Shown: positions 1 to 64,000 of the stretch, piece by piece
Position numbering within the stretch: the first letter of the stretch is position 1
How the letters are laid out: every line of letters starts with the position of its first letter
Assembly: GCA_018653485.1 (NCBI GenBank)
Contig: JABHZE010000006.1
Location: 262,937 to 326,936 of the forward strand
DNA: 64,000 nt
Direction: 5' to 3'
Source: an archaeon
GTDB lineage: Archaea; Nanobdellota; Nanobdellia; Pacearchaeales; GW2011-AR1
The notes under the pieces: generated by a model
The model's input: only the letters and a program-made list of their open reading frames with translations
What the model was told of the DNA's origin: nothing
The model's database searches: none
Translations under genes and position numbers: made by a program

Positions 1-60
1 AGCGGCCAAGCATCTCGCCTTCTCAAGGCGGTGACCCGGGTTCGAATCCCGGTGGGGGCA
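1..60 (+). tRNA. tRNA-Glu(CUC), 3' portion only (5' end lies left of the window)
   Basis: Anticodon stem tcgcc/ggcgg with loop ttCTCaa. T-arm ccggg-ttcgaat-cccgg, acceptor 3' strand tgggggc plus discriminator a. Backbone is almost identical to the complete tRNA-Glu(UUC) at 51620-51692. Confidence 0.8.
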
Positions 61-208
61 TTCAGGGATTCGAACTGTTCGAATTGAGTAAGTTTATTTT
101 TAATTCAATTACATTTTTTTTTGAAAATGAACTTAGGAGGAGGTGGGGGCATTTATATTTTTTATATCAATTAGAAATATTTTTATAAGTTATTTTCTTA
201 ATTAATTT

Positions 209-610
209 ATGGAAGAGGCAATGTATCAACAACCAAGTTCTCTTAAGTGGTTCTTTTTTGTGATTGGAATTGTAGCAACTTTAGCTTACAGAATAATTAT
301 TATTCTTAATTTTTATAATCCTTTATGGGTTAAGATTTCTTGGTATATTGGAACTATCGGTTTTATTTTTTATTTTGGTTATTTATATAATCTTCAATCT
401 AAAAGGGCTGATTTAGCAAAACAATATAATTTATTGGGTGTTGTAAAGGGGATGAAAATAAAAGGGAAACAAAAAGAAGCTTTAAGGTACATAATTAAAT
501 CAAATATGACTTCAAAAGCAAAATATAATTCTGCAATTATTTTTATTTTATCTGTGCTTGCTTTAATTGTTGGAATTATTTTAGATTTTAGTATAATAAT
601 TCTTAAATAG
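209..610 (+). CDS. hypothetical multi-pass membrane protein
   Basis: 133-aa ORF with several long hydrophobic segments (FFFVIGIVATLAY, WYIGTIGFIFYFGYLY, AIIFILSVLALIVGIILDF). No family recognised. Confidence 0.5.
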   Translation: MEEAMYQQPSSLKWFFFVIGIVATLAYRIIIILNFYNPLWVKISWYIGTIGFIFYFGYLYNLQSKRADLAKQYNLLGVVKGMKIKGKQKEALRYIIKSNMTSKAKYNSAIIFILSVLALIVGIILDFSIIILK

Positions 611-630
611 TTTTCAGGATAGGGGTAATT

Positions 631-861
631 ATGGTATTATCACAAAAAGTAAGGGATTATTATTTAAGGACGACAGGTTTTACTATTGAAGAAGCAAATA
701 TGGATTGTGGTTGCGGTTTTGTATCTGAATCTTGTTGTGGGGCTGGGCGAAGATTAGATGATGGGATGAGAAAAATAGATGCAGAGAATGAAGTGCTAGC
801 TAGTATGATTAGTGTTCCAATTATTATGTATGAAGATAGAAGATTACCTTCTGAGGAATAG
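631..861 (+). CDS. small Cys-rich protein, unknown function
   Basis: 76-aa ORF with a CGCGFVSESCCG cysteine cluster, starting 21 nt after the previous ORF. No family recognised. Confidence 0.4.
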   Translation: MVLSQKVRDYYLRTTGFTIEEANMDCGCGFVSESCCGAGRRLDDGMRKIDAENEVLASMISVPIIMYEDRRLPSEE

Positions 862-961
862 TTGTCTTTAATGGATGTTTTTCCAAAATATTTATAAGTC
901 TTTATTGTTTTAGTAGATTATCTATTTGATATTATATATTATCAAAAGGAGGTATTGATAA

Positions 962-1201
962 ATGACATGTATGAATTGGACTTTAACTGTATTAAGTGTG
1001 TTAATATTTATATTTGCAGTTTGGCCAGGTTATGGAACTGAAGTTACAACTCAATGGGTAGTTGGTATTTCTGCGGTTTTAATACTTATTGTGGCTTGGA
1101 CTGGAGTTGAATGTAAACCTTGTGCTGTTAATAATAAAAAAGGTAAGAAAGGAAAAGGTAAAAAAGATAAAGAAGAAGAGGAAGAAAAGAAGAAAAAGTA
1201 A
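962..1201 (+). CDS. small 2-TM membrane protein with Lys/Glu-rich tail
   Basis: GGAGGT Shine-Dalgarno-like motif about 8 nt upstream of the ATG. Two hydrophobic helices, then KKGKKGKGKKDKEEEEEKKKK. Followed by an oligo-T tract. Confidence 0.55.
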   Translation: MTCMNWTLTVLSVLIFIFAVWPGYGTEVTTQWVVGISAVLILIVAWTGVECKPCAVNNKKGKKGKGKKDKEEEEEKKKK

Positions 1202-1231
1202 TTTTTTATTTTTATTTTTATTTTTTTTATT
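1202..1231 (+). terminator. oligo-T tract (archaeal-type terminator candidate)
   Basis: ttttttatttttatttttattttttttatt lies immediately after the stop codon of 962-1201. Confidence 0.45.
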
Positions 1232-1312
1232 AAAAAGAAACATTTATAAGAACTTTTTTCTTAATTAAAGTAGTAAATTAAAAACAAATTTCAAAAGGAG
1301 GTTAAAAAAAAG

Positions 1313-1519
1313 ATGGTAAAAGGAAAACCTGTTTCAAATCTTGTTGCTTTAAGTGCTTGGTTAACTGGTATTTTAGTTTCATTAGCTGTAGGTTTTGGTA
1401 TGGTAGATAAAGTTTTAGTTGTAAGATGGATGCCAGAAGTAGTTACAGTTGTTGCTGGATGGGTTGTTGTTGTATTAACTGTAATAAGTGTGATATTAGC
1501 AATAGCTGACAGAATGTAA
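1313..1519 (+). CDS. small 2-TM membrane protein
   Basis: 68-aa ORF with aaaggaggt upstream and two hydrophobic helices (LSAWLTGILVSLAVGFG, VVAGWVVVVLTVISVILAI). Confidence 0.5.
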   Translation: MVKGKPVSNLVALSAWLTGILVSLAVGFGMVDKVLVVRWMPEVVTVVAGWVVVVLTVISVILAIADRM

Positions 1520-1676
1520 ATTTGTTATTTTTATTTTTAATATTTTTTATTTTTGAATGGGAGGTGTAGGGAGTGAGATATTTTTATTAGGTAGAGTGAT
1601 ATTTTTTAAATCGATTAATGATTATGATTTTAACCCCCACAATAAGATTTTAATAGTAGTTTCTATTTCTTAATTA

Positions 1677-4310
1677 ATGGATAGTCATGTACTTTCGAGA
1701 AAAAAGGTGGTTGAAAAATTGGCTTCTCGTGCTGAGGGGTTGAATGAAAATGAGGTTGATGAAAGATTAAAGAGTTATGGAAGAAATAAGTTAAAAAAAA
1801 CTCGGCAGTTTGATTGGGTTAAAGTTTTATTTGATCAGTTTAAGTCTTATCTTATTTTAGTTTTAGTTTTTGCAGCTGTTTTGTCTTTTTTTATGGAGTC
1901 TAAGGTTGATGCAATAGTTATTTTAATTATTATTGTTTTAAATGCAGGTTTAGGTTTTTTTCAAGAGTTTAAAGCAGAGAAAGCTATTGAAGATTTAAAG
2001 AAAATGATGACCCCTTATTCTAAGGTTTTAAGAAATGGGAGAATTAAGGAAATTAATTCTGAGAGAATTGTTCCAGGAGATATTCTTATTTTGAGTGAGG
2101 GAGATAAGGTAATGGCAGATGCAAGAGTTTTGGTTTCTGAAGGTTTAAATGTCAATGAGTCTTCTTTAACAGGTGAGAGTGTTCCTGAATTTAAAATTAT
2201 TGATAAATTAAAGAAAGGTGTGCCTTTGGCGGAGAGAAATAATATGATTTATCAAGGAACAGAAGTTGTTTCTGGAAGTGGAAAAGCGATTGTTGTTGAA
2301 ACAGGTATGACTACTGAGCTTGGAAAGATTTCTGAATTAGTTCAAACTGTAAAGGCTGAAAGAAATCCGTTCAGGGATAAATTAGATGTGTTTGCAAAGC
2401 AGATTGGTATTTTTATTTTAATCTTATCTATTTTGGTTATTGGTTTATTGATTTTTGAGGGTGTTGAAGTTATTGATAGTTTTTTAGTTGCAATTAGTTT
2501 AGCTGTTTCTGCAATTCCAGAGGGATTACCTGCAATTGTTTCATTAGGTTTAGCTTTTGCAACAAGGAGAATGATTAGGAAGAATGTTTTGATTAGAAAA
2601 TTGCCTGCTTCTGAAACTTTAGGAAGGACTACTGTAATTTGTACTGATAAAACAGGAACTTTAACTGAAGAAGAAATGAATGTTATTAGTTTGTATACAA
2701 ATGGGAAATTTAATTTTGGAACTGGTTTAAAGGGTAAGGAATTATTATTGAGGACAGGAGTTCTTTGTAATGAGGCTAAGATTGAGGTTGATGAAAAAGG
2801 AAGAGAATATTCTATTGGAGATCCTACTGAGGTTGCATTGATTGTTTCTGCTAAAAATAATTTTTTAGATAAAAATAAATTAGTTAAAAAAGAACCAAGA
2901 GTTAAAACTTTTGCATTTACTAGTGAAAGGAAAATGATGTCTGTTGTTAGGGAGAGTGAAGAGGGATTAAGAAGTTATGTTAAAGGGGCTCCTGAAAAAA
3001 TAATTGAAAGATGTGATTATGAATTAAGGGATGGGAGAAAATTAAAATTAGAGGCAAAAGATAAGGAGAGATTAACTAAAGTTTATGAGAAGATGGCTGG
3101 AGAGGGTTTAAGAGTTTTAGGTTTTGCTTTTAAGAATTTAAAGGGTTCATTGCCTGAGGGCAATGAAGATTTTAATATCACAGAAAATAATTTAGTTTTT
3201 GTTGGTTTTCAAGGAATGATTGATCCTCCTAGAAAAGAAGTTAAGAATGCTATAAAATTATCTCAAGAAGCTGGAATTAAGGTGATAATGATTACTGGAG
3301 ATTCTAAATTAACTGCAGATGCTGTTGCTAAACAGATTGGATTAAAAGGAGAATCTATGAGTGCTAAAGAAATGAGTTCTATGGGTGATAGAGAATTATA
3401 TAATAGGATAAAAGATATCTCTGTTTTTTCAAGAATTTCTCCTGAAGATAAATTAAGAATTATTAATATTCTTAAACAAAGAAATGAGATTGTTGCAATG
3501 ACTGGGGATGGTGTTAATGATGCTTTGGCTTTGAAAAGGGCAGACATTGGGATAGCTATGGGAAAAAGAGGAACTGATGTTGCAAGGAGTTCTTCAGATA
3601 TTATTTTGCTTGATGATAATTTTGCATCTATTGTTGAAGGAGTTAGTGAGGGAAGAAGAATTTATGATAATGTTAAGAAATTTGTAAAGTTATTATTGTC
3701 TGCTAATTTTTCAGAAGTTTTTTTAGTTTTAACTGTTATGTTGATTTGGAGAAATCCAGAACTTTTACCCCTGTTACCGATACAGATTTTATGGATTAAT
3801 TTAGTTACAGATAGTCTTCCTGCATTAGCATTAAGTAATGAAAAGGCAGAGAGTGATGTTATGAAAAGAAAACCAAGTAAGAAGGGAATATTAAATGGGA
3901 TTATTGGATTTATTCTTTTAGCAGGATTTTTAACTTTTATAGTTGATTTTTTATTTTTTTATGGATATATGGCTGATATTGATAAAGCTAGAACAATGGC
4001 TGTTACAGCTTCTATCACTTTTGAAATGTTTTTAGCATTTAATTGTAAATCTAATAAACCTTTGTTTAAAACTAAGAGTTTTTTGGATAATAAGTATTTG
4101 ATTTATGCTGTTTTAGTTTCAATAGGTTTGCATTTATTGGTGATGTATAGTCCATTGAGTAGTTTATTTTATTTTGTTGCATTAGGATTATTTGATTGGT
4201 TAATGATTATTGGAGTGAGTCTTATTGGGTTTTTTATTATTGAAGGATATAAGGTTTGGAAAGTGAAGAAGCGGAAGAAAGGAGAAAGAATTATAAGTAA
4301 AAAAAGATAA
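1677..4310 (+). CDS. cation-transporting P-type ATPase (P2/Ca2+-ATPase-like)
   Basis: 877 aa with TGES (LTGESVP), the phosphorylation motif ICTDKTGTLT, hinge MTGDGVNDALAL, and N- and C-terminal TM bundles. Confidence 0.95.
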   Translation: MDSHVLSRKKVVEKLASRAEGLNENEVDERLKSYGRNKLKKTRQFDWVKVLFDQFKSYLILVLVFAAVLSFFMESKVDAIVILIIIVLNAGLGFFQEFKAEKAIEDLKKMMTPYSKVLRNGRIKEINSERIVPGDILILSEGDKVMADARVLVSEGLNVNESSLTGESVPEFKIIDKLKKGVPLAERNNMIYQGTEVVSGSGKAIVVETGMTTELGKISELVQTVKAERNPFRDKLDVFAKQIGIFILILSILVIGLLIFEGVEVIDSFLVAISLAVSAIPEGLPAIVSLGLAFATRRMIRKNVLIRKLPASETLGRTTVICTDKTGTLTEEEMNVISLYTNGKFNFGTGLKGKELLLRTGVLCNEAKIEVDEKGREYSIGDPTEVALIVSAKNNFLDKNKLVKKEPRVKTFAFTSERKMMSVVRESEEGLRSYVKGAPEKIIERCDYELRDGRKLKLEAKDKERLTKVYEKMAGEGLRVLGFAFKNLKGSLPEGNEDFNITENNLVFVGFQGMIDPPRKEVKNAIKLSQEAGIKVIMITGDSKLTADAVAKQIGLKGESMSAKEMSSMGDRELYNRIKDISVFSRISPEDKLRIINILKQRNEIVAMTGDGVNDALALKRADIGIAMGKRGTDVARSSSDIILLDDNFASIVEGVSEGRRIYDNVKKFVKLLLSANFSEVFLVLTVMLIWRNPELLPLLPIQILWINLVTDSLPALALSNEKAESDVMKRKPSKKGILNGIIGFILLAGFLTFIVDFLFFYGYMADIDKARTMAVTASITFEMFLAFNCKSNKPLFKTKSFLDNKYLIYAVLVSIGLHLLVMYSPLSSLFYFVALGLFDWLMIIGVSLIGFFIIEGYKVWKVKKRKKGERIISKKR

Positions 4311-4318
4311 TATAGTTT

Positions 4319-6796
4319 ATGAAAAAGAGTGTTAAGGGACAGAGTAAAATAATTACGGGAGTGTTATTAATTATGATTGTTTTAGTTGGTGTGACTATTG
4401 TTTATAATTTGGTAAATCCTATTTTACAAGAGGGAGTTTTAGAAAGTGAGGATGCTATTTCTAGATTACAATTACCTTTGTTAGGTGTTGAAGATTTAAT
4501 TGTTAATGGAAGTAATGTTAGTTTTAAATTAGATGCTGGAACTGGGGAGGGGATAATTACATTGGTGAAGATAATTTTTAAAACAAATGGTAGTGATTGT
4601 ATTGTTGAGAAAAATGTTAGTATTCAGGGATTAGAGAGTGAATTGATTAGTTTAAATGTTAGTGGTTGTGATGTTGTAAAAGATGTTAAAAGGGTGGAGG
4701 TTTTGGAGTGGGAGGAAAGTGATTCTGAAGAGGGTTCGGAAGATTCGAAGAGTGTTGAAGCTTGTTTGAGTGAGTGTCAGGATTTGACTGTGGAGGGAGG
4801 AATTTATACTTTATGTGAGGATGTGGTTCAGAATGAAAATAGTGATTGTTTTGTAATTAAAGCAGAAAATATTGAAATAGATTGTTTAAATTATAAAATT
4901 ACTTCGGATTATGAAAAAAGTGGAATCTATTCTAATGAAGATTATACAACTATTAAAAATTGCGAGGTTTCTATGAAAAAAGGTAGTTTATTTGGACGAG
5001 GAATTACTTTGGAAAATTCTAAAGGGCATTATATTTATAATAATATTTTAAATAATCAGACTATTGGTCTTCGTTTAGTTGCTATACAGGAATCAATTAT
5101 AGGGGAAAATGTAATTAGTTATAATTCTGGGGATGGGATTTATAGTTGGAATAGTCAAAATACTATTTTTAGAGATAATATTGTGGAAAATAATTTAGAT
5201 AGAGGGTTATATTTATATTCTTTTTCAGATAATAATGAGATTGAGGATAATATTTTTTGTGGTAATGGAGATAATGATATTTATTGTGTGAGGAGTAGTC
5301 ATCTTTTTGAAAATAATTATTTTGATAATGTTCTTGGTTGTGATGCTGCACGAATTCAAAATAATGAAAGATGTTCAATGCTTCGAGAAAATATTGAAAT
5401 TGATTCTTGTGGTAGTTTAAATGAGGAAGGTAAGAATTATCTTTTAACTCAGGATATTAGTAGTAATTCTGTGGATTTTAGTTGTTTATATATGTCAGAT
5501 GATACTGTTTTAGATTGTCAGGGGTATTGGATTCGTTTATATGGGAAGGGGGGTGGGATTAAGGTTAATGGTAAAGAGAATATTATAATTAAAAATTGTA
5601 ATATTGAATATCCTTCTCATAGGGGCACTGAAAGACATGCAAAGGCAATTGTTTTAGAAGGTTTAGAAGGTTTTGAATTATATAATAATCATATTATTGG
5701 GGCGAATATTGGAATATATGCTTCAGGTTCAAGTAATGGTATTATTGATGGATTAATAGTTGAAGGTAGTAGGTATGATGGGCTTTGGTTAGGAACTTCT
5801 AAAAGTGAGTTTAGAAATATTGAATCAAATGATAATGGTGAGAGTGGAATTTATATCCCAGGTGGTTTAGATAATAATTTTGAGAATATTTTAACTAATA
5901 ATAATGAGCGTGGGATGGAGTTTTGGTTTTCAAATCATTGCACTGTTAGTAATAGTGAGTTTAGGGATAGTGAAGATGTAGGGGTGGAAGTAAGTCATAG
6001 TAATTATATTTATTTGGAAAATTTGGTTATTAATAGGGTTGATGAAGAAGGGATTTATTTAGAGGATTCAAATGATTGTGTTTTGGATAATGTGGGGATT
6101 TTTAATGTAGGTACAAATGATGATGGTGCTGGAATTAGAGTTAGGGATTCAAATAATAATGTTATTCGAGATAGTATTTCTTGTGATAATGGGTTTAGGG
6201 ATTTTCGATGTTCTGGAATTGGAAATACTGGAAGTGGGAATAAGTTTGGTAAGGGTAGTGATTGCGGTGTTGAATATTCTGGTTGTTCTTGTGTAGAAAA
6301 TTGTGCTGTTTTGTATACTCTTGTATTAAGAGATTTGGATGGAAATATTTTAGGTTATTATGGGGATGATATAAAGACTTTTCAAATTAATCAGGGAGAA
6401 GAATTTTTTATTGATGTTTATTTAAAGGATTATGGAAAAAGAGGAGTTTATGCAGGTTATATGGATTTAATTTATAGTTCTAATGATTTAGTTGATTTTG
6501 TTCCAGGTTCTTTGGAGATTAATGAAGGTTTTGGAAGTGTAAATGAGGGAATGATAATAGAATCGAGAAGATCAATTAATGAAGTTGGAGGAGTAAGTGA
6601 GAATTATTATTCTCTTGGGGGTAATATGATGTGGTTGTTTAGTGTTCGTGCGATTGCGGTAATGGAGGGTATTGAGAGTTTTGAATTAAATCCTGCAGAT
6701 ATTTTTCCAGAGCATGATACTCTTATTTATGGGAATGATGAAGGGGTTAATATTAAAGATATTGTGTATAAGGGGGCAAGGTTAGAAATATTGTAA
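4319..6796 (+). CDS. large secreted/surface protein: archaeal pilin-type (class III) signal peptide + parallel beta-helix repeats + C-terminal cohesin-like domain
   Basis: N-terminus MKKSVKGQSKIITGVLLIMIVLVGV resembles archaeal type IV pilin signals. Long run of repeats such as IYNNILNNQTIGLRL and IFRDNIVENNLDRGLYL (NosD/pectate-lyase-like beta-helix). Cys-rich. Last ~160 aa (FFIDVYLKDYGKRGVYAGYMDLIYSSNDLVDFVPGSLEIN) look cohesin-like. Confidence 0.8.
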   Translation: MKKSVKGQSKIITGVLLIMIVLVGVTIVYNLVNPILQEGVLESEDAISRLQLPLLGVEDLIVNGSNVSFKLDAGTGEGIITLVKIIFKTNGSDCIVEKNVSIQGLESELISLNVSGCDVVKDVKRVEVLEWEESDSEEGSEDSKSVEACLSECQDLTVEGGIYTLCEDVVQNENSDCFVIKAENIEIDCLNYKITSDYEKSGIYSNEDYTTIKNCEVSMKKGSLFGRGITLENSKGHYIYNNILNNQTIGLRLVAIQESIIGENVISYNSGDGIYSWNSQNTIFRDNIVENNLDRGLYLYSFSDNNEIEDNIFCGNGDNDIYCVRSSHLFENNYFDNVLGCDAARIQNNERCSMLRENIEIDSCGSLNEEGKNYLLTQDISSNSVDFSCLYMSDDTVLDCQGYWIRLYGKGGGIKVNGKENIIIKNCNIEYPSHRGTERHAKAIVLEGLEGFELYNNHIIGANIGIYASGSSNGIIDGLIVEGSRYDGLWLGTSKSEFRNIESNDNGESGIYIPGGLDNNFENILTNNNERGMEFWFSNHCTVSNSEFRDSEDVGVEVSHSNYIYLENLVINRVDEEGIYLEDSNDCVLDNVGIFNVGTNDDGAGIRVRDSNNNVIRDSISCDNGFRDFRCSGIGNTGSGNKFGKGSDCGVEYSGCSCVENCAVLYTLVLRDLDGNILGYYGDDIKTFQINQGEEFFIDVYLKDYGKRGVYAGYMDLIYSSNDLVDFVPGSLEINEGFGSVNEGMIIESRRSINEVGGVSENYYSLGGNMMWLFSVRAIAVMEGIESFELNPADIFPEHDTLIYGNDEGVNIKDIVYKGARLEIL

Positions 6797-6797
6797 G

Positions 6798-7397
6798 ATG
6801 GGAACAACCCTTTTAAAAAAGGCTTGGCCCAAAACAAGATTTAAAATGAAAAGATCAATTATTTTTATAATGGGTATATTTTTGGTATTTTTAATTGTTG
6901 GAAATATATCTGCATTAAGTGTAACTCCTATTTCTATTGAAAATTGTGATGGAGCAGATATTGATAGAAACGGGATAGTTAGTGTTGAGGATATTAATTT
7001 GTTTAATGATGAAAGACTAAAGAAATGTGGGCATCTACATCCTTTAAATGCCTTGAATGTTATTAATTATTTAAATTCTGACGGACCAGGGGAGGCTTAT
7101 AGTGAGTATGAATATCTTTTAGATACAAATGCAGATGGTTTTGTTAGTCCTATTGATGCTTTGATTTTAATAAATCGTATGAATTTTTGTACTGATTTAC
7201 CTTCTGTGCCTTTAGCTTCTAATGCAGATTTTGATAAAAATGGATTTATTCAAGGGGATGATGTAGTAATATTTCTAGGTGTTTTAGAAGTTTATCCTAT
7301 TGGAATTAATTGTATGAGGAGTTTAGATAATCTGGAGATTTTTGTTTCAACTGGGAAAGATGTTTATAGTGTTGGAGAAAAGATTGAGTTGAATTAA
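6798..7397 (+). CDS. secreted dockerin-repeat protein
   Basis: Signal/TM segment SIIFIMGIFLVFLIVGNISA (true start may be the Met at 6846). Three Ca-binding dockerin-like loops: DIDRNGIVSVEDINLF, DTNADGFVSPIDALILINRMN, DFDKNGFIQGDDVVIF. The start abuts the stop of 4319-6796. Confidence 0.7.
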   Translation: MGTTLLKKAWPKTRFKMKRSIIFIMGIFLVFLIVGNISALSVTPISIENCDGADIDRNGIVSVEDINLFNDERLKKCGHLHPLNALNVINYLNSDGPGEAYSEYEYLLDTNADGFVSPIDALILINRMNFCTDLPSVPLASNADFDKNGFIQGDDVVIFLGVLEVYPIGINCMRSLDNLEIFVSTGKDVYSVGEKIELN

Positions 7398-7428
7398 ATG
7401 ATAGATTAATTTTAACTACTTTTAAACT

Positions 7429-7476
7429 ATTTTGATTTGTTCTCCCTTATCCATAGGGGGAGAAAAATAAAAATTT
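7429..7476 (+). repeat. copy 1 of a ~48-nt intergenic hairpin element
   Basis: attttgatttgttctcccttatccatagggggagaaaaataaaaattt. The stem tctccc/ggggga pairs internally. A near-identical copy lies at 18697-18745 in the same orientation. Confidence 0.7.
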
Positions 7477-7594
7477 CTGTTGATTTAGGTATTGTTAAAA
7501 AGGAATTCACTAAATCTAGTATAGTAAAGTTTATTAATCATAATTTGTTTTATAGGTTATAAAAGGTGAAATTTAAGTAAAATTTAGGTAAAAA

Positions 7595-7909
7595 ATGATA
7601 AGTTGGATAGTAATAGTGGTTTTGCTTGTTGCAGGTGTTTTTGCAATTAAGATGAATCATTTAAGGCATAGAATATTTATTGTATTTTTAATAGCTTTGG
7701 CTTTATTTTTGTATAGTTCAATGGCTTTAGTTGAAACTCAAAATGAATTAGATTTTACAACTACAGAGGGTTTTTTTAATGCTATTAAAGTTTATACTGG
7801 TTGGTTAGCTAATGGGTTTGATAATCTTAAGACTCTTACAGGAAACGTTATTGGTATGGATTGGGGCTCAACAAATGCAAGTTTTTTTGAGGGATCAGAG
7901 AATAAATAA
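7595..7909 (+). CDS. small N-terminally anchored membrane protein (paralog of 7935-8147)
   Basis: Two TM helices, then the motif YTGWLANGFDNLKTLTGNVIGMDW, shared with the next ORF (YAGWFDNLLDNGKSISGYFVKMEW). Confidence 0.55.
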   Translation: MISWIVIVVLLVAGVFAIKMNHLRHRIFIVFLIALALFLYSSMALVETQNELDFTTTEGFFNAIKVYTGWLANGFDNLKTLTGNVIGMDWGSTNASFFEGSENK

Positions 7910-7934
7910 TGAGTTATAGGATAAATAAAGAAAA

Positions 7935-8147
7935 ATGAAAATATTAATGTTTTTGATATTGTTTTTGTTTATAGGAGGATTTTTTATTATTTCTAATGAA
8001 AATATTCCTTTGAATAATGCTGAGAATATAGGTCTTTTTTTTGAGTTATATGCTGGATGGTTTGATAATTTGCTAGATAATGGGAAGAGTATTTCTGGTT
8101 ATTTTGTTAAAATGGAATGGTTGCCTGAGACTGGTGTTGAGGAATAG
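7935..8147 (+). CDS. small N-terminally anchored membrane protein (paralog of 7595-7909)
   Basis: TM helix ILMFLILFLFIGGFFII plus the shared Y-x-GW...DN...G....M-x-W motif. Confidence 0.55.
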   Translation: MKILMFLILFLFIGGFFIISNENIPLNNAENIGLFFELYAGWFDNLLDNGKSISGYFVKMEWLPETGVEE

Positions 8148-8148
8148 T

Positions 8149-8397
8149 TTAGTTGTAAATATTTTTTCTATGTCCAACTTCAATTACAAATATTTGAAGT
8201 TCTTTATTTTTGATATTTAGAATTATTCTATATTCTCCTATTCTTCCTCTAAAATATGGTGAACCTATTAATCTTTTAACATAATTATAGGGTCTTATAC
8301 GAATTCTATCCAAGTAAGATGAAACTCTGTTTTGTATTTCTATTGGAAGTTTATCAAATTGTTTTGAGGCGTTTTGAGAGAATTCTATTTTATACAT
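8149..8397 (-). CDS. relE: RelE/ParE-family type II toxin
   Basis: MYKIEFSQNASKQFDKLP...RPYNYVKRLIGSPYFRGRIGEYRIILNIKNKELQIFVIEVGHRKNIY matches the RelE consensus (yRlRiGdYRiiy...v.vghRk.iY). Start chosen at the ATG at 8397; the ORF track extends to 8433. Confidence 0.8.
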   Translation of the reverse strand: MYKIEFSQNASKQFDKLPIEIQNRVSSYLDRIRIRPYNYVKRLIGSPYFRGRIGEYRIILNIKNKELQIFVIEVGHRKNIYN

Positions 8398-8404
8398 TTT
8401 ATTA

Positions 8405-8623
8405 TCAATGAAGTCTATTTTTAATTTCTTCAAAAGATATTGTTTTTCCTTCTTTAATTTCTTTTTCAGAAATTTTTATATTTTGTTTTGTTTCATCAGA
8501 TAATTCCATTCTATCTTCGATTAAATCCCAGATGAGCTCCTCATAACTTTCTTTTTCATGAATCTTCATGTTTCTCATTTTTTCAATTAATTTATCACTT
8601 ACTTGAATTGTTGTTTGTGCCAT
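8405..8623 (-). CDS. antitoxin partner of RelE (archaeal RelB-like)
   Basis: 72-aa acidic protein ending 7 nt upstream of the RelE ATG. N-terminus TTIQVSDKLIEKMRNMK...ESYEELIWDLIE is typical of small archaeal antitoxins. Confidence 0.6.
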   Translation of the reverse strand: MAQTTIQVSDKLIEKMRNMKIHEKESYEELIWDLIEDRMELSDETKQNIKISEKEIKEGKTISFEEIKNRLH

Positions 8624-8719
8624 AGTGATTATATAAGTTACTATATTTATATAAATGTTTTGGTTATGATAATATTTAGTTAGTTTTTTAAGTATTGATT
8701 TATAGATTAGGATATTTGT

Positions 8720-8793
8720 GCCGCAATAGCTTCAGTTGGTAGAGCGCTACATTGGTAATGTAGAGGTCCTGAGTTCGATCCTCAGTTGCGGCT
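8720..8793 (+). tRNA. tRNA-Thr(GGU)
   Basis: Acceptor gccgcaa/ttgcggc, D-arm gctt..gagc, anticodon stem ctaca/tgtag with loop ttGGTaa, T-arm ctgag-ttcgatc-ctcag, discriminator t. No encoded CCA. Confidence 0.9.
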
Positions 8794-8835
8794 TTGCAAA
8801 TAACCAAGTGATTGTTTAAATTATATAATCTATTT

Positions 8836-9279
8836 TTATTTTGATTCTTTTAGTCTTAATATATATGAGAGTATTACAAATAAAAAGAATATCAATACAA
8901 TTGGAAGTGCAAATAAGAAAAATTTATTTTCAGAAAATTTATCAAAATAGATAATAAATATAATTAAACTAGCAACAAACAGAATACTACTAGAAAATAT
9001 CCCCCTTTTTAATTTATTTTTATCTCCTCTTATAAGAAATTTCCAAAAAAGTAAACTTGGATTACGAATTATTATTAGGGTAACAGGGATATAGAGAACA
9101 ATAGCTACAATAAATGAAATAAAAAGAGAAATTTTTAAAGAGATAAATTCTGGTTTATTAATTAAAGGGGTTAAAGCTATTAAAAAAAATACAAATATTA
9201 GAAAGATTATTGCTAAATAATACATTAATCTTATTGCAAAAGATTTTTGCAATTCTTTTTTAAATTCCTCTTTTTCCAT
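8836..9279 (-). CDS. hypothetical 4-TM membrane protein
   Basis: 147-aa ORF with four hydrophobic helices. No family recognised. Confidence 0.5.
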   Translation of the reverse strand: MEKEEFKKELQKSFAIRLMYYLAIIFLIFVFFLIALTPLINKPEFISLKISLFISFIVAIVLYIPVTLIIIRNPSLLFWKFLIRGDKNKLKRGIFSSSILFVASLIIFIIYFDKFSENKFFLFALPIVLIFFLFVILSYILRLKESK

Positions 9280-9407
9280 GGAAGGATAGGGTAATGAATA
9301 TTTTTAAACCTTACTAAATAATCATTTAACTGTTTATTTTGAAAAAAAGGGGCTATTTTTATTTGTGAAATATGACTGATTTTTAGAGAATAGATTGTTT
9401 ATTTCCT

Positions 9408-9974
9408 CTATTGAGTTCCAAAAAGATTCCTCTTCCCTACCTTGGCTGCTTCTACAATTAAATTTATTCTTTTAATTCTTGTTTCTTTACGTTTTCCACG
9501 CAAAATCCACCTGTAATGCATCTTTTTGATTGAAGGAGGAAAATTATTAAAGTTTTCTTTTGCCTTAGGATTTTTATCTAAAGCAGTTCTTAGTTTATTA
9601 GGCATAGAAGGATTTTTAGGAATTCCTGCATCATGAGTTGGTTTTCGTAAACCTTCTTTATAAAATTTTAATCCAGCAGGAGTCATTCTCCCTTGCTCAA
9701 TCAATTCTTTTCCATAACTAATAGTATTATTACTCCATGTACTATTTTTAGTCCTCTTTGAAAAATTTCTTATGTACTTTTCTTCATCTAATCCTTTAAT
9801 TGTAGTATCTATCCATCCAAAACAAATTGCTTCATCCATTAATTCTCGATGAGAAGGAGATTCTTTTCCAGTATGTTTTTTATAAATAATAACAGAAACC
9901 TTATTTTCATTATCATGATTTTTTACTAACCACTTACGAAAATCCTCTTTTTTGAAAACTATTATCTCTACCAT
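9408..9974 (-). CDS. YdeI/OmpD-associated (OmdA) family protein
   Basis: FRKWLVKNHDNENKVSVIIYKK...EAICFGWIDTTIKGLDEEKYIRNFSKRTKNSTWS matches YdeI/OmdA-type proteins. ATG at 9974 is preferred over the TTG at 9989. Confidence 0.65.
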   Translation of the reverse strand: MVEIIVFKKEDFRKWLVKNHDNENKVSVIIYKKHTGKESPSHRELMDEAICFGWIDTTIKGLDEEKYIRNFSKRTKNSTWSNNTISYGKELIEQGRMTPAGLKFYKEGLRKPTHDAGIPKNPSMPNKLRTALDKNPKAKENFNNFPPSIKKMHYRWILRGKRKETRIKRINLIVEAAKVGKRNLFGTQ

Positions 9975-10000
9975 TAAAAAACTATACAAAAAGGCTTTAT

Positions 10001-10165
10001 TTAAATTCGTCTTTGACCTATAAGAATATCAAAAAGGTTGTTACATATTTTTCCTTCGCAAGCTGGAGTAGGACATGAAGCATTGCACATAAATGGAACA
10101 AAGAGAACTAATAATATAATTACTATGATAATCAACCAAAACCACCACTTTCTTATTATTTTCAT
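10001..10165 (-). CDS. candidate 54-aa membrane-anchored Cys-rich peptide
   Basis: Below the ORF-track size cutoff. ATG..TAA ORF encoding MKIIRKWWFWLIIIVIILLVLFVPFMCNASCPTPACEGKICNNLFDILIGQRRI (TM helix plus 5 Cys). Confidence 0.3.
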   Translation of the reverse strand: MKIIRKWWFWLIIIVIILLVLFVPFMCNASCPTPACEGKICNNLFDILIGQRRI

Positions 10166-10225
10166 AAACAATCTAATAATTCTATCTTTAAAAACATTTC
10201 TTCTCCTAAATAATTAAGAGTTAGT

Positions 10226-10233
10226 TTTATAAA
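10226..10233 (+). promoter_or_regulatory. TATA-box candidate for 10255 CDS
   Basis: tttataaa ends 21 nt upstream of the ATG. The same spacing recurs at several genes in the window and suggests leaderless transcripts. Confidence 0.45.
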
Positions 10234-10254
10234 CTATGATAATTGAGAATTTTT

Positions 10255-10749
10255 ATGGATAAAGAAGAATGTAGTAATCTTAGTGAATTAAAAGAAAAAT
10301 ATCAGGTTTTTCAAGAGAAGTATGATTTGCCTAGTTTTGATGAAATGAATAAGTTATTTGAAATTGAAGATATTGATTCTGAGAGTGATTTTTTGTTAAG
10401 GAGAATAAGGCGAGTTGTTTCTGAGAAGATTGCAGGATATTTGAGATTTGTGGAGATTATATTAAATCCTTCAAATGCTCCTATTTTCTTTTTTAAATTA
10501 GTAAAGAAATTAGATTCTAGTGATAGTGAAATTTTAAAAGAAATTTATGATGTTTTAGGAAAGTTTGAGGTTGAAGTAATTGGATTGGATTTAGATTATA
10601 ATGAAGAAAAAGAAGCTGAATTTATTAATAAGATTTTTAAAATATTTAATGAGGATATAAGGATTAAGTTTTTAGCGATTGTTGAAAAATTAGGTAATGG
10701 TGAAGGTAAGAAGAAGAGTAAAGAGAGTAATGGAAGTTATTTTGGGTAG
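10255..10749 (+). CDS. hypothetical acidic protein
   Basis: 164-aa ORF from the ATG (the track start at 10243 is a TTG). Coiled, acidic and conserved-looking, but no family recognised. Confidence 0.55.
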   Translation: MDKEECSNLSELKEKYQVFQEKYDLPSFDEMNKLFEIEDIDSESDFLLRRIRRVVSEKIAGYLRFVEIILNPSNAPIFFFKLVKKLDSSDSEILKEIYDVLGKFEVEVIGLDLDYNEEKEAEFINKIFKIFNEDIRIKFLAIVEKLGNGEGKKKSKESNGSYFG

Positions 10750-10787
10750 AAATTAATCATTCAATGCTTGAATATCAATTTCAAGAC

Positions 10788-12449
10788 TTATTTGGCTTGA
10801 AGCTCTTGAATATCAATTTCAAGACTTGCTACAGGCATCTTGATTTTATTATTCTTTATTATTAATGGGGTTATTTCTCCGATTATTCCTACTTGTTTGT
10901 TATTGATTATTATTTTCCCACACCTTCCATTAATAAATGAGGGGTTTTCAGTTTCTTTTATTTGGTATTGTAGGTCTAACATTCTCATCATATAATCAAG
11001 GATTTGTTTTAGTTCTGTAAAATTAGCTTTTTCATATGAAAAGGATATGCTTAGGTTTTCAGATTCTTTTATTTCTGTTTTTGCTTTGCAATCATCTTCA
11101 TGACAAAATACTTTTCCTATTTCAAATATTTTTTGAGGATAAGAGGCATCTAGGTTTTCAGATAATATTTTTATTGAATTTGCTAGTAGTGAGTTTCTTA
11201 AAATATTATTTTCTGTTTTAGAATCAATTAATTCAATCATTTTACTTTGAAATTCTTTTATTCCTATTTTTTTGAATTGAGTTTCTTTTGTTGAAATATG
11301 AAATGTAGATATTTCTTGAATTCCTTGTCCTGTAAGAATTTCTGCTATTTTTCTTTTAAGTATTGATAATTTATCTTCTTCTCCAATTGTAGATATTTGA
11401 GGTATTTCTGGATTAAAATTCTCATATCCATAAGCAATTGCTACTTCTTCTGATAAATCAATTTCATGTAAAATATCTGTTCTATATGAAGGTATAAGGG
11501 CAAAATGATTTTTACCTTGTTTGAGATAGCCAATTCCCATTTTTTCAAGATTATTTTTTATTTGCTTTTCAGAAAGATTTAATCCTAATGTTTTGTTTAT
11601 GGTTTCTGGATTGAATTCTAATTTTTCTGGTTCAAGATTTGGAGAAATTGATTTAGGTTTGTCTATTATTTCCATTTGATAAATATCTCCATCCATTTCT
11701 GCTATTGCAGTTACAATCATATTAAGTGTTTTTTGTAAATATTTTGGATGAAATCCTGAACATTCAATAAAAATATCTTTAGTATTTTCATTTACTTTTC
11801 CTGTTTTTTCTGAATTAATTATTGGAGGCATTGAAAGAATTTCATCATTTGCGTCCTTAAAGATGGGGAAAACCTCTGCATCTTTTAGTAAATCTGCATA
11901 TTCTCTCCCAGTTGGATGTTGAGAGAGTATTTGTCTTCCATTAATTTCTTTTGGAAATTCTAATGGTTGGAATTTAATTTTTTCAGGAGGTAGTGCTAAA
12001 AAAGTTATTGGTAATTTTATTTGTTCAAGGGGGTAGATTCCTACTGCTAATTTTTTTCTATTTCTTCCATAACTTCCGTGAAGTTTTTCTTGAATTTCAA
12101 TTAATTCTTTTATTTTATTGCCATCTAATTTAATATTTTTTATAATTGCACAAACTGTAAATGGACGAACTTGTTTTACTGATTTGTCAATAGTTATTTT
12201 GAAATCCTCTTGAGGAGGATTAATTTTGTATTTTTTAATTCCTGGTTTTTTAAGAAATTGAATTAAAGAACGAGATAATCCTTGTAATGATAATAAATCG
12301 GGTCTATTTGGGAATATCTCTACTGAGATTTCATCTTCTGTTGAGGTTTCAACAGGCGTTCCAAACATAGTTATTCTATCTTCTATTTCAGGAGTTATTT
12401 TTCCTATTTTTTCTTCAAGTTGTTTTCTGTTTAGTGTTAAGATTGTCAT
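10788..12449 (-). CDS. pheT: phenylalanine--tRNA ligase beta subunit (archaeal type)
   Basis: 553 aa. N-terminus MTILTLNRKQLEEKIG...EIFPNRPDLLSLQGLSRSL is the archaeal PheT signature. In an operon with pheS. Confidence 0.9.
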   Translation of the reverse strand: MTILTLNRKQLEEKIGKITPEIEDRITMFGTPVETSTEDEISVEIFPNRPDLLSLQGLSRSLIQFLKKPGIKKYKINPPQEDFKITIDKSVKQVRPFTVCAIIKNIKLDGNKIKELIEIQEKLHGSYGRNRKKLAVGIYPLEQIKLPITFLALPPEKIKFQPLEFPKEINGRQILSQHPTGREYADLLKDAEVFPIFKDANDEILSMPPIINSEKTGKVNENTKDIFIECSGFHPKYLQKTLNMIVTAIAEMDGDIYQMEIIDKPKSISPNLEPEKLEFNPETINKTLGLNLSEKQIKNNLEKMGIGYLKQGKNHFALIPSYRTDILHEIDLSEEVAIAYGYENFNPEIPQISTIGEEDKLSILKRKIAEILTGQGIQEISTFHISTKETQFKKIGIKEFQSKMIELIDSKTENNILRNSLLANSIKILSENLDASYPQKIFEIGKVFCHEDDCKAKTEIKESENLSISFSYEKANFTELKQILDYMMRMLDLQYQIKETENPSFINGRCGKIIINNKQVGIIGEITPLIIKNNKIKMPVASLEIDIQELQAK

Positions 12450-12763
12450 TCTTTCTCTCCTTGATAAACTTCTTTATATTTATTGTGACTTTGAGTCATT
12501 TTTCTAATAAATATTTCAGCCATATCAATTCCTTCTTTATTTGCAATTGCTAAAGCAGTATAAAGAACATCTGCAAGTTCATCTTCTATTTCTCTACCAT
12601 CTCCATCAAACTTACTTCTTTTACCACCATATTTAAGATTTAAAGCTCTTGCTAATTCTCCAACTTCTTCAGTTAAACGGGCCATCATTGAAAGAGATTC
12701 CCAATATCCACCATATTGTTTTATTGTTTCATCAACTTTTTTTTGAGCTTCTTTTATTTCCAT
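12446..12763 (-). CDS. MazG-like nucleoside triphosphate pyrophosphohydrolase
   Basis: 105 aa with TEEVGELARAL and EDELADVLYTALAIANKEGIDM (the EExxE/ExxD MazG helices). A 4-nt overlap with pheT, and a 1-nt gap after pheS. Confidence 0.8.
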   Translation of the reverse strand: MEIKEAQKKVDETIKQYGGYWESLSMMARLTEEVGELARALNLKYGGKRSKFDGDGREIEDELADVLYTALAIANKEGIDMAEIFIRKMTQSHNKYKEVYQGEKE

Positions 12764-12764
12764 A

Positions 12765-14306
12765 TTATTTGTCCCATATTTTAATATCTCTTAATTTATT
12801 TAGATCATTTTTATACATGTCTCTTAAATCAGTTATATTAAAGAATTCCATTATTATTCTATCAAAACCAGGGCCCCAGGCTAGAACTGGAATATGTTTT
12901 CCGAAAATTGGGATTGTAACTTCTGGCCTGAACATTCCTGCTCCTCCAAATTCAACCCATTTTTTATGAACTGGATGAAAAACATCTATTTCTAGAGAGG
13001 GTTCTGTATATGGGAAATATCCTGGGCGGATTTTAATTTTTTCATATCCCATTTTTTTAAAGAATAATCTTAAGTATCCTAATAGTTGTGTGAAATTGGC
13101 ATTTTCATCTACTACAATTCCTTCTGTTTGATTGAATTCAAATCCATGACTCCAATCTACTGTTTCATTTCTAAAACATTTTCCTAATGCAAAATATTTT
13201 GCTGGAAATTCTTTATTTTCTGCTATTTTTTTTAATTTTTGAACTGATAGGCAAGTCGTATGGGTTCTTAGAAGTGTTTTTTTAGCATCTTCTTCTTTCC
13301 ATTTATATTGCCAACCTTTGCTTCCTTTAATTTTCCCTTCATGGGCATCTTTTACTAATCCAATAAGTTTCTTATTGTTTTCAGGCAATTTAGATTCTTT
13401 ATTTTTAATAAAAAATGTATCTTGCATTTCTCTTACTGGATGATCTTGCGCTGTAAATAATGAATCAAAATTATAAAATCCTGATTGAATTAAATTTCCT
13501 GTCATTTCTTTAAACCCCATTTCTAGCCAGATTCTTTTGGCGTAATCTGTAGCCTGATTTACAAAATGCCTTTTCCCCCCATAGATTTTTGGAACAGGAC
13601 TTTCTATGTCATATCTTCTGAATTTCTTTCCTTTCCATAATTGATTTTTAATAAGCTCAGGAGTTACTGCTTCAATTAAATCTTTTGAAGGAGTTATATC
13701 TGTTTTTAATAGTTTCTTACCTAATTCTGTTAATTCAAATTCAACACTCTTTTTTTCATTAATATTTATAATGTTTTTTCTTGATTTTAAATTTTCTAAT
13801 GCATATTTTTCTTCAGGTTCTAATTCTTCAGGTTTTTTTGGTAATGTTTCTAAGAATTTTTCTTCAAGAGTTTTTTCTGTTATTTCTTCTACCTTCCCTT
13901 CTAGAATGATATTTCCATTAATTAAATTAATAAGGGCTTTCTTTTTTAAAACTCCTAATGCTACTTTGAATTCGTTATCATTTAATTTAGATTCTTTTTT
14001 AGCATCTCCTATTGAAAGGGATTTTTTATCTACTAATATGTTAATTAATCGTCTTTCAGGAAGTCCTTGATTTAAGTATAATAATCCATTAATTTCTGGT
14101 TCTATTATTTTTTCAGATGTAGAAGATGTTTTGATTAAATCTTTGTTTGATAAGAATTCTAATGCTCTAACAATTGCAGTAGACTCTAGATTTGTTTTTT
14201 CTCTTAAATTATCTAGATTTTTTTCATTAAGAAAGGGAATGATTTTTCTTTCATTAGGACTTAATGATTCTATTAATTTGGTCATGTCTTTTGTTTCTTT
14301 AGGCAT
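12765..14306 (-). CDS. pheS: phenylalanine--tRNA ligase alpha subunit (archaeal type)
   Basis: 513 aa with the class II core: HPVREMQDTFF, LLRTHTTCLSV, CFRNETVDWSHGFEFNQTEG, GAGMFRPEV. Confidence 0.9.
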   Translation of the reverse strand: MPKETKDMTKLIESLSPNERKIIPFLNEKNLDNLREKTNLESTAIVRALEFLSNKDLIKTSSTSEKIIEPEINGLLYLNQGLPERRLINILVDKKSLSIGDAKKESKLNDNEFKVALGVLKKKALINLINGNIILEGKVEEITEKTLEEKFLETLPKKPEELEPEEKYALENLKSRKNIININEKKSVEFELTELGKKLLKTDITPSKDLIEAVTPELIKNQLWKGKKFRRYDIESPVPKIYGGKRHFVNQATDYAKRIWLEMGFKEMTGNLIQSGFYNFDSLFTAQDHPVREMQDTFFIKNKESKLPENNKKLIGLVKDAHEGKIKGSKGWQYKWKEEDAKKTLLRTHTTCLSVQKLKKIAENKEFPAKYFALGKCFRNETVDWSHGFEFNQTEGIVVDENANFTQLLGYLRLFFKKMGYEKIKIRPGYFPYTEPSLEIDVFHPVHKKWVEFGGAGMFRPEVTIPIFGKHIPVLAWGPGFDRIIMEFFNITDLRDMYKNDLNKLRDIKIWDK

Positions 14307-14340
14307 ATTATATAGTGTTTTTTTAATTTTATAAACTTAA

Positions 14341-15402
14341 TCAACTAAAAGCATTTTTAATTAGTCTTTCAGTAGTTTTCCAACTAATACAGGCATCTGT
14401 TTTTGATTGCCCGTAATTATCTCCTTTTCCTTCCTCTAAATAAGATTCAATCATTACACCTCTAATATTTGGATTATTTTGTCTTTGATTAAGTATATTT
14501 TGGAAAACACTTGGTTGTTCTTCATGTTTTTTATGAGAATTTGCATGACTACAATCTATTATTAGATTTTTAGGTAATTCTGCCTTTTCTAGTAATTCTT
14601 CAGATTCTTTAACAGATTCTGAATCATAATTTGGTTTATTTTTTCCACCTCTTAAAACAACATGAGTATAAGGGTTTCCATTTGTTCTGATTATGGAAAT
14701 TCTTCCATTATCATCTATTCCTGGATAATTTTGAGCATGTCTTGCAGAAGTTACTGCATCAACTGCTACATTAACATCCCCAGAAGTGCTATTTTTAAAA
14801 CCCATTGGAATTGTTAATCCTGATACAAATTCTCTATGGGGTTGTGATTCTGTTGTTCTTGCACCTATTGCTCCCCAAGAAATTAAATCTCCAATATAAT
14901 TTGGTATTTCTGGATGTAAAAATTCTGTTGCAATAGGAATTCCTAATTCATTAATTTTTATTAATAAATCTCTTGTTACTTCTAAACCTTTTTGGATTTC
15001 ATAAGAATCATTTCTTTCAGGGTCATAAAGTAATCCTTTCCAACCAATAGTTGTTCTTGGTTTTTCTAAATAAACCCTCATAACTAAAACTGCCTTATCT
15101 TTAACTTGTTCTGATAATTGTTTTAATTTCTGAGCATATTCAATTGCTGCTTGAGGATCATCAATTGAACAAGGGCCTGTAATTATTAAGAATCTATCAT
15201 CTGTTCTATCTAAAATATTTTCAATAACTTTTCTTCCTTGAAGGGTAGTTGCTCTTGCTAAATCTGAGATAGGTATTTTTGTTTTTAATTCTCTTGGTGT
15301 AATAAGTAATTCTTCTCTAACCATTTTGTCTATTCCTCTTGTTTTACCTGAATTTACAGATAGTTCTCTATTTATTAGCTTTTCTAATGTGTTTGGTTTC
15401 AT
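14341..15402 (-). CDS. 3-deoxy-7-phosphoheptulonate (DAHP) synthase, class I-alpha (AroF/G/H-like)
   Basis: 353 aa that aligns along its length with E. coli AroG-type enzymes: ITGPCSIDDP, MRVYLEKPRTTIGWKGLLYDP, SWGAIGARTTESQPHRE, GFKNSTSGD, VLRGG, IDCSHANS. Confidence 0.95.
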   Translation of the reverse strand: MKPNTLEKLINRELSVNSGKTRGIDKMVREELLITPRELKTKIPISDLARATTLQGRKVIENILDRTDDRFLIITGPCSIDDPQAAIEYAQKLKQLSEQVKDKAVLVMRVYLEKPRTTIGWKGLLYDPERNDSYEIQKGLEVTRDLLIKINELGIPIATEFLHPEIPNYIGDLISWGAIGARTTESQPHREFVSGLTIPMGFKNSTSGDVNVAVDAVTSARHAQNYPGIDDNGRISIIRTNGNPYTHVVLRGGKNKPNYDSESVKESEELLEKAELPKNLIIDCSHANSHKKHEEQPSVFQNILNQRQNNPNIRGVMIESYLEEGKGDNYGQSKTDACISWKTTERLIKNAFS

Positions 15403-15477
15403 TTTTGTTTATTTGAGTTAGGCTTTTCAGAATTAGCAAGGATTAATCTTTATTAATAAAAATTAGAGGGAATTTGC

Positions 15478-15567
15478 GTAAATCTGAAAAACAGATTTAC
15501 TATTGAAAGTAAAAATAAAACTCAGTGTTAAAACTAGTAAAATTCTTGTTTGAATTGCTAGTTTTAA
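15478..15567 (-). promoter_or_regulatory. structured leader/upstream region of the DAHP synthase gene (two perfect hairpins)
   Basis: gtaaatctg-aaaaa-cagatttac (15478-15500; 9-bp stem) and ttaaaactag-N20-ctagttttaa (15528-15567; 10-bp stem), within the 232-nt gap upstream of 14341-15402. Confidence 0.35.
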
Positions 15568-15634
15568 TTGTCATGTTAATAAAATGATTGTGGAGTATTT
15601 AAGTTTTTTCAATATTGAGGGTTATTAATAAATT

Positions 15635-15883
15635 TTAATTATGTCGCCCTAATGAAGCAGTATCTATAAAATCAAATTCTTTAACACTTTCTAAATCTAC
15701 TAATTTTGAAGTAATGTCGATTATTTCGACCTTTGTTAAAGGGGGATGAAAATTAAAACCATCTTCATCATTAAGAAATCCTCTAATCTTTCCATTAGAT
15801 CTTGCTCTTTCTGGGATTATTGGGGTTATCTTTTCTAATGTTCCAGGAACATAGGTTACATGTAATAGTGTATAATCTCCCAT
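15635..15883 (-). CDS. hypothetical protein
   Basis: 82-aa ORF. No motif recognised. Confidence 0.4.
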   Translation of the reverse strand: MGDYTLLHVTYVPGTLEKITPIIPERARSNGKIRGFLNDEDGFNFHPPLTKVEIIDITSKLVDLESVKEFDFIDTASLGRHN

Positions 15884-15920
15884 AAAAGTAGATAATTAGG
15901 GGGTTTTAAAATGTTACTAT

Positions 15921-16367
15921 TTAGGCAAATGCTTCTTTTCCTTGTTGTGTTGAAGCACCTAATGTTTGCATAAATGATTGTACTTCTTGTTTTGTTAGAT
16001 TATTTTTAGGGTAAATGATTATGGGGGTTTTTGTTCTTTTACATAGTTTTATGTTTTGAATTATTCTTGAAATGATTATTGCTTTGTCTTTAGAGTTAAG
16101 TTTTGTTATTTTGTTTAAGTCTATTCCTATTTTTATGTTATTTTTTTTTGCAAGTTTGCATAAGATTTCATTTAATCCAGAATCTCTTTGTTTTTGAAAA
16201 TCTTTTCTATCATGTAGTTCAGGGTTTAGAAAAATATCTACATCTTTGTTTTCAAGAATTTTCCTATTAAATTCAGGAGATTGAGCTTGAACTATAATTG
16301 GTTTTTTATTTTTTTTAAGTTCTTGAATTTCTTTTCTTACCTGATTTAGATTTGATGTTGTTATCAT
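15921..16367 (-). CDS. possible RNase P protein component 3 (Rpp30-like), short form
   Basis: 148 aa. The pattern DIFLNPE...RDSGLNEILCKLAKKNNIKIGIDLNKI...IIQNIKLCKRTKTPIIIYPKN...VQSFMQTLG resembles the core of archaeal Rpp30 TIM-barrel proteins. The assignment is tentative. Confidence 0.35.
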   Translation of the reverse strand: MITTSNLNQVRKEIQELKKNKKPIIVQAQSPEFNRKILENKDVDIFLNPELHDRKDFQKQRDSGLNEILCKLAKKNNIKIGIDLNKITKLNSKDKAIIISRIIQNIKLCKRTKTPIIIYPKNNLTKQEVQSFMQTLGASTQQGKEAFA

Positions 16368-16369
16368 AC

Positions 16370-17062
16370 TTAATCCTCTATTCTTGTCCCTATAAAATGT
16401 TTGTCTTCTAAAAGATTTATTAGATTTTTTAAATCTTGTCCAAGAATATATGTTGTTATATTGTATTTTTTAATTAGTTTGGCTGCTTTTTGATCTAAAA
16501 CAAAATGTTGCCCGGGTGTGAATTTTAGCTTATTTGCTATTTTTGAGAAATCTTTATGAGAGATTTCTGGAATAAATTTTGCACTTCTGAATTTCTTAGG
16601 GTTTTTATCATAAAGTCCTTTGACATTTGTTAGATTAATGAAATCTGTGTTTAAGTGATTAGCTAATTTTGCAGAGGTTGTATCTGAGGTTTGATTTGGA
16701 GAGTATCTTAATGCCCCACAAAAAATAATATTATTTCTTTTTAATGATTTTTCTACTGTTTTCATGTCATGAGGAATTCCTTTGCTTGCATCTTTTCCAA
16801 AAAAATAAGTCATAAATCTTGCATTTAATCTTGTGGAAGAGATTCCTAATAATGATTGGAAATACATTTTACTTTGAACATTGGCTCTCTCAATACCTTT
16901 GATATAATTTCTTGCAGTATTTCCTCCTCCGCAAATTATTACAAATTTGTATTTTTTTGTAAGTTTTAAAATTGTTTTCTTAAATTTTTCAAGAAATTCA
17001 ATATCAATTTTATTAGGTATGATTAAACTTCCTCCAAGACTAAGAACAATTGTTTTTTTCAT
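16370..17062 (-). CDS. pyrH: UMP kinase, archaeal type
   Basis: 230 aa with IVLSLGGSLI and ICGGGNTARNY, the amino-acid-kinase fold typical of archaeal PyrH. Confidence 0.85.
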   Translation of the reverse strand: MKKTIVLSLGGSLIIPNKIDIEFLEKFKKTILKLTKKYKFVIICGGGNTARNYIKGIERANVQSKMYFQSLLGISSTRLNARFMTYFFGKDASKGIPHDMKTVEKSLKRNNIIFCGALRYSPNQTSDTTSAKLANHLNTDFINLTNVKGLYDKNPKKFRSAKFIPEISHKDFSKIANKLKFTPGQHFVLDQKAAKLIKKYNITTYILGQDLKNLINLLEDKHFIGTRIED

Positions 17063-17066
17063 TTTT

Positions 17067-17357
17067 TTAAATAGTAAAAAGATTGTTATCTTTTACTTTG
17101 AATATTTTTAATCTTGCTCCTGCATCAATCCATCCATGGGCGTAATTTAGGGCTGCGAAAGCATTTACATAATCTTTGTTTTTTTCAAAATGTTGAGAGT
17201 CAGATAAATAACATTCTACCATTAAAACAATTTCTTTTGCTTGTTTTTCCTTTCCTTTTGCAATTGATTTTTTAGCTATTTTAATTGCTTTGCTAGAAAG
17301 ATTATAATATTTTTTTATTTTTTCTTTTGTTATTTTATTTTTTAATTGAGCTTTCAT
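17067..17357 (-). CDS. DUF357-like protein
   Basis: 96 aa. ECYLSDSQHFEKNKDYVNAFAALNYAHGWIDAGARL matches the DUF357 signature (Y..Ds..f...gd...A.a...Ya.GwlDag). Confidence 0.6.
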   Translation of the reverse strand: MKAQLKNKITKEKIKKYYNLSSKAIKIAKKSIAKGKEKQAKEIVLMVECYLSDSQHFEKNKDYVNAFAALNYAHGWIDAGARLKIFKVKDNNLFTI

Positions 17358-17574
17358 TTTAATTAACTATATTGTTCTAATGATTTGTAAGTTTAAATAT
17401 ATTTTCTAATCTGTTATTTAGGGAAATAGGGTTTGAAATATTGTTTTTTAGATATTCATCATTAAGTTACCTAAATTGTTTAAAAAAGAAATTTGTTATT
17501 ATAATTACCAAAAAGGGGAATAGGGGAGTTTTTCTCCCCTCCTTTTTTAAATTAGAGGTAAAAAATCCTTGATA

Positions 17575-18231
17575 TTATGGTTTTTTAATGAGATTATAAG
17601 GAGTTATTTTATTTATTATAAATTTTGAGCCTATGAATTCTGAAGTCACTGCAGAGATTATTAAATCATCTACTGCTGCCTTTAATATTCCTCCGACTAC
17701 AGGAATATTAGATTGCTCTGAAAAGTTATTGATTATTTTACTTATATCTTCTTGAGAAAGAATTAATCGTGTTGCATTTATCTTATTATATCTTTTAACT
17801 AAAATATTTTTTCCAGGCCCTGGACATTCAAGTGATTGAATTGTTTTATCTTTTAATAATTGTTTGATTTTCTCTATTGGAGGGAGATTTTGTTGTATTT
17901 TAATTGTTTGAGGTTTAACAGGCCTTGTTAATGATTTTATATGGGATGGAACTCTTGAGGTTTTTGGAATAAATCTTTTTTTAAGTTGTGCAGGAGGTCT
18001 ATCAATTGGTTTTGTTTTTATGATAGGATAATGGGGTTGCTTTAATATTTGTGTTTGAGCTATTTTTTCAAAAGTTTTTTCAGGAGGTTCTAATGGTTCT
18101 AAGAATTTTTGTTTTAATTTTTCTATTTCTACTCTTTTTTTAGTCTTATGTTTTTTTGAAAGTGTTAAAATTATTTCTTGTGTAAACTTTCTTAAAAATA
18201 TAATTCTTGCAGAATCAGTTATTTGAGGCAT
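17575..18231 (-). CDS. Pro/Lys-rich protein ending in a stand-alone T2SS/FlaI-ATPase N-terminal-like domain
   Basis: The C-terminal ~90 aa (IQSLECPGPGKNILVKRYNKINATRLILSQEDISKIINNFSEQSNIPVVGGILKAAVDDLIISAVTSEFIGSKFIINK) resemble the N-domain of FlaI/PilB/VirB11-type ATPases. The protein stops where the ATPase core would begin. Confidence 0.45.
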   Translation of the reverse strand: MPQITDSARIIFLRKFTQEIILTLSKKHKTKKRVEIEKLKQKFLEPLEPPEKTFEKIAQTQILKQPHYPIIKTKPIDRPPAQLKKRFIPKTSRVPSHIKSLTRPVKPQTIKIQQNLPPIEKIKQLLKDKTIQSLECPGPGKNILVKRYNKINATRLILSQEDISKIINNFSEQSNIPVVGGILKAAVDDLIISAVTSEFIGSKFIINKITPYNLIKKP

Positions 18232-18232
18232 T

Positions 18233-18640
18233 TTAATATCTTGGAAGAGGTCTTGTTCTTGAACCTAACCTCATATCTTTCCTTATTGGATTTAAAGAAG
18301 AAGGATCTTTTATTCTCATTTTTTCTTCTATTAACATTATTCCCTTTGAAATTGTTTTATTTTGATCTAATAATGTATTAACCTTTTCAGCGAGTGCTTT
18401 ATCTTCTGATTCTTCAGGGTGTTTTTCTGCAAAGTTTTTAGCAGATATTTCGAAAACATCAAGTAATTTTGACATGTTTGAGGAAAGCTCATCAAATTTT
18501 AATGATAAATTTGTTAAGACTTTTTGAAGGTTAACAAAATTATCTAATAGTGTTTCATCAAATTCTGACTTAGTCATTTTTTTTGTTTTAGGAGTTTTTT
18601 TAATAGTTTCAGAATTGTTCATCATCTCTTTTTTTGCCAT
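18233..18640 (-). CDS. hypothetical coiled-coil protein
   Basis: 135-aa ORF whose stop is 1 nt from the start of 17575-18231 (operon). No family recognised. Confidence 0.5.
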   Translation of the reverse strand: MAKKEMMNNSETIKKTPKTKKMTKSEFDETLLDNFVNLQKVLTNLSLKFDELSSNMSKLLDVFEISAKNFAEKHPEESEDKALAEKVNTLLDQNKTISKGIMLIEEKMRIKDPSSLNPIRKDMRLGSRTRPLPRY

Positions 18641-18696
18641 GTTAAGTTTAGGAATCTATAATTTATAAAGATTCGGGTTTTGTTTTTTGTAAAATT

Positions 18697-18745
18697 ATTT
18701 TGATTTATTCTCCCTCATTCATAGGGGGAGAAAAATAAAAAATTT
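18697..18745 (+). repeat. copy 2 of the ~48-nt intergenic hairpin element
   Basis: attttgatttattctccctcattcatagggggagaaaaataaaaaattt; compare 7429-7476. Lies just downstream (in the minus-strand sense) of tRNA-Trp. Confidence 0.7.
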
Positions 18746-18765
18746 ATTCTGGTTAGCTTGAAAAA

Positions 18766-18836
18766 TGGGCACGGGGAGAATCGAACTCCCAGCTGTAGGT
18801 CTGGAGCCAACTGTTTTACCATTAAACTACGCACCC
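18766..18836 (-). tRNA. tRNA-Trp(CCA)
   Basis: Reverse complement gggtgcg-ta-gttt-aatggta-aaac-a-gttgg-ctCCAga-cctac-agct-gggag-ttcgatt-ctccc-cgtgccc-a. One U-U mismatch in the anticodon stem and two G-U pairs in the acceptor stem. Confidence 0.85.
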
Positions 18837-18884
18837 ATTACTCTTAGTTTTATTAGAATTATTAGTTTTAAAAAGTTATAGTTT

Positions 18885-19559
18885 TTACTTTATTCTCAAA
18901 ATTTCTCTGATTTCTTCTTCTGACACTGAACAACCTTTATATTTAATCCCATATAACATGGCTTCTAATGCTCTTGGATCTTTTAAATCAAATAATCCTT
19001 TTTTATAGGCTATATAAATTAATTCTGTTGAACGTATTACTTTGAATTGTTTGAAGAATTCATAATTTTTAGAATTGGCTTTGACATTGGTATGTAGTTT
19101 TTTTTGAAGAAGTTTTCTTAAATTTTCAGGATTTTCACATAACATTCTTGTGGTTCTTTCATCTATTGCAATAACTGAATTTTTTTTCATAGATGCTAAA
19201 GCTAATACTTCTGCTTCTCCATGGTGAATTAGGTTAAGCATTTTTCTTTTTGTTTTGAAAGTAGTATTTGCTATATTCATTATTTCATTTGTTTTTTTAT
19301 TAAGTTCTTTTAATTCTGCTTTTGAAAGTTGAGGTGTTTCAATTATTTTATCCTTAAAAAGAGTTTCTAATTGTAATGCTCCTAATTGGAATTTTTTAGT
19401 TGTTTCAGGATAATCCATTGTTTCTTCTTTTACTTTTGAGGGAATTATGAATTTCCCTGGAAATTCTTTTTTTAATCTTCTTAAAAGATGAAGGAGATTA
19501 TTCATTGAAAAGTTTATCAAAGGTCCTGAGTCAAATATGAGGTATTTTTCGTTGTTCAT
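18885..19559 (-). CDS. PIN-domain protein (COG2405/DUF3368-like), enlarged
   Basis: N-terminus YLIFDSGPLINFSMNNLLHLLRRL...IIPSKVKEE, plus HHGEAEVLALAS and VIAIDERTTR, match the acidic-residue layout of DUF3368-type PIN nucleases. 224 aa is longer than typical toxins. Confidence 0.6.
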   Translation of the reverse strand: MNNEKYLIFDSGPLINFSMNNLLHLLRRLKKEFPGKFIIPSKVKEETMDYPETTKKFQLGALQLETLFKDKIIETPQLSKAELKELNKKTNEIMNIANTTFKTKRKMLNLIHHGEAEVLALASMKKNSVIAIDERTTRMLCENPENLRKLLQKKLHTNVKANSKNYEFFKQFKVIRSTELIYIAYKKGLFDLKDPRALEAMLYGIKYKGCSVSEEEIREILRIK

Positions 19560-20116
19560 TTGAAAATTTCCTCTGCGATTTTAATTCTTTGTTTTATTGG
19601 CATTGTTACTGCTAAATTTACATCTGCTATTCTTGTTGTTCCAACATATTCTGATAATTCCCAGATAGATACTCCTAGAATTTTAGCTGTTTTTTCCATA
19701 GAAATACCGTGTTCATATAATCTTGAGGCTTTGTTTATCTTTGCTCTTCTAAAAACTTCACTAATGTATTTTTTTAAATCTCCTGTAAGGGTATTTATTA
19801 GGGTTCTATTTTCATTTATTTCTTTTCTAAACTCTTCGATATTTTCTGATTCAAGTGTTTTAATCATATCATCAATATTGCTAGTAAAATTATTATAAAA
19901 TTTATTCCAATTTTTTCTTTCTTGATAATCTTTTCTTTCTACTAATTTGCTTAATGTGTAAATTATTACTGTTAAGGCAACTATGTCTGGGTCTTGATTA
20001 ATTGATGCATGATGAATTAATTTATTACTCAAATGCCTTATTTTATCATTCTTTTTTTCTTTAAGTGCTTTAGAAGTTTCTTTTAAAATTTTTAAGATAT
20101 GAGTTGTTTCTTCCAT
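19556..20116 (-). CDS. helical protein with C-terminal UPF0175-like HTH (candidate antitoxin/regulator)
   Basis: C-terminus ASRLYEHGISMEKTAKILGVSIWELSEYVG resembles UPF0175 antitoxins, which pair with DUF3368 PIN toxins. A 4-nt ATGA overlap with the downstream PIN gene. Confidence 0.5.
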   Translation of the reverse strand: MEETTHILKILKETSKALKEKKNDKIRHLSNKLIHHASINQDPDIVALTVIIYTLSKLVERKDYQERKNWNKFYNNFTSNIDDMIKTLESENIEEFRKEINENRTLINTLTGDLKKYISEVFRRAKINKASRLYEHGISMEKTAKILGVSIWELSEYVGTTRIADVNLAVTMPIKQRIKIAEEIFK

Positions 20117-20220
20117 TATTTATGTACCTTTTTTGTTCTTATTTAGACAACTCTTTTAAGTTATTTAAATCTATAGAAATTTTTGCTAGATTTTTTAAAC
20201 TATGATTTCCTCTTTTAATA

Positions 20221-20601
20221 ATGGGAAAAGTAATATTGGATACTAACTTTGTGATTTATTGCGCTAAGAATAAATTAGATTATGTTGAAGAGATAAGACA
20301 TTTATTAAATGAGGATTATGAATTAGTTGTTCCTAAACAGGTTATTCAAGAACTTAAGAGATTAAAGGTTAGGACTAAAAAGGGTAAGGATAAGGTTGCT
20401 TCGGATTTAGCATTAAAATTATTAAAACATAATCAAGTAAAGGAAGTTTCTGTTAAAGGAAAGAGTGTTGATGATGGGATAATTAATCTTTCTAATGAAA
20501 ATAAGAAAAATATTGTTGCTACATTAGATAGAGAAATGAGAGGTATTTTAGGAAGAGTTATTTTAATAAGTCGCGGAAAGAAATTGATTATTACTAAATA
20601 A
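20221..20601 (+). CDS. Fcf1/Utp24-like PIN-domain nuclease (archaeal rRNA-processing PIN)
   Basis: 126 aa with VILDTNFVIY, VVPKQVIQELKRL and IVATLDREMR. Its position upstream of rpoE'/spt4 is typical for archaea. Confidence 0.7.
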   Translation: MGKVILDTNFVIYCAKNKLDYVEEIRHLLNEDYELVVPKQVIQELKRLKVRTKKGKDKVASDLALKLLKHNQVKEVSVKGKSVDDGIINLSNENKKNIVATLDREMRGILGRVILISRGKKLIITK

Positions 20602-20602
20602 T

Positions 20603-21010
20603 TTAATCATTAAACAATGTTTCTTCATCTGAATTTTTAATTTTTTTAAAGATTCTTGGTTTAACTTCAATTAGATTAAATTTACTATCTGATGTGATAT
20701 GCCTACAAATTTCATCTGAAAAGGTTTCATAGGTGATAAAACTGATAGCAGAGATTTCTGCGAATTTCTTTAATTCTTCAGAAATACTAAAGATTATTGG
20801 AGTGTCTTTTTCTATTTTTAACAATAATGAAAGATTTCTATTTGGTAATTCAATTAGGGATTCTCCTAATATTAATTCTCCATGTTCTGAATTTGCTTCA
20901 TAACTCCAAGATTTATCGTCGGTTTCGATGATTCTTGCTACTTCAAAGATCCCTGATTCTTTTTCAATTAATAAGTGAGGATTGGTATTAAACACCTTTA
21001 TTTTTTTCAT
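20603..21010 (-). CDS. hypothetical protein
   Basis: 135-aa ORF. No motif recognised. Confidence 0.45.
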   Translation of the reverse strand: MKKIKVFNTNPHLLIEKESGIFEVARIIETDDKSWSYEANSEHGELILGESLIELPNRNLSLLLKIEKDTPIIFSISEELKKFAEISAISFITYETFSDEICRHITSDSKFNLIEVKPRIFKKIKNSDEETLFND

Positions 21011-21098
21011 GTCTTTTTTAGTATGTGTTTGATTTTATAAATTTTGCTATATTCTTTCAATATTCATCCATTTTCTGAGATTTTTCACTTTCAAAAAC

Positions 21099-21106
21099 TT
21101 TATAAA
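21099..21106 (+). promoter_or_regulatory. TATA-box candidate for rpoE'
   Basis: tttataaa ends about 24 nt upstream of the ATG at 21131. Confidence 0.5.
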
Positions 21107-21130
21107 CACACTTTTTTTAGTAATTTTACA

Positions 21131-21709
21131 ATGTTCTATATAGTTGAAGTTGAAGATTATGTTAGAGTAGAACCAAGGTTATTTGGGCTTAAGACTAGCG
21201 ATGCTGTTGCTAAACAACTTCAAGAGATTTATGAAAATTACCATGATAAGGAAATTGGAGAGGTTATTGGTATAATCTCTGTTTTAGAAGTAGGGGACGG
21301 AGTTATAATCCCAGGTGATGGTGCTGCCTATTATAATTCAAGGTTTAAATTGATTGTATGGAGACCAGAATTACAAGAACTTGTTTATGGTCTTGTAGAA
21401 GAGATTACTAATTTTGGTGCTTTTATGAACTTAGGAGTTATGAAGGGTATGATTCATATAAGTCAAACAATGGATGATTATGTAAGTTTTTCAACAACAA
21501 GTACATTATTAGGAAAAGATTCAAAAAGAGTTTTGAAAAAGAAAGACGCTTGTTTAGCTAGAACTGTTGCAGTTTCTTATAAGGGAGATGATCCTAAAAT
21601 TGGTTTAACTATGAGGCAACCTGGATTAGGGAAATTAGATTGGATAAAAGAAGAAAAAAAGAAAGCTAAAGCAGGTATTAAAAAAATTGTTAAGAGTGAG
21701 AAGAAATAA
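21131..21709 (+). CDS. rpoE: DNA-directed RNA polymerase subunit E' (Rpo7) with S1 domain
   Basis: MFYIVEVEDYVRVEPRLFG... followed by the S1 fold (GLVEEITNFGAFMNLGVMKGMIHISQ). The track ORF start at 21044 lies upstream of the TATA box, so the ATG at 21131 is preferred. Confidence 0.9.
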   Translation: MFYIVEVEDYVRVEPRLFGLKTSDAVAKQLQEIYENYHDKEIGEVIGIISVLEVGDGVIIPGDGAAYYNSRFKLIVWRPELQELVYGLVEEITNFGAFMNLGVMKGMIHISQTMDDYVSFSTTSTLLGKDSKRVLKKKDACLARTVAVSYKGDDPKIGLTMRQPGLGKLDWIKEEKKKAKAGIKKIVKSEKK

Positions 21710-21894
21710 TGGCAAAAGAAAAAGCTTGTAAAACTTGTAAATTAATTTATGAAGGTAGTGTTTGCCCAAGTTGTGATAAGAAAGATGTTTCAGAAAATTT
21801 TAAGGGAAAAATTGAAATTGTTAATCCTGAAAAATCTGAAGTGGGTAAAGAATTAAAAATTACTAAAGAAGGATTATATGCTATTAAATTATAA
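21709..21894 (+). CDS. spt4: transcription elongation factor Spt4 (RpoE'')
   Basis: 61 aa with zinc ribbon CKTC...CPSC, then FKGKIEIVNPEKSEVGKELKITKEGLYAIKL. The start overlaps the rpoE stop. Confidence 0.85.
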   Translation: MAKEKACKTCKLIYEGSVCPSCDKKDVSENFKGKIEIVNPEKSEVGKELKITKEGLYAIKL

Positions 21895-21929
21895 GTAATT
21901 TTAAAAATTGATTGTGATATTTTAATAAA

Positions 21930-22433
21930 ATGGATATTAAAAAAGATTTAAAAAATGAATTGTTTAAAAGACAAGAACTAGAGATAGTTATTGAAAATGA
22001 TAAAAATTTAAGTTTTGATGAAGTTAGAAAAATGATTTCTGAGGAATTAGGAAAACCTGAAGAAAATATAGATGTTTTTAATATTCTTAATGGATTTGGA
22101 AGAAATGTTTTTATTGTAAGAGCGCATGTTTATGATAGTGTTGAAGATAAGAATAAAATTCTTAATATGAAGAAAACAAAAAAACAAAAGAAAGAAGAAG
22201 CTAAGGCTGTTGAGGAAGCTAAGAAGGCTGAAGAAAAACCTGTTGAAGAAAAAACTAATGGCGCAGAAGCTGTTGATAAACCTGAGCAAGTAGAAGAGAA
22301 AGGTTCAGAAAAAGATTCTAAGGCTAGTAAGGATGCTCCTGTTGAAGAAAAACCAGAAGATGAGGCAAAAGGGGAAGATGTTTCAGAACAAAATTCTGAA
22401 GATTCTAAAAATGCAGAAGAAAGTAAGGAATAA
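21930..22433 (+). CDS. rps24e: 30S ribosomal protein S24e with Lys/Glu-rich C-terminal extension
   Basis: NELFKRQELEIVIENDKNLSFDEVRKMISEELGKPEENIDVFNILNGFGRNVFIVRAHVYDSVED fits the S24e pattern. A ~80-aa acidic/lysine tail is appended. Confidence 0.8.
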   Translation: MDIKKDLKNELFKRQELEIVIENDKNLSFDEVRKMISEELGKPEENIDVFNILNGFGRNVFIVRAHVYDSVEDKNKILNMKKTKKQKKEEAKAVEEAKKAEEKPVEEKTNGAEAVDKPEQVEEKGSEKDSKASKDAPVEEKPEDEAKGEDVSEQNSEDSKNAEESKE

Positions 22434-22495
22434 TTTTTTAGATATTTTTTAAATTTAGGATATAATTTATATAGTTTATTTTTATTAATTATATT

Positions 22496-24616
22496 ATGGA
22501 AAAGAGGTTTAGGTTAGGTATAGTTTTTAGTGTAATCTTATTATTTATGATTATTAATATTAATTTAAGTTTTGCAGAAGTTGTTGAAGATGAATTTGGG
22601 AGAGAGTATTCTGGTTATATTATTGAATTTGAAGATGATTCTATCCTTGAGAGAAAAAGTGAAGTAGATGAGGTTGCATTAGAGAATGAAAATTATATTG
22701 ATAATGCATTTATCTTGAATCCTATTGCATTATATAAAAGGATTTTCTCAATTAGGGAAGGAGATGTGGATAGAATTGTTAAGGATTATTCTAAGGATTT
22801 AGATATTAAGAATGATAAGATTAAAGAGAATGTTTTGAAAGAGGGTTTTGTTTCTATGAATGAATTTAAAAATGTTTTTAATGGGATAAGTTTGAATATT
22901 AGTGATAATGAAGCAGAGGAGATTAAACAGATTCCAGGAGTTAAGAGAGTTTATAAAAATTTAAAAGTAAAGCCTTTGCTTGATTCTTCTGTTTCTTATT
23001 TAGGGGTTGATGAATATTGGGATAAAAATATTCATGGAGGAGATTGTGATGGAGAGGATTGTTTAGATGGTAGTGGAGTAAGTGTGGCTATTATTGATAC
23101 TGGTTTAAGTTATGATCATCCTGATTTCGGTGAATGTAATGATGCTGAGTTCTTAGCAGGAAATTGTGAAAGAGTTAAGGGAGGGTATGATTTTGTTAAT
23201 GATGATGCTATTCCTGAAGATAAGTATGATGGGCATGGGACTCATGTTGCAGGAATTGTTGGTGCTGATGGAGTTATGAAAGGAGTTGCTCCTGGAGTAG
23301 ATTTTTATGCTTATAAGGTTTTAACAATGGCGGGAGGAGAGTTAGATCATCTTGTTGCAGGAATTAATAGGGCTATGGATCCTAATAATGATGGTGATTT
23401 TAGTGATAGGATAGATATTATTAGTATGAGTTTGGGTACTGATTGTAATGGAGTTTATAATCTTGATTGCGGACCTGAAGATGCAATTAGTTCTGCTGTT
23501 TTAGATGCGATTAATGCTGGTTCAATTGTTGTTGTTTCAGCAGGTAATGATGGGCCTGAACCTGGAACAATTACTTCTCCTGCTGTTTTAGATGAAATAA
23601 TAAGTGTTGGAGCACATTATAATAATGATAATGCAGGAGTTAATTCTAATCTTGTGGTGGTAGGAAGTGGAAGAAATATTGTTTCTTTTCCATTGACTAA
23701 AGTTACTTCCGAGGAATTGAATGGGGAAGTGGTTAATGTTGGGGAAGGAGAATCTGAGGATTATGTTGGTAAAAATGTTGAAGGAAAAATTGTTTTAATA
23801 AGTATTAATAAAGGGGAATTATTCTTTAGTAAAATTTATGAAGCAGAAAAAAATGAAGCCATAGGGGTTATATTTTATAGAACTTCTATGAATGAAATTG
23901 AAAGACATTATGTTGGACAACATATTCCTAGTGTTTTTATTGGGAAAGATGATGGTTTGTTTTTGGCAAGTAGAACAAATGATGTTGTTAAGATAAATAT
24001 TGAAAATAGCCCTAATGCTGTTGCATATTTTAGTTCTAGAGGGCCTGTGAATTATGACGGAGATAGTTATTCTAAACCTGATATTTTAGCTCCCGGAGTC
24101 TCTATAACTTCTTCAAATGCCTTATGGTTGTTGGGGGGAAGTTATCCTAATTGGGAATATCATGTTTCATGGTCTGGAACAAGTATGGCTGCACCTCATG
24201 TTAGTGGAGTTATTGCATTAATTAAACAAATGAATCCAGATATAACTCATAAGGAAGTTAAGGAATTGTTAATGGGAAATGCTAAAGAAATTTCTGGTGT
24301 TGATGTTAATTCCCAAGGGGCGGGAATGATTAATTTTGAAGGTTTAATTAAATTTAAAGAAAATTCTAGGGTAATTAATTCAGGTAATAGTTTATCTGGA
24401 AATTTAATTATTCGTTTAGAAAAATTTGAAAGTAATAATTGGTTAATTCAAGATAGTTTTTCTCAACAAATAGTTGTGGAGGAAAATTTTGATTTAAGGG
24501 AATTTTGGAATTCTGAAGATATTGGTGCAGATGAACCTGGATTATATAGGGTTCAGGTAATCTTTGTGACTGAGAGGGGAATTGCTAGTTCAGATTATGA
24601 GTTTATAGTGGAATGA
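22496..24616 (+). CDS. secreted subtilisin-like serine protease (S8) with PA-domain insert
   Basis: Signal peptide, then catalytic triad motifs VAIIDTGLSYDHPDF (Asp), HGTHVAGIVGA (His) and GTSMAAPHVSGVIALI (Ser). A PA-like insert (GKNVEGKIVLIS...) lies between His and Ser. Confidence 0.9.
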   Translation: MEKRFRLGIVFSVILLFMIININLSFAEVVEDEFGREYSGYIIEFEDDSILERKSEVDEVALENENYIDNAFILNPIALYKRIFSIREGDVDRIVKDYSKDLDIKNDKIKENVLKEGFVSMNEFKNVFNGISLNISDNEAEEIKQIPGVKRVYKNLKVKPLLDSSVSYLGVDEYWDKNIHGGDCDGEDCLDGSGVSVAIIDTGLSYDHPDFGECNDAEFLAGNCERVKGGYDFVNDDAIPEDKYDGHGTHVAGIVGADGVMKGVAPGVDFYAYKVLTMAGGELDHLVAGINRAMDPNNDGDFSDRIDIISMSLGTDCNGVYNLDCGPEDAISSAVLDAINAGSIVVVSAGNDGPEPGTITSPAVLDEIISVGAHYNNDNAGVNSNLVVVGSGRNIVSFPLTKVTSEELNGEVVNVGEGESEDYVGKNVEGKIVLISINKGELFFSKIYEAEKNEAIGVIFYRTSMNEIERHYVGQHIPSVFIGKDDGLFLASRTNDVVKINIENSPNAVAYFSSRGPVNYDGDSYSKPDILAPGVSITSSNALWLLGGSYPNWEYHVSWSGTSMAAPHVSGVIALIKQMNPDITHKEVKELLMGNAKEISGVDVNSQGAGMINFEGLIKFKENSRVINSGNSLSGNLIIRLEKFESNNWLIQDSFSQQIVVEENFDLREFWNSEDIGADEPGLYRVQVIFVTERGIASSDYEFIVE

Positions 24617-24678
24617 ATTATAGAATAGTTTTTAATGATAGAATAGTTTTTAAATTAAAAAGTGTTTAATAAGACATA

Positions 24679-24855
24679 ATGAAAAAGAAAAAAGTTGAAA
24701 AGGGTTTTAAAGGAAATTTGAAAAAAGAAATTTTGGAAGCTGAAAAATGGATGCATGAAAGAAAAAGATTTTTGATTAAATTAGCATGGGTTGTTGGTTT
24801 TATAACTATTTTATTAATTTTTTCTAATTTTTATCTGAATGTAAAAGGTGTTTGA
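24679..24855 (+). CDS. candidate 58-aa tail-anchored membrane protein
   Basis: Below the ORF-track cutoff. Encodes MKKKKVEKGFKGNLKKEILEAEKWMHERKRFLIKLAWVVGFITILLIFSNFYLNVKGV. Confidence 0.3.
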   Translation: MKKKKVEKGFKGNLKKEILEAEKWMHERKRFLIKLAWVVGFITILLIFSNFYLNVKGV

Positions 24856-24899
24856 AATTGATTCAAAACCTTTAAAAACTCTAATTCTAGTCTATTTTT

Positions 24900-25115
24900 A
24901 TGGGAAAGAAGAAAGAAGCAAAAGGAAAGAAACCTGCAAAGAACAAGCCTACTTCTAAGAAGTATTCTAAATATAAGATTGAAGGAGATAAAATTGTTTC
25001 AAAGGCAAAGAGTTGTCCAAGATGTGGTCCAGGTGTTTTTTTAATGGAAGCTAAGGATAGAGTGTATTGTGGAAAATGCAGATATACTGAGTTTTTAGGA
25101 AAGAGTTCTGAGTAA
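24900..25115 (+). CDS. rps27ae: 30S ribosomal protein S27ae
   Basis: Basic N-terminus plus zinc ribbon [27 protein letters not shown]. Confidence 0.9.
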
Positions 25116-25134
25116 GGTTTTGGAGATTATTAAG

Positions 25135-25308
25135 ATGTTATGTAAATGTGGAAATGAAATTAAGATTAGAATGGGTGCGAGAGTTGATTGTGATGGGTGT
25201 AAGATTTTAACTTCTATGACAACTATAATAACTGCAGAATGTAGTAAATGTGGTGAAAGATTTCAAGTTCCTGTTTCTAGTAGTAATTATATTATGAACG
25301 AAAAATAA
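25135..25308 (+). CDS. small zinc-ribbon protein
   Basis: MLCKCGNE...CDGC...CSKCGERF contains CxC/CxxC pairs. ATG at 25135 is preferred to the TTG at 25120. Confidence 0.5.
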   Translation: MLCKCGNEIKIRMGARVDCDGCKILTSMTTIITAECSKCGERFQVPVSSSNYIMNEK

Positions 25309-25327
25309 TCTGTTGTTATTCTAAAGA

Positions 25328-25335
25328 TTTATAAG
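25328..25335 (+). promoter_or_regulatory. TATA-box candidate for 25357 CDS
   Basis: tttataag ends 21 nt upstream of the ATG. Confidence 0.4.
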
Positions 25336-25356
25336 TTTAGTTATTTATTAATATTT

Positions 25357-25845
25357 ATGGTAGAAAAAGAGGCTAGTCCTGCACCAATTGAAGATGTAGC
25401 TGAGAGTTCTGAACCAAGTTCAGAACCTGGTGAAGAATCAAATCCTGCAGATGAAGGAGGTTCGAAATTTAGTTTAAAAAATTTAGTTTCAAAATTAAAT
25501 GTTTGGAAGGGTTCTTCTAAGATAACAAAGATTTTGATTGTCTTATTTATTGTGATTATTGTAGCTGGTTTAATTGGATTTTTCTTTTTTAATCCTTTTG
25601 CAAAAGAAGGAGATGTAGAGAATGATAATTTAAGTGAGGGTAATATTGAACTTTTTCTTCAAAGATGTGGTAATTCTTGCGGAGGTTTTTGTGCGAGTAT
25701 TGCCGGGATTTATGATGGACAAGTTAGTGTTGAGGGTGCTGAACCTAATGAATGTTTTTGTAGTTGTGGGATTATTGGGTGGGCTTATTTTAATATCAAT
25801 ACTGGAGAAGAAATAGTAAAAGATAATGTTGGAAGTTTTTCTTAG
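25357..25845 (+). CDS. membrane-anchored Cys-rich protein with acidic N-terminus
   Basis: 162 aa with TM helix ILIVLFIVIIVAGLIGFFFF, then CGNSCGGFCAS...CFCSCG. Confidence 0.55.
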   Translation: MVEKEASPAPIEDVAESSEPSSEPGEESNPADEGGSKFSLKNLVSKLNVWKGSSKITKILIVLFIVIIVAGLIGFFFFNPFAKEGDVENDNLSEGNIELFLQRCGNSCGGFCASIAGIYDGQVSVEGAEPNECFCSCGIIGWAYFNINTGEEIVKDNVGSFS

Positions 25846-26134
25846 AAGGTTGAGAGAGATAATTGATTAGAGGATAATTAATAATTCAGTGCCCCATTCT
25901 AGAAGGGATTAAATTACTAATTTAGTCATAAAAGATTATAAACCCGAGAAAAGCCGGTGTCACACAAAAAAGTATGTCCTGACTCTTCTGGGGAAAAAGA
26001 GGTGATAGTATATGTAGTGAATAGAAGTATATAAAGCTTTCGGTGTGTCGTAACTGCTAAATGACACTAGTGTTTTTGTGTTTTGATTATAGTTAGATTT
26101 GTAGAGTAGTGTTTATAAGGTTAATTGTTTTTGA

Positions 26135-27355
26135 ATGAATATGGACTTTAAAGAGTTTTTGCCGGATAGTATTTCTAATTCTGATGAATTAGAAGGCATG
26201 ACAAATGCTGATTCTAAAGAATCAGTTAACAAAGATTTAAATGATGGTATTTCTAATTCTGATGAAGAAGGTGCTTTGGAATCAGAAGATTCCAAAGATT
26301 TAGAAAATGCAGAAAGCATGAAAATAGGACAAAATCAGGTTTATGATGTTATTGTTGGAAGAAAACCTGATTGGCAGAGTATTATTTATGATTTGATTCA
26401 TACTGAACAATTAGATCCTTGGGATATTGATATTGTTGTTTTAACTCAAAAATATTTTGAAAAAATTTATGAGTTAGAGGATGAACCTGATTTTTATATT
26501 TCAAGTAAGGTTTTGTTTGCAGCTGCTTTGCTTTTAAGAATTAAGTCTGAATTTTTATTAAATAAATATATTAAGAGTATTGATGAAATTTTATTTGGTA
26601 GAAAAGATGAGGAAAAATTAGTTGTTGAAAAAATTGAAATCGATATTGATGAGTTGCCTTTATTGATTCCTAAAACTCCTTTACCTAGGGCAAGAAGAGT
26701 TACTTTGCCTGAATTAATGAGTGCATTAAATAAGGCAATTAATACAGAGTCAAGAAGAATTAAAAGAGAGGTTGCAATTACTAGGGCTAGAAAACTTTCA
26801 GAGGTTGATATTCCTGAAATAAAAAGAGTTGATTTGAAAGATAGGATAAAACAATTTTATGCTAGGGTTTTAACTGGTGTAAAAAAGAAAGCTGAAACTG
26901 CAGATAAACATTTGAATAAAATTTGTTATCATGATTTAATTGGAAAAGAAAAAGAAGAAAAGTTGGCTTGTTTTCTTCCATTGCTTCATTTAAGTAATAC
27001 TAAAAAATTATGGTTAGAGCAAGAAGAACATTTAGATGATATTTGGATTTATTTGTATAATTATTTTGATAAGAATCGGGATAAATTTATTGAAGAGTTA
27101 GAAGAAGATATTGAGGAGATGAGGGATGATATTTTGGAATCAGAAGATTCCAAAGATTTAAAAAATGCTGATTCGGATAAATCTGAATCAGTTAATGAAA
27201 TGAATCTTTCAGGATTAGAAAAAGCAAGATTAAAAAGAGAAGAGAAAAAAAGAATGACTGAAGAAATTAAAAAAGAATTAGAAGCAGAGTTAGGAATTGT
27301 GAATAAAGATGAAAAGCTCGACGAGGTAACAGGTTTTAGTGAAGAAAAGTTTTGA
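26135..27355 (+). CDS. scpA: segregation and condensation protein A (ScpA/kleisin-like) with acidic repeat flanks
   Basis: Core IYDLIHTEQLDPWDIDIVVLTQKYFEKI...ISSKVLFAAALLLRIKSE matches the ScpA N-terminal domain. Acidic SEDSKDL-containing repeats sit at both ends. Confidence 0.75.
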   Translation: MNMDFKEFLPDSISNSDELEGMTNADSKESVNKDLNDGISNSDEEGALESEDSKDLENAESMKIGQNQVYDVIVGRKPDWQSIIYDLIHTEQLDPWDIDIVVLTQKYFEKIYELEDEPDFYISSKVLFAAALLLRIKSEFLLNKYIKSIDEILFGRKDEEKLVVEKIEIDIDELPLLIPKTPLPRARRVTLPELMSALNKAINTESRRIKREVAITRARKLSEVDIPEIKRVDLKDRIKQFYARVLTGVKKKAETADKHLNKICYHDLIGKEKEEKLACFLPLLHLSNTKKLWLEQEEHLDDIWIYLYNYFDKNRDKFIEELEEDIEEMRDDILESEDSKDLKNADSDKSESVNEMNLSGLEKARLKREEKKRMTEEIKKELEAELGIVNKDEKLDEVTGFSEEKF

Positions 27356-27431
27356 GTTTTTTTATTTTTCTTCAAAAGGTAAGACTTCTAAATTATTTGC
27401 AAAAAGTTGGTAATCTTTAGATTTAATTTCT

Positions 27432-27893
27432 TTAAACCTTTAAATCAGTCTCTGTATCTGCTTTTCTTATTGTATCATCTTTGCTTTCTTCTGCTTTTTC
27501 ATCATATGGTAAAACCATTAGGCAATAAAGTGGGCCAAGTTGAATTATATCTTTATCATATATTTGTGTTCTTTCTGTTACTTCTATTCTTTCTGGTTTT
27601 CCATTAGGATTTTCAGAGTCCTTTTCTCTAGAAATATAAGTTCCGTTTCTACCTTTTTTATTCCATATAGCCATTGTCCCATTTGTTTCATAAACTATTT
27701 CTGCATGACATCTTGATACTGTTCTAGCTAAGGGACTATTTGATGTAACTATATCGCAATTTGGATGTCTCCCTATTGTTTTTGGTTTATTATCTGGGAG
27801 TAGGATATATGTGTAGTTAATATCTTGATCTGTTTCTTGAGAACTACGGGCTAGATTTTTTTTAAATAAATCTACTAATCTTTTTGCTTTCAT
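27432..27893 (-). CDS. FHA-domain protein
   Basis: TIGRHPNCDIVTSNSPLARTVSRCHAEIVYETNGTMAIWNKKGRNGTYIS carries the FHA signature (G-R...SR-H...NGT). Confidence 0.8.
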   Translation of the reverse strand: MKAKRLVDLFKKNLARSSQETDQDINYTYILLPDNKPKTIGRHPNCDIVTSNSPLARTVSRCHAEIVYETNGTMAIWNKKGRNGTYISREKDSENPNGKPERIEVTERTQIYDKDIIQLGPLYCLMVLPYDEKAEESKDDTIRKADTETDLKV

Positions 27894-27924
27894 GATTGAT
27901 AGAGGTGAATGATTTTTATAAATA

Positions 27925-27932
27925 TTTATATA
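27925..27932 (+). promoter_or_regulatory. TATA-box candidate for gltX
   Basis: tttatata ends 21 nt upstream of the ATG at 27954. Confidence 0.4.
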
Positions 27933-27953
27933 ATGATGTTTGTTTTAGATTAT

Positions 27954-29162
27954 ATGATTAGTAAGAAGATAATTAGGGCGTATGTTTTAAAAAATGCTTT
28001 AGAGCATAAAGGTAATGTTAATCCTGGAAGTGTTGTGAGTGGGTTGTTTAATCATGGTTTGAAAAAAGATAAAATTAAGGATGTTATGAAAGATATTGTG
28101 GAATCTATTAATGAGATTAAAGGATTGAAAATGGAGGGAATGGAAGATGAGTTTGAGGGTTTGAAAGATTTAATTGGGCATAGGGTTGAAAGAGAGGGAA
28201 TACCTGAATTAGAAAATGTTGGAAAAAATGGAGTTATTATGAGGTTTTCGCCTTCGCCTTCTGGAGCATTGCATATTGGACATGCCTTAACTGCAAGTTT
28301 GAGTTATTTATATATTAAAAAATATGGTGGGAAATTTTATATTAGAATTGAAGATACTAATCCTGATAATATTTATGTTCCTGCATATAAGATGATTGAG
28401 AGAGAATCTAAATGGTTGTTTGAAAATAATGTTGAGATGGTGATTCAATCTGAGAGAATGGAATTATATTATAGGTATGTTGATAAATTATTAAAAAAAG
28501 GAGCTTGTTATGTTTGTGAATGTGATTCTGATGATTTTAGAGAGTTGATTAAAAATAAGCAAGCTTGTGAATGTAGAGGTTTGGATATGAAAGAGCATAA
28601 GAGAAGATGGAGGGCAATGTTGAATGGTGGTTATGAACAAGGAGAAGCTGTTTTAAGATTTAAAACTCCTGAAGAGTTTGGAGGAATTAAACATAAGAAT
28701 GTTGCTATGAGAGATTTTCCATTGGCTAGGATTAATGAGGGAAGACATCCTTTAAGAGGGAAGGAATTTAGAGTTTGGCCATTAATGAATTTAGCTGTTA
28801 GTGTTGATGATATTGAAATGAAGATGACACATATTATTAGGGCTAAAGATCATAGGGATAATGCTGAAAGACAGAGAATGATTTTTGAAGTTTTAGGTAA
28901 GAAGTTTCCATGGGTTGGATTTTTAGGAAGAATTCATTTAAAGGATATTGAATTATCTTCATCTAAAATAAGGGAAGGAGTTATTGCTGGGAAATATTCT
29001 AATTGGAGTGATAAAAAATTATTTACAATTGCTTCATTAAAGAAACAAGGATATAAACCTGAAGCTTTTTGGAAATTAGCAGAACAAATTGGATTAAAGG
29101 AAGTTGATAAAAAGATTGATAAAAAAGAATTTTTATTATTGTTAGATGGGTTTAATAGATGA
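27954..29162 (+). CDS. gltX: glutamate--tRNA ligase, archaeal type, lacking the C-terminal anticodon-binding domain
   Basis: N-terminal AL-x-NA-x-H-x-G-x-x-NPG helix region, HIGH motif (GALHIGHAL), IRIEDTNP, VWPLMNLAVSVDD and a KMSKS-like ELSSSK. The ORF stops ~50 aa after that motif and is followed by an intergenic region and the pilin gene. Confidence 0.85.
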   Translation: MISKKIIRAYVLKNALEHKGNVNPGSVVSGLFNHGLKKDKIKDVMKDIVESINEIKGLKMEGMEDEFEGLKDLIGHRVEREGIPELENVGKNGVIMRFSPSPSGALHIGHALTASLSYLYIKKYGGKFYIRIEDTNPDNIYVPAYKMIERESKWLFENNVEMVIQSERMELYYRYVDKLLKKGACYVCECDSDDFRELIKNKQACECRGLDMKEHKRRWRAMLNGGYEQGEAVLRFKTPEEFGGIKHKNVAMRDFPLARINEGRHPLRGKEFRVWPLMNLAVSVDDIEMKMTHIIRAKDHRDNAERQRMIFEVLGKKFPWVGFLGRIHLKDIELSSSKIREGVIAGKYSNWSDKKLFTIASLKKQGYKPEAFWKLAEQIGLKEVDKKIDKKEFLLLLDGFNR

Positions 29163-29211
29163 TTAAAATTAATTAAAGATAATTTTTAAAAAATTTAAAA
29201 AATTTAAAAAA

Positions 29212-29231
29212 CATTTTCCCGAGGGAAAATG
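29212..29231 (+). promoter_or_regulatory. 8-bp hairpin abutting the pilin-gene TATA box
   Basis: cattttcc-cgag-ggaaaatg, immediately followed by tttataaa. Preceded by the tandem aatttaaaaa repeats. Confidence 0.35.
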
Positions 29232-29312
29232 TTTATAAAGGAGTTTATCTTTTGTTAGATAATAAATTATATAGTTAAAAAGAGGAATGAAAGGAGGTTA
29301 TTAAATTTTAAG

Positions 29313-29828
29313 ATGAAAAAAGCTCAATCACAGATTATAACAACTGTATTGATAATTCTATTGGTTCTTGCTGCAATCGTAATTGTATGGCAAGTAGTTC
29401 AGAATGCTGTTACTACAACTAGTGAAGAAGCTGAAGGACAAGCATCTTGTGTGGGTGTTGGTTTGGAAATAACTGATGTGACTGTTGGTGGTGTTGCTAC
29501 TGCTGCGAGTTGTACTGGTGGAATGGCTACAGGTAATGAGGTAGATAGTTCTGCTTGTACTAGTGCAGGTGGAACATGGACTCCGGCTGTTGCTGCGGGA
29601 ACAGGTGCTGTAACTGTTAAGAGAAGTGCTGCTAAGGCAGATGTCGAATTTGTTGATGTTACTGTTGTTGTAGGAGATACTGCATATCCTGGAGAAATTT
29701 CTGATTTAGGAGTTTTAGGAAGTGATACTGCTAGTGTTACTGTTGCTGATGGGGATGAAGTTGAAGTTGCTGCATTAATTGATGGCTTTCAATGTGAACC
29801 AGTGGATAGTGTAACTGCAAGTGCATAG
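29313..29828 (+). CDS. archaeal type IV pilin-like protein (class III signal peptide)
   Basis: MKKAQSQIITTVLIILLVLAAIVIVWQVV shares the QS-x-IIT-x-VLxI..VL N-terminus with 4319-6796. The mature part is Ala/Thr/Gly/Val-rich and visibly richer in G+C than its surroundings. Confidence 0.75.
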   Translation: MKKAQSQIITTVLIILLVLAAIVIVWQVVQNAVTTTSEEAEGQASCVGVGLEITDVTVGGVATAASCTGGMATGNEVDSSACTSAGGTWTPAVAAGTGAVTVKRSAAKADVEFVDVTVVVGDTAYPGEISDLGVLGSDTASVTVADGDEVEVAALIDGFQCEPVDSVTASA

Positions 29829-29867
29829 TTTTTATTTTTATTTTTTTAAATTTTTTTTATTTTTTTA
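29829..29867 (+). terminator. oligo-T terminator candidate after the pilin gene
   Basis: tttttatttttatttttttaaattttttttattttttt lies directly after the stop codon. Confidence 0.5.
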
Positions 29868-30048
29868 GGGGTTAGTGAGAACTGAGATGTTTTTATTTTA
29901 GATGGCGGAGATGATTAGCGAGAGTTTGATGGGATGTTTTAAGAAGTTTTATATACTGATTTTTTGAATGATTTATATATGTTGGAATATATGTTTTAAT
30001 GTATTAGATATAAAATTTATATTATAATAAAATAGATAATTTTACAAT

Positions 30049-31470
30049 ATGGAAATACCAAAAGCTGGAGAAGTTCGGAAACCGTCAAAGACACTGGCAG
30101 GTGTGACTCCTGTGGCTGTTATGTGTAAGCCTAGAGGTTGTAAGCATGGAGTGTGTTTGTATTGTCCATCACTTAATGTTCCTCAAAGTTATACTCCTAA
30201 GAGTCCTCCTGTTCTTCGTGCAGTTAGATTAAAGTATGATTCTTATGAACAGATTCTTTCTAGACTTCGGGCATTTAAATTAATGAATCATCCTGTTGAT
30301 AAAATTGAATTAATTATTATGGGTGGAAATTTTTTAGAGTATCCTCCTAAGTATCAGTATGAGTTTGTTAAGAAATGTTATGATGCACTTAATGGTAAAG
30401 TTAGTAAGAGTTTGGAAGAAGCTAAGAAGAGGAATATGAAAGCTAAGCATAGGTGTGTTGCATTGTGTATTGAGACTCGTCCAGATAGTATAAATGCTAA
30501 GAATATTGAGAAGATGTTGGATTGGGGGGCTACTCGTGTGGAGTTAGGTGTTCAAGCTTTAGATGATGAGATTTATAAAAAAGTTAATCGAGGACATGAT
30601 GTTAAAGCTGTAGTAAAAAGTAGCAAACATCTGCGGGATGCTGGGTTTAAGATAGGATATCATATGATGTTAGGTTTGCCTGGAAGTGATAAGAAAAAAG
30701 ATTTGCAAATGTTTAAAATGTTGTTTAATGATGAGAGATTTAAACCAGATCAGTTGAAGATATATCCTTGTCAGGTTATTAAGGGGGCTGAGTTGGAAGA
30801 ATTACATAAAAAGGGTAAGTATATGCCTTATTCTCAAAAAGATGTTCAGAATTTGATTATAAAGATAATGAAACTTATACCTAATTATTGCAGGGTTATG
30901 AGGGTGATGAGAGAGATTCCTCCAGATTATTTGACAGAAGGTATTTTGAGAATTGATTTAAGGAAAGATATTGAATTGGCTTTGAGGGTGGAGGGAGTGG
31001 AAATTAAAGAGATAAGATTTAGAGAAATTGGTTTTGCAATTAGGGATTTGAAAAAGGGTGAGAGTATTGATAATAAATTGGAATTAAAGATTAGTAAATA
31101 TAAATGTTCTGGAGGAAAGGAGTATTTTCTAGAGTTTGTTAATAAAGATAATATTTTATTTGGTTTGTGTAGGTTAAGAGTTATTGAGGAGAGGAATAAG
31201 ATGATTGGGGATGGTGAGAGTGATGATGGAAAAAATGCTTTTTTGAGGGAGTTGCATGTTTATGGGCAGTCTTTAAAGGTTGGTGAAAAAGGAAAAGATT
31301 TTGGACAGCATAAAGGATTAGGTAAAAAGTTGATGGCTAAGGCTGAAGAGATTTGTAAATCTGAGGGTGTTGAAGAGTTGAAAGTTATTTCAGGTGTAGG
31401 GGTGAGAGAGTATTATAAAAAGTTAGGATATAAGTTGAATAAAGAAGGTTATATGGTGAAGAAGTTTTAA
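30049..31470 (+). CDS. elp3: Elp3-type tRNA uridine(34) carboxymethyl-forming radical SAM/acetyltransferase
   Basis: Radical-SAM cysteine cluster CKHGVCLYCP, the Elp3 core (CIETRPD, RVELGVQALDDEIY, GYHMMLGLPG) and a C-terminal GNAT motif QHKGLGKKLMAKAEE. Confidence 0.9.
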   Translation: MEIPKAGEVRKPSKTLAGVTPVAVMCKPRGCKHGVCLYCPSLNVPQSYTPKSPPVLRAVRLKYDSYEQILSRLRAFKLMNHPVDKIELIIMGGNFLEYPPKYQYEFVKKCYDALNGKVSKSLEEAKKRNMKAKHRCVALCIETRPDSINAKNIEKMLDWGATRVELGVQALDDEIYKKVNRGHDVKAVVKSSKHLRDAGFKIGYHMMLGLPGSDKKKDLQMFKMLFNDERFKPDQLKIYPCQVIKGAELEELHKKGKYMPYSQKDVQNLIIKIMKLIPNYCRVMRVMREIPPDYLTEGILRIDLRKDIELALRVEGVEIKEIRFREIGFAIRDLKKGESIDNKLELKISKYKCSGGKEYFLEFVNKDNILFGLCRLRVIEERNKMIGDGESDDGKNAFLRELHVYGQSLKVGEKGKDFGQHKGLGKKLMAKAEEICKSEGVEELKVISGVGVREYYKKLGYKLNKEGYMVKKF

Positions 31471-31484
31471 GTTTTTTAAATAAA

Positions 31485-32180
31485 ATGACAGTTCCAATAA
31501 AAATAATTAGTAAGAAAGAATTTTTAGAAAAGCATGATAAACCTAGTCAGGAAGAAATTTGGGATAGTATTTCTGTTCCTTGGGGAAAGTATGTTGTAAA
31601 GAATCTTCCTTTTGTTGAAGAATTCTTAAAAGGGAAACAAGGGAATGTAGTGGATTTAGGTTGTGGAAGTGGGAGAAATATGATTAAAGGAAAGGGATTA
31701 AAATATTGGTGTGTTGATTTTTCTGCTAATCAGTTAGAACATGCTAAGAAATATGCTGAAGATGAAGGAATTGATGCTGAAGTTTTTAAAATGGATTTGA
31801 AGAAGTTAGATGGAGAAGTGTTTAAGGATAGAATGTTTGATTATGGAGTATTTATTGCTACATTGCATTGTTTGGAAAGTAAAAAAGCTAGATTAAATGC
31901 TTTGAAGGAATTTTATAGGATTTTAAAAAAGGGTGGAGAAGGTTTAATAAGTGTTTGGGATGCAGAAGATAAAAGATTTGATGTTGTTGGGAATAAAGGA
32001 GATATCTATATGAATTGGAGAAATGAAGGTAATGAGTATTTTAGATATTATTATTTGTATTCTAAAGATGAATTATTGAAATTATTGAAGGATGTTGGGT
32101 TTAAGGTTTTAGAAGTTTATGGAGAAGATTTGCATGATAGATTTTCTAAAAAGAATTTAGTTGTTAAGGTTGGGAAGTGA
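31485..32180 (+). CDS. class I SAM-dependent methyltransferase, Trm9/ALKBH8-MTase-like
   Basis: Motif I VVDLGCGSGRN, then FIATLHCLESKKARLNALKEFYRILKKGGEGLISVWDAED and EYFRYYYLYSKDELLKLL. These resemble Trm9-family signatures (VWA-EQ ... RYYH-F...EL). Confidence 0.65.
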   Translation: MTVPIKIISKKEFLEKHDKPSQEEIWDSISVPWGKYVVKNLPFVEEFLKGKQGNVVDLGCGSGRNMIKGKGLKYWCVDFSANQLEHAKKYAEDEGIDAEVFKMDLKKLDGEVFKDRMFDYGVFIATLHCLESKKARLNALKEFYRILKKGGEGLISVWDAEDKRFDVVGNKGDIYMNWRNEGNEYFRYYYLYSKDELLKLLKDVGFKVLEVYGEDLHDRFSKKNLVVKVGK

Positions 32181-32398
32181 GGGTAAATTTTAAATAGGGC
32201 TATTTTCTAGTATATTTATGAAAGCTAAAATAATTGGGAGTTATCCCCATCATTGTAAAATCGCAAGATTTTACGAGGCAGGGAAGTTTAAAAATTCCCA
32301 TCATCAGAGAAATAGATAATTTTAGCTTGGCTTCTAATAGTATAAATTTAAGAAATGACAAAGTTTTTATAAGGTTTTTAACTAAATTTTTATATAAT

Positions 32399-32470
32399 GG
32401 CGATTGTAGTTCAGTGGTAGAACGCACGGTTGTGGTCCGTGAAACAGGAGTTCGATTCTCCTCTCTCGCT
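32399..32470 (+). tRNA. tRNA-His(GUG) with encoded G-1 and two acceptor-stem mismatches
   Basis: g(-1)-gcgattg-ta-gttc-agtggta-gaac-g-cacgg-ttGTGgt-ccgtg-aaac-aggag-ttcgatt-ctcct-ctctcgc-t. Good D, anticodon and T arms. Acceptor pairs 5:68 (U-C) and 6:67 (U-U) are mismatched, and position 73 is U. Confidence 0.65.
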
Positions 32471-32537
32471 TTTCTAAGAACTAAAGAAACATTATTAAAT
32501 CAAGATGAATTAAATAGTTTAAGAGAAGAGGTATAAA

Positions 32538-34870
<2,333 letters not shown>

Positions 34871-34881
34871 TTATATTAAAA

Positions 34882-35511
34882 ATGGTAAAGAAAATCTCTT
34901 TTTATTTCTTATGGTTATCGGGGATTATCTTAATTATGTTCTTTTTACAGCAAATATCTGGTTTTACGGAGATTTTTGTATTAAATGATTTGGTTTATTC
35001 AGGGCAGATTTGGAGATTAGTTAGTTCTATGTTTTTACATGGAGGGATGGCTCATTTATTTTATAATTTATTTGCGCTTTTACTTTTTGGATTTATATTA
35101 GAAAAATTAATTGGTTCACAAAAGTTTTTGATTGTATTTTTTGTAAGCGGGATTATATCTAATCTTATTGCAGTTAATTTTTATGATTCTTCATTAGGTG
35201 CTAGTGGGGCGATTTATGGTGTTTTAGGTTGTATAATTATTCTTCGTCCTATGATGTTGATTTGGGCTTTTGGAATAATGATGCCAATGTTTGTTGCAGG
35301 AATTTTATGGATAATTGGAGATATAATGGGGATATTTGGTTTTGGAAGAGAGGGGATTGGAAATATCGCTCATTTATCTGGTATGGGGTTTGGATTAATT
35401 TATGGTATTTGGTTGAGGGCATTTGTTAGTAGGGTATTTCATAAGAATGAGAAATTTGATATCCCTGAGGAATATATTGATGAATGGGAAAGAAAATATA
35501 TGGGGAAATAG
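34882..35511 (+). CDS. rhomboid family intramembrane serine protease
   Basis: HGGMAHLFYNLFALLLFG, the catalytic GASGAIYGVLG and AHLSGMGFG. Confidence 0.85.
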   Translation: MVKKISFYFLWLSGIILIMFFLQQISGFTEIFVLNDLVYSGQIWRLVSSMFLHGGMAHLFYNLFALLLFGFILEKLIGSQKFLIVFFVSGIISNLIAVNFYDSSLGASGAIYGVLGCIIILRPMMLIWAFGIMMPMFVAGILWIIGDIMGIFGFGREGIGNIAHLSGMGFGLIYGIWLRAFVSRVFHKNEKFDIPEEYIDEWERKYMGK

Positions 35512-35560
35512 GTTGTATAAATTTAGAGAAATTTATATAGTTTAGATTTTATTTTATTAT

Positions 35561-36025
35561 ATGATTAAGAAAGAAAAAAGAATATTATTTGGAGTGTTTG
35601 TGTTTTTTTTAGTTATGCTTTTACTTTCAATCTATGTTCGATATGATGTTGAAAGAGAATTATTTGAAAAAGGATTTTATGAAAATATTGAGGGGGATGG
35701 GGAATTAGGGAGTTTTATTGGAGAATCTCCCGCAGTTTATATTAAAGGAGAAGATGGGAAACTTGATTGGCTGTATCTTGGATTAATTTTAATAGTAATT
35801 TTAGGGATTATTGCAGTGTTTATTTTTTTATTTTTATTTTTATTTGATAGGTTTAAGATTAAAAAACTTTCAAATAAGATTCAGAGGAATGAAGAAAGAC
35901 TAGGAAAAGCTAAAGAGTTTGTTTTAACATTAAGAGAAAAGGATTATTCTGAAGATAAAATAAAAAAGATATTTTTGGATAAAGGTTGGCCTGAGATTGT
36001 TGTTGAAGAGAAATTGTTGAAGTGA
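35561..36025 (+). CDS. hypothetical 2-TM membrane protein
   Basis: 154-aa ORF with a TATA-like aatttatata about 30 nt upstream. No family recognised. Confidence 0.5.
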   Translation: MIKKEKRILFGVFVFFLVMLLLSIYVRYDVERELFEKGFYENIEGDGELGSFIGESPAVYIKGEDGKLDWLYLGLILIVILGIIAVFIFLFLFLFDRFKIKKLSNKIQRNEERLGKAKEFVLTLREKDYSEDKIKKIFLDKGWPEIVVEEKLLK

Positions 36026-36094
36026 TTTTAGAATTTTTTATCTTTATTTTTGATTCCCCTCCCTCGCACCACTCTTGATAGGATAAAAATTATT

Positions 36095-36868
36095 TTATAT
36101 TTTTATTGAGTTTTTTATATTGTATTTTCCTAGTTTTGTTCTTTGAAGGTTTAATAGAATTGCAGAGGTGTTTAATTTTTTCCCTAAATCATTTGCAATT
36201 GTTCGAATATATGTTCCTGATGAACAAGAAATTGTTATCTCTGCTATTAGGTATTTTGTCGTGGGTTGTTTTTGTAGGATTTGTTTCCATTTAGTTTGTA
36301 TTTGTTTTTGTCTAAAATTACCTTTTAGTTTTTTTATTTTGGTTTGTATTTGTTTTAGGAGTGTTTGTGAAGTAGAACTTTTGAGAGAATTAAGTGAAAT
36401 TGATTTGATTTCTACTTTTTTATTTGGAATTTTAATTTCTGATAATTTATTTTCTCTTGCATAGTGAAAGAGAGGTTTGCCTTTTATTCTATATGAGGAG
36501 TAAGGGGGAAGTTTTTGGGTTTGAGTTCCTTTGAATTTTTTGATTTGTTTTTTTAAGTTGGTTTCAAAATCTTTGTTTTTTTCTGGGATGGCTTTTGCTT
36601 TTTTTGGTAGTCCTAGAATATCAAAAGAATCTGTTGAAAAGCCAAAGAGCACTTTGGCTTTGTAAGTTTTATCTAGATTCATATATTTAGTTATTTCTTT
36701 GTTTTTATCTTCTATTAAAAGTAAGAGAATTCCTTCTGCCATTGGATCTAATCTTCCAGCATATCCTATTTTTTTATTTTTATATTCTGGATTCTTTTTT
36801 TGAAATTTTTTAACTGCTTCTAAAGGAGTTATGCTTATTGGTTTGTTTAGGTTTATTATTTGTTTCAT
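36095..36868 (-). CDS. truB: tRNA pseudouridine synthase, bacterial TruB-like (no PUA domain)
   Basis: GYAGRLDPMAEGILLLL (catalytic Asp motif), DKTYKAKVLFGFSTDSFDILG and SSGTYIRTIANDLG. Confidence 0.8.
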   Translation of the reverse strand: MKQIINLNKPISITPLEAVKKFQKKNPEYKNKKIGYAGRLDPMAEGILLLLIEDKNKEITKYMNLDKTYKAKVLFGFSTDSFDILGLPKKAKAIPEKNKDFETNLKKQIKKFKGTQTQKLPPYSSYRIKGKPLFHYARENKLSEIKIPNKKVEIKSISLNSLKSSTSQTLLKQIQTKIKKLKGNFRQKQIQTKWKQILQKQPTTKYLIAEITISCSSGTYIRTIANDLGKKLNTSAILLNLQRTKLGKYNIKNSIKI

Positions 36869-36889
36869 GGTTTGTTTATCATAATAATC

Positions 36890-36897
36890 TTTATAAA
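36890..36897 (+). promoter_or_regulatory. TATA-box candidate for the RHH gene at 36918
   Basis: tttataaa ends 20 nt upstream of the ATG. Confidence 0.4.
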
Positions 36898-36917
36898 TTA
36901 TTAGAATATTTAATTGG

Positions 36918-37169
36918 ATGAAAGGATCACCTAAAGTGTTTAGATTGCAAATAAATGTTCGTCCTTCATTACTTGAAGTTGTGGATGAAGTTGTTTCTGA
37001 AACAGGGGGTGCAACTAGAGCAGAATTTGTAAGAGATGCTATGGATTTATTAATTAATCATGTTAGAAGAACAAAAGAAGGTTATAAGTGTGTTTATGAA
37101 AAAGAAGATAATCCTGAAGAGAGGATTGAAGTTGTTCTTCCAGGTTATTCTCATTTAAACAGGGAGTAG
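36918..37169 (+). CDS. ribbon-helix-helix (CopG/Arc-like) DNA-binding protein
   Basis: FRLQINVRPSLLEVVDEVVSETGGATRAEFVRDAMDLLINHV shows a beta-strand then two helices typical of RHH regulators. First gene of the signalling island. Confidence 0.55.
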   Translation: MKGSPKVFRLQINVRPSLLEVVDEVVSETGGATRAEFVRDAMDLLINHVRRTKEGYKCVYEKEDNPEERIEVVLPGYSHLNRE

Positions 37170-37170
37170 T

Positions 37171-37204
37171 TTAGTTTGGAAACCTTAGAAAAGGTTTAAA
37201 AAAT
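37171..37204 (+). promoter_or_regulatory. repeated promoter/operator box, copy 1
   Basis: ttagtttggaaaccttagaaaaggtttaaaaaat. The first 21 nt are identical to 37458-37478. It contains the inverted repeat aaacctt-agaa-aaggttt and a gtttaaaaa TATA-like element 22-31 nt upstream of the ATG at 37224. Confidence 0.55.
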
Positions 37205-37223
37205 ATTAATTCTTAGATTAAAT

Positions 37224-37418
37224 ATGGAAAAGAAATCAAATACAAAAGGAAATCAAACAAGAGGGAAGATTATGGTTTTTGTTGGGTTTATTATGATTTT
37301 ATTTAATGCATTAAATTATATCTTGGCTTGGGAGAGGGATTTAGTAGTTCTGGGGATTCTTGGTTTGGTTTTTGTTGGGGTTGGTTTAAGGATGGCTCGA
37401 GGAAAGAGTAAGTTTTAA
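37224..37418 (+). CDS. small 2-TM membrane protein
   Basis: 64-aa ORF with helices IMVFVGFIMILFNALNYILA and VVLGILGLVFVGVGL. Confidence 0.45.
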   Translation: MEKKSNTKGNQTRGKIMVFVGFIMILFNALNYILAWERDLVVLGILGLVFVGVGLRMARGKSKF

Positions 37419-37457
37419 GAGGGTTTTTTATGAGTGTATTTGTTTTTTAGTTTAATA

Positions 37458-37488
37458 TTAGTTTGGAAACCTTAGAAATGTTTAAAAA
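37458..37488 (+). promoter_or_regulatory. repeated promoter/operator box, copy 2
   Basis: ttagtttggaaaccttagaaatgtttaaaaa lies upstream of the receiver gene at 37531. Its agaaatgtttaaaaa core recurs at 49341-49355. Confidence 0.55.
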
Positions 37489-37530
37489 TGAAAGATATCT
37501 TATAATTTTATAATTATAAGGATTAAAAAA

Positions 37531-37884
37531 ATGGCAAAGAAAAAAGTTTTAATTGTTGATGATGATAAAAATGATTTAGAAACTATGAAAATGGTTCTTG
37601 AGAAAGATGGTTGTCAGGTAATTAGTGTTGAAAATGGTGCTGATGCTTTGGATGAACTAGAGGATGATGGTTATGATTTGATAATAATTGATATAAAAAT
37701 GCCTACATTATCTGGTTATGATTTGTTAAGATTAATGAGACAGAGGGTTAATCATAAAATAAAAATGATTTATGTTTCAATTGTTCCTGAACAAGAAGTT
37801 GATATGAATGATATTGAGGGCTTTATTCAAAAGCCGTTTTCTCCTGAAGAGTTTTTGAAAAAAGTTAAGGAAATTATTGGTTAG
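37531..37884 (+). CDS. stand-alone response-regulator receiver (CheY-like)
   Basis: VLIVDDDKND (acidic pocket), DLIIIDIKMPTLSG (phospho-acceptor Asp) and FIQKPF (conserved Lys). No output domain. Confidence 0.9.
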   Translation: MAKKKVLIVDDDKNDLETMKMVLEKDGCQVISVENGADALDELEDDGYDLIIIDIKMPTLSGYDLLRLMRQRVNHKIKMIYVSIVPEQEVDMNDIEGFIQKPFSPEEFLKKVKEIIG

Positions 37885-37980
37885 GAGAATTATATTTTAT
37901 GGGGGAGATTGGGAGAGTTTTATTTTTGGGAGAGTTTTATGAAAGAGAGAATTTAAATATACTTGATTATTTGTTTTATT

Positions 37981-38403
37981 ATGAATTTAATACCTCAATT
38001 AAAAAAAGAGCATGTAGAAATTATGCATTCGTTTGAATCAATTAAAGAAGGAGTTTCTAGTGGTAAATCAGGTGATGCTGATTTGATTGGTGAATTAAGA
38101 GAGTTAAAAAGAATTTTAGTTGCTCATTTAGATTTGGAAGATAAAATGTTGTATCCTGCTCTGTTGAATTCAGATGATAAAAAAGCAAAGGATTTAGGGA
38201 AAAAGTTTTCTGAAGAAATGTTAGGGATTTCAAAAGTGGCTTTGGCTTTTTTTGGAAAATATATGAGTGAAAGTATTTCTGATTTAATGAAGAGTTCTGA
38301 ATTTAGAAAAGAATTAGATGATGTTATTAAGGCTGTTACAAAAAGAGTTGATGCAGAGGAGAATATTCTTTATTTAGCATATGAGGAATGTTGTGAGAAG
38401 TGA
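37981..38403 (+). CDS. hemerythrin HHE cation-binding domain protein
   Basis: LKKEHVEIMHSFE...LKRILVAHLDLEDKMLYPAL... shows the H/E spacing typical of HHE-type hemerythrin-like domains. ATG at 37981 is preferred to the TTG at 37963. Confidence 0.65.
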   Translation: MNLIPQLKKEHVEIMHSFESIKEGVSSGKSGDADLIGELRELKRILVAHLDLEDKMLYPALLNSDDKKAKDLGKKFSEEMLGISKVALAFFGKYMSESISDLMKSSEFRKELDDVIKAVTKRVDAEENILYLAYEECCEK

Positions 38404-38504
38404 TTGTTGAGGGATTATTTGAGATAATAAATTGAATGATAATTTGTTGTGAATAAATTTATAAATGGTAAATGATTAAGGTTTGTATAAAAAGGTGAAA
38501 TATA

Positions 38505-38858
38505 ATGAGTAAAACAATTATGGTTGTGGATGATGAAGGAGATATTAGAGAGACTGTTAAGACTGTTTTAGAAAAAGAAGGTTATTCTGTTATAACTGCT
38601 ATAAGTGGAGATGATGCTTTGAAAAAATGGACTAAGCAGAAACCTGATTTAATTCTTATGGATATTATGATGCCTGGAACTCCTGTTAAGGATATTATTC
38701 CTAAGATGACTGGAACTAAGGTTGCTTATCTTTCTGTTGTTAGAACTTCTGAGGCTGAAAAAGAGGATTTAATGAAGAGTAAGAATATTGTGGATTTTAT
38801 ACAGAAGCCTTTTGATATAAAAGAATTGGTTAAAAAAGTTAAAAAATTGGTGGGTTAA
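38505..38858 (+). CDS. stand-alone response-regulator receiver (CheY-like)
   Basis: IMVVDDEGD, DLILMDIMMPG and FIQKPF. No output domain. The stop is 1 nt before the next start. Confidence 0.9.
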   Translation: MSKTIMVVDDEGDIRETVKTVLEKEGYSVITAISGDDALKKWTKQKPDLILMDIMMPGTPVKDIIPKMTGTKVAYLSVVRTSEAEKEDLMKSKNIVDFIQKPFDIKELVKKVKKLVG

Positions 38859-38859
38859 G

Positions 38860-39462
38860 ATGATAGATATGAAATCATCGCTTTCTTCAAATCAAATATT
38901 ACTTTTAGTTATGCCTAGTGCAGAATATAATGAGGTTCTTGTTGATGCAATGAAACAATTGTCAGGGAATATTTGCTATGTTACTTCAAATAAAACTTTT
39001 GATTCTTTAAAAGAAACTTTTAAAAAAAGTAAGGTGAATATTGATAATGTAGTTTTTATTGATTCTATTTCAAAGACTTTGAAGAAAACTCCTGACCAGG
39101 CAGATAGTGTTTATTATGTTTCTTCTCCTGGAGCATTGACTGAATTGTCTTTAGTTATTAATAAATTTTTAAGGCATGAATTTGATTATTTGATTTTTGA
39201 TTCTGTTACTAATCTTGCTGTATATCAAAAAAAGAATATGACTTCTAAGTTTATTTCTAGTTTGGCTGATAAAATTAAGAAGACTAAAACAAAAGCTATT
39301 TTTTATGCTTTGGATAGTGTTGAGCAAGCTTGGGTAATTGATCATGCTGGAATGGTTGTGGATAAGGTGATTAAGAGTGGTGGGGTGGATGGTGTTAAGG
39401 GGGAAGGGAAAGTTATTAAGAAGAGACTAAGTAAAAAAAAGAAAGAGGAGAAGGAGGTGTAA
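38860..39462 (+). CDS. KaiC/RecA-fold-like protein lacking a Walker A P-loop (paralog of 48703-49221)
   Basis: By eye it aligns with the KaiC domain of 47059-48690. QILLLVMPSAEYNEV occupies the P-loop position, GNICYVTSNK matches KKCLYMSFEE, and a Walker-B-like YLIFDSVTNL matches FIALDSLTAI. No GxxxxGK[ST] anywhere. Confidence 0.6.
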   Translation: MIDMKSSLSSNQILLLVMPSAEYNEVLVDAMKQLSGNICYVTSNKTFDSLKETFKKSKVNIDNVVFIDSISKTLKKTPDQADSVYYVSSPGALTELSLVINKFLRHEFDYLIFDSVTNLAVYQKKNMTSKFISSLADKIKKTKTKAIFYALDSVEQAWVIDHAGMVVDKVIKSGGVDGVKGEGKVIKKRLSKKKKEEKEV

Positions 39463-39463
39463 A

Positions 39464-39811
39464 ATGGCAGTAGGTCCAATGACTTTTGAAGGAGATTTGT
39501 TATTGATGGTAGCTATTGTTTTAGGATTAATTGCAACAGTTATAACTTTTTTAAATAGTCGGAAATTAAAAGGAGATGTTTTTGAAAAACCTTTTGTTTA
39601 TCTTTCAGTAGGTATTTTTTTAGCAACTTTTTCTTTAATCGCTGTAACTTTTTTTCAAGGAGTTTTTAGTGAATTAACTGTTGGTTTAATTCATGATATT
39701 AGTTTTATTCTGGGGTTAGGTTTAATGTTTTTAGCCTCTATACAGATTACAAAATTTTTAAAAGGATTAGGAAGTTTTGAACAAAAGTTACCTAAGAAGA
39801 TTAAGAAATAA
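39464..39811 (+). CDS. small 3-TM membrane protein, island family member 1
   Basis: 115 aa. TM1 is followed by FLNSRKLKGDVFEK, then two more TMs and a Lys tail. Same length and layout as 43723-44070. The start is 1 nt after the previous stop, with aaggaggt upstream. Confidence 0.55.
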   Translation: MAVGPMTFEGDLLLMVAIVLGLIATVITFLNSRKLKGDVFEKPFVYLSVGIFLATFSLIAVTFFQGVFSELTVGLIHDISFILGLGLMFLASIQITKFLKGLGSFEQKLPKKIKK

Positions 39812-39834
39812 TTTTGTTAGGGATTTTATTTTTT

Positions 39835-39860
39835 GGAGCTTTGCTCCTTTTTTATTTTTA
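39835..39860 (+). terminator. hairpin plus oligo-T terminator candidate
   Basis: ggagc-tttg-ctcc followed by ttttttattttta. Confidence 0.5.
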
Positions 39861-39945
39861 TTTTGTTGATTGATTTGTTTTTGAAATGCGAAGATATAAA
39901 TAATCAGGATTGTTATTTATAATGTGATTAAAAGGAGTAATTAAA

Positions 39946-40323
39946 ATGAAATTTGAAATGTTTTTTGCGTTTAGTATGTTTTTGTTAGGGGTAGGAGGGT
40001 TTTTCTTAGCTAGTTCTGTTTTGACAATGACTGGATTGTCGATAGCAGAGGTTGATGGGGGTGGTTCTTCGTCATCATTATTGTTGTTTATAGGTATAGG
40101 AGTAATTATTGCAGGTATTTTTGGAGTTATGATTGCAAAGAAATTTTATAAACATGATGGAGTGGATAAAAAAAGTATTAAGGGTAAGAAAGTTGGTGGT
40201 AAGGGTGGGAGAAAGGATAATAAGGTTGATAAGAAAAAGGATGAGAAGAAGGATGAGAAGAAAAAAAAGATGAAGGATAAAAAGAAGGATGATGTGAATA
40301 GTGGTAAGAAAGATAAGAAATAA
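39946..40323 (+). CDS. 2-TM membrane protein with long poly-Lys/Asp tail
   Basis: 125 aa with two hydrophobic helices, then KGKKVGGKGGRKDNKVDKKKDEKKDEKKKKMKDKKKDD. Confidence 0.5.
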   Translation: MKFEMFFAFSMFLLGVGGFFLASSVLTMTGLSIAEVDGGGSSSSLLLFIGIGVIIAGIFGVMIAKKFYKHDGVDKKSIKGKKVGGKGGRKDNKVDKKKDEKKDEKKKKMKDKKKDDVNSGKKDKK

Positions 40324-40413
40324 GGAAGCGAGAATATAAAAAGGTTTTTTTCTAATTAGATTATATAATAAATCTGTTTATTTAATAATGGATTTATATA
40401 ATAAAAAGGTTAA

Positions 40414-43400
40414 TTGAAAAAGAGGTTAATTGAAAAAGTGGTAAAACAATTGGGATTAAAGAAATTTATATTTGTAAGTGTGTTTTTGAGTTTGTTTTTA
40501 ATAAATGTTAATTTAGTATTTGCTCAAGAATCTTTGAATAAAGATTTTTTATCTCAAAAAGTATTAACTGAACTTAATTTTATTGAAGATGATTTAATAT
40601 TTTTAAAGGAGTTGCCTGATTTTAATGCTTTTATTAATGGAGATTTATCTCGTAAAGAGCATTTACAGGATACTTTTTTTAGTTTTTCAAAAAATAAACA
40701 GATTTATTATCAAGTAAGATATATTGATGAGAGTGGAAAGGAAATTATTAGGGTAGATAATATTGAAGGAGAGACTGAGATTATCTCTGAAGATAATCTT
40801 CAGAATAAAAAAGGAAGATATTATTTTGATGATGCTTTTCTTTTAGATGATGGAGATATTTTTGTTTCACCTTTGGATTTAAATATTGAACAAGGTAAAT
40901 TAGAAAATAGGGGGAGTGAAGGAAACCCTGTTTATGTTCCTGTTATAAGATATGCTACTCCTGTTTTTGATTCAGAAAAGAAAAAAGTAGGGATAATTAT
41001 TCTTAATGTTTATGCAGATTATATTTTGGATATTTTTAAGAAAAATGGTGCAGGGTTGTCTGAAGATAGGGGATATCTTGTAAATAAGGAGGGTTATTTT
41101 TTATTTCATTCTGATTCTTCAAAAGAATTTGGTTTTATGTTTGAGAATGATATTACTTTAAGAAATGAATTTGGAGGAGAGTTTAGTCGAGTTTTTGATA
41201 GTGATGAGGGTGAATTTAATTTTAATGGAAAAACTTATGATTATATTAAAATTTTTCCTTCTGATTTGGAAATAATTTCAAGTAGTGGTTCTCCTAAGAG
41301 TTATGCCCCTAGTCTATCTAAGGTTCAGGGTAAAGATTATTTTTGGATTTTAATTGTTGAATCTCCTATTGTTAAGGGTGTTGTTGATTTCATGGCTCCT
41401 GTTTTTTTAGGTATTTATATTTTTTTAGGTATTCTTATTTTTTTAGGGATTTATTTTATTTTCTTTAAGAAAAAGAAAGAAAAAGAAAAAGAGAAAGAAA
41501 AAGATATTAGTGGCTTTTTCTTTAGTAAATTAAATAGGAAGATTATTTTAGGATTTTTAATTGTTGCATTATTGTTTGGAGTTATTGCGGGAGCAGGTAG
41601 TTTTTATTTGGAAAAAGCAGCTAAATCTGATTATATTAATGCTATTAATGAGATTGAAGCAGATTTTAATGATTTTAGGGAAGGAGATATAAGGACTTTA
41701 TCGGTAGGTTTGGAAATTGCTGTTCAGGATAAGGATTTGAAGGAAGTTTATTTAGAAAAGGATAGGGATAAACTTTATAATTATGGGCAAAATTTATTCA
41801 ATGAATTAAAGGATAAGTATGCTGTTACTCATTTTTATTTTATTGAACCTGATGGGAATTGTTTTGTTAGGTTGCATAATAAGGATAAGTTTAATGATGA
41901 AATTAAAAGGGCTACTTTTTTAAAGTCTAAAGAGACAAAAGATATTGGAGCTGGAATTGAATTAGGAAAAACTGCGTTTGCATTAAGAGTTGTTAAGCCT
42001 TATTATAATGATAATGAATTAATTGGTTATATGGAATTAGGTGAAGAAATAGATCATTTTTTAGAAGAGATGAAGAAAGGTAAAAATAATGAATTTTCAA
42101 TTATTATTGATAAGGAGTTTATAGATGAAGAAAATTGGGCTTCTGTTAGGGAGGTTAAAGGATTAGAGAATAATTGGGATAAGTTAGAGAATCATGTTGC
42201 TATTGAATCTACTATTGAAAATAATGTGCATTGTTTTAATTCTGATAATGTTGTAAAGGTTTTAGATGGAGAAAGGGTTTTTGGGACTTTTGATTCTGAA
42301 AAAGGAGATTTTGTATGTGGTGGTTTTCCTTTAATTGATGCTTCTGGAAATGAAGTTGGAGCTATGTTTGCATTGATTGATTCTTCTAAGAAGATTGGTT
42401 TTATAACTGCTATAAAATATGGTTTATTGTTTATGGTTGTTCTTTTTATTTTGGCAATTATTATTCTTAGTTTTTTTATTAAATTAAAAATTATAAATCC
42501 TATTGCTAAATTGAATAATGCAACTTCTGAGATTCAAAAAAGAAATTTTAAAGCAAGGGTTGATATTAATACAGGAGATGAATTACAGGTTTTAGGAGAA
42601 TCTTTTAATAAAACTGCAAAAGTTTTGCAACATATGGATGAAGAACATAAGCAATTGGAAAAAGCTAAGACTGAATTTTTGAGTATTACTTCGCATGAAT
42701 TAAGAAGTCCGATGACTCCAATGCAAGCTCAGTTGCAAATGTTACTTGGAGAGTATTATGGAAAATTAAATCCTAAACAAAAAAATTCATTAGATATTGT
42801 TGCAAGAAATACGAAAAGATTGGATAATATTATTGTTGATTTTTTGGAGATTTCTCGTATAGAGGCTGCGAGATTAAAGTTTAGATTTGTTAAAAAAGAT
42901 TTGACTGGTTCTATTAAAAGGTTAATGAAAGAGATGGTTGGTTTTATGCCTGAGAAGAAAGTTAAGTTATATAGTAAGATTGGTAAATTGCCTGTGATTG
43001 AAGTTGATCCAGATAGAGTTATGCAGGTTTTGAGAAATTTGATTAATAATGCTATTAAGTTTTCTCCTGAAGGAAAGAAAGTTGTTGTTTCTGCAGGATT
43101 AAAAGGAAATATGATTGAGTTTTCTGTTAAAGATGAAGGTATTGGTATTAAGGCAGAAGATCAGAAGAGAATTTTTGAACCATTTTTTCAAGCAGAACAG
43201 ACTATGTATAGGGAGCATCAAGGGACTGGATTAGGATTAGCAATTATTAGAGGAATTGTTGAGTCTCAAGAAGGGAATGTTTGGTTAGAGTCTGAAGAGG
43301 GTAAGGGAACAACTTTCTTTTTTACTATTCCTTTGAAACCTGTTAGGAATGTTAAGGCAATTAAATTATTGTTTTCTGAATCTAAAAATATTGAAAAAGA

Positions 43401-43722
43401 AATTAAGAAAGTTTTCTTAGATGTTTTGGGGCCTATGGGGAGTCAAGAGTTTGAAAATTTAGAGAAAAGAAATCAATTAGATAAAAAGAATTTAATTTGG
43501 TATTCGGATTTTTTAATTAAGAAAGGTATTTTGAGTGAAGAGAAGGGGAAGTTATTTAAAGATAAATTGTTATTTATATTAGGTGAGAAAAAAAGAGGTA
43601 TTGGGACTAACGAATTAGTTAAGAAGGGGTTGATTTCATCTCCTAAGAAAAAATTGGTTGCAGAGGATATATTAAAGAAAGAGTCTAAATTAAATATCAA
43701 TAAAAAAGAAGTAAGAAAATAA
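40414..43722 (+). CDS. sensor histidine kinase with two extracytoplasmic sensor domains, HAMP, HisKA, HATPase_c and a C-terminal extension
   Basis: 1102 aa. Layout is TM, a ~290-aa Cache-like domain, TM, KKKKEKEKEKEKD loop, TM, a second ~300-aa sensor domain (THFYFIEPDGNCFVRLHNKDKFNDEI...GYMELGEEIDH), TM, then HAMP. H-box FLSITSHELRSPMTP, N-box NLINNAIKFSP, G-boxes DEGIGI and GTGLGLAI. The TTG start is uncertain. Confidence 0.9.
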   Translation: MKKRLIEKVVKQLGLKKFIFVSVFLSLFLINVNLVFAQESLNKDFLSQKVLTELNFIEDDLIFLKELPDFNAFINGDLSRKEHLQDTFFSFSKNKQIYYQVRYIDESGKEIIRVDNIEGETEIISEDNLQNKKGRYYFDDAFLLDDGDIFVSPLDLNIEQGKLENRGSEGNPVYVPVIRYATPVFDSEKKKVGIIILNVYADYILDIFKKNGAGLSEDRGYLVNKEGYFLFHSDSSKEFGFMFENDITLRNEFGGEFSRVFDSDEGEFNFNGKTYDYIKIFPSDLEIISSSGSPKSYAPSLSKVQGKDYFWILIVESPIVKGVVDFMAPVFLGIYIFLGILIFLGIYFIFFKKKKEKEKEKEKDISGFFFSKLNRKIILGFLIVALLFGVIAGAGSFYLEKAAKSDYINAINEIEADFNDFREGDIRTLSVGLEIAVQDKDLKEVYLEKDRDKLYNYGQNLFNELKDKYAVTHFYFIEPDGNCFVRLHNKDKFNDEIKRATFLKSKETKDIGAGIELGKTAFALRVVKPYYNDNELIGYMELGEEIDHFLEEMKKGKNNEFSIIIDKEFIDEENWASVREVKGLENNWDKLENHVAIESTIENNVHCFNSDNVVKVLDGERVFGTFDSEKGDFVCGGFPLIDASGNEVGAMFALIDSSKKIGFITAIKYGLLFMVVLFILAIIILSFFIKLKIINPIAKLNNATSEIQKRNFKARVDINTGDELQVLGESFNKTAKVLQHMDEEHKQLEKAKTEFLSITSHELRSPMTPMQAQLQMLLGEYYGKLNPKQKNSLDIVARNTKRLDNIIVDFLEISRIEAARLKFRFVKKDLTGSIKRLMKEMVGFMPEKKVKLYSKIGKLPVIEVDPDRVMQVLRNLINNAIKFSPEGKKVVVSAGLKGNMIEFSVKDEGIGIKAEDQKRIFEPFFQAEQTMYREHQGTGLGLAIIRGIVESQEGNVWLESEEGKGTTFFFTIPLKPVRNVKAIKLLFSESKNIEKEIKKVFLDVLGPMGSQEFENLEKRNQLDKKNLIWYSDFLIKKGILSEEKGKLFKDKLLFILGEKKRGIGTNELVKKGLISSPKKKLVAEDILKKESKLNINKKEVRK

Positions 43723-44070
43723 ATGGTTAATATAATAACAATAAATTGGATAATTGGAGGAGTTGCAGGAATTTTAATGTTCTATGCTTCTTTTATTACA
43801 TTTATGGCTGCAAAAAAAATGACAGGAGAATTAAAGAAATCTATTTTATTATTACTTGGCGCTTTATTATTTTATTTATTTATGGGATTTGGAATAGGAA
43901 TAATGGCTGTTAAAGATATTCATTATAGTGAGAGAGTTTGGTTGATTATTTCAACTTTTTCTTTAATAGGGGGAATTTTATTTGTAGTCGGTGCTAGAAA
44001 ATTGTTTAAGGTTTTGTTAAATGTTTCTGAAAATGATAAAAAGATAAATAAAAAGGAGGTTAAAAAATGA
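43723..44070 (+). CDS. small 3-TM membrane protein, island family member 2
   Basis: 115 aa. The start is immediately adjacent to the HK stop. TM1 is followed by FMAAKKMTGELKKS, then two more TMs and a Lys tail. Confidence 0.55.
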   Translation: MVNIITINWIIGGVAGILMFYASFITFMAAKKMTGELKKSILLLLGALLFYLFMGFGIGIMAVKDIHYSERVWLIISTFSLIGGILFVVGARKLFKVLLNVSENDKKINKKEVKK

Positions 44071-44492
44071 AGAAAAATATTTTGGTGTTAGTAATGTTAG
44101 GATTAATGTTTGCTATGCCTTTTATTAGTGCTGCTACAGAACATAGTGATAATAGTATTGGAATTGCTTCTCACTGGATATCTATGGTATTAATTGTTGT
44201 TGTAATTGTTTTTGCTTTTATGGCTGCGGGAATGTTTGCTGAAGGTTTAGGAAAGGCAATGAAATTAATTGGAGTCGGAATGGCTTTTCTTGGTATAAAT
44301 AGTGTTATGGAAGAATTTGCCCATATGGAGTTTCTTATTATTCCAGAAGGAGTTTTACACTCTTTGACATATCATGGTTTAGTGGCTGTTGCTTATATTT
44401 TCCTTGCATATGGATTTTATAGGGTTTACAAAGTAGCTAAAGGTGTTTCAGGAAATTCTGTTGGTAAATCTGTTCAAAAGGGGGCTAAGTAA
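44067..44492 (+). CDS. small membrane protein (signal peptide + 3 TM), island family member 3
   Basis: ATGA overlap with the previous gene. FMAAGMFAEGLGKAMKL mirrors the post-TM1 motif of 43723-44070. Confidence 0.55.
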   Translation: MKKNILVLVMLGLMFAMPFISAATEHSDNSIGIASHWISMVLIVVVIVFAFMAAGMFAEGLGKAMKLIGVGMAFLGINSVMEEFAHMEFLIIPEGVLHSLTYHGLVAVAYIFLAYGFYRVYKVAKGVSGNSVGKSVQKGAK

Positions 44493-44508
44493 TTAATTAC
44501 TAAATAAA

Positions 44509-44685
44509 ATGAAAGAGAAAATTGTAACAATTGGAACTTTGCTAGAGAAGGGTTTAATTAAAGAAAGTACTAAAATTAGAATTAGTATTGAAAATCTAAA
44601 AGAGATTGATTTGATTAAACCTCTTGATAAGAAAAAAGTTGTTAAGATAACTGAGCTTGATGAAATGGGGTTGATAAAAAAATAA
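44509..44685 (+). CDS. candidate 58-aa protein with SHOCT-like G-L-I-K motifs
   Basis: Below the ORF-track cutoff. Encodes MKEKIVTIGTLLEKGLIKESTKIRISIENLKEIDLIKPLDKKKVVKITELDEMGLIKK. The same (E/K)KG(L/I)(I/L) motif occurs twice in the HK C-terminal extension. Confidence 0.35.
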   Translation: MKEKIVTIGTLLEKGLIKESTKIRISIENLKEIDLIKPLDKKKVVKITELDEMGLIKK

Positions 44686-44744
44686 TTTAAAATGAAAATT
44701 AAAAAATTTTCAAATTCTCATTTAAGGAGGTTAAATTTCGGAAA

Positions 44745-46409
44745 ATGAAAATAGCATTTATCTTAATTATCTCATTTGTAATTGTAGCAGTACTTGGTAG
44801 TATTGGTGGAAGTTATTATTTTTATTTGGAATCTGGAGATTTATTAGAGCATCAGGTTATAAATCATTTAGATTCTGTTGCACAAGGAATGGAAAACTCT
44901 ATTAATGGTTTTTTAGAAGAGCAAATTGATAAGTTGAATATCGTTGCAACACATGGAGAACTTTCAGTTGAAGAATTAATTGAGATAAGGGATTTGCAGG
45001 ATGAATTTTATGAGGTTTTTGTTTTAGATTCTAAGGGGATTATTATTGCAAGTTCGGATGTTTCAAAAATTGGTTTAGATAGGGCTGAGGATGATTATTT
45101 TATTGGAGGAATAAAAGGAGATCATATTAAAACAGCTTATTTTTCAGATATAACTTTTATAGAATCAATTGCGGTTTCTACTCCTTATAATGGAGGAGTT
45201 TTAGTTGCAAGAATTGAATTAGAAGCATTTAATAAATTAATTTCGGATAGGACTGGATTAGGTGAAACAGGAGAGAGTTTATTAGGTTATAAGGGTGATG
45301 ATGGAGAAGCTGTTTTTTTTACTGAGTTGAAATTTGAGGTAGGTCCTGATGGACATGAAGCAGAACATGTAACCTTACCTATAGAGGAAGCATTAGATGG
45401 GAAGGAAGAAATATTTTTTGAATATGATTATCGTCATGTGCCTGTAATTGCTGCAACAAGATATATTGAGGATGTAGATATGGGGCTTGTTACTAAAATT
45501 GATGAAGCAGAGGCATTAGGTATTGCTAGGAATAGATTATTTAGAACTTCTTTGATTGTGATAATTATAATTACTTTGATTATTACTTTAGTTGGTTTTT
45601 TTGTTTCGCGTTTAATTTCAAAACCTATTAAGAAATTAACACAAGATGTTGACGAAATAACAAAAGGTAAATTAGATCTTCAATTAGGTAAGAGTAATCT
45701 TTTTGAAATTCAAGGATTAGTTAATTCATTGAATCGGATTTTAGCTTCATTAAAGCTGGCTATTTTGAAAACAGGTTCTGCAAAGGGATCGTTAGGTTTA
45801 GGGGAGGTTGTTAAGGCTAAACAAGAGGCTGAAGAGAAATATAAGATTCTTTATGAAACTTCACAGGATGCAATTATGATATTAGAGCCTCCTAAATGGA
45901 ATTTTACTGCGGGAAATCCTGCAACTGTTAAAATGTTTGGTGCTAAGGATGAGAAAGATTTTATTTCCTATGGTCCTGGAAAATTATCTCCTAAAAATCA
46001 GTTGAATGGGAAATTATCTTCTGAAGAAGCTAAGAAAATGATTGGTATTGCTATGAAAAAAGGAAGTTATTCTTTTTATTGGACTCATAAAAAAATTAAT
46101 GGTAAAAGTTTTTATGCAAGTGTTTTGTTAACTAAGATGAAATTAAATGGTAAAGATGTTTTACAAGCAACTGTTCGGGATTTATCAGGGAAGAAAGGAG
46201 AGGGGGAGAAACAAGTTCTTGCCAAGAAATCTGAAGGTAAGGTTGTTAATAAATTGGTTAAGAGTGTTAAGAAAGATATGGTTAGTGGAAATAAAAAAAA
46301 TAAAGAAGAGGTGAAGAAAAAAAATATTAAAAAGGAATTAGTTCCTCCAAGTCCTGTTTCTAAGTCTGTTATTAAAAAAAATGTTGATAAGGAAGAGGTG
46401 AAAAAATAA
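44745..46409 (+). CDS. membrane sensor: Cache-like domain + HAMP + PAS, no recognisable output domain
   Basis: 554 aa. Layout is TM, a ~250-aa extracytoplasmic domain, TM, HAMP (ISKPIKKLTQDVDEITKGKLDLQL...LVNSLNRILASLK), then PAS (YKILYETSQDAIMILEP...LQATVRDLSGKK). It ends in a Lys-rich tail with no HisKA, HATPase, GGDEF or MCP signalling domain. Confidence 0.8.
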   Translation: MKIAFILIISFVIVAVLGSIGGSYYFYLESGDLLEHQVINHLDSVAQGMENSINGFLEEQIDKLNIVATHGELSVEELIEIRDLQDEFYEVFVLDSKGIIIASSDVSKIGLDRAEDDYFIGGIKGDHIKTAYFSDITFIESIAVSTPYNGGVLVARIELEAFNKLISDRTGLGETGESLLGYKGDDGEAVFFTELKFEVGPDGHEAEHVTLPIEEALDGKEEIFFEYDYRHVPVIAATRYIEDVDMGLVTKIDEAEALGIARNRLFRTSLIVIIIITLIITLVGFFVSRLISKPIKKLTQDVDEITKGKLDLQLGKSNLFEIQGLVNSLNRILASLKLAILKTGSAKGSLGLGEVVKAKQEAEEKYKILYETSQDAIMILEPPKWNFTAGNPATVKMFGAKDEKDFISYGPGKLSPKNQLNGKLSSEEAKKMIGIAMKKGSYSFYWTHKKINGKSFYASVLLTKMKLNGKDVLQATVRDLSGKKGEGEKQVLAKKSEGKVVNKLVKSVKKDMVSGNKKNKEEVKKKNIKKELVPPSPVSKSVIKKNVDKEEVKK

Positions 46410-46810
46410 TGGTATTTATGGAATGGAGTGATGAATTAAGTGTCAAAGTTAAAGAAATTGATGAACAACATAAAGAGTTGATTGAGATTATCAATCAAGC
46501 TCATAAGATTAATATGGGAGAGGATAAGAAAAAAGGAAATGAGATTTTAAATAAATTAATTGAATTTACTCGAGTGCATTTTACTACTGAAGAAAAATAC
46601 TTTAAAAAATGTAAATATCCTAAGAGTGAAGAACATATTGTAGAACATGTTGAATTAATTGAAAAAGTTTTGAAATTTAAAAGAGATTATGAAATTGGGA
46701 AGTGTAATTGTGAAGAGTTTTTAGGGTTTCTTAAGGATTGGTTGGAAAATCATTTGAAAGTTATGGATATGAAGTATGTTGATAATTTTCAAAAATGTGG
46801 GTTGAAGTAA
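46409..46810 (+). CDS. bacteriohemerythrin-like protein
   Basis: MEWSDELSVKVKEIDEQHKELIEIIN...HFTTEEKYF...EEHIVEH...WLENHLKVMDMKY contains all the His/Glu/Asp di-iron ligand positions. Its ATG overlaps the upstream stop (TAATG). Confidence 0.85.
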   Translation: MVFMEWSDELSVKVKEIDEQHKELIEIINQAHKINMGEDKKKGNEILNKLIEFTRVHFTTEEKYFKKCKYPKSEEHIVEHVELIEKVLKFKRDYEIGKCNCEEFLGFLKDWLENHLKVMDMKYVDNFQKCGLK

Positions 46811-46895
46811 TGTTTTGATTTGGGTTTTTGATAAGACATGTTTGAGAAGGGAGTTAGTTAAAAAATAGGTTCGCTATGCTCACACTTATTTTATG

Positions 46896-46927
46896 GAAAA
46901 TTGAATGACTTTGTTAATTCAATTTTC
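46896..46927 (+). promoter_or_regulatory. perfect 11-bp inverted repeat between the hemerythrin and hemerythrin-KaiC genes
   Basis: gaaaattgaat-N10-attcaattttc. It could be a terminator hairpin or an operator. Confidence 0.4.
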
Positions 46928-47058
46928 TAATTCTTCTAATAAATCTATAAATTTTTTATTTAAGTTATAGAGAAAGAATTGTTATTATTGGGTAGAGCTG
47001 TATTTTGTTTTTTTGTGAGGCATAAGATAGATTTAAATAATATTTTTTTCTTATTTTA

Positions 47059-48690
47059 ATGGGTGATGATTATATGGTTAGAAAAAAGAAAGTGAAAAGA
47101 AAAAAGAGTGTAGAAAAGAAGAAGGATACTAAGAAGGAGAAGGCTGAGAAGAAGAAGGTTGAGGAGAAGGCTGAGAAGAAGGTTGAGAGGAAGGCTGAGA
47201 AGGAGAAAGTGGATAAGAGAAAAAAGAATGTGAAGAAAAAGAAGAATTCTAAGGAAAAGGTTGAGAGGGTTGGAAAAGTTGATGAAGTAAGAAAAGTTGA
47301 AAATAATTCTAAGAAAAAAGATTCTAAAGAAATAGTTAGTTGGAGTTCTGCATTAAGTGTTGGTGAGAAAACAATTGATAGTCAACATAAGAAATTGATT
47401 GGGCAGATTGAAGAGTTAGAAAAGAATTTGAAGGAAGATAATTCTCTGCCTGGAGTTAGGAAGTGTATTCATTTTTTAGATAGTTATGTTAAGGAACATT
47501 TTACCTATGAAGAAGCTTATATGAAAAAAAATAAATATTCGGGTTTAGAAGAACATAAGAGAATTCATAATGAATTTATTAAATTTTATGAGGAGTTTAA
47601 AAAAGAATTAACTCTAAAGCTGACTAAGGTTGTAGATGCAAAATCTTTTGCAAAAGAACATGTGAAAAAGGTTCACGAGTTTTTAGGTAATTGGATTATT
47701 GAACATATTAAAGGAGAGGATAAGAAATATTGTGAAGAGATTAACCCTAAAAAATGTGGTAAATTGGATAAAGAGGTTATTAAAAATAAAGATGTTGCTG
47801 AAAAGCCAATAAAAGAAAAGAAAAAAGGTAAAATAGATGTTTCTGAGATTGCTAAAGAAATTAAGGAAGAACAAATTAAAGAACAGAGAGAACCTGTTAG
47901 TGACTTGGCTAATGAGGGGAAGGATAAGAAAATAAAAAAAGGTTCTGGAAGATATGTTGTTACTGGTGTGCCTGGGTTTGATGATTTATTAGAACAAGGA
48001 ATTCCTAAAGGAAATGCTCTTTTAATTGCATGTGGTGCTGGAAGTGGAAAGACTATTTTTAGTTTGCAATCTCTTGTGCATCAGGCTAAAAAGGGTAAGA
48101 AATGTTTGTATATGAGTTTTGAAGAAAGAGAGAGTAGGTTGATTTCTCATATGGAAGATTTTGGATGGAATCCTAAAGAGTTAATTGAGAAAGGAAATTT
48201 AAAAATTATGAGGATAAATCCTTTTGATATTACGAGAAATGTTGATGCCTTATTGGCTAAACAAAAGGGAGAATTATTAATTGAGATAGACCCTGTGATT
48301 ATTCCTAAGGATTTTAAGCCTGATTTTATTGCTCTTGATAGTTTAACTGCTATTGCTAGTGCTTTTACTGGGAAAGAAGAAAATTATAGAATTTATATTG
48401 AACAATTATTTAGATTTTTTGAAAAAATTGGGGCTACAAGTTTTTTGATTACAGAGACTGAACAAATACCTAAGATATTTAGTAAGACTGGTGTTGAAGA
48501 GTTTTTAGCAGATGGTGTAATTGTGTTTTATAATTTAAAGCATGGAAATGTTAGAGAGAATGCTATTGAGATTTTGAAACTAAGAGGGGCTGCACATCAG
48601 AAAAAAATTGTTGCAATGCAGATTACTGGTAAGGGAATAATGGTTTATCCTGAACAGGAAGTTTTTTCAGAGATTTCTGAGAGTGGGTGA
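47059..48690 (+). CDS. Lys-rich repeat + bacteriohemerythrin domain + KaiC-like (RecA-superfamily) ATPase fusion protein
   Basis: 543 aa. About 90 aa of KKKVEEKAEKK-type repeats come first. Then hemerythrin (WSSALSVGEKTIDSQHKKLI...EHFTYEEAYM...EEHKRIHNEF...WIIEHIKGEDKKY). Then KaiC-like GVPGFDDLLEQGIPKGNALLIACGAGSGKT (Walker A), FIALDSLTAI (Walker B) and ILKLRGAAH. Confidence 0.85.
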   Translation: MGDDYMVRKKKVKRKKSVEKKKDTKKEKAEKKKVEEKAEKKVERKAEKEKVDKRKKNVKKKKNSKEKVERVGKVDEVRKVENNSKKKDSKEIVSWSSALSVGEKTIDSQHKKLIGQIEELEKNLKEDNSLPGVRKCIHFLDSYVKEHFTYEEAYMKKNKYSGLEEHKRIHNEFIKFYEEFKKELTLKLTKVVDAKSFAKEHVKKVHEFLGNWIIEHIKGEDKKYCEEINPKKCGKLDKEVIKNKDVAEKPIKEKKKGKIDVSEIAKEIKEEQIKEQREPVSDLANEGKDKKIKKGSGRYVVTGVPGFDDLLEQGIPKGNALLIACGAGSGKTIFSLQSLVHQAKKGKKCLYMSFEERESRLISHMEDFGWNPKELIEKGNLKIMRINPFDITRNVDALLAKQKGELLIEIDPVIIPKDFKPDFIALDSLTAIASAFTGKEENYRIYIEQLFRFFEKIGATSFLITETEQIPKIFSKTGVEEFLADGVIVFYNLKHGNVRENAIEILKLRGAAHQKKIVAMQITGKGIMVYPEQEVFSEISESG

Positions 48691-48702
48691 TAGGGGGTTA
48701 AA

Positions 48703-49221
48703 ATGAAACATAAACTTGTATTTTTATTAGGGCATGAGGGTTATCTTAAAGAAATAAGAGAAATTATTAAAAAAAAGGGAAGTAAGATTTGTTATATAAC
48801 TTTGAATAAGAGTTGTGAGTATTTGAATGGGAAATTAAATGTTAGTAATTTTGATGAGGATAAATTTTATTTTATTGATGGTGTTTCTCCTATAATTAAA
48901 AAGCCTGGAGATGTTGGAAATTGTGATTTTGTCAAAATGTCTGATGGTTTTACTAAATTAATCGGTTATGTTAAAAAGGGTTTGAAAAATGGGGCAAATG
49001 TAGTTGTTTTAGATTCTGTATCTAATGTTTTGACATATCATTCTTCTACAAAAGGAACTTGTTCTTTTATAGATAGACTTTCAAAACTTGTTGAAAAACA
49101 TAATGCTACTTTAGTTGTTTTTTGTAATAAGAATGATGAAGAGAGAATTGCTAATGGGGTTTGCATTTCTAATTTTAAGGTTTATAAGAAACCTTTTGAG
49201 TTATTGGGGCATAGGGAATAA
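48703..49221 (+). CDS. KaiC/RecA-fold-like protein lacking a Walker A P-loop (paralog of 38860-39462)
   Basis: LVFLLGHEGYLKE sits at the P-loop position, KICYITLNK follows, and NVVVLDSVSNVL is Walker-B-like. Starts 12 nt after the hemerythrin-KaiC gene, with a gggggt SD-like motif. Confidence 0.6.
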   Translation: MKHKLVFLLGHEGYLKEIREIIKKKGSKICYITLNKSCEYLNGKLNVSNFDEDKFYFIDGVSPIIKKPGDVGNCDFVKMSDGFTKLIGYVKKGLKNGANVVVLDSVSNVLTYHSSTKGTCSFIDRLSKLVEKHNATLVVFCNKNDEERIANGVCISNFKVYKKPFELLGHRE

Positions 49222-49295
49222 GGGTTTTGTTGAGTAATGTGGAGTAGATTTTAGGATTGTTTTTTATTAATTATTATCTAGAATATAGTGATATC

Positions 49296-49355
49296 TTTCT
49301 GTATTTCTATGGAAGTATAAAGAAGTATATAGAATTCTACAGAAATGTTTAAAAA
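49296..49355 (+). promoter_or_regulatory. operator-like repeats plus shared promoter core upstream of the RHH gene at 49396
   Basis: Inverted repeat tttctgta (49296-49303) / tacagaaa (49338-49345) brackets two gaagtata direct repeats spaced 10 nt apart (49312-49319, 49322-49329). agaaatgtttaaaaa (49341-49355) is identical to the core of 37458-37488. Confidence 0.45.
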
Positions 49356-49395
49356 GGAAAATTACTTAGAATAATTGTAGCTTGGAGTTTAAAAA

Positions 49396-49542
49396 ATGCA
49401 AAAAAAGGTGACCTTAAGTATCGACGATGAAGTCTATGGAAATTTTCAAAAATTTTGTGAAGAGAATGATGTAATGCTTTCTAAGAGAGTTGAAAGATTG
49501 ATTAAAAAACATTTAGAGGAGGGTGAGAAAAATGATAAATGA
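49396..49542 (+). CDS. ribbon-helix-helix (CopG-like) protein, 48 aa
   Basis: Below the ORF-track cutoff. MQKKVTLSIDDEVYGNFQKFCEENDVMLSKRVERLIKKHLEEGEKNDK has the classic RHH beta-strand (VTLSID) plus two helices. It overlaps the next ORF's start. Confidence 0.5.
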   Translation: MQKKVTLSIDDEVYGNFQKFCEENDVMLSKRVERLIKKHLEEGEKNDK

Positions 49543-50185
49543 AATTTATCAAAATGTATTGTATTTTTTAGAATTAAGTTTTGATAAAAATGTTTTATGG
49601 ATAGTTTTTCCTTTGTTGATTGCAACAATAATTATGTTATTTTATTTTGAAAAATATAAGGATGAAAAACCTGGATGGAATACTCATGTTTCAAATTCAC
49701 TTGTTTTGTTATTTGTTGCTATGATTTTATTTAGACAGATTTATAATATTGATGGGTTGGGAATGATTAATTTTGTTGAGAATATAAGTAAATTTGTTGT
49801 ATCTTTAGTTATATTGTTGATAGGAATTATAATTTTGTTTTTGAATTTTGAACATTTTCTTCCTGAAAAAATAGCAAGATATGTGAGTTCTCCTTTAACA
49901 TTAAATTTAATTGCTTATGTTGTAATTCTTTATGTTTTTTCTGAGATACAAGATGGTTGGGGAATTTTTATTTCTCTTTTAATTATATTTGCTTTATTAA
50001 TTGTGATTTTAAATTTAATAAGAATTCCTTTGAGGAATTTATTTGAGTATATTAAGAAGATGAAAGAAAAAGAAAAAGTAGAGGAGATAAAAGGAGAGAA
50101 AAAACCAATTCATGAGAAGAAAAAAATGATTAAGAAAGAAGAGGTTTTGATTAGAAAAGAGAAGAAAGAAAAGGAAAAAAAGTAG
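49532..50185 (+). CDS. multi-pass membrane protein with Lys/Glu-rich tail
   Basis: About 217 aa from the ATG at 49532 (a GTG at 49523 is also possible). Five or six hydrophobic helices, then KKMKEKEKVEEIKGEKKP...KEKKEKEKK. Confidence 0.55.
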   Translation: MINEIYQNVLYFLELSFDKNVLWIVFPLLIATIIMLFYFEKYKDEKPGWNTHVSNSLVLLFVAMILFRQIYNIDGLGMINFVENISKFVVSLVILLIGIIILFLNFEHFLPEKIARYVSSPLTLNLIAYVVILYVFSEIQDGWGIFISLLIIFALLIVILNLIRIPLRNLFEYIKKMKEKEKVEEIKGEKKPIHEKKKMIKKEEVLIRKEKKEKEKK

Positions 50186-50276
50186 AAAAAAAGGTAAGAA
50201 AAAGAAATAGGTAAGCCAATATATTAAAAATAATTAATCTTACGGCAATGGGCTTTGTGTTAGCTTGTCCTTAGGG

Positions 50277-50519
50277 TTAATTGCTTGGATACTGCCCCTG
50301 TTTGCAGATATTACAACAATTCTGATTATTACTATTAGATTTATTAATATCATTTACAAATTCTTTTTCGCAACTACTACCCAACATTTCTTCAACAACC
50401 TCTTTTTCAACATCTTCATAGCCTACAAAATTTATACCGCAAATTCTACATTTTAACATTTTTAATTCTGAAAAAGTTATGTCTGAAACTTCGCCAAATT
50501 CAACAACTAAATCTTTCAT
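50277..50519 (-). CDS. small zinc-ribbon protein coupled to the integrase
   Basis: 80 aa with CRICG...CCNIC. Its start overlaps the integrase stop (ATGA). Confidence 0.5.
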   Translation of the reverse strand: MKDLVVEFGEVSDITFSELKMLKCRICGINFVGYEDVEKEVVEEMLGSSCEKEFVNDINKSNSNNQNCCNICKQGQYPSN

Positions 50520-51562
50520 TTTACAATCTCCATTTCTTTACTATAATCTTTTCTAATAAAATTGTCTTGAAGATTTAATAATACATCTTTATAATTATCA
50601 TTCATTAATGCGATTTCTTTTTTAAGATTTTCAATTTCTAATTCCATTTTGTTTTTTTCTGGTTCGGTTAATTCTTGAGTTGGAAAAAAATCTTTTAACA
50701 TACTTTCTTCAACATCATCGTCATCTAAATTATTATAAAATTGGGATGCCTTAGAATTATGCCCGGCGAATTTACAACTTAATTTTTCAGGCAAAGTTTT
50801 CTGAATATCGTATAATCGTGTATGCCGTAGTAAGTAAGGGAATATGTGCCTTATTTTAGCCTTTTCTGAAAGCCTTTTAAACATTTGAGTTATTACTCCG
50901 TCCCCCATAGGTTTTTCTTTATCGTGTTGAGAAGGGAAAACATAATCGTTATAGCCCCTATTCGCAAAACTATATTCATCTTTCCATCTCTTTAAATGAA
51001 GAATGCAATCTCTTACCGGAATATATCTTTCTTTTTGAGTTTTAGGCGAAACAATATGAATTCTACAAATATTTTTATTTTCATCAAAATTCAAGTCTTT
51101 CCATTTCAATATTCTAATTTCGCAAGGACGCAAAGCCCCTTCATACATTAAAGAAATTAAGGCTTTCCATTTTAGGTTATTCGCAATTCTAATCAAAGCT
51201 TCAAGTTCTTCGGGTTTTAGTAAGGTATTTTTATTTATTTTATCTTTATTTCTTAGTAAATCATCTGAAACAAGTCTAAAAGCTTCTTTAAGCCTCAAAT
51301 CTTCTAAATCTATTTTATTTTTATATTGTATTTTTAAAAATCTTTTAAAGATTTTCTTAGTGTCATTTTTAGTATGCAAAGAATAATCAGAATTATTTAG
51401 GTAGGCTAAATATTTTATAATGTCTGTAATAGTTAATTTTGTTAAATCTTTTTTTAGAAACTTCTTAATATTCTTTAAAGTGTTCTTAATTTTATAAATT
51501 CTTCTTTCTCCGCAAGTCGTAGAGCAGAACTCGTAAAATTCATTAAGCTGTTTTTTTTCCAT
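50516..51562 (-). CDS. tyrosine recombinase/integrase (XerC/D-phage integrase family)
   Basis: 348 aa. N-terminal SAM-like domain, then the catalytic pattern LMYEGALRPCEI (Arg), HIFPYLLRHTRLYD (His-x-x-Arg) and AGHNSKASQFY (His...Tyr). The gene faces the 3' end of tRNA-Glu 58 nt away. Confidence 0.85.
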   Translation of the reverse strand: MEKKQLNEFYEFCSTTCGERRIYKIKNTLKNIKKFLKKDLTKLTITDIIKYLAYLNNSDYSLHTKNDTKKIFKRFLKIQYKNKIDLEDLRLKEAFRLVSDDLLRNKDKINKNTLLKPEELEALIRIANNLKWKALISLMYEGALRPCEIRILKWKDLNFDENKNICRIHIVSPKTQKERYIPVRDCILHLKRWKDEYSFANRGYNDYVFPSQHDKEKPMGDGVITQMFKRLSEKAKIRHIFPYLLRHTRLYDIQKTLPEKLSCKFAGHNSKASQFYNNLDDDDVEESMLKDFFPTQELTEPEKNKMELEIENLKKEIALMNDNYKDVLLNLQDNFIRKDYSKEMEIVK

Positions 51563-51619
51563 AAATTTCTGTTAATTTAAGGATTTTTAAAGGTTTAGGG
51601 CTTTTTTATCTTTCGTAAA

Positions 51620-51692
51620 TGCCCCGACCGGGATTCGAACCCGGGTCACGGCCTTGAAAGGGCCGGATGCTTGGCCGCTGCACTATCGGGGC
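51620..51692 (-). tRNA. tRNA-Glu(UUC)
   Basis: Reverse complement gccccga-ta-gtgc-agcggccaa-gcat-c-cggcc-ctTTCaa-ggccg-tgac-ccggg-ttcgaat-cccgg-tcggggc-a. Confidence 0.9.
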
Positions 51693-51777
51693 CTATTAAT
51701 TATTAGAATTAATAACTAATATAAAATTTAAAGATAAATTTGGTTTTTAAAGTTGTTGGTTTGTTGGATGAAGAGAT

Positions 51778-52125
51778 TTAAAGGTCTATTTTTTCAGCCC
51801 AATAACTTACTATTGGGATGTTCTTTTTCTCTCCTGAAAGTGCATATATCCAGGATAATAACCATATTATAAAAATTAAGATTTTAAGTGCAAAGGAAAT
51901 TAATCCTCCCATTAATGAGATCCAGAAAATAAATTTTAAAATTATTCCTGAGATGGTGCCTATGACGAATATAACTAAAGATTGTTTTGCATAAAACATT
52001 ACATATTTGTTTTTTGGTTTTACAATTAAGGCTATTACAAATCCTATTATACTTAGGAAAGTTGCTAAGAATGCAAATACTATTTTGTCATTGTTTTGGT
52101 TTGATTTTTTATTTGTTTTTGCCAT
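51778..52125 (-). CDS. small 3-TM membrane protein (DUF4870-like)
   Basis: 115 aa. FAFLATFLSIIGFVIALIV...YAKQSLVIFVI resembles DUF4870-type proteins. Confidence 0.5.
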   Translation of the reverse strand: MAKTNKKSNQNNDKIVFAFLATFLSIIGFVIALIVKPKNKYVMFYAKQSLVIFVIGTISGIILKFIFWISLMGGLISFALKILIFIIWLLSWIYALSGEKKNIPIVSYWAEKIDL

Positions 52126-52369
52126 TTTGTGATTCTGCTATTAGTTTAATTCCAGTTACAATCCCCCATATCCAGGCTGTGAAGATAAGGACAATTCCTA
52201 GGAATATTAATATTAAGGGAATACCTATTATAAATAATACTATTTGCCAGATTCCTTCTTTTGGTTTTTTACCAATTATTGAACCTATTCCAGGGAGTAT
52301 TAAATTTATTAGTAATACTATAATTGCTATTGTTAATGTTGGTTTGGTTTGAGGTTTTTGTTTAGGCAT
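52109..52369 (-). CDS. small 2-3-TM membrane protein
   Basis: 86 aa with LPGIGSIIGKKPKEGIWQIVLFIIG. It overlaps the downstream ORF by 17 nt. Confidence 0.45.
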   Translation of the reverse strand: MPKQKPQTKPTLTIAIIVLLINLILPGIGSIIGKKPKEGIWQIVLFIIGIPLILIFLGIVLIFTAWIWGIVTGIKLIAESQNGKNK

Positions 52370-52565
52370 TTTGATGGTCTCTTAATTATTTGGAAGGTTA
52401 TGTTAATTAGAGGCTGTTTTGGTTTATAAGTTTTTTTGGAAGTATTGATAATTGATAAATTTTTTAGGTTGAGAGATATAATGAATCATACTTAGAGATT
52501 TGAATAAATTTTATATGAAAAAAGATTATAATAATCTATAAAAAGTATGTTTTGTTTAATTATTT

Positions 52566-52886
52566 ATGGAAAAAATTTCTGTTGAAGAAGCAATTGAAAG
52601 ATTTTTACCTGAAGAGGTTGTTGATGATTTAAGGAAGAGGTTTAGAATAGGACAGGATAGTCAAACAACAGAGAGAAAACTCGGATTAGCTCTTGAGATG
52701 TTTTGTTATGAAGATGAATTTTCAAAAACAGATGAAGGGAGTGAATGGTATCATGAAAATTATGGGATGGATTTAGGACTTATAAGTTTAGAAGCTCATG
52801 AAGTTGCATTGAGGTATGTGGAGTCAAGACAAGAGGGAGTTAGAAGAACTTGTTCAAAATTAAGAAGGTTGCGTTTTACTGGTTGA
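52566..52886 (+). CDS. hypothetical acidic protein
   Basis: 106-aa ORF. No family recognised. Confidence 0.45.
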   Translation: MEKISVEEAIERFLPEEVVDDLRKRFRIGQDSQTTERKLGLALEMFCYEDEFSKTDEGSEWYHENYGMDLGLISLEAHEVALRYVESRQEGVRRTCSKLRRLRFTG

Positions 52887-52967
52887 TTTTGCTTTTCTTG
52901 ATTGGTTTGAGATACATTAAAAAACTTTAAAAGCATGTTATTTGTTGATTTATTGTATTAAACATAC

Positions 52968-53042
52968 GAGCCTATAGCTCAGTCAGGTCAGAGCACTGCT
53001 CTTATAAGGCAGGGGTCCCAAGTTCAAATCTTGGTAGGCTCA
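52968..53042 (+). tRNA. tRNA-Ile(UAU)
   Basis: gagccta-ta-gctc-agtcaggtca-gagc-a-ctgct-ctTATaa-ggcag-gggtc-ccaag-ttcaaat-cttgg-taggctc-a. All four stems pair, with one G-U. Confidence 0.85.
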
Positions 53043-53091
53043 TTTAAGGAAGATAAATTAATCTGATAGGATTTATGGAGAATAATGTAAA

Positions 53092-54273
53092 ATGTTAATT
53101 GGTTTGGTTGGTAAGCCTAGTTCGGGAAAAAGTACGTTCTTTAAAGCTGCGACTCTGGCAGATGTTTTAATTGCAGCTTATCCTTTTGCAACTATTAAGC
53201 CTAATCAGGGCGTGGGTTATGTTCGTGTTGAGTGTATTGATAAGGAATTTAATGCTCAATGTAATCCTTCAAAAGGTTATTGTGTGAAAGGAACTAGGTT
53301 TGTTCCAATTGATTTATTGGATGTTGCAGGATTAGTTGAAGGAGCTTCAGAGGGGAAAGGATTGGGTAATCAATTTTTAGATAATTTAACTTCTGCAGAT
53401 GCTTTTATTCATATTGTAGATGTTAGTGGAGAGACTGATGCTGAAGGAAAAGAAACAAAAGGGTATAATCCTGTAAAAGATATTGATATGTTAGAGAATG
53501 AATTAGATTTGTGGTATCTTGGAATTTTAAAAAAAGTTTGGAAAACTTTTTCAAAAAGTATACAAAATACAAAAGGAGAGTTTGCAAAGTCTGTTGCAAT
53601 TCAATTTTCTGGATTAAAAGTTAGTGAAGATGATATTAGGGAAGTTATTTTAAAAGATAAATTTGATATTGAAAAACCTTCTGAATGGGATGATGATGAA
53701 TTAAAAAGATTTTCTCATGAATTAAGACATTTAACTAAACCAATGATTATTGCAGCTAATAAAATTGATAAAGAAACTTCAAAAGAAAATTTAGAAAAAT
53801 TAAAAGAAGCTTACCCTGAATTAATGATTGTTCCATGTTCTGCGGATTCAGAGTTAGCATTAAGAGAAGCAAATAAGGCTGGATTAATTGATTATCTTCC
53901 AGGTTCTAAAAGTTTTAAAATTAAAGGAGATATTAATGAAAAACAGAAAAGTGCTTTAGAGAATATTCAGAAAAATGTTTTAGAGGTTTATGGAAGTACT
54001 GGTGTGCAAGATATCTTAGATAAAGTTATTTTTGATTTATTGAAATATATTGGAGTCTTTCCTGCTTCGGCAAATAAGTTAGCAGATAGTAAGGGGAATA
54101 TTTTACCTGATTGTTTTTTAATTAAAGATGGAAGCACTGCTTTAGATTTTGCATTTGCTATACATAGTGATTTAGGGAATAATTTTATTAGAGCAATTAA
54201 TGCAAGAACTAAACAAGCTGTTGGTAAGGAGCATAAGTTGAAGCATAGGGATGGGTTGGAAATAATCACTTAA
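53092..54273 (+). CDS. YchF/OLA1-like P-loop GTPase/ATPase with C-terminal TGS domain
   Basis: LIGLVGKPSSGKSTFF (G1), DVAGLVEGAS (G3), ANKID (G4), and a TGS-like C-terminus ending LKHRDGLEII. Confidence 0.85.
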   Translation: MLIGLVGKPSSGKSTFFKAATLADVLIAAYPFATIKPNQGVGYVRVECIDKEFNAQCNPSKGYCVKGTRFVPIDLLDVAGLVEGASEGKGLGNQFLDNLTSADAFIHIVDVSGETDAEGKETKGYNPVKDIDMLENELDLWYLGILKKVWKTFSKSIQNTKGEFAKSVAIQFSGLKVSEDDIREVILKDKFDIEKPSEWDDDELKRFSHELRHLTKPMIIAANKIDKETSKENLEKLKEAYPELMIVPCSADSELALREANKAGLIDYLPGSKSFKIKGDINEKQKSALENIQKNVLEVYGSTGVQDILDKVIFDLLKYIGVFPASANKLADSKGNILPDCFLIKDGSTALDFAFAIHSDLGNNFIRAINARTKQAVGKEHKLKHRDGLEIIT

Positions 54274-54545
54274 ATTTTTTTCATTTATTTTTGAAATGTT
54301 GTAAAATTTATATTATTGTGGCGAGTAGATTTGAGAGATCTGGGTTTATTAATAATCTAATTTGATTATTGTTAATAGAAAATATAATTTAGAAATTATA
54401 TAAGGATTTCTAATTCATAAAAAATCTGAAGAATTTTTAGACTTAGAAAGTGGTTCTTTATTTATAATATTATTGTAGTAGAATTACAGATATTGTATTG
54501 CAATTTTGTTTATAAAGAATTTTTTTTGTTTTTTATTATTGAAAA

Positions 54546-57320
54546 ATGGTTGATAAAAAATATGTTTATAGTTTTAAGGAAGGAAGTAAAGATATGAAGG
54601 AGATTTTGGGTGGAAAGGGGGCAAATCTTTCTGAGATGACAAATATTGGTATGCCTGTTCCTCCTGGATTTACAATTTCTACAGAAGCTTGTGATAATTT
54701 TTATAAAGATGGTAAAAGATTAAATGAGGTTGTTAAAAATCAAATTTCTGTAAAGTTAAAAGAATTAGAAACTGATATGAATAAACGATTTGGAGATTCA
54801 AACGATCCTTTATTAGTTAGTGTTCGAAGTGGAGCTGCTGTTTCAATGCCTGGAATGATGGATACTGTTCTTAATTTAGGATTAAATGATGAAAGTGTTC
54901 AAGGATTGATTCAGAAAACTGGAAATGAAAGATTTGTTTATGATTCTTATAGAAGATTTATTCAAATGTTTGGAGATGTTGTTATGAATGTTAAACATGA
55001 ATTATTTGAAGAAATTTTACAAAGAGTTAAAGATGGTAAGGGTGTTAAAGTTGATACTGAATTAGAAATTGAAGATTTAAAGAGAATTGTTAGTATGTAT
55101 AAGGAAGTAATTCAGGCAAAAACAGGGAGGCTGTTTCCGAATAATGTTCATGAACAATTAGAGATGGCTATTAATGCTGTTTTTTCAAGTTGGAATAATA
55201 ATCGTGCAATTGTTTATAGAAGAATGAATAATATTCATGGTTTAATTGGAACTGCGGTTAATGTTCAATCAATGGTTTATGGAAATATGGGTAATGATTC
55301 TGGAACAGGTGTTTGTTTTACTAGAAATCCTTCAACTGGTGAAAATAAATTTTATGGAGAATTTTTAATGAATGCTCAAGGGGAAGATGTTGTTGCAGGT
55401 ATAAGAACTCCTAAAAAAATTGAAGATTTAGGAGAGATAATGCCTGAAGTTTATAATCAATTATTGAAAATAAGAAATGATTTAGAATTACATTATAAGG
55501 ATATGCAAGATGTTGAATTTACAATTCAGCAAGGAAGATTATTTATTTTGCAAACTAGAAATGGAAAAAGAACTGCTCATGCTGCTGTGAGAAATGCTGT
55601 TGAAATGGTTAATGAAAGTTTGATAACTAAAGAAGAAGCTATTGTAAGGGTTGAAGCAGATAGTTTAGATCAATTATTGCATAAACAATTAGATGAAGTT
55701 CATAAAAAAGATTCTAAGGTTGTTGCTAGAGGGTTGCCTGCCTCACCTGGTGCAGCTGTTGGAAAGGTAGTGTTTAATGCAGAAGATGCTAAGGTTTTGG
55801 CTGGAAAGGGAGAGAAGTGTATTTTAGTTAGAATTGAAACAAGTCCTGAAGATATTGAAGGGATGGATGCTGCTGATGGTATTTTAACTGCTAGGGGTGG
55901 AATGACTTCACATGCCGCGGTTGTTGCAAGAGGGATGGGTAAATGTTGTGTTGCAGGTTGCTCTGATTTATCAATTAATGAAAATGCTAAATCTTTTGAT
56001 GCAAGTGGAATGCAATTTAGGGAAGGAGATATTATTAGTTTAGATGGAAGTAGTGGGGAGGTTTTTGTAGGTGAATTAAGATTAGTTTCTCCAACTTTGA
56101 GTGGAGATTTTGAAACTTTAATGCAATGGGCTGATAATTTAAGAAAATTAAAAGTTAGAACAAATGCAGATACTCCTAAAGATGCAAAGATGGCTATTTC
56201 ATTTGGTGCAGAAGGAATTGGATTATGTAGAACAGAACATATGTTTTTTGAAGAGTCAAGAATTAAGGCGGTTAGAGAAATGATTTTATCTGATAATGTG
56301 GAGGGAAGAAAAAATGCTTTAAATAAAATTCTTCCAATGCAAAGAGGAGATTTTAGAATGCTTTTTGAAGTTATGGATGGAAGACCTGTTACAATTAGAT
56401 TTTTAGATCCACCTTTACATGAATTTTTACCAAGAGAAGAGAGAGAAATAGAAGAACTTTCAAGGGATATGGGTGTTAGTGTTGAAAAAATAAAAAGTAA
56501 AATAGAAGAGTTACATGAGTTTAATCCGATGTTAGGGCATAGAGGGTGTAGATTAGCTGTAACTTATCCTGAAATCGCTGAGATGCAGTCTAGAGCTGTT
56601 TTTGAAGCTTGTTGTGAATGTATTGGAAATGGAAAAAACATAGTACCTGAAGTTATGATTCCATTAGTTGGAAATACAAAAGAATTTGAACATCAAAAAG
56701 AAATAGTTGATAGGGTTGCTAAGGAAGTTAAGGAAGAGAAGGGTATTAATTTTGAATATAAAGTTGGAACAATGATTGAAGTTCCACGAGGCGCTGTTAC
56801 TGCTGATAAGATTGCAAATAGTGCTGAATTTTTTTCTTTTGGAACAAATGATTTAACTCAAATGGGTTGTGGGTTTTCAAGAGATGACTCTGGTAAATTT
56901 TTAAAGGAATATGTTGATTTAGGAATTTTCAAAAGAGATCCATTTCAAGCCTTAGATCAAGAAGGTATTGGAGAGTTAATGAAAATTGCAGTGTCAAAGG
57001 GGAAAAGTGTTAGGAAAGATTTAAAGTTAGGAATTTGTGGTGAACATGGTGGAGAACCTAGTTCAATTGAATTTTGTCATGATATTGGCTTAGACTATGT
57101 TTCATGTTCTCCATTTAGAGTTCCTATTGCTCGTCTTGCAGCAGCGCAAGCAAGTGTTAAAGCAAAAAAGAAAAAAGAAGAAAAAGCATACAAAGAAATT
57201 GTTAAAAATTCTGTTGAAGAAATTAAAGGGAAGTATGGTAGTTCAATTAGTATGGAAGATTTAGAAAAAGAATTAAGTAGTAAGATAAGTCCTGATGTTT
57301 TAAGAAGAGTTAGAGGTTAG
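54546..57320 (+). CDS. ppdK: pyruvate, phosphate dikinase
   Basis: 924 aa. YVYSFKEG...LGGKGANLSEMTNIGMPVPPGFTIST, the phospho-His loop GGMTSHAAVVARGMG, and the PEP-utilising TIM barrel (GLCRTEHMF, FFSFGTNDLTQ, CGEHGGEP). A ~50-aa Lys-rich tail follows. Confidence 0.95.
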   Translation: MVDKKYVYSFKEGSKDMKEILGGKGANLSEMTNIGMPVPPGFTISTEACDNFYKDGKRLNEVVKNQISVKLKELETDMNKRFGDSNDPLLVSVRSGAAVSMPGMMDTVLNLGLNDESVQGLIQKTGNERFVYDSYRRFIQMFGDVVMNVKHELFEEILQRVKDGKGVKVDTELEIEDLKRIVSMYKEVIQAKTGRLFPNNVHEQLEMAINAVFSSWNNNRAIVYRRMNNIHGLIGTAVNVQSMVYGNMGNDSGTGVCFTRNPSTGENKFYGEFLMNAQGEDVVAGIRTPKKIEDLGEIMPEVYNQLLKIRNDLELHYKDMQDVEFTIQQGRLFILQTRNGKRTAHAAVRNAVEMVNESLITKEEAIVRVEADSLDQLLHKQLDEVHKKDSKVVARGLPASPGAAVGKVVFNAEDAKVLAGKGEKCILVRIETSPEDIEGMDAADGILTARGGMTSHAAVVARGMGKCCVAGCSDLSINENAKSFDASGMQFREGDIISLDGSSGEVFVGELRLVSPTLSGDFETLMQWADNLRKLKVRTNADTPKDAKMAISFGAEGIGLCRTEHMFFEESRIKAVREMILSDNVEGRKNALNKILPMQRGDFRMLFEVMDGRPVTIRFLDPPLHEFLPREEREIEELSRDMGVSVEKIKSKIEELHEFNPMLGHRGCRLAVTYPEIAEMQSRAVFEACCECIGNGKNIVPEVMIPLVGNTKEFEHQKEIVDRVAKEVKEEKGINFEYKVGTMIEVPRGAVTADKIANSAEFFSFGTNDLTQMGCGFSRDDSGKFLKEYVDLGIFKRDPFQALDQEGIGELMKIAVSKGKSVRKDLKLGICGEHGGEPSSIEFCHDIGLDYVSCSPFRVPIARLAAAQASVKAKKKKEEKAYKEIVKNSVEEIKGKYGSSISMEDLEKELSSKISPDVLRRVRG

Positions 57321-57374
57321 TTTTTAATTGTATTGTTGAGTATAGTAATGGTTATATTTTTAAGAAATAATTTT

Positions 57375-58001
57375 TTATCTAATATTTAATCTTTCTAAGA
57401 TTTCTGTTGCAATCTTTTGGATTGTTTGTTCACCATTAATTGTGATTAATAAATTATCATAAATTTCTAAAACAGGTTGTGTTTCTTGTTTATAGATTTC
57501 TAATCTTTTTTTAACTGCTTCTTTTGTATCATCATTTCTTTTTATTAAATCTCCATTACATTTATCGCAAATTCCTTTTTGTTTTGGTTTAGGTGCTGTT
57601 AATTCATTATAATTTGCATTACAATTTTCACAATTTACTCTTCCTGAAAGTCTTTTGATTGCTTCTTCATCTGAAAGAGTTATTTCAATTACATTATCTA
57701 TTTTAGTTATTTCTTCAAGAAGTTTTGCCTGAGCAGTATTTCTTGGAAATCCATCAAGTATAAATCCATTATCTGTATCTGGTTTTTCAATTCTTTGTTT
57801 TAAAATTTTTATGATTAATTTATCTGGAACTAACTTTCCCTCATTCATATAATTATCAAGTTCTTCTTTAAGTTCTCCTTTTGCTTCTCTAAGTAAATCT
57901 CCTGTAGAGATATGAGGTATAGAAAGTTTCTCTGCAAGTATTTTTGCTTGAGTTCCTTTACCACTTCCTTGAGGGCCAATAAAAATTAATTTTTGTGTCA
58001 T
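57375..58001 (-). CDS. adk: adenylate kinase, long bacterial-type with zinc LID
   Basis: LIFIGPQGSGKGTQ, ILDGFPR, and LID cysteines CENCNANY...CDKCNGDL. ATG at 58001 is preferred to the TTG at 58025. Confidence 0.9.
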   Translation of the reverse strand: MTQKLIFIGPQGSGKGTQAKILAEKLSIPHISTGDLLREAKGELKEELDNYMNEGKLVPDKLIIKILKQRIEKPDTDNGFILDGFPRNTAQAKLLEEITKIDNVIEITLSDEEAIKRLSGRVNCENCNANYNELTAPKPKQKGICDKCNGDLIKRNDDTKEAVKKRLEIYKQETQPVLEIYDNLLITINGEQTIQKIATEILERLNIR

Positions 58002-58114
58002 TTTTCTTTTTTTATATTTTTTCAAAAGAAAAAGGGTTTTTAAATATTCTTATTGTTTGAAAATATTAAAATTATCTATTTATGTCTGGGTATAAAATGT
58101 TTAGATTTAATGTT

Positions 58115-58861
58115 TTAATTTTGTTTACTTTTCCATCCAAGTTTTTTCATAATTTTTAAATCACTTTCTGTTTTGTATTTGTCTATTGTTGTTTCTAAAG
58201 TTACTGTTGCATTTTTTGGAATTAATTTTACTATCTTTTTTAAATCTATATTTGATTCTGATAATTGAAGATGTGTTTCATCTCCTTTTATTAAATTTAG
58301 GAAATTCCAAGTTTTTTGTCCTCCTAAATGAAAGTGAGTTGGTTTTAGTTTAATGAATTCTTTAATAAATTTTATTTGATTTTTTCCTAATTTATTTGCA
58401 ACAGAAATTGCATGATTAAAATCTAAACAAAATCCTTTTCCTGTTAATTTCATAAATTCTTTCATTTCTTTTGGAGTTTTGCAAAGGGCGGTTTTCATGT
58501 CAGTTATATTCTCAATTACAATTCTTTTATCGTCGAGATTTTTAGCAAATTTAATTGCAGTTTCTTTTGAACAATTTTTGTTTACAATTCTTCCTGGATG
58601 CATAACTATTTTTTTTGCATTTGTTTTGTCTGCTAATTTTCTTGCAAAATTAATTGATTTTAAATTTTTGTTTTTTAATTTAGAATCGGTATTATTTATT
58701 CCAAACCCTTGATGTTCTGCATGAATTATTATAGGTTTTTTGAAATTTTTTAGAAAATCATAATTATTTTTTTGAATTGCTTGAATTTCAAAGAAGTCGC
58801 ATTTATTTTGGAAGTGCCTTAGGAAATCTTCATTATCATATGTTTTAACACCTATTTTCAT
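58115..58861 (-). CDS. xylose-isomerase-like TIM-barrel protein (AP endonuclease 2 / sugar-phosphate isomerase family)
   Basis: 248 aa with the metal-ligand-like series IIIHAEH, VMHPG, VIENI, LDFNHA, HFHLGG and TLETT. Confidence 0.6.
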   Translation of the reverse strand: MKIGVKTYDNEDFLRHFQNKCDFFEIQAIQKNNYDFLKNFKKPIIIHAEHQGFGINNTDSKLKNKNLKSINFARKLADKTNAKKIVMHPGRIVNKNCSKETAIKFAKNLDDKRIVIENITDMKTALCKTPKEMKEFMKLTGKGFCLDFNHAISVANKLGKNQIKFIKEFIKLKPTHFHLGGQKTWNFLNLIKGDETHLQLSESNIDLKKIVKLIPKNATVTLETTIDKYKTESDLKIMKKLGWKSKQN

Positions 58862-58973
58862 GATATGGTTAATTGGTTAAGGTATTTAAATTTTATTTAT
58901 TACATAAATACTTTAATAGGTGTGTTAGGTTTATTAAAGGATTAAAAAGTAGAAATAAAATTTTACAAATAGA

Positions 58974-59663
58974 ATGATAGCCTATGCAGGGTGGACAAAA
59001 AATGAAATAAAGTTTTTTTATATCCCTTCAGTTTTGTTAAGTTTTGAATATACTGAAGGGCGTGAAGAAAAAATTAGACATATTTATGATCCAGAGAAAT
59101 TAAGTTTAGTTGGTAAATTAATTAGAACTAATGGGGGGGAAGATTATTTTGATAATAAGGGGTGGTCTATTGCTAGTTTGAAGATTTCTAAATCTAAGAT
59201 TAAGAAATTTGTTAGTGCTTGTTTTAAAAATAAATCTCCTAGAAAATTAAGAAAAAAACAGAAGAAATTATTTAGAATTGTTAGAAGTGTTTTTGAAGAT
59301 CTTCAAGCTTTTGAAGATAAGGTATATAAAAAACTTGCTGAAGAGGGCGATGATTTTTATGATGGTTCTAGGGAAGAATTAGGTAGAGAATCAGATTATG
59401 TTAAACAATTTGAAAAAGATTATCCTTATGATAAAGAAGATTATCTTAATGATTGGTGGTTAAGGGGCGAAGAGAGTGATCCATTGTGGGATGATTATTG
59501 GGGCAGGGATGATTGGAGTGAGAATGAGGTTGAGGGTGATAATAAGGAGAATTTGGAGGAAAATGTGGGTGAAGAAGATTATGATGATAATGAGATGGAT
59601 ACTCCTAATGCAATAATTTATTTTCCGTATCTTCATGGAGGGCCTTGGAGTAAACGAGTTTAA
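58974..59663 (+). CDS. hypothetical protein with acidic Trp/Asp-rich C-terminus
   Basis: 229-aa ORF. No family recognised. Confidence 0.5.
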   Translation: MIAYAGWTKNEIKFFYIPSVLLSFEYTEGREEKIRHIYDPEKLSLVGKLIRTNGGEDYFDNKGWSIASLKISKSKIKKFVSACFKNKSPRKLRKKQKKLFRIVRSVFEDLQAFEDKVYKKLAEEGDDFYDGSREELGRESDYVKQFEKDYPYDKEDYLNDWWLRGEESDPLWDDYWGRDDWSENEVEGDNKENLEENVGEEDYDDNEMDTPNAIIYFPYLHGGPWSKRV

Positions 59664-59687
59664 TTAATGTAGTTAAAATTATAAATC

Positions 59688-60194
59688 ATGAATTTATTTG
59701 TTAAATATAAAATGGGTATAAAATATGGTATTGCAGAGGATTTGCAAGAGATTATGAATGAAATTGCTAGTATGCTTTTTCCACATGTTAAAATAGATTC
59801 TGTTATTTGTCTTCGGAGTGTTGGAAGTAGTTCTCGAGGAGTAATTGCAAGATGTCATGCATTAGGAAAGGCAATGCAGATGGCTATGGGAAGAAAAGGA
59901 TTTTATGTTATTGAAGTTATTTCAGAAAGATTTGATAATCAAAAAAAAGAAGATCAAATTAGAACTTTAATTCATGAGTTGATGCATATTCCAAAAAGTT
60001 TTGGAGGGGGTTTTAAGTATCATGATTATGTTACTGATAGAAATGTTGAAGTAGAGTATCAAAGATATGTTAATCTTAAAAAAAAGGAAGAGAAAAATTA
60101 TAATAATGCAGAAGATTTAATTGAAGAGGCTAATGAGGTTGAAGAAGTTGAAGAAGTTGAAGAAACTAATTATGGCAGTAAAAAATGGTGGTAG
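59688..60194 (+). CDS. predicted zinc metallopeptidase (HExxH), archaeal COG4900-like
   Basis: IRTLIHELMHIPKSFGGGFKYHD carries the HExxH motif. An acidic EVEEVEE tail follows. Confidence 0.55.
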   Translation: MNLFVKYKMGIKYGIAEDLQEIMNEIASMLFPHVKIDSVICLRSVGSSSRGVIARCHALGKAMQMAMGRKGFYVIEVISERFDNQKKEDQIRTLIHELMHIPKSFGGGFKYHDYVTDRNVEVEYQRYVNLKKKEEKNYNNAEDLIEEANEVEEVEEVEETNYGSKKWW

Positions 60195-60231
60195 GATGAG
60201 CTTTTTTTAACTAAAATTTTAAAAAAGAAAA

Positions 60232-60570
60232 ATGAAAACAAAAAAATTTAAATTTAATTATCGAGGAGAAAATATGGAATTAGATGTTGAAGTTTGTGAT
60301 AATGTTTTTTCTCAGGCAAAAGGTTTGATGTTTAGAAATGATGGGAAAGCATTATTATTTATTTTTTCAAATAGTAAACTTCGTGCAATTCATTCTTTTT
60401 TTTGTAAGCCTTTTTTTGCAATATGGTTTGATAAAATGCATGTTATCGACGATAAATTAGTTGATAAATGGAAGCCATCTATTTATCCTTCTGAAAAATT
60501 TGATATGCTTTTAGAAATTCCTGCTAGGAATAAAATGTTTGGAGAGATTTCTCGTCGGAGAAACCTTTAA
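60232..60570 (+). CDS. DUF192-like protein
   Basis: AKGLMFRNDGKALLFIF...IHSFFCKPFFAIWFD resembles the DUF192 (COG1430) signature. Confidence 0.6.
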   Translation: MKTKKFKFNYRGENMELDVEVCDNVFSQAKGLMFRNDGKALLFIFSNSKLRAIHSFFCKPFFAIWFDKMHVIDDKLVDKWKPSIYPSEKFDMLLEIPARNKMFGEISRRRNL

Positions 60571-60619
60571 ATACTAAAACGACTTTTAATAATTAATTTA
60601 TAGAGAAGGAGGTAAAAAA

Positions 60620-60811
60620 ATGGGAAAAGTTGTTGCAAAAAAAGTTGTTGAAAGAAAATCTGGTTACCTTTATTATGTAGATGGTCAAGGGAATGTTTGT
60701 GAAGCTAAGATGGCAAGAGGCGGTAAAAAGAAAAAGAAAAAAGTCGCTAAAAAGCCTGTAAAGAAAAAAGCCGCAAAGAAAAAACCAGCTAAAAAGAAAA
60801 AGAAAAAATAA
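60620..60811 (+). CDS. small highly basic protein (possible nucleic-acid-binding)
   Basis: GGAGGT lies 8 nt upstream. A folded-looking N-terminus KSGYLYYVDGQGNVCEAKM is followed by a histone-H1-like tail KKKKKKVAKKPVKKKAAKKKPAKKKKKK. Confidence 0.5.
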   Translation: MGKVVAKKVVERKSGYLYYVDGQGNVCEAKMARGGKKKKKKVAKKPVKKKAAKKKPAKKKKKK

Positions 60812-61020
60812 TATTTAATTTTCTGAGGAAAAAGAGGTGATTTTTATTTTTTTATTGTTTATATTTTTTATTTTTGTTTGAGTGACGGGGGTTTTTATGA
60901 GGGGGGAGATTTATTATGGGGGGTGATATTTTTTAGAGAGAGGTTTTATTTTTGGGAAGATATTATTATCGATAAAATGCATTTAGTTAAATTTATATAA
61001 AAATTTGACTTATTATAATT

Positions 61021-61122
61021 ATGAAATTAATTGAATTGTTACAAAGAATTGGATTAGTAGTAGGAATATTATTAATTATTTTTTTGATAATTTTAAATAT
61101 TAATGTATGGTTTTTAGGATGA
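61021..61122 (+). CDS. micro-ORF 1 (33 aa, single TM)
   Basis: MKLIELLQRIGLVVGILLIIFLIILNINVWFLG. Its TGA overlaps the ATG of the next ORF (ATGA). Confidence 0.3.
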   Translation: MKLIELLQRIGLVVGILLIIFLIILNINVWFLG

Positions 61123-61298
61123 TAAGAACATCTAATATTTTGAATATAATTATTGCCTTAACAACTCTTGCATTGATTTTATATTGGATTGGAAGATTTA
61201 ATGGAACTGATTGTTTTGCTTGGTTTGATTATTTTATCTCTTTTGGAACTCTTTTTATAAATTTAGGAATAAATATTTTGGCTGCTTTTGGAAAATGA
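61119..61298 (+). CDS. micro-ORF 2 (59 aa, 2 TM)
   Basis: MIRTSNILNIIIALTTLALILYWIG...ISFGTLFINLGINILAAFGK. ATGA overlaps occur at both ends; the track start at 61107 is also possible. Confidence 0.4.
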   Translation: MIRTSNILNIIIALTTLALILYWIGRFNGTDCFAWFDYFISFGTLFINLGINILAAFGK

Positions 61299-61393
61299 AA
61301 AAAGATATGATTGAGATTTTTGTAAGTTTTATAGTTATTTTATCTTTTTTCATTGGGATTAGTTTTTTGTTCATGGCTTTTTATTATCGATAG
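61295..61393 (+). CDS. micro-ORF 3 (32 aa, single TM)
   Basis: MKKDMIEIFVSFIVILSFFIGISFLFMAFYYR. Its start overlaps the stop of micro-ORF 2. Confidence 0.3.
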   Translation: MKKDMIEIFVSFIVILSFFIGISFLFMAFYYR

Positions 61394-61423
61394 AATTATA
61401 AATTAAATTTTTGTTTGTTATTT

Positions 61424-62416
61424 ATGGCAATCATTATTGGGATTGAATCAACTGCACATACTTTTGGAGTTGGTGTTGTTAAGAATGGAAAAGTTTTGAG
61501 TAATGTTAGAGAGATGTATACTACTGAAAAGGGTGGAATTATTCCAATTGAATCTGCAAAACATCATGCTAAAATTGCTGATAATGTTTGGGTTAAGGGG
61601 TTGGAGGAAGCAGGTATTGATGAGAAAGATATTGATGCGATTGCTTTTTCGCAATCTCCAGGATTAGCTCCTTGTTTAATTGAAGGTATGAAATTTGCTA
61701 AGGGGAAAGCTGAGGAGTTGGGAGTTGGTTTGGTTGGTGTTAATCATTGTGTTGCGCATTTAGAAATTGGTAGAATTACTGGTGCTGTCGACCCTGTTTT
61801 ACTTTATGCTTCTGGTGCAAATACTCAAATAATTGCTTATGAATCTGGAAAGTATAGAGTATTTGGAGAAACATTGGATATAGGTGTTGGAAATTTTATT
61901 GATAATTTTGCAAGAGTTATTGGTGTTGGTTTTCCTGGAGGGCCTAAGATTATGGAATTAGCTAAAAAAGGAAAATATATTGATGAAGTTCCTTATAAGT
62001 TAAAAGGAATGGATGTTGCGTTTTCTGGAATTTTAACTAAGTTACAACAAATGTATAAAAGTGGTAATTATAAAATTGAAGATTTGGCTTTTACATTGCA
62101 GGAAACTGTTTTTGCTATGTTAGTTGAATCTGCTGAAAGAGCTTTGGCTCATACTGGTAAAAATGAATTGTTATTAGGTGGAGGAGTTGGATGTAATGGA
62201 AGATTTCAGGAAATGTGTGAGATAATGTGTAAAGAAAGAGGGTGTAAATTTTTTGTTCCTGAAAGGCCTTTGTTAGTTGATAATGGTGCAATGATTGCTT
62301 ATCTTGGTGAGATAATGTTTAGGAAGGGTATTTTTGTCGAAGATGAAGGCATTGAGAAAATAGATATTGATGCTAGAGAGAGAACAGATGATGTGGATGT
62401 TAAATGGAAGGAATAA
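61424..62416 (+). CDS. kae1: tRNA N6-adenosine threonylcarbamoyltransferase Kae1
   Basis: IIGIESTAHTFGVGVV, GVNHCVAHLEIG, YASGANTQ and LLGGGVGCN. ttataaa ends 21 nt upstream of the ATG at 61424. Confidence 0.9.
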   Translation: MAIIIGIESTAHTFGVGVVKNGKVLSNVREMYTTEKGGIIPIESAKHHAKIADNVWVKGLEEAGIDEKDIDAIAFSQSPGLAPCLIEGMKFAKGKAEELGVGLVGVNHCVAHLEIGRITGAVDPVLLYASGANTQIIAYESGKYRVFGETLDIGVGNFIDNFARVIGVGFPGGPKIMELAKKGKYIDEVPYKLKGMDVAFSGILTKLQQMYKSGNYKIEDLAFTLQETVFAMLVESAERALAHTGKNELLLGGGVGCNGRFQEMCEIMCKERGCKFFVPERPLLVDNGAMIAYLGEIMFRKGIFVEDEGIEKIDIDARERTDDVDVKWKE

Positions 62417-62500
62417 AAATTTTATTTTTATAAAATAGGAATATTTATAAACCTAATTTTTGTTTGTTTTTTATAAACCAATGACTGATAGGAGGTTAAA

Positions 62501-62818
62501 ATGGTTTCTGTATACGAATTGATTGAAAAAGCAAGAAAGACTGGAAAAATTGAGAAAGGTACTAATGAAGTAACCAAAGCTATAGAGCGAGGTACTGCTA
62601 AGTTAGTTGCTTATGCTACAGATGTTGAACCAAAAGAAATAGTTCAGCACATTCCAATCTTATGTAAGGAAAAAGAAATTCCTTGTATAGATGCAGATAA
62701 TAAAGAGAAATTAGGTATATCTGTTGGCTTGAATATCAAATGCGCTTCTGTTGCAATTATTGAAGCAGGTGACGCAGAGAAAGATCTTGAAGCTTTTATT
62801 AAAACTCAAGTTAAGTAA
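62501..62818 (+). CDS. rpl7ae: 50S ribosomal protein L7Ae
   Basis: GTNEVTKAIERGTAKLVAYATDVEPKEIVQHIPILCKEKEIPC. GGAGGT lies 4 nt upstream. Confidence 0.9.
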   Translation: MVSVYELIEKARKTGKIEKGTNEVTKAIERGTAKLVAYATDVEPKEIVQHIPILCKEKEIPCIDADNKEKLGISVGLNIKCASVAIIEAGDAEKDLEAFIKTQVK

Positions 62819-62859
62819 ATTTCTTTTCACAAAGAAGTTTATTGGGACATTAATTAAGA

Positions 62860-63153
62860 ATGGGAAGTAAAACTCAAAAAACTAAAGAAGGGCAAGGAAG
62901 TGGCTCAAAAGGAGCTGAAAGCTTATTAGCAGAAAATGCTGTTCCAGCTGTTGTTGAATCAATTGTTGGAAGAACTGGTTCTAAAGGAGAAGTTACTCAG
63001 GTTAAATGCAGAATTTTACAAGGATATGATAAAGGAAAAGTTATGAGAAGAAATGTTAAAGGACCTATAAGAAAAAAAGATATTTTAATGTTAAGAGAGA
63101 CACAAATTGAAGCAAGAAGAATTAAAGGTAAATATTCTAAGGGTGGTGCTTAA
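62860..63153 (+). CDS. rps28e: 30S ribosomal protein S28e (with N-terminal extension)
   Basis: [60 protein letters not shown]. Confidence 0.9.
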
Positions 63154-63154
63154 G

Positions 63155-63352
63155 ATGGATCCTAAATATGATCATTCAAGACTTAGATCAAGATGTAATA
63201 AACGTCCTAGAACTTTTGTAAATGATTTTGGACATTATGGCAAAGTTAATTATGATGCTTTTAGATCTCAGGCTAGTACTGGAGAAGTTTCTCTTTCTGG
63301 ACTTGGGAAATTATTATGTGGAATTCTTTTGGTAAGCGGAGGAGTAAAATAA
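63155..63352 (+). CDS. candidate 65-aa ORF wedged between S28e and L24e
   Basis: ATG lies 1 nt after the S28e stop, and its stop is 1 nt before the L24e ATG. Encodes MDPKYDHSRLRSRCNKRPRTFVNDFGHYGKVNYDAFRSQASTGEVSLSGLGKLLCGILLVSGGVK. No family recognised. Confidence 0.3.
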   Translation: MDPKYDHSRLRSRCNKRPRTFVNDFGHYGKVNYDAFRSQASTGEVSLSGLGKLLCGILLVSGGVK

Positions 63353-63353
63353 A

Positions 63354-63638
63354 ATGCCAGTTTGTTCATTTTGTAAGAAAAATTATCATGAGCATAAGGG
63401 AGTGACTGTGTTTGCTTTTGATGGTAAGACACATCATTTTTGTTCTAGTAAATGTAGGAATAATCTTGCCTTGAAAAGAGATCCAAAAAAAGTTAATTGG
63501 GTTAAAAGAGAAAAGAAGGTAAAGCAAGATAATGTTACTAATAAAGTAGTGGAAAAAAATTTAGAATCAAAAGATGTTAAGAGTTCAGAATCAAAAGATT
63601 CTGAAAGTGGCTCTGAAGATTCAAAAAATAAGAAATAA
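63354..63638 (+). CDS. rpl24e: 50S ribosomal protein L24e (with Ser/Lys/Asp-rich tail)
   Basis: MPVCSFCKKNYHEHKGVTVFAFDGKTHHFCSSKCRNNLALKRDPKKVNWV. Confidence 0.9.
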   Translation: MPVCSFCKKNYHEHKGVTVFAFDGKTHHFCSSKCRNNLALKRDPKKVNWVKREKKVKQDNVTNKVVEKNLESKDVKSSESKDSESGSEDSKNKK

Positions 63639-63802
63639 TTTTAGTTTATGATTTGTTTTAGGAATGTTTTAAGTTGTTTTTTTGATAATTTAATTATTTT
63701 AGGTTTATTGAGGGTGTTTTGTTGGTTGTTCCCACATATTTTTATTTTTAGAAAACCTTTTTAAAGTCAAAGAGGTTATTAAAATTAAGAAAGGTGTTGT
63801 TA

Positions 63803-64000
63803 ATGGCGTATAAGAGGTATGTTTATAAAAAAGGGAAAAAGTTTGGACCTTATTATTATGAATCTTATAGGGATGCAGAGGGGAATGTTGGTAAAAAATA
63901 TGTTGGGACAGAGGATCCTAATAATTTGAATAAAGGGGTTGTTCCCACTAATTTTAGTCTAATATTTATTGTTTCTTTGATATTTTTATTAGGAAGTATT
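63803..64000 (+). CDS. 5'-partial view of a membrane/surface protein (continues beyond the window)
   Basis: Open frame from the ATG at 63803 to the window end: MAYKRYVYKKGKKFGPYYYESYRDAEGNVGKKYVG...NFSLIFIVSLIFLLGS (basic beta-hairpin-like N-terminus, then a TM helix). Absent from the ORF track because no stop is reached. Confidence 0.5.
   Translation, partial: MAYKRYVYKKGKKFGPYYYESYRDAEGNVGKKYVGTEDPNNLNKGVVPTNFSLIFIVSLIFLLGSI

Follow-up and report, generated by a model that had tools for sequence, protein, structure and literature searches.

A candidate cohesin–dockerin pair for surface adhesion on adjacent genes of a marine DPANN archaeon

Concrete, testable surface parts are scarce for the attachment of tiny-genome DPANN archaea to other cells, and the locus described here raises the question whether two neighbouring genes of such an organism could encode a device of this kind. 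The window, i.e., the whole 64-kb stretch of DNA that we analysed, is placed as coming from a marine oxygen-minimum-zone DPANN archaeon of the Pacearchaeota/Woesearchaeota type. The nearest relatives of the ATPase encoded beside the two genes are found in Pacearchaeota/Woesearchaeota MAGs. An earlier sequence-only reading had taken the organism for a host-dependent archaeon; as judged from its taxonomy, it would depend on a host. The answer that we favour, and on balance consider probable, is that both genes form a translationally coupled, non-cellulosomal cohesin–dockerin pair whose products assemble into an adhesive surface complex. The two genes and the parts of the first are as follows:

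4319..6796, plus strand: ORF A, a modular surface protein of 825 aa (ORF listing, Pfam, relative P0153), in the order signal/anchor, N-domain, acidic linker, two beta-helix modules and cohesin-fold domain
4319..4414, plus strand: class III-like (prepilin-type) signal of ORF A, residues 1-32, MKKSVKG/Q followed by a 22-residue hydrophobic helix (read from sequence)
4415..4711, plus strand: N-terminal domain of ca. 100 aa after the helix, residues 33-131 (conserved in the relative)
4712..5380, plus strand: acidic linker and parallel beta-helix module 1 with Cys-rich cap, residues 132-354 (Pfam NosD at 168-319)
5381..6292, plus strand: parallel beta-helix module 2 with Cys-rich cap and tail, residues 355-658 (Pfam Beta_helix at 397-548)
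6293..6793, plus strand: predicted C-terminal cohesin-fold domain, residues 659-825, 167 aa (AF2 model and Foldseek)
6798..7397, plus strand: ORF B, a putatively secreted dockerin-repeat protein of 199 aa (Pfam Dockerin_1, relative P0003)

Both ORFs lie where the sequence-only reading had placed them, and the second gene does abut the first, with the ATG of ORF B (6798) following the TAA stop of ORF A (6794-6796) after a spacer of 1 nt. The full 825-aa gene of ORF A is called in other assemblies, too; a 668-aa version (P0004) that might pass for an alternative start-codon call is actually a truncation at a contig edge. Within the window, a cohesin-like domain and a dockerin protein each occur exactly once, and with the two modules on adjacent genes, a Pfam E-value of 3.4e-11 and a Foldseek E-value of 1e-6 the observation is beyond chance. 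Around the genes, PADLOC matched no defence system, sigma-70 promoter-like sites were no commoner than chance, the sole terminator-like site is located inside ORF B on the opposite strand, and a hairpin 3' of ORF B was not significant (z = -1.27). Metatranscriptome contigs of the same study gave zero coverage, which is uninformative on expression either way.

How ORF A would be held at the cell surface depends on its N-terminus, MKKSVKG/QSKIITGVLLIMIVLVGVTIVYNLV, which the sequence-only reading had taken for an archaeal pilin-type class III signal. A basic n-region, a [KR][GA]/ cleavage site (here KG/QS) and a hydrophobic segment can indeed all be recognised (MKKSVKG/QSK-IITGVLLIMIVLVGVTIVYNLV), and KGQx and RAQx are experimentally verified EppA sites, while large non-pilin class III proteins are known as well (PMC4371748). 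The 11 residues around the site (KKSVKGQSKII) are identical in a relative that shares 60% identity overall, and a K[GA]-QS-x-IIT-x-VL motif is common to ORF A and a 171-aa pilin-like protein encoded at 29313; across 322 kb of related DNA this motif occurs in only two proteins, and permuted control motifs had no match at all. From these features, cleavage by a prepilin peptidase at KG/Q appears most likely. While site and helix of the proposed signal thus stand, recognition by profiles failed: no pilin or archaellin N-terminal profile (Pilin_N, Class_IIIsignal, arch_flag_Nterm) of Pfam or NCBIfam matched ORF A at E <= 1 to 10. Used as a homolog query, the N-terminal 135 aa retrieved nothing, and no prepilin peptidase (PibD/FlaK/EppA), PilB or PilC is found among the ca. 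24 ORFs scanned, membrane proteins included, in these 64 kb out of a contig that measures at least 440 kb.

It is therefore conceivable, if somewhat unlikely in our view, that the N-terminus is an uncleaved signal-anchor or a Sec signal and that ORF A is a type II membrane-anchored protein with no link to pilus machinery. The missing profile matches, homologs and machinery genes would fit such a protein, as would the atypical Lys at +3, the lack of the Glu at +5 that is typical of EppA substrates, and the restriction of the motif to two proteins. Against this stand the position of K-G/Q right before a hydrophobic stretch that, with 22 residues, exceeds the length of a cleavable Sec h-region, the perfect conservation of the site in an otherwise diverged relative, and the recurrence of the motif in a small pilin-like protein with none of its permutations being matched. 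Our preferred reading, with class III processing, would keep ORF A on a membrane-embedded or pilus-borne helix.

Behind this helix, the N-domain (residues 33-131) has no assigned family and no homolog was found for it. It is followed by the long Cys-rich parallel beta-helix that had been recognised before, which we resolve into two modules: ORF A contains 24 Cys and scores above the gathering score for Pfam Beta_helix (PF13229, 98.6 bits) and NosD (PF05048, 90.1 bits), with the TIGR03804 repeat matched six times. Module 2 is conserved in the relative and weakly matches the NosD structure 7o0y. ORF A is not a NosD equivalog (TIGR04247 score of 63 vs a cut-off of 300), and though Pfam Pect-lyase_RHGA_epim reaches 42.9 bits, no catalytic family could be assigned from Pfam, NCBIfam or structure matches.

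The C-terminal domain, proposed earlier to be cohesin-like, is invisible to the corresponding sequence search, as Pfam Cohesin (PF00963), even at E <= 10, matches neither ORF A as a whole nor its last 170 aa, and searches of this domain against PDB sequences, single-sequence and profile-based, returned nothing or a spurious ClpA. Since both routes came up empty, the fold is settled by predicted structure alone. The AF2 model is all-beta and highly confident (pLDDT 95.2, pTM 0.90), and ranks 1-14 of a Foldseek search of the PDB are all cohesins, of types I, II and III (5lxv, 4fl4, 3ul4, 1anu, 1ohz, 2zf9, 3ghp; E 1e-6 to 1e-4, TM 0.55-0.72), whereas non-cohesin matches have much lower TM values of 0.3-0.45. 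The predicted jelly-roll superposes on solved cohesins and thereby supports a cohesin fold, i.e., the beta-sandwich on which the earlier suggestion hinged.

The second gene would supply the complementary module, and its parts are the following:

6798..6914, plus strand: Sec-type signal peptide of ORF B, residues 1-39, predicted cut NISA/LS, alternative start M17 (by inspection)
6957..6992, plus strand: Ca loop 1, DIDRNGIVSVED, residues 54-65 (regular expression; conserved in P0003)
7014..7082, plus strand: degenerate dockerin repeat, residues 73-95 (alignment to dockerins of the cohesin-like family)
7122..7187, plus strand: dockerin repeat with Ca loop, DTNADGFVSPIDALILINRMN, residues 109-130 (regular expression and alignment; AF2 pLDDT 80-91)
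7227..7292, plus strand: dockerin/EF-hand-like repeat with Ca loop, DFDKNGFIQGDDVVIFLGVLE, residues 144-165 (regular expression)

With its K/R-rich n-region, a 16-residue h-region and I-S-A at positions -3 to -1 (VFA/PV in the relative), ORF B looks like a protein secreted via Sec. Three dockerin-type Ca-binding repeats had been described in it, and they hold up well: Pfam Dockerin_1 (PF00404) matches at 43.6 bits, with a gathering score of 22.9 (E = 3.4e-11, two stretches, best 85-129), and is also found in the precomputed annotation of P0002 and P0003, while EF-hand families reach at most 17 bits, under their cut-offs. Loops fitting D-x-[DN]-x-[DN]-G-x-[VI]-x-x-x-D start at residues 54, 109 and 144, and no other of the 141 ORFs in the window has such a loop. 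The type I dockerin pattern of two ~22-residue repeats, each with a 12-residue loop (D1, N/D3, D/N5, G6, hydrophobic 8, D12) and a helix after it, is present, so that the Asp-rich loops match dockerin or EF-hand geometry at the level of this pattern. The two repeats of the type I dockerin 4fl4_A align with those at 109-130 and 144-165, and the one at 144-165 corresponds to the second repeat in 4fl4_A as well as in 2y3n_B, another type I dockerin. A PDB profile search with ORF B retrieved dockerins, the best being the four-loop double dockerin 8x39 (E 1.6e-4), with calmodulins near the dockerins in score. The AF2 model of ORF B (mean pLDDT 55) is confident only for residues ~80-133, the core covered by the MSA, and Foldseek with this low-confidence model gave non-significant EF-hand matches and a dockerin, 4uyq_B, at rank 35.

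Aligning ORF B with 24 dockerin segments that come from proteins of the cohesin-like family (alignment A3) also brought out a fourth repeat at residues 73-95 that had been missed before; it has lost its Ca loop (RLKKCGHLHP) but kept its helix PLNALNVINYLN, the core helix being confident in AF2.

Whether the modules of ORF A and ORF B are cognate partners is a separate matter, and one for which the locus offers indirect support from its conservation, its manner of gain and the family of its cohesin-like domain. The adjacency is kept in a second species with 60–65% identity, where the two genes overlap by 4 nt instead of being separated by the 1-nt spacer. Its ORF A (P0153, 60% identical) aligns end to end except for one module, beta-helix module 1, and its ORF B (P0003, 65% identical) stops at the same point as ours, so that the short C-terminus of ORF B is not a truncation. 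N-domain, cohesin domain and ORF B are all under purifying selection, with similar dN/dS values of ~0.4 (~0.39 for the N-domain, ~0.40 for ORF B). No relatives of ORF A appeared in a reference-genome scan, and scanning metagenomes gave no match either, neither to the dockerin protein nor, in a second scan, to the cohesin domain. Together, the genes make up a 3.1-kb cassette inserted between the ATPase gene and the s104/s70 genes for small membrane proteins, which form a backbone that is conserved in genomes of the Pacearchaeota/Woesearchaeota type; as ATPase and s104/s70 are directly adjacent without A and B in six other DPANN genomes, the pair was gained as one unit. The same arrangement removes the downstream 104-aa and 70-aa membrane proteins as candidate parts of the system, given that they directly follow the ATPase in the six genomes lacking A and B. 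None of the other related DPANN loci compared contains the pair, which is thus not a general DPANN feature.

Beyond this locus, the cohesin-like domain belongs to a large, unannotated and mostly bacterial family of 362 representatives, 28-38% identical to the archaeal domain, with which it shares the motifs GV[FY]A.Y.D and NPAD..P.HDTL.YG. Among the representatives listed, 104 of 150 (~70%) combine the domain with the dockerin subtype of ORF B in a single polypeptide, which provides a domain-fusion argument for functional coupling. The bacterial members (one from Pirellulaceae, others with Planc_extracel or PEP-CTERM) range from 200 to 3,000 aa and have one to four cohesin-like copies, mostly with the dockerin in the same chain and alongside cadherin-like or Big_9 domains. 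The giant surface proteins among them bear "DVNxDGxVSPIDALLVINxLN" dockerins of the subtype also seen in ORF B, though in the archaeal pair the modules are split onto two genes, and the dockerin core of ORF B has a degenerate first Ca loop and is flanked by two additional Ca loops. One member (P0011) passes the Cohesin cut-off of Pfam through several weak stretches added together (35 vs 24.1 bits), and 5 of 38 members show weak Cohesin matches (best E 0.0011), more than for any other Pfam family. Unseen by Pfam and labelled "Ig-like" (in one case "Ig-like domain-containing protein" at NCBI) or "hypothetical" in public records, the family would escape surveys based on Pfam Cohesin, so that non-cellulosomal cohesins may be under-counted.

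Conserved stop-start coupling, joint gain of the cassette and the frequent fusions of family and dockerin are what suggests a partnership of A and B. The modules could instead be real but have their partners elsewhere in the ~440-kb contig or in another organism, with adjacency merely reflecting co-regulation. Our view is limited to 64 kb of the genome, cohesin–dockerin specificity is narrow and not predictable from adjacency (PMC4217186), and at another locus (L013) a relative of the cohesin domain precedes a second cohesin-like protein instead of a dockerin. We nevertheless regard separate partners as unlikely for a cassette that was gained as a unit with its stop-start coupling conserved, that holds the only module of either kind in the window, and whose cohesin family and dockerin subtype so often share a polypeptide. 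That there is no cohesin–dockerin function at all, with the C-terminal beta-sandwich being some generic Ig-like or carbohydrate-binding module of a beta-helix protein (a polysaccharide-active enzyme or a wall component) and ORF B an extracellular EF-hand Ca2+-binding protein, would accord with the silent Pfam Cohesin profile on ORF A, the "Ig-like" label, the calmodulin scores and the pectate-lyase-type enzymes often found among beta-helix folds, but is quite improbable in light of the 14 top-ranking cohesins in Foldseek, the Cohesin matches of P0011 and further members, the clear preference for Dockerin_1 over EF-hand families, the co-occurrence with dockerins and the lack of any assignable catalytic family.

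For the cognate pair that we favour, we infer A–B binding, class III processing and a role in adhesion or host attachment, which could play out as follows. After export, ORF A would stay on the cell surface through its hydrophobic N-terminal helix, exposed by a prepilin-peptidase cut at KG/Q and inserted in the membrane or a pilus-like fibre; its two beta-helix modules would reach outward and display the cohesin-fold domain at the far tip. ORF B, Sec-secreted and consisting almost wholly of four dockerin/F-hand repeats, three of them with intact Ca2+ loops, would bind this cohesin in a Ca2+-dependent manner. Since ORF B has no enzyme or payload and its repeats exceed what one dockerin needs, it most likely would act as an adaptor or cross-linker that links several ORF A molecules or couples ORF A to a further surface bearing cohesins, and the output would be adhesion or assembly of a surface matrix rather than catalysis. 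Planctomycetota-like bacteria, which abound in these oxygen-minimum waters, build giant surface proteins from the same cohesin and dockerin subtypes, and this raises the far-fetched idea of a borrowed connector set in which a pilus-borne cohesin and a multivalent dockerin adaptor plug the DPANN cell into the cohesin–dockerin network of a bacterial host; if true, this would be cross-domain attachment through module mimicry. Along with this idea goes the suggestion that the unannotated family may comprise the cohesin partners of planctomycete-type dockerins. In any case, the locus supplies two small, expressible proteins for studies of DPANN surfaces and a sharp prediction, namely that ORF B binds the last 167 residues of ORF A in a Ca2+-dependent, EDTA-sensitive fashion. 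Should pilin-type anchoring hold true, a cohesin would be displayed on type IV pilus-like machinery, whereas the anchoring modes described for cellulosomes, such as SLH domains and sortase, do not include this one.

Attachment had been proposed in preference to a cellulosome, and indeed the 64-kb window has no multi-cohesin scaffoldin and no dockerin-borne enzyme, only one cohesin-like domain plus one dockerin protein that lacks a catalytic domain. The type I complexes of C. thermocellum (CipA-Xyn10B, 1OHZ/2CCL; OlpA-Doc918, 3UL4) share the jelly-roll (TM 0.55-0.71), and their dockerins resemble ORF B in the 12-residue Ca loop plus helix and in the ~13-residue linker between repeats. However, the ORF A domain is only ~11-15% identical to cellulosomal cohesins, and the archaeal locus has no tandem-cohesin scaffoldin, glycoside hydrolase payload, SLH or sortase anchor. 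Four consecutive F-hand-type repeats are also found in double dockerins (DocDoc of A. cellulolyticus; 8x39, annotated as "Serine protease" and matching ORF B profile positions 30-119), an arrangement that has been called "highly unusual" (PMC4217186), but these are enzyme modules, whereas ORF B is free-standing and one of its four loops is degenerate. Omnitrophota, likewise ultra-small and putatively host-dependent, encode giant ORFs with nine non-cellulosomal dockerins that were proposed to be adhesins (PMC10066038), though these are bacteria with a giant single ORF and no paired cohesin described. For ORF A, the closest parallels are archaeal class III-signal proteins such as those of the Sulfolobus bindosome, FlaFind-positive proteins of >1000 aa and predicted pilus-tip adhesins, which combine a prepilin-type site and hydrophobic helix with a size far above that of pilins and are displayed via type IV pilus-like machinery (PMC4371748, PMC4858521). 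In contrast to them, no bas/pil genes were seen near ORF A, its processing is putative, and its payload is a beta-helix and a cohesin instead of a solute-binding domain. Archaeal counterparts of the pair are the cohesin–dockerin modules of Archaeoglobus fulgidus (Bayer 1999), whose binding was verified by Haimovitz 2008 according to PMC9012536, and the non-cellulosomal modules of ANME archaea (Chadwick 2022, PMC9012536). Like the pair described here, they are archaeal, unrelated to cellulolysis and located on secreted or surface proteins, with a proposed role in surface assembly or cell-cell contact (PMC9012536). Archaeal non-cellulosomal cohesin–dockerin pairs have thus been known since 1999 and are not a new principle, while we found no report of such a pair in DPANN in the literature searched. 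ANME archaea combine a dockerin with up to five cohesins per chain or carry dockerins on substrate-binding proteins, whereas here, in a DPANN host, a beta-helix protein whose N-terminus is pilin-like bears a single cohesin, too divergent for PF00963, and the next gene encodes a payload-free dockerin protein of four repeats.

The putative surface protein ORF A and the dockerin-repeat protein ORF B are encoded between a P-type ATPase gene and two genes for small membrane proteins:

4319..6796 (+): ORF A, 825 aa, starting 8 nt past the ATPase gene
6798..7397 (+): ORF B, 199 aa, starting 1 nt past the TAA stop of ORF A
7595..7909 (+): 104-aa small membrane protein, paralogous to the 70-aa protein
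7935..8147 (+): 70-aa small membrane protein, paralogous to the 104-aa protein

The window has a G+C content of ca. 29%, its genes include archaeal housekeeping ones (Rpo7, Kae1, Elp3, a YGR210-type GTPase, and archaeal-type aminoacyl-tRNA synthetases), and the closest kin of the flanking ATPase (62-72% identity) all come from Candidatus Pacearchaeota/Woesearchaeota MAGs with the exception of one labelled only "bacterium". Identical copies of the locus are found in Saanich Inlet samples from 135-200 m and in other marine assemblies on contigs of up to 440 kb, where the 825-aa ORF A is called full-length. By the ATPase relatives, the organism is a DPANN archaeon, a taxonomy that suggests host dependence.

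The genes of the 104-aa and 70-aa proteins come directly after the ATPase gene in six other Pacearchaeota/Woesearchaeota genomes but stand 3' of ORF B in the window, arguing that ORF A and ORF B were gained as one 3.1-kb cassette. The gap between the ATPase and 104-aa genes (window 4310 to 7595) is a variable insertion slot, occupied in the window by the cohesin/dockerin cassette; two comparison loci (L018, 3128..5135; L024, 11284..13230) have unrelated ORFs there, on both strands. The conserved, ATPase-associated 104/70-aa pair matches no Pfam family and shares the motif Y[TA]GW..N..DN.K...G....M.W in the window and also in comparison loci L016-L024. Just 3' of the locus, the small overlapping genes 8149..8433 and 8405..8623 (-), with precomputed Pfam matches to ParE_toxin (weak) and DUF7557, likely form a toxin-antitoxin pair.

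ORF A is built from discrete modules. A small domain at residues 33-131, for which a search detected no relatives, is followed by an acidic linker and then two parallel beta-helix modules, each with a Cys-rich cap. Pfam matches to Beta_helix (98.6 bits) and NosD (90.1 bits) and a total of 24 Cys bear out the long Cys-rich parallel beta-helix proposed in the sequence-only reading. No catalytic assignment was found for this region; the NosD match is weak and the score lies far under the NosD equivalog cut-off. Aligned end to end with ORF A, a 610-aa relative at 60% identity (P0153) is short of exactly the linker and the first beta-helix module, which shows the modular build of ORF A and confirms its start at 4319.

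The cohesin-like nature that had been proposed for the C-terminal domain stands at the level of predicted fold, but not at that of Pfam, whose Cohesin HMM gives no match on ORF A; residues 659-825 match neither Pfam nor PDB sequences, whether searched as single sequence or as profile. AlphaFold2 on a 38-sequence alignment of the domain returned an all-beta model (pLDDT 95.2, pTM 0.90) for which the first 14 Foldseek matches in the PDB are all type I and III cohesin modules of cellulosomal bacteria (E 1e-6 to 1e-4, TM up to 0.72). More cohesins of types I, II, and III follow at lower ranks, with non-cohesin matches scoring clearly lower (TM 0.3-0.45). Pfam Cohesin, the sole Pfam family to match more than one of the aligned members, does so weakly for 5 of the 38, and its cut-off is reached by one multi-copy member (P0011). 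The domain of ORF A, predicted to adopt a cohesin fold yet falling outside the Pfam family, is best described as belonging to a divergent cohesin-like family.

An exhaustive HMMER search with the domain retrieved 362 representative proteins at E <= 1e-3, mostly very large; among the matches listed, 86 of 150 proteins carry 2-4 domain copies. Conserved motifs of the family are GV[FY]A.Y.D..Y, [IV]DE.G, and NPAD..P.HDTL.YG, and its members are unannotated in public records or labelled "hypothetical" or "Ig-like domain-containing". Often, the 2-4 copies reside in proteins of 1,000-3,000 aa together with planctomycete-type dockerins and Big_9/cadherin-like, RTX, or PEP-CTERM modules, and the family may be the cohesin partner of these dockerins. 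At comparison locus L013 (33% GC contig; 33..794 and 863..1228), a Cys-rich member with a cohesin-like C-terminal end (P0053) precedes another secreted protein, whose start looks cohesin-like by eye (…VGDIFYVEIMAREL…GGIALDISWDPDILE), yet is not reached by the family HMM at E <= 1e-3.

As judged by eye, ORF B starts with a Sec-type signal (NISA|LS, where | marks the predicted cleavage site); it had been described as a secreted protein with three dockerin-type Ca repeats. This holds: it scores 43.6 bits against Pfam Dockerin_1 (cut-off 22.9), with EF-hand families at 17 bits or less and under their cut-offs, and the 12-residue dockerin/EF-hand pattern fits three loops at residues 54, 109, and 144 and none in any other ORF of the window. 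To these we add a degenerate fourth repeat at residues 73-95 that has kept the helix PLNALNVINYLN and lost its Ca loop. PDB searches retrieved the type I dockerins 4fl4_A, 2ccl_B, 1ohz_B, and 2y3n_B, with the four-loop tandem dockerin 8x39 on top and calmodulin scoring near the dockerins. The AF2 model is confident only at residues ~80-133, two helices around the loop at 109, and a Foldseek search with it returned EF-hand matches short of significance, with the dockerin 4uyq_B at rank 35. The short tail of ORF B is genuine, given that a relative with 65% identity (P0003) stops there too, and no enzyme or other payload was found in the protein.

Four indirect lines of evidence agree in making ORF A and ORF B putative partners. 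First, the genes are coupled, with ORF B abutting the stop of ORF A as initially noted (1-nt spacer) and overlapping it by 4 nt in a relative, a second species that has retained their adjacency. Second, by the gene order described above, the two were gained together as one cassette at a variable slot. Third, dockerins of the ORF B subtype (...PLDVNxDGxVSPIDALLVINxLN...) share a polypeptide with the cohesin-like domain in 104 of 150 family representatives among the matches listed, which amounts to a domain-fusion argument. Finally, the 64-kb window contains exactly one cohesin-like and one dockerin module, and a dN/dS of ~0.4, similar across the N-domain, the cohesin domain, and ORF B, indicates purifying selection.

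The putative anchor of ORF A lies in its first 32 residues, MKKSVKG|QSK-IITGVLLIMIVLVGVTIVYNLV, where a K-G|Q site separates a short basic stretch from a hydrophobic helix of 22 residues. Of the pilin-type class III signal (the archaeal prepilin-type signal peptide) claimed from the sequence, the site ahead of a hydrophobic helix is thus present, but curated pilin profiles do not match ORF A; neither a prepilin peptidase nor PilB/PilC was found among the scanned ORFs of the window. The site resembles those of Methanococcus maripaludis pilins processed by the prepilin peptidase EppA and characterised in vivo (KG|QV, KG|QI, KG|QL, and RA|QI; PMC4371748), and class III signals are known on proteins of more than 1000 aa, e.g., in the bindosome (PMC4371748, PMC4858521). 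The 11 residues KKSVKGQSKII are unchanged in the relative with only 60% overall identity, and the motif recurs on another protein of the window:

29313..29828 (+): candidate type IV pilin, 171 aa, Thr/Ala/Gly/Val-rich, with a K[GA]-QS-x-IIT-x-VL N-terminus as in ORF A

This protein begins MKKA|QSQIITTVLIILLV... (also MKKA|QSQIITTVLIILLVLAAIVIVWQVV...) and is weakly similar to ORF A residues 4-65. Encoded between GluRS and Elp3, it has no Pfam match and no pilus genes close by; its residue composition is unusual for a 29% GC genome. Alternatively, the N-terminus of ORF A could be a plain signal-anchor, as favored by the absence of the +5 Glu of EppA substrates and the rarity of the motif in related DNA compared, though the conserved 11 residues, the EppA-like site, and the shared pilin-like motif speak against it. 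Judged from these sequence features, class III processing of ORF A appears fairly probable. In both cases, ORF A would be held at its N-terminal end and carry the cohesin at the far end.

We propose that ORF A is exported and anchored through its N-terminal helix, either in the membrane or in a pilus-like fibre, and that its beta-helix stalk displays the cohesin domain. Secreted ORF B would then dock there via its Ca2+-loaded repeats and, given four repeats and no payload, would most economically serve as a multivalent adaptor or cross-linker in adhesion or surface-matrix assembly. Attachment to a host cell by the pair is plausible for a DPANN archaeon, though entirely inferred. The initial observation is confirmed and its interpretation partly supported.

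Elsewhere in the window, a dense signalling cluster at 37531..49221 (+), striking in such a genome, encodes two receiver-like ORFs along with a 1102-aa histidine kinase (bacterial-type sensor, dCache, HAMP, HisKA, HATPase) and a 554-aa dCache-HAMP protein; it also includes two KaiC/DUF7090-like proteins and a hemerythrin fusion of a KaiC-like ATPase. A tyrosine recombinase gene (50516..51562 (-); Phage_integrase, 68.9 bits) adjoins a tRNA gene (51620..51692 (-)), a junction that may be the edge of an integrated element, and a 706-aa subtilase at 22496..24616 (+) combines Peptidase_S8 with an inserted PA domain, an I9 propeptide, and an N-terminal hydrophobic stretch. GC skew of the + strand is very strong over + genes (0.3-0.6) and near zero or negative over - genes, and this tracking of gene strand across the whole window points to a coding strand heavily loaded with G over C.

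In an archaeal group of which little is understood, the locus supplies a putative surface-interaction pair that is small and directly testable, and it brings an unannotated cohesin-like family to light. Cohesin-dockerin pairs in DPANN lineages were not reported in the literature searched, the coverage of which is incomplete. In other archaea, non-cellulosomal cohesin and dockerin modules are established: they were recognized in Archaeoglobus fulgidus in 1999, verification of binding came in 2008 and a survey in 2009, and ANME archaea have many of them (all as cited in PMC9012536). Double dockerins are documented rarities (PMC4217186), and dockerin arrays of host-dependent Omnitrophota have been proposed as adhesins (PMC10066038). 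Unlike the known archaeal modules, those described here involve a divergent cohesin family, are split over two genes, and combine a pilin-like anchor with a four-repeat dockerin protein that carries no payload.

What the first reader, a model, noticed from the sequence alone, without database searches (positions are those of the whole stretch)
36918..49542. Densely packed signalling island: hemerythrins, KaiC-like modules, orphan receivers, 3-TM proteins and giant sensors
About 12.6 kb of same-strand genes, many with overlapping or abutting stop/start codons. They encode 2 stand-alone REC domains, 3 hemerythrin-domain proteins, 1 active-looking KaiC-like ATPase and 2 P-loop-less KaiC/RecA-like paralogs. 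They also encode 3 paralogous 3-TM proteins, a 1102-aa histidine kinase and an output-less Cache-HAMP-PAS sensor, and RHH genes sit at both ends. No classical DNA-binding response regulator, CheA/MCP or Hpt is present, so the wiring is not a textbook two-component or chemotaxis system. KaiC-like ATPases have been proposed from comparative genomics to act as signalling hubs in archaea. This locus would join that idea to di-iron (O2/NO/redox) sensing and His-Asp phosphotransfer, which is surprising in an otherwise reduced genome.
Basis: partly seen in the sequence, partly recalled or inferred. Interest (0 to 1): 0.8.

Follow-up and report, generated by a model that had tools for sequence, protein, structure and literature searches.

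The report
Conserved archaeal KaiC–hemerythrin–two-component signalling cluster
A tiny-genome (DPANN) archaeon from oxygen-poor seawater carries a gene cluster, conserved across dozens of related species, that links an ordinary histidine-kinase/receiver signalling pair to a KaiC-type ATPase fused to an iron-based oxygen/redox sensor, through ATPase-dead KaiC look-alikes; it is a clear new variant of the proposed archaeal "KaiC signalling hub".

Summary
HMM, motif and structure checks confirm 2 stand-alone receivers and a 1102-aa double-Cache histidine kinase with all catalytic boxes. They also confirm an output-less Cache-HAMP-PAS sensor, 2 canonical bacteriohemerythrins (one fused to an active-looking single-domain KaiC ATPase) and 2 KaiC/RecA-fold paralogues without a P-loop. 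Corrections:
- The third "hemerythrin" is a divergent HHE-type protein with an incomplete metal-ligand set.
- Paralogy of the 3-TM proteins is weak.
- The left-end RHH and its neighbour are not conserved elsewhere.
- The kinase carries an extra, unrecognised, conserved C-terminal helical module.

The juxtaposition is not chance. In 48 species-level DPANN genomes the KaiC orthologue is flanked by iKaiC (34), REC (28), HK (27), Cache/PAS (22) and hemerythrin (22, of which 10 fused). These lie almost always upstream on the same strand. REC and iKaiC genes abut, duplicate together and co-diverge.

My best reading is that kinase→REC~P and hemerythrin inputs converge on a KaiC ATPase through inactive KaiC adaptor subunits. 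The output is unknown. The idea of KaiC hubs and REC–iKaiC fusions is published. The hemerythrin–KaiC fusion and this DPANN-wide split module were absent from the literature I could search, and the key Makarova 2017 paper was not readable. Verdict: new variant of a known kind, interest about 0.6.

The parts
37531..37884 (+). C: stand-alone receiver (REC1), 117 aa. Has D10/D11, acceptor D54, S83 and K101.
   Evidence: Pfam Response_reg 78.3 bits. Motifs. Orthologues in 36 loci.
37981..38403 (+). D: divergent HHE-type hemerythrin-like protein. It is 140 aa from the ATG at 37981; the listed ORF starts at TTG 37963. The metal-ligand set is incomplete.
   Evidence: Pfam Hemerythrin 38.6 bits. Only H11, H49, E53, E126 and E127 are invariant in the family (A4). 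The same type is fused to KaiC in P0058 and P0112.
38505..38858 (+). E: stand-alone receiver (REC2), 117 aa, first gene of the E-F-G unit. Has D9/D10, acceptor D53, S77 and K101.
   Evidence: Pfam 73.1 bits. Motifs. Abuts F with a 1-nt gap. The REC→iKaiC pair recurs in 23 places, plus 6 in reverse order.
38860..39462 (+). F: inactive KaiC-like protein (iKaiC, DUF7090), 200 aa. RecA-like core. It has no P-loop, the catalytic Glu pair is replaced by an invariant N44-K45, and there is no Arg-finger segment. The Walker-B-like LIFDS motif is kept.
   Evidence: Pfam DUF7090 35.3 bits. hhalign to the KaiC domain gives 74% probability, E 2.7e-5, in register. AF2 model pLDDT 87.5. By Foldseek TM-score the best match is PH0284 (TMq 0.65), alongside FlaH, KaiC, RadA and RecA; CobU chains have the lowest E-values.
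39464..39811 (+). G: small 3-TM protein, 115 aa, translationally coupled to F. Lineage-specific.
   Evidence: Hydropathy. An orthologue was found only in L015.
39946..40323 (+). H: 2-TM protein with a Lys-rich tail, 125 aa. Lineage-specific.
40414..43722 (+). I: sensor histidine kinase, 1102 aa (or 1094 aa from GTG 40438). Order of elements: TM, Cache-like, TM hairpin, TM, dCache_3, TM, HAMP, HisKA (H761), HATPase_c (N, G1, F and G2 boxes), C-terminal module.
   Evidence: Pfam. Motifs. TM segments. Orthologues in 33 loci.
43384..43587 (+). Conserved C-terminal helical module of the kinase, about 70 aa, with an 'LGPxG' motif. No family assignment. Candidate adaptor or output module.
   Evidence: Conserved in orthologous kinases. 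Occurs in tandem in L055 and L072, stand-alone in L058, and (weakly, E 5e-4) on a double-domain KaiC in L085. AF2 predicts 4 helices at pLDDT about 90. No significant PDB fold match. Only weak wHTH-type Pfam hints.
43723..44070 (+). J: small 3-TM protein, 115 aa, abutting the kinase stop codon.
   Evidence: Weak orthologues in L017 and L055.
44067..44492 (+). K: membrane or secreted protein, 141 aa, overlapping J by 4 nt.
   Evidence: orthologues in L015 and L038.
44745..46409 (+). L: output-less membrane sensor, 554 aa. Order of elements: TM, Cache, TM, HAMP, PAS, Lys-rich tail.
   Evidence: Pfam dCache_1 39 bits, HAMP 22.5 and PAS weak; no kinase domain. NCBIfam sensory_box E 1.5e-4. Orthologues in 25 loci.
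46409..46810 (+). M: stand-alone bacteriohemerythrin, 133 aa, whose start overlaps the stop of L. Ligands H21, H57/E61, H76/H80 and H115/D120.
   Evidence: NF033749 124.7 bits against a cut-off of 84. Motifs.
47059..48690 (+). N: hemerythrin–KaiC fusion, 543 aa. Elements: Lys/Glu-rich N-terminus; bacteriohemerythrin domain (aa about 93-228: H110, H147/E151, H166/H170, H216/D221); Lys-rich linker; single KaiC domain (aa about 298-536: P-loop 324-ACGAGSGKT, E355/E356, D427, R509).
   Evidence: Pfam KaiC 171.8 bits and Hemerythrin 49.4 bits. NCBIfam. Best PDB matches are the KaiC CI domain, PH0284, PH0186 and DcrH-Hr. Family alignment A1.
48703..49221 (+). O: second inactive KaiC-like protein, 172 aa, 12 nt downstream of N. 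Paralogue of F.
   Evidence: F against O gives E 1e-14. Pfam KaiC 26.4 bits against GA 26.6. No Walker A. An iKaiC lies within 250 bp of 24 of 84 KaiC orthologues.
49396..49542 (+). P: 48-aa RHH-like protein, recurrently found just downstream of the KaiC unit. Candidate transcriptional output, with low confidence.
   Evidence: Pfam DUF6364 24.9 bits, below GA. Homologues in 13 loci. In the 48-locus set it occurs in 10 loci and always downstream of KaiC.
49532..50185 (+). Q: 5-TM protein with a Lys/Glu-rich tail, overlapping P. Loosely associated.
   Evidence: homologues in L052, L061 and L072, not adjacent to P there.
36918..37418 (+). A (83-aa RHH-like) and B (64-aa 2-TM): lineage-specific neighbours, not part of the conserved module.
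   Evidence: No homologues in L007-L089. A has only sub-threshold NikR-N hits.

Best explanation
The island is a chromosomal, vertically conserved signalling supra-operon of DPANN archaea of the Pacearchaeota/Woesearchaeota type. This organism occurs in the Saanich Inlet oxygen-minimum zone. The island is built around one highly conserved, catalytically competent, single-domain KaiC-family ATPase (N).

Proposed flow:
1. Two membrane sensors read extracellular ligands. One is a histidine kinase with two extracytoplasmic Cache-type domains (I). The other is a kinase-less Cache-HAMP-PAS protein (L).
2. Canonical bacteriohemerythrin domains, one free (M) and one fused to KaiC (N), read O2, redox or iron state.
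3. The kinase autophosphorylates on H761 and phosphorylates the two stand-alone receivers (C, E).
4. Receiver E acts on its translationally coupled partner F. F is an ATPase-dead KaiC paralogue that has lost the P-loop, the catalytic glutamates and the arginine-finger segment.
5. F and its paralogue O (encoded next to KaiC) bind or co-assemble with the KaiC ring. This changes its ATPase or autokinase state, so KaiC integrates the phosphorelay and the hemerythrin signal.
6. The output is unresolved. Candidates are the small RHH protein P, the kinase's conserved C-terminal helical module, or direct protein-protein control.

Shown: domain identities, catalytic motifs, the fold of F, conserved polar synteny, the alternation between fused and adjacent hemerythrin and KaiC, and the adjacency, co-duplication and co-divergence of REC and iKaiC.

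Inferred: every physical interaction, the direction of signal flow, the ligand of the hemerythrins, and the output.
For: - Domain and motif evidence.
- F is a RecA/KaiC-fold protein without a P-loop.
- The Hr-KaiC fusion is a large family. There are 749 homologues at E<1e-10, and most of the top 120 clusters carry PF01814+PF06745. The KaiC domain is 70-80% identical across DPANN phyla.
- Two unrelated hemerythrin types are fused to the same KaiC. In close relatives (L015, L021, L022, L028) the hemerythrin is a separate gene directly upstream of KaiC. This is a Rosetta-stone relation.
- Neighbourhood in 48 species-level loci: iKaiC in 34, REC in 28, HK in 27, Cache/PAS in 22, any hemerythrin in 22.
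- Upstream against downstream gene counts: REC 48/5, HK 25/4, Cache-PAS 27/2, Hr 18/1.
- 29 of 69 iKaiC genes abut a stand-alone REC, and 24 of 84 KaiC genes have an iKaiC within 250 bp.
- REC and adjacent iKaiC co-diverge. Mantel test: 0 of 2000 permutations reached the observed value. Partial r given KaiC distance is 0.37. Nearest-neighbour congruence is 12 of 30 against 1.05 expected.
- REC-iKaiC fusions exist in other archaea (PMC5847659).
- KaiC orthologues carry swappable N-termini: Hr, HHE, 2x wHTH, or unknown.
- Flanking housekeeping genes (PPDK, ScpA, HisRS) are shared with the distant locus L007, and GC content is uniform.
- The exact protein was recovered from Saanich Inlet samples at 150 and 200 m.
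Against: - There is no direct evidence for any interaction. No multimer modelling could be run.
- About 30% of KaiC-orthologue loci lack iKaiC and about 40% lack REC or HK within 10 kb, so KaiC does not depend on them everywhere.
- The very high conservation of the KaiC core might reflect a housekeeping job rather than signalling.
- Mirror-tree correlations can arise from shared ancestry alone.
- hhalign support for F-KaiC homology is moderate (74%), and O is just below Pfam's cut-off.
- No output domain is identified.
- The first Gly of Walker A is Cys in this strain (it is Gly in the 13 other aligned family members, A1).
- The background frequency of REC, HK and iKaiC genes elsewhere in these genomes was not measured. 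The upstream/downstream asymmetry served as an internal control.
Confidence: 0.6

Rival explanations
1. Same components, reverse flow, as in the cyanobacterial KaiC→SasA→RpaA route. The hemerythrin-KaiC ATPase would be the primary O2/redox (or time/energy) sensor. Its state would gate the histidine kinase, which then phosphorylates the receivers. The REC-iKaiC pairs would be the output arm rather than an input to KaiC.
For: - KaiC carries its own sensor domain.
- The kinase has a conserved extra C-terminal module. It also occurs stand-alone, and a weaker match (E 5e-4) sits on a double-domain KaiC paralogue in L085. It could dock the two proteins.
- Established knowledge: SasA binds KaiC and relays to RpaA.
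Against: - The kinase has two large extracytoplasmic sensor domains of its own, so it is not merely a relay.
- The C-terminal module has no detectable similarity to KaiB/SasA-type domains or to anything in the PDB.
- iKaiC proteins have no recognisable effector function.
Confidence: 0.2
2. The conserved KaiC is mainly a housekeeping RecA-superfamily ATPase, for example a RadA-paralogue-type DNA-repair or stress factor like Sulfolobus SSO2452/aRadC. The hemerythrin would tune it to oxidative stress. The two-component genes would be merely frequent neighbours with a separate function.
For: - The KaiC core is 70-80% identical across phyla.
- PDB relatives include SSO2452, PH0284 and RadA/RecA.
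- Some loci have KaiC without any REC, HK or iKaiC nearby.
Against: - There is strongly polar, same-strand synteny with REC, HK, Cache-PAS and iKaiC in most loci.
- N-terminal fusions are sensor or wHTH domains, not DNA-repair modules.
- iKaiC genes sit next to either REC or KaiC.
- No repair genes are conserved in the neighbourhood.
Confidence: 0.1
3. The cluster is cargo of an integrated mobile element or a defence island, delimited by the tyrosine recombinase next to tRNA-Glu. On this view it is a recently acquired mosaic, not a functional unit.
For: A Phage_integrase-family gene (50516-51562, minus strand) lies beside tRNA-Glu (51620-51692, minus strand), just right of the island. RHH proteins and small TM proteins are common on mobile elements.
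Against: - No repeat of the tRNA was found anywhere in the window, and no long direct repeats flank the island.
- GC content is flat at 0.28-0.30.
- The module is conserved in order across DPANN phyla, and housekeeping neighbours are shared with at least one distant locus, L007.
- There are no PADLOC hits apart from one spurious weak match.
Confidence: 0.04

Closest known systems
Archaeal KaiC-like ATPase 'signal transduction hubs' (Makarova, Galperin & Koonin 2017, mBio 8:e01959-17). Known here only through citations in PMC5847659, because the paper itself was not readable.
   Same: A single-domain KaiC-family ATPase is embedded in a neighbourhood of sensor domains, receivers and inactivated KaiC paralogues (iKaiC). 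It is predicted to integrate signals.
   Different: This one occurs in DPANN genomes. Its input is a hemerythrin, fused or adjacent. Its iKaiC is a stand-alone protein of about 175-200 aa (DUF7090/DUF7504 type) paired with a stand-alone REC gene. I could not check whether the 2017 paper lists hemerythrin among KaiC-linked domains. No paper in the searchable library combines hemerythrin, KaiC and archaea.
REC–iKaiC response regulators: iKaiC-REC of Methanosarcinaceae, REC-DUF835, MEDS-REC (Galperin et al. 2018, PMC5847659).
   Same: A receiver domain is functionally tied to an ATPase-dead KaiC-like domain.
   Different: Here the two are separate, translationally coupled genes (1-nt gap) rather than one polypeptide. 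The iKaiC belongs to a different Pfam family (DUF7090). The pair sits in one cluster with an active KaiC.
Cyanobacterial KaiABC clock with the SasA/CikA–RpaA two-component output.
   Same: A KaiC-family ATPase is coupled to a histidine kinase and a receiver. The KaiC domain aligns best with the CI domain of KaiC (E 2e-52 to a KaiC chain).
   Different: N has a single RecA-like domain, not the CI+CII duplication. No KaiA or KaiB genes are present. No DNA-binding RpaA-type regulator is present. There is no evidence of oscillation.
DcrH-Hr and other hemerythrin-domain signalling proteins: the Desulfovibrio chemoreceptor DcrH, and bacteriohemerythrin fused to GGDEF or kinase modules.
   Same: A bacteriohemerythrin domain with the full H-HxxxE-HxxxH-HxxxxD ligand set is attached to a signalling protein. 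DcrH-Hr is the best solved match for the hemerythrin part (E 7e-11).
   Different: The attached module is a KaiC-type ATPase rather than an MCP, GGDEF or kinase domain.
ArlH (FlaH), CirA-D and GvpD: KaiC-like regulators of the archaellum, motility/shape and gas vesicles.
   Same: All are single-domain archaeal KaiC-family proteins acting as regulators. FlaH is among the top fold and sequence matches. One relative (L008) lies beside a che operon.
   Different: No archaellum, pilus or gas-vesicle genes are in the window. The ArlH equivalog score is far below its cut-off (41 against 215 bits).

Membership tests
KaiC-family (PF06745) RecA-superfamily ATPase – protein N | HMM score above the curated cut-off | tested here: met
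   171.8 bits against 26.6. Best PDB hits are KaiC chains, PH0284 and PH0186.
KaiC-family (PF06745) RecA-superfamily ATPase – protein N | Walker A Lys/Thr, catalytic Glu pair, Walker B Asp and Arg finger | tested here: met
   324-ACGAGSGKT-332, E355/E356, D427 and R509. The first Walker-A Gly is Cys in this strain only.
Bona fide circadian KaiC (KaiABC oscillator) | Tandem CI+CII domains, with KaiB (and KaiA) partner genes | tested here: not met
   N has one KaiC domain. NCBIfam circ_KaiC gives 108 bits against 546. No KaiA or KaiB is among the island ORFs.
Bona fide circadian KaiC (KaiABC oscillator) | Autophosphorylation cycle or ATPase-driven timing | not testable with these tools
   Needs biochemistry.
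Bacteriohemerythrin – M and the N-terminal domain of N | HMM above the curated cut-off | tested here: met
   NF033749 gives 124.7 bits (M) and 94.5 bits (N) against a cut-off of 84.
Bacteriohemerythrin – M and the N-terminal domain of N | Seven di-iron ligands H, HxxxE, HxxxH, HxxxxD | tested here: met
   M has H21, H57/E61, H76/H80 and H115/D120. N has H110, H147/E151, H166/H170 and H216/D221.
Bacteriohemerythrin – M and the N-terminal domain of N | Reversible O2 (or NO/redox) binding | not testable with these tools
   Needs spectroscopy.
Hemerythrin HHE cation-binding domain – D | HMM above cut-off | tested here: met
   38.6 bits against 25.3.
Hemerythrin HHE cation-binding domain – D | Complete His/carboxylate di-metal ligand set | tested here: not met
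   Across 6 family members only H11, H49, E53, E126 and E127 are invariant. The helix-3 His and the helix-4 His are absent.
Inactivated KaiC (iKaiC) – F and O | RecA/KaiC-like fold | tested here: met
   The AF2 model of F has pLDDT 87.5. Foldseek hits at E about 1e-5 are PH0284 (TMq 0.65, rmsd 3.2), FlaH, KaiC, RadA and RecA, alongside CobU chains, which have the lowest E-values. O was not modelled; it is a paralogue of F (E 1e-14).
Inactivated KaiC (iKaiC) – F and O | Sequence homology to the KaiC family | tested here: inconclusive
   hhalign gives 74% probability and E 2.7e-5, in register. In the profile-against-PDB search the top hit is KaiC at E 2.5e-4. Pfam KaiC is below GA for both proteins (18.6 and 26.4 bits).
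Inactivated KaiC (iKaiC) – F and O | Loss of the nucleotide-binding and catalytic motifs | tested here: met
   No Walker A in F or O. Shown for F and its family: the catalytic EE position is occupied by an invariant N44-K45, and the protein ends before the Arg-finger segment.
Two-component system | Kinase with H, N, G1, F and G2 boxes | tested here: met
   SHELRSP (H761), NLINNAIKF, DEGIG, FEPF and GTGLGL. HisKA 57.7 bits and HATPase_c 104.8 bits.
Two-component system | Receiver with the acidic pocket, acceptor Asp, Thr/Ser and Lys | tested here: met
   C has D10/D11, D54, S83 and K101. E has D9/D10, D53, S77 and K101.
Two-component system | Response regulator with a DNA-binding or enzymatic output domain (textbook form) | tested here: not met
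   Both receivers are 117-aa REC-only proteins.
Two-component system | Phosphotransfer between this kinase and these receivers | not testable with these tools
   Needs in vitro phosphotransfer profiling.
Chemotaxis (Che) pathway | CheA, CheW and MCP present | tested here: not met
   None are in the island. One distant relative (L008) has a che operon next to Hr-KaiC.
KaiC signalling hub (comparative-genomics concept) | Conserved neighbourhood of a KaiC-like ATPase with iKaiC and signal-transduction domains | tested here: met
   48 loci: iKaiC 34, REC 28, HK 27, Cache/PAS 22, Hr 22, with strong upstream polarity. Adjacency statistics.
Integrated mobile element | Integrase plus tRNA target with a flanking att repeat, and atypical composition | tested here: not met
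   Integrase and tRNA-Glu are present. There is no second copy of tRNA sequence and GC is uniform.
Anti-phage defence system | Match to known defence protein models | tested here: not met
   PADLOC gave no hits for 9 of 10 proteins, and one weak spurious Cas9-fragment hit to M.

The most novel reading that the evidence does not exclude
DPANN archaea possess their own widespread signalling architecture. In it, a phosphorylated stand-alone receiver recruits or releases ATPase-dead KaiC subunits, which co-assemble with a hemerythrin-gated KaiC ring. This would be a phosphorelay-to-ATPase switch that replaces the missing DNA-binding response regulators. It would couple O2/redox state and extracellular (possibly host-derived) cues to gene expression or cell-surface behaviour. 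The uncharacterised 'LGPxG' helical module on the kinase would serve as the docking element.
Probability: 0.25. Interest if true: 0.8.

Novelty: new variant of a known kind. Interest (0 to 1): 0.6.

Why it matters
Archaeal signal transduction is poorly understood, and the KaiC-hub idea rests almost entirely on comparative genomics. This cluster offers a compact and unusually complete test case. It has one active KaiC, two inactive paralogues, one kinase, two receivers and defined sensor domains. It is conserved across many DPANN lineages, so it supplies natural variants (fused against split hemerythrin; one or two REC-iKaiC pairs).

The proteins are small and soluble, so the predicted contacts (REC~P–iKaiC, iKaiC–KaiC, Hr–KaiC) can be tested by co-expression, even though the organisms are uncultured.

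It also suggests how symbiotic or episymbiotic archaea with very small genomes sense oxygen at an oxycline. A hemerythrin-controlled KaiC ATPase was not found in the literature I could search.

Tried and rejected
1. Genomic-island idea. I searched the window for copies of the 5' and 3' parts of tRNA-Glu, allowing up to 3 mismatches. Only the tRNA itself matched, plus an unrelated tRNA fragment at 39-58. No long direct repeats bound the island. Rejected.
2. Defence-system idea. PADLOC found nothing. Rejected.
3. The 31-nt repeat (37171 and 37458) as an RHH operator. Only two copies exist, and both end in a TATA-like TTTAAAAA upstream of genes B and C. I read it as a duplicated promoter and did not pursue it.
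4. Kinase C-terminal module. Pfam gave only weak, scattered winged-helix hits. The PDB profile search was insignificant. The third large homologue search returned a single protein. The AF2 core was confident, but Foldseek found no match at E<1. The fold and function stay unassigned.
5. Representative-library search. My 2-sequence profile included the HATPase_c tail of P0241, so the count at E≤1e-3 (37,175) is inflated by ordinary kinases. Only the roughly 120 best clusters, which cover the module, are meaningful.
6. Makarova et al. 2017 could not be read. Whether hemerythrin is listed there is unchecked.
7. Paralogy of the '3-TM' proteins. Only weak G–J similarity was found, and orthologues occur only in the nearest relatives. 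They are not treated as core parts.

Full report
**What is there.**

The window is archaeal. It encodes archaeal-type PheRS alpha and beta subunits, a YGR210-type Obg GTPase, an Elp3-like radical-SAM protein and Kae1. GC content is 28%, with a strong G-over-C excess on whichever strand is coding.

The exact Hr-KaiC protein occurs on contigs from Saanich Inlet oxygen-minimum-zone metagenomes (150 and 200 m) with identical synteny. The nearest named relatives are Pacearchaeota and Woesearchaeota MAGs.

Between 36918 and 50185 there are 17 same-strand ORFs. Upstream sequences suggest about ten transcription units: A | B | C | D | E-F-G | H | I-J-K | L-M | N-O | P-Q. First genes have a TATA-like box 27-30 nt before the ATG, which suggests leaderless mRNAs. 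Internal genes have a GGAGG-type Shine-Dalgarno sequence lying inside the 3' end of the preceding gene.

**Checking the assignments.**

- **Receivers.** Pfam and NCBIfam confirm both, and each has a complete phospho-acceptor pocket.
- **Kinase.** It has five TM segments, two extracytoplasmic Cache-type domains, HAMP, HisKA and HATPase_c, with all boxes present.
- **Cache-HAMP-PAS protein.** It has no kinase or other output domain.
- **Canonical bacteriohemerythrins.** There are two, both above NCBIfam's curated cut-off and both with all seven iron ligands. One is fused to a single KaiC domain through a Lys-rich linker. That KaiC domain has P-loop Lys/Thr, the Glu pair, the Walker B Asp and the Arg finger.
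- **P-loop-less proteins F and O.**
 - They are paralogues of each other (E 1e-14).
 - F matches DUF7090 above threshold.
 - Its family profile aligns in register with the KaiC domain (hhalign 74%, E 2.7e-5).
 - It picks KaiC, FlaH and SSO2452 as its three best matches in the PDB, though only the KaiC hit is below E 0.01.
 - A confident AF2 model (pLDDT 87.5) matches PH0284, FlaH, KaiC, RadA and RecA; CobU chains have the lowest Foldseek E-values.
 - F lacks the P-loop. It has an invariant Asn-Lys where the catalytic glutamates sit, and it ends before the Arg-finger segment. It is therefore an ATPase-dead KaiC-like subunit.

- **D.** It is a divergent HHE-type protein. Its family conserves only two His and three Glu, so di-iron binding is doubtful. 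The same type is nevertheless fused to KaiC in some relatives (P0058 and P0112).
- **3-TM proteins.** The '3 paralogous 3-TM proteins' reduce to a weak G–J resemblance. Orthologues of G, H, J and K exist only in the closest relatives.
- **A and B.** They have no homologues in any related locus. They are neighbours, not parts.

**Is the clustering meaningful?**

Yes. The Hr-KaiC protein has at least 749 homologues at E<1e-10. Most of the best 120 clusters carry both Pfam domains. The KaiC core is 70-80% identical even in relatives without a hemerythrin.

A scan of one genome per GTDB species returned 80 loci in Pacearchaeota, Woesearchaeota, Nanoarchaeota and Aenigmatarchaeota MAGs, plus a few bins labelled otherwise. 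I searched their ORFs with the window's proteins. Among the 48 loci with at least 5 kb upstream of the KaiC orthologue:

| Gene type | Loci with it (of 48) |
|---|---|
| iKaiC | 34 |
| REC | 28 |
| HK | 27 |
| Cache/PAS protein | 22 |
| Hemerythrin (10 fused to KaiC) | 22 |
| RHH48 | 10 |

The arrangement is polar, as these gene counts upstream and downstream of KaiC show:

| Gene type | Upstream | Downstream |
|---|---|---|
| REC | 48 | 5 |
| HK | 25 | 4 |
| Cache-PAS | 27 | 2 |
| Hr | 18 | 1 |
| RHH48 | 0 | 10 |

Of 69 iKaiC genes, 29 abut a stand-alone REC gene: 23 as REC→iKaiC, and 6 in the reverse order, as in the Aenigmatarchaeota loci inspected. In addition, 24 of 84 KaiC orthologues have an iKaiC within 250 bp.

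REC-iKaiC pairs occur twice in five loci: L012, L013, L032, L041 and L055. REC and adjacent iKaiC distances are correlated:
- Pearson r is 0.44, and in the Mantel test 0 of 2000 permutations reached it.
- The partial r controlling for KaiC distance is 0.37.
- Nearest-neighbour congruence is 12 of 30 against about 1 expected.

In L015, L021, L022 and L028 a stand-alone hemerythrin gene sits directly upstream of a KaiC that lacks the fused domain. Together with the fused forms, this is Rosetta-stone evidence that hemerythrin and KaiC work together.

Housekeeping neighbours (PPDK, ScpA, HisRS) are shared with a 59%-identical relative. The module is therefore an old chromosomal resident.

**How it probably works.**

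See the best explanation. In short, extracellular cues (through the Cache domains of I and L) and O2, redox or iron state (through M and the hemerythrin domain of N) converge on the KaiC ATPase. The phosphorelay arm reaches KaiC through REC~P acting on ATPase-dead KaiC subunits that bind or co-assemble with the active ring.

The domain facts, the synteny and the fusions are shown. The contacts, the direction of flow and the output are inferred.

N-termini of KaiC orthologues are swappable: bacteriohemerythrin, HHE type, two winged-helix domains in L058, or unassigned. That fits an integrator with modular inputs and outputs.

Candidate outputs are the RHH48 protein P and the kinase's C-terminal module. 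P was found in 13 loci and lay downstream of KaiC in all 10 loci of the 48-locus set that carry it.

**The kinase C-terminal module.**

Residues of about 991-1058 carry an 'LGPxG' motif. They are conserved in orthologous kinases and duplicated in tandem in L055 and L072. They are encoded as a stand-alone two-copy protein in L058. A weaker match (E 5e-4) sits at the C-terminus of a double-domain KaiC in L085.

AF2 predicts a four-helix core at pLDDT of about 90 from a 2-sequence alignment. Foldseek finds nothing significant. Pfam gives only weak, scattered winged-helix hits. About 120 clusters at 50% identity carry it after a HATPase_c domain (with the caveat noted under what was tried). It is a reasonable candidate for a docking or output element, but it is unassigned.

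**Comparison with what is known.**

The concept of KaiC-like ATPases as archaeal signalling hubs, and of inactivated KaiC domains, comes from Makarova et al. 2017. I could not read that paper. Galperin et al. 2018 list REC fused to iKaiC-type domains: iKaiC-REC, REC-DUF835 and MEDS-REC (PMC5847659). They report that 5 of the 8 DPANN phyla encode at least some two-component systems, and describe a predominance of REC-only regulators across the unfinished archaeal genomes generally.

The present module is the split-gene counterpart, combined with an active KaiC and hemerythrin input. No paper in the searchable library combines hemerythrin with KaiC in archaea, or hemerythrin with DPANN signalling.

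It is not a Kai clock: it has a single domain and no KaiA or KaiB. It is not a Che system, not ArlH, not a defence system and not a detectable mobile island.

**Verdict.**

Novelty: a new variant of a known kind. Interest is about 0.6. It is not categorically new, but it is a compact, widely conserved and experimentally tractable instance of an untested idea, and it includes a hemerythrin-KaiC fusion not found in the searchable literature and an unassigned kinase module.

Noticed in passing
window 50516-51562 (-) and 51620-51692 (-): A tyrosine recombinase (Phage_integrase family, 348 aa) lies directly beside tRNA-Glu(UUC) at the right edge of the island. No att-like repeat of the tRNA occurs in the window. 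The same arrangement is seen in all Saanich Inlet contigs. It could be XerA or a remnant integrase.
   Followed up: partly
window 52968-53042 (+): A tRNA-Ile with anticodon UAU (gene TAT). This would let AUA be read without agmatidine modification of a CAU tRNA.
   Followed up: no
whole window; e.g. 1-8000 and 22000-50000 against 8000-20000: Very strong GC skew (+0.4 to +0.6) wherever genes are on the + strand, and about 0 or negative where genes are on the - strand. This is a coding-strand G excess in a 28% GC genome, not a replication signal.
   Followed up: partly
window 37171-37201 and 37458-37488: A 31-nt element (TTAGTTTGGAAACCTTAGAAA.G.TTTAAAAA), 90% identical in two copies, lies upstream of genes B and C. 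It ends in a TATA-like box and contains a short palindrome (AAACCTT/AAGGTTT) in the first copy. It is probably a duplicated promoter, possibly with an operator.
   Followed up: partly
window 39440-39462, 44050-44070, 46390-46409, 43700-43722: Several proteins (F, I, J, L) end in similar Lys/Glu-Val tails (…KEV, …KKEVKK, …KEEVKK, …KKEVRK). In F, J and L the codons AAG GAG GT(T/G) encode the GGAGGT Shine-Dalgarno sequence of the next, translationally coupled gene, so these tails are shaped by the downstream ribosome-binding site. In I the corresponding stretch (AAGAAGTAAG) is only a weak match.
   Followed up: partly
window 43384-43587 (kinase aa ~991-1058); L055:3522-6767, L072:4154-6646, L058:116-574, L085:13779-15734: An unassigned helical module of about 70 aa with an 'LGPxG' motif follows the HATPase_c domain. 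It also occurs in tandem, as a stand-alone two-copy protein and (weak match, E 5e-4) on a double-domain KaiC. It has no significant Pfam or PDB match.
   Followed up: partly
L058:9224-10735: In a Saanich Inlet Woesearchaeota MAG the orthologous KaiC carries two N-terminal winged-helix (IclR/MarR-like) domains instead of hemerythrin. This hints that the family can act directly on DNA.
   Followed up: partly
L008:971-7623 and 10001-11569: In one relative, a complete che operon (CheW, 2x CheY, CheB, CheA, CheC, CheD) lies immediately upstream of a PAS protein and the Hr-KaiC gene. This suggests a link to taxis in some lineages.
   Followed up: no
L008:13009-18261, L009:11704-19242: Giant predicted surface proteins (1750 and 2512 aa; FG-GAP/Big/NPCBM-associated hints) follow the KaiC unit in two relatives. 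In L008 an RHH48-like ORF lies between them; in L009 there is only an uncharacterised 42-aa ORF. This is a possible regulated target and was not examined.
   Followed up: no
window 48028-48054 (N aa 324-332): The first glycine of the Walker A motif is cysteine in this strain (ACGAGSGKT). The 13 other aligned family members have GGAGSGKT.
   Followed up: no
window 44509-44685 (+): A 58-aa ORF between K and L is called as a gene on three of the six Saanich contigs inspected (L002, L003, L005; it is not called on L001), with no family hit. It falls below the 60-aa ORF listing used here.
   Followed up: no
window 40410-40455: A 16-nt tandem duplication (TTAATTGAAAAAG.GG) lies at the kinase start. 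The start codon is ambiguous between TTG 40414 (1102 aa) and GTG 40438 (1094 aa, as called on the metagenome contigs).
   Followed up: no

Follow-up and report, generated by a model that had tools for sequence, protein, structure and literature searches.

What does a di-iron hemerythrin do when it is joined to a KaiC-type ATPase in an archaeon? This question is raised by a single gene in the 64,000-nucleotide stretch of archaeal DNA that we analysed (here called the window). DPANN archaea are obligately anaerobic and host-dependent, with tiny genomes and small two-component repertoires. Makarova, Galperin and Koonin reportedly described KaiC-like ATPases as archaeal signalling hubs in 2017. 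To our knowledge, the proposal that these ATPases are the native signalling hubs of archaea comes mostly from genomics, and almost none of them has a known input. A hemerythrin input is chemically defined and spectroscopically tractable; on a protein with such an input the hub hypothesis could be tested directly, and it bears on O2 sensing in DPANN archaea. The fusion gene is one of a DPANN-wide family of single-domain, CI-like KaiC ATPases. We consider it probable that this family is at the heart of a KaiC-like signalling hub in archaea, and that the input of the fusion is O2 or redox state.

The gene encodes, in order, a Lys-rich N-terminus, a bacteriohemerythrin, a Lys/Glu-rich linker and one KaiC domain (Table 1). 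A reading made earlier from the sequence alone had claimed that a single gene joins a di-iron hemerythrin to a KaiC-type ATPase behind a poly-Lys N-terminus, and both statements hold: the ligand set is full, Walker A and B are intact, Pfam and NCBIfam models match, and the Lys-rich segment is repetitive at the DNA level. The domain limits it gave, 47335-47745 and about 47950 onward, agree with ours (aa 93-229 and aa 298 onward).

Table 1. Features of the hemerythrin-KaiC locus, in window coordinates.
Feature	Coordinates	Strand	Basis and remarks
Receiver-only response regulator (117 aa)	37531..37884	+	Translation, own HMM
HHE-type hemerythrin-like protein (146 aa)	37963..38403	+	Pfam; 46% identity to N-terminal domain of P0058
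Receiver-only response regulator (117 aa)	38505..38858	+	Translation, own HMM; operon-like pair with iKaiC paralogue
Second iKaiC paralogue (200 aa; DUF7090)	38860..39462	+	Pfam, alignment, own HMM; directly 3' of receiver gene
Two small membrane proteins (115, 125 aa)	39464..40323	+	Paralogous to pair at 43723-44492
Sensor histidine kinase (1102 aa)	40414..43722	+	Pfam: sensor domains, HAMP, HisKA, HATPase_c
Two small membrane proteins (115, 141 aa)	43723..44492	+	Own HMM scan
Membrane sensor dCache-HAMP-PAS	44745..46409	+	Pfam; no output domain; K-rich C-terminal tail
Stand-alone bacteriohemerythrin (133 aa)	46409..46810	+	NF033749, 124.7 bits
TTTAAATA TATA-box-like element	47033..47040	+	Read from sequence; putative function
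Hemerythrin-KaiC fusion gene	47059..48690	+	543 aa; ORF list, Pfam, NCBIfam, ~70 homologous fusion clusters
Lys-rich low-complexity N-terminus	47059..47334	+	aa 1-92; composition, tandem repeats, AF2 model
GGTGAT Shine-Dalgarno-like motif	47062-47067	+	Ahead of ATG 47074; read from sequence; putative function
Bacteriohemerythrin domain	47335..47745	+	aa 93-229; four-helix bundle; NF033749, AF2
Lys/Glu-rich linker	47746..47955	+	aa 230-299; alignments, position
CI-like KaiC/RecA-superfamily ATPase domain, single	47956..48666	+	aa 300-536; PF06745, phmmer against PDB, Foldseek
iKaiC (172 aa, KaiC-like, without P-loop)	48703..49221	+	12 nt past fusion stop; GGGGGT SD-like motif ahead

The hemerythrin domain is matched by Pfam Hemerythrin (PF01814; aa 104-224, E 8e-13, 49.4 bits against a cut-off of 25.3) and by two NCBIfam models, the bacteriohemerythrin model NF033749 (94.5 bits, cut-off 84) and TIGR02481 (101.7 bits, cut-off 51.75). 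All seven di-iron ligands are present: H110, H147/E151 (HxxxE), H166/H170 (HxxxH) and H216/D221 (HxxxxD). In an alignment of 47 fusions, H110, H147 and E151 are invariant and H170, H216 and D221 are conserved in at least 90%, while a few fusions, P0070 and P0077 among them, have glutamine in place of H166. The AF2 model places helices at 104-125, 129-157, 163-190 and 194-228, with a pLDDT of about 85-96. The fused hemerythrin is thus predicted from its sequence to bind two irons and to react with O2. It is 35% identical to the stand-alone bacteriohemerythrin encoded just upstream.

The hemerythrin is tethered to the ATPase by a linker of about 70 aa that is mostly predicted to be disordered; AF2 leaves 239-260 disordered and puts a helix of low confidence at 261-284. 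One linker segment, KIDVSEIAKEIKEEQIKEQREP (aa 258-279, nt 47830-47895), is conserved across the family. Structure prediction had been suggested with the original reading as a check: the AF2 model displays the four-helix bundle, but contains no confident contact between hemerythrin and KaiC domains (pTM 0.49). Because of this, and because the linker is mostly low-confidence or disordered, direct allostery between the two domains is only putative.

The KaiC domain is matched by PF06745 over aa 301-533 (E 1.9e-50, 171.8 bits against a cut-off of 26.6). The size of the E-values for the two Pfam matches indicates that neither is due to chance. The motifs of this domain are intact: Walker A (GAGSGKT, aa 326-332), the catalytic pair E355/E356, Walker B (FIALDS, aa 423-428, with D427) and the KLRG motif (K507/R509), in which R509 is the Arg finger. 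None of GAGSGKT, E355/E356, D427 and R509 varies in 47 aligned relatives. The best sequence and fold match is the CI domain of cyanobacterial KaiC, which shares Walker A, the EE pair, Walker B, GVEEF and KLRG; in a phmmer search of the PDB, CI scored 117 bits and CII 62 bits, and Foldseek gave TM scores of 0.82-0.84 (target-normalised) to the CI domains 4tl7 and 4tlb. Thus, the domain is CI-like. The solved Pyrococcus horikoshii proteins PH0284 and PH0186 share the single-domain archaeal KaiC-like fold (E 5e-24 and 5e-23), but have no N-terminal sensor or Lys-rich tail. The archaeal motility regulators ArlH/FlaH and CirA are also single-domain and KaiC-like, but lack a sensor domain. The fusion scores well below the ArlH/FlaH models (41.4 against 215 bits for NF052589; 46.8 against 194 bits for NF004723), and the window ORFs scanned include no arl or other archaellum genes. 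It also falls short of KaiC_arch_3 (TIGR03880; 123.2 against 249.45 bits).

Translation of the gene probably starts at ATG 47074 (MVRKKKVKRKK..., 538 aa), as this start fits the usual MVKKKVKKK N-terminus of the family and is preceded by a Shine-Dalgarno-like motif and a TATA-like box. The latter lies in the 248-nt spacer upstream of the gene, in which Rfam found no structured RNA (tRNAs were its sole matches in the window). The N-terminal 92 residues contain 36 K, 6 R, 14 E and 6 D. Their coding DNA carries imperfect 12/24-nt tandem repeats (47135-47207, TRF score 104), and AF2 models the residues as a long helix (aa 4-62) followed by disorder. We considered whether this segment is a chance, mechanical extension of the reading frame over a purine-rich stretch, and rejected the idea: a K-rich tail opens nearly all homologues. 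The tail is therefore translated, and doubt is limited to its first five residues.

The fusion is not restricted to this genome. The sequence-only reading did not recognise the architecture as characterised, and we likewise found hemerythrin and KaiC together in no paper searched (a set without the tables of Makarova 2017). A search for hemerythrin in Woesearchaeota found no paper, and in a 2016 survey of 56 hemerythrin architectures the word ATPase does not occur. Fusions of this kind are not rare, however: they occur in about 70 distinct 90%-identity protein clusters, mostly from Woesearchaeota and Pacearchaeota MAGs, and JGI has automatically annotated some members as ‘KaiC/GvpD/RAD55 family RecA-like ATPase/hemerythrin-like domain-containing protein’. 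The wider family is hosted by Woesearchaeota, Pacearchaeota, Aenigmatarchaeota, Micrarchaeota and Nanoarchaeota MAGs, and 382 stretches of it were confirmed by tblastn in species-representative genomes. Its KaiC core is 65-90% identical. Searches with the hemerythrin domain alone or iKaiC alone returned 2 and 3 proteins, respectively, as the word-based prefilter is too insensitive for short, fast-evolving queries.

While the KaiC core is conserved, the module at its N-terminus changes. Some members have only a Lys-rich tail, others a putative HTH, a single or double hemerythrin, or a domain of the HHE type; among the 118 relatives that we scored are 66 single-hemerythrin clusters and also Hr-Hr, HTH-Hr and HHE variants. 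No fused sensor is present in the closest KaiC relatives, P0034 and P0056 (88% KaiC-domain identity); the hemerythrin is therefore dispensable for the core function. P0058 and P0112 are HHE-KaiC fusions; the KaiC domain of P0058 is 85% identical to that in the window, and its HHE domain is 46% identical to the stand-alone HHE protein of the window. P0146 is a fusion of iKaiC (DUF7504) to KaiC. Close relatives thus lack the hemerythrin, have an HHE-type domain in its place or encode it only in a neighbouring gene of its own. The hemerythrin is therefore an exchangeable input module within a larger system of several proteins and not part of a fixed two-domain switch. The Hr-KaiC, HHE-KaiC and iKaiC-KaiC fusions also predict which proteins of the cluster touch.

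The neighbourhood of the fusion is conserved as well. The cluster at 37531-49221 encodes iKaiC, REC proteins, sensors, small membrane proteins and stand-alone hemerythrins, and the same kinds of gene (iKaiC, receiver-domain proteins, output-less Cache/PAS sensors, small membrane proteins and stand-alone hemerythrins) are repeatedly found beside family members elsewhere. We compared 86 non-redundant loci using our own small HMMs; the loci are often cut by contig ends. iKaiC lies within 6.5 kb of KaiC in 43 of the 86, REC occurs in 27 and Cache/PAS in 25. A separate hemerythrin or HHE gene is found in 17 loci, and in 11 of these 86 loci it is directly upstream of KaiC. REC-iKaiC gene pairs recur in many loci, and one relative's locus comes after a che gene cluster. 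In L001 and L006 the arrangement of the histidine kinase is syntenic with that in the window, and orthologues of the dCache-HAMP-PAS sensor occupy the same position. The start of the stand-alone bacteriohemerythrin gene overlaps the stop of this sensor gene. The first of the two small membrane proteins encoded between the histidine kinase and the sensor belongs to a family of 112-115 aa that recurs beside hemerythrin-KaiC genes.

Both iKaiC genes encode proteins that lack the P-loop and are predicted to keep the KaiC fold. KaiC gene and iKaiC are adjacent in the same way in the closest relative, P0034/P0125. The downstream iKaiC itself scores 26.4 bits against PF06745 (cut-off 26.6). In an alignment of 22 members of its family DUF7504 matches 18 and KaiC 14. 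Its AF2 model (pTM 0.81) has PH0284 and KaiC CI as top Foldseek matches (probability 1.00), with PH0284 the best fold match. A comparison of iKaiC with KaiC by hhalign was weak (probability 3%), so that the kinship rests on Pfam matches and the predicted fold.

Based on these results, we propose a model for how the locus may work. The gene cluster is an archaeal signalling cluster that is widespread but unstudied. It shows the features by which KaiC-like hubs have been recognised (Makarova 2017; Galperin 2018), in that sensory inputs are fused or adjacent to a KaiC-like ATPase and an inactivated iKaiC is associated with it. The hub role of KaiC-like ATPases is itself a proposal in the literature, and the signal-transducing activity of the present hub is putative. 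In PMC5847659, KaiC-like ATPases are proposed as signalling hubs of archaea, and response regulators of the REC-iKaiC type (DUF835) are described. Our locus resembles those hubs in its KaiC-like ATPase with intact motifs, its fused or adjacent sensors, its inactivated KaiC paralogue and its two-component proteins, but differs in that the input of the fusion is a hemerythrin and the lineage is DPANN. Additionally, REC and iKaiC are here separate adjacent genes, not fused as in the DUF835 proteins.

The first part of our model addresses the input. We suggest that a bacteriohemerythrin was inserted between the Lys-rich N-terminal tail of the family and a conserved helix that precedes the KaiC domain. 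The tethered di-iron domain may read O2 or redox state by changing between diferrous and diferric forms, as do DcrH, Bhr-DGC and Bhr-HD-GYP. Output domains fused to a hemerythrin are controlled by its redox state (PMC8846402), and DcrH serves an anaerobe as a sensor of O2 (PMC13401364). Like DcrH (an MCP of Desulfovibrio vulgaris), VcBhr-DGC and Bhr-HD-GYP, the fusion has a seven-residue di-iron site joined to a signalling output; unlike them, its output is a KaiC-type ATPase instead of an MCP, GGDEF or HD-GYP domain, and its hemerythrin is N-terminal, on a long, mostly disordered linker. The output-less Cache-HAMP-PAS sensor, the stand-alone hemerythrin and the HHE proteins may be separate input subunits.

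The second part of our model concerns the ATPase. We propose that the KaiC domain forms a hexamer that binds ATP and hydrolyses it slowly. In one of its states the hemerythrin may dock on the ATPase ring or free it; such docking or release, in either putative direction, would alter ATPase turnover, the stability of the ring or the binding of partners. A precedent is ArlH, a single-domain KaiC-like protein whose oligomeric state and partner binding change (PMC10983859); in ArlH/FlaH and CirA, oligomerisation and the binding of partners are under the control of nucleotide or phosphorylation state. Finally, the iKaiC encoded 12 nt downstream and the upstream REC-iKaiC pair could tie the hub to the neighbouring histidine kinase.

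It is possible to extend this model much further, although we regard the extension as speculative and rather unlikely to be right as a whole. DPANN archaea of the Woese/Pacearchaeota type would mount their main O2 or redox response through one highly conserved CI-like KaiC hexamer, the N-terminus of which would be an evolutionary socket for di-iron sensors (bacteriohemerythrin or HHE type) or a DNA-binding HTH, fused or separate. iKaiC would couple the ring to two-component receivers, and as output the ring would alter DNA binding or transcription in an ATP-dependent way through the Lys-rich tail or HTH. If true, this signalling logic would have no studied counterpart.

Two other readings keep the domains but change their meaning, and we find both of them improbable. 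In one, the hemerythrin scavenges O2, buffers iron or protects an oxygen-sensitive complex from peroxide, and the ATPase works independently of the hemerythrin's state. The single-domain hemerythrins of anaerobes have been tied to protection from oxidative damage (PMC4919030), the region has three hemerythrin-superfamily units (37963, 46409 and the fused domain), which could mean dosage, and the linker is long and flexible. However, all neighbours that recur are signalling proteins (HK, REC, Cache/PAS or iKaiC) and the best solved relative of the fused hemerythrin is the sensory domain DcrH-Hr (phmmer against PDB, E 7e-11). A sensory role, as first suggested from the sequence, is still the best reading. 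In addition, two types of hemerythrin swap at an N-terminal site that is also taken by a putative HTH, which is typical of input modules.

In the other reading, the protein is a DNA-associated ATPase like RadA or RadB; its Lys-rich tail or HTH would bind nucleic acid and its hemerythrin would link oxidative stress to DNA repair or chromatin regulation. KaiC does belong to the RecA superfamily, the tail has a net charge of +22, many family members have an HTH-like N-terminal segment, and the core is strongly conserved across DPANN. The matches to RadA/Sms, RadB and RecA, however, are weak and sub-threshold (24.3 against 403 bits for RadA/Sms; 16.1 against 278 bits for RadB), and KaiC models outscore the RadA and RadB models by far. 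The neighbourhood shows no recurring repair genes, the HTH segment of the paralogues goes unrecognised by Pfam apart from a weak MarR_2 match in P0095, and K-rich tails are found on membrane and sensor proteins of the same cluster as well.

The sequence-only reading had also raised autophosphorylation as a possible signal, and here our results weaken it. In a KaiC-style autokinase or timer, O2 would gate KaiC autophosphorylation and the phosphorylation state would be the signal. The catalytic Glu pair and Walker motifs are intact, and the single-domain ArlH autophosphorylates, which controls its oligomerisation (PMC10983859). Even so, we give this reading only a slim chance. The fusion has one KaiC domain, which is CI-like, in place of the tandem CI and CII of circadian KaiC, and the positions of the KaiC phosphosites S431/T432 are occupied by E480/E481, as in CI, in all 47 relatives aligned. 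Its scores are far below the cut-offs of the circadian KaiC models TIGR02655 and NF006799 (108.4 against 546.25 and 134.4 against 408 bits), and Pfam matched neither KaiA nor KaiB among the flanking genes scanned, a set without the REC-only pair, 39464-39811 and the short ORFs at 36918-37418. Because the domain is CI-like and the clock phosphosite positions are Glu-Glu, a regulated ATPase or hexamer switching appears better supported than KaiC-style autokinase signalling.

Last, a frameshift or assembly chimera that joined a hemerythrin gene to a KaiC gene, which the sequence-only reading had named as one of two findings that would undo it, has a negligible chance of being correct and was rejected: several relatives do have a separate hemerythrin gene directly upstream of KaiC and the junction is low-complexity and A-rich, but the same continuous architecture recurs at 50-74% identity in the roughly 70 clusters, which come from independent NCBI, JGI, ENA and Logan assemblies, the window has its own separate upstream hemerythrin gene besides the fused one, and the frame is open across the conserved linker motif.

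Two further candidates were rejected for the cluster as a whole. PADLOC found nothing for the fusion, either iKaiC or the Cache sensor, which argues against a defence system; the stand-alone hemerythrin gave one weak match to a Cas9 model (E 1.3e-4, 20 bits) that is presumably spurious. No att-like repeat of tRNA-Glu was found near the integrase gene at 50516-51562, which adjoins tRNA-Glu. The cluster does not appear to be cargo of a mobile element, as it is syntenic with relatives that have no integrase.

The window's ORF listing gives the fusion protein as 543 amino acids in a single frame. Pfam assigns a hemerythrin domain to residues 104-224 (E 8e-13) and a KaiC domain to residues 301-533 (E 1.9e-50), and the protein scores 94.5 bits on the NCBIfam bacteriohemerythrin model against a cut-off of 84. 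Indexing of the translation confirmed the complete di-iron ligand set (H110, H147/E151, H166/H170 and H216/D221) and the single KaiC-like domain with intact Walker A (GAGSGKT, 326-332) and Walker B (FIALDS, including D427) motifs that the sequence-only reading had described; its nucleotide boundaries for the domains were accurate, and the catalytic pair E355/E356 and the KLRG motif (K507, R509) were also located. The lysine-rich repeat N-terminus that it reported was borne out as well: residues 1-92 hold 36 lysines and 6 arginines versus 20 acidic residues, and imperfect 12/24-nt repeats encode them. Judged from sequence, the real start of the gene is probably ATG 47074, because it yields MVRKKK, matching the MVKKK of nearly all relatives, a GGTGAT motif precedes it, and a TTTAAATA box lies 33 nt upstream.

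The fusion gene belongs to a cluster in which every gene is on the plus strand (table). The stand-alone hemerythrin gene starts in overlap with the stop of the sensor gene, the fusion gene has a 248-nt spacer of its own upstream, and the downstream iKaiC gene begins 12 nt past the fusion stop. For a survey of neighbourhoods, we took the contigs of six homologues; small HMMs made from the proteins concerned were then run over 90 loci. Among 86 non-redundant loci, at least 43 had an iKaiC gene within 6.5 kb of the KaiC gene, at least 27 a REC and at least 25 a Cache/PAS protein; a separate hemerythrin or HHE gene lay near KaiC in at least 17, directly upstream in at least 11. These counts are lower bounds because many loci stop at contig edges. 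REC-iKaiC gene pairs were frequent, and the closest relative (locus L016, proteins P0034 and P0125) keeps the order HHE, Cache/PAS, hemerythrin, KaiC, iKaiC around a KaiC gene without fused hemerythrin.

Features of the window and membrane-protein relatives at other loci
Feature	Position	Strand	Remark
tRNA gene, 3' part	1-60		cut by window start; Rfam, 32.4 bits
Surface-protein pair	4319-7397
REC (gene 1)	within 37531-49221	+
HHE-type hemerythrin (2)	37963-38403	+
REC (3)		+	after HHE gene
iKaiC, DUF7090 (4)	38860-39462	+	after second REC
Two small membrane proteins (5-6)	one at 39464-39811	+	before histidine kinase
Sensor histidine kinase (7)		+	1102 aa
Two small membrane proteins (8-9)	one at 43723-44070	+	after histidine kinase
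dCache-HAMP-PAS sensor (10)		+	without output domain
Stand-alone hemerythrin (11)		+	directly before fusion gene
Hemerythrin-KaiC fusion (12)	47059-48690	+
iKaiC (13)	48703-49221	+	last gene, 172 aa
Tyrosine integrase	50516-51562	-
tRNA-Glu(TTC)	51620-51692	-
tRNA-Ile(TAT)	52968-53042
Membrane-protein relative	L004:7624-7962
Membrane-protein relative	L007:5655-5999
Membrane-protein relative	L009:5642-5980

Multi-pass membrane proteins of 112-115 residues with lysine-rich C-termini recur directly beside hemerythrin-KaiC genes, and the family is duplicated in the window; the one member scanned, 43723-44070, had no Pfam match. At locus L004 of one relative (2-3623 and 6001-8807), a cheA-cheW-cheC-cheC-cheD cluster is followed closely, on its own strand, by a hemerythrin-KaiC/membrane-protein/iKaiC module; a PAS gene transcribed divergently and three short ORFs separate the two. 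A link to taxis is possible from this one locus.

The 172-residue iKaiC scores 26.4 bits on PF06745, slightly below the cut-off of 26.6, and aligns solely from profile position 45 onward. In an alignment of 22 homologues the P-loop is absent and the hhhhDS strand is kept; Pfam matches were to DUF7504 (18/22), KaiC (14/22, best E 4e-10), DUF7090 (11/22) and DUF835 (9/22). The hhalign alignment of iKaiC with KaiC is weak (3% probability), though in register. In fold, the AF2 model (pTM 0.81) most resembles PH0284 and KaiC CI, at probability 1.00. Archaeal response regulators can have an iKaiC output domain, DUF835 or MEDS, as in REC-DUF835 (Galperin et al., 2018, PMC5847659), and protein P0146 is an iKaiC(DUF7504)-KaiC fusion. 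Taken together, the Pfam matches, the predicted fold, the REC-DUF835 precedent and P0146 support a physical chain from REC through iKaiC to KaiC. P0146 amounts to a two-domain KaiC whose first domain is dead.

In the system thus described the ATPase motifs and the di-iron site are intact, the tether is flexible and the signalling neighbourhood is conserved, and fusions tie hemerythrin, HHE and iKaiC to the same KaiC family. We propose, as the somewhat favoured reading, that the di-iron hemerythrin is an input on a KaiC-like signalling hub. The KaiC domain would form a ring, and the tethered hemerythrin, reduced or oxidised, may bind or release the ring or its partners. This may adjust how fast ATP is turned over, how stable the ring is, or how iKaiC, REC and the sensors are recruited. 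Protein partners are candidate outputs, and so is binding of nucleic acid by the lysine-rich tail or, in paralogues, by the HTH. Our confidence in the architecture and family context is much higher than in the direction and ligand of regulation. There are precedents: hemerythrin domains govern the GGDEF and HD-GYP outputs fused to them according to their own redox or O2 state (PMC8846402), DcrH is the O2 sensor of a chemoreceptor in an anaerobe (PMC13401364), oligomer state and partner affinity of the single-domain KaiC-like ArlH vary with nucleotide and phosphorylation state (PMC10983859), and KaiC-like ATPases have been proposed as archaeal signalling hubs (Makarova et al., 2017, as cited in PMC5847659). 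A protective or iron-buffering hemerythrin, beside this signalling neighbourhood, seems unlikely to us. We found no support for a defence-system role or a mobile-element origin of the cluster.

What kind of ATPase carries this sensor? Among solved structures, the domain is nearer to CI than to CII of cyanobacterial KaiC (117 versus 62 bits for the top match), and it reads GVEEF, as CI does, where CII has S431/T432. Foldseek placed the AF2 model (mean pLDDT 76.5; about 90 in both folded domains) against CI-domain crystal structures at target-normalised TM 0.82-0.84, and the protein falls far below every NCBIfam cut-off for circadian KaiC, ArlH, KaiC_arch_3, RadA and RadB. Thus, by its motifs, the ATPase is a single, catalytically intact CI-like KaiC-type domain. 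A clock KaiC identity is ruled out. A DNA-associated, RadA-like role is improbable. Autophosphorylation had been suggested from sequence, and the canonical autokinase sites it would use are absent, so a KaiC-style autokinase or timer is quite improbable.

The fusion recurs widely. When 5.8 billion clustered proteins were searched, PF01814 and PF06745 occurred together in about 70 clusters, which match 82-97% of the query at 50-74% identity. An alignment of 47 of these fusions shows no variation at H110, H147 or E151 or anywhere in the KaiC catalytic apparatus, and at least 90% conservation of H170, H216 and D221; the frame stays open across a linker motif common to the family. A frameshift or assembly artefact joining two genes, which the sequence-only reading had raised, is ruled out with near certainty, since these clusters come from NCBI, JGI, ENA and Logan assemblies.

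Conservation of the KaiC core is unusually high (65-90% identity). The N-terminus of the protein may be a lysine-rich tail alone, a putative HTH, one or two hemerythrins, an HTH plus hemerythrin(s), or an HHE-type domain, and a KIDVSEIAKEIKxEQIxxQRxP segment precedes the KaiC domain in every variant. Scanning one genome per GTDB species gave at least 382 confirmed stretches of the family. The 80 loci listed among these are labelled mostly as Woesearchaeota, Pacearchaeota, Nanoarchaeota/Nanoarchaeia, Aenigmatarchaeota and Micrarchaeota MAGs, a dozen as 'uncultured Methanosarcinales'; the few other labels are probably binning noise. Exhaustive HMMER searching of 1.84 billion 50%-identity representatives gave 232 proteins at E <= 1e-30, just a handful covering the hemerythrin part; members of 600-820 residues had other N-terminal regions, DUF5752 among them. 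DUF5752-like regions occur in P0149, P0160, P0163, P0159 and P0169 (640-820 residues), and P0165 (821 residues) has a long N-terminal region without a Pfam match.

An approximate neighbour-joining tree of KaiC domains, without bootstrap, interleaves fused and unfused forms and places the window's domain beside P0034, which lacks a sensor, and P0058, which has an HHE-type one. P0058 shares 85% identity with the window's fusion in the KaiC domain; its HHE domain shares 46% with the stand-alone HHE protein of the window. The N-terminal position thus acts as a socket for exchangeable modules. Hemerythrin-KaiC and HTH-KaiC paralogues adjoin at L018:4576-7425, and MAG RS_8_59 has both types on separate contigs (L011, L058); mixed rings are conceivable. 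Hemerythrin-containing proteins of about 700-780 residues lie upstream of HTH-KaiC genes at L030:584-2899, L033:2887-5226 and L034:1958-4072.

KaiC-like hubs that carry sensor domains are already known, as are fused hemerythrin sensors. Full-text literature searching returned no relevant paper on KaiC together with hemerythrin, Makarova et al. (2017) lying outside that search, and none on hemerythrin with Woesearchaeota or on DUF7504. DPANN genomes are absent from a survey that catalogued 56 hemerythrin architectures in 2016, and no ATPase is mentioned in it (PMC4919030). The combination, the DPANN-wide family and the module swapping appear undescribed.

Across the window (1-64000), GC content ranges from 26 to 32%. 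Wherever plus-strand genes lie, GC skew reaches +0.3 to +0.6; in the minus-strand stretch at about 8-20 kb it is close to zero or negative, a very strong coding-strand purine bias; ORF residues are 11.3% Lys and 8.5% Glu. No att-like direct repeat of tRNA-Glu was found in 30000-53500. The integrase gene adjoins this tRNA gene, a typical integration-site arrangement. The TAT anticodon of tRNA-Ile is an uncommon AUA-reading solution. The surface pair consists of an 825-residue beta-helix/NosD-like protein and, after it, a 199-residue protein bearing dockerin type I repeats, a hint of cell-surface assembly of the cohesin-dockerin type in this DPANN archaeon.
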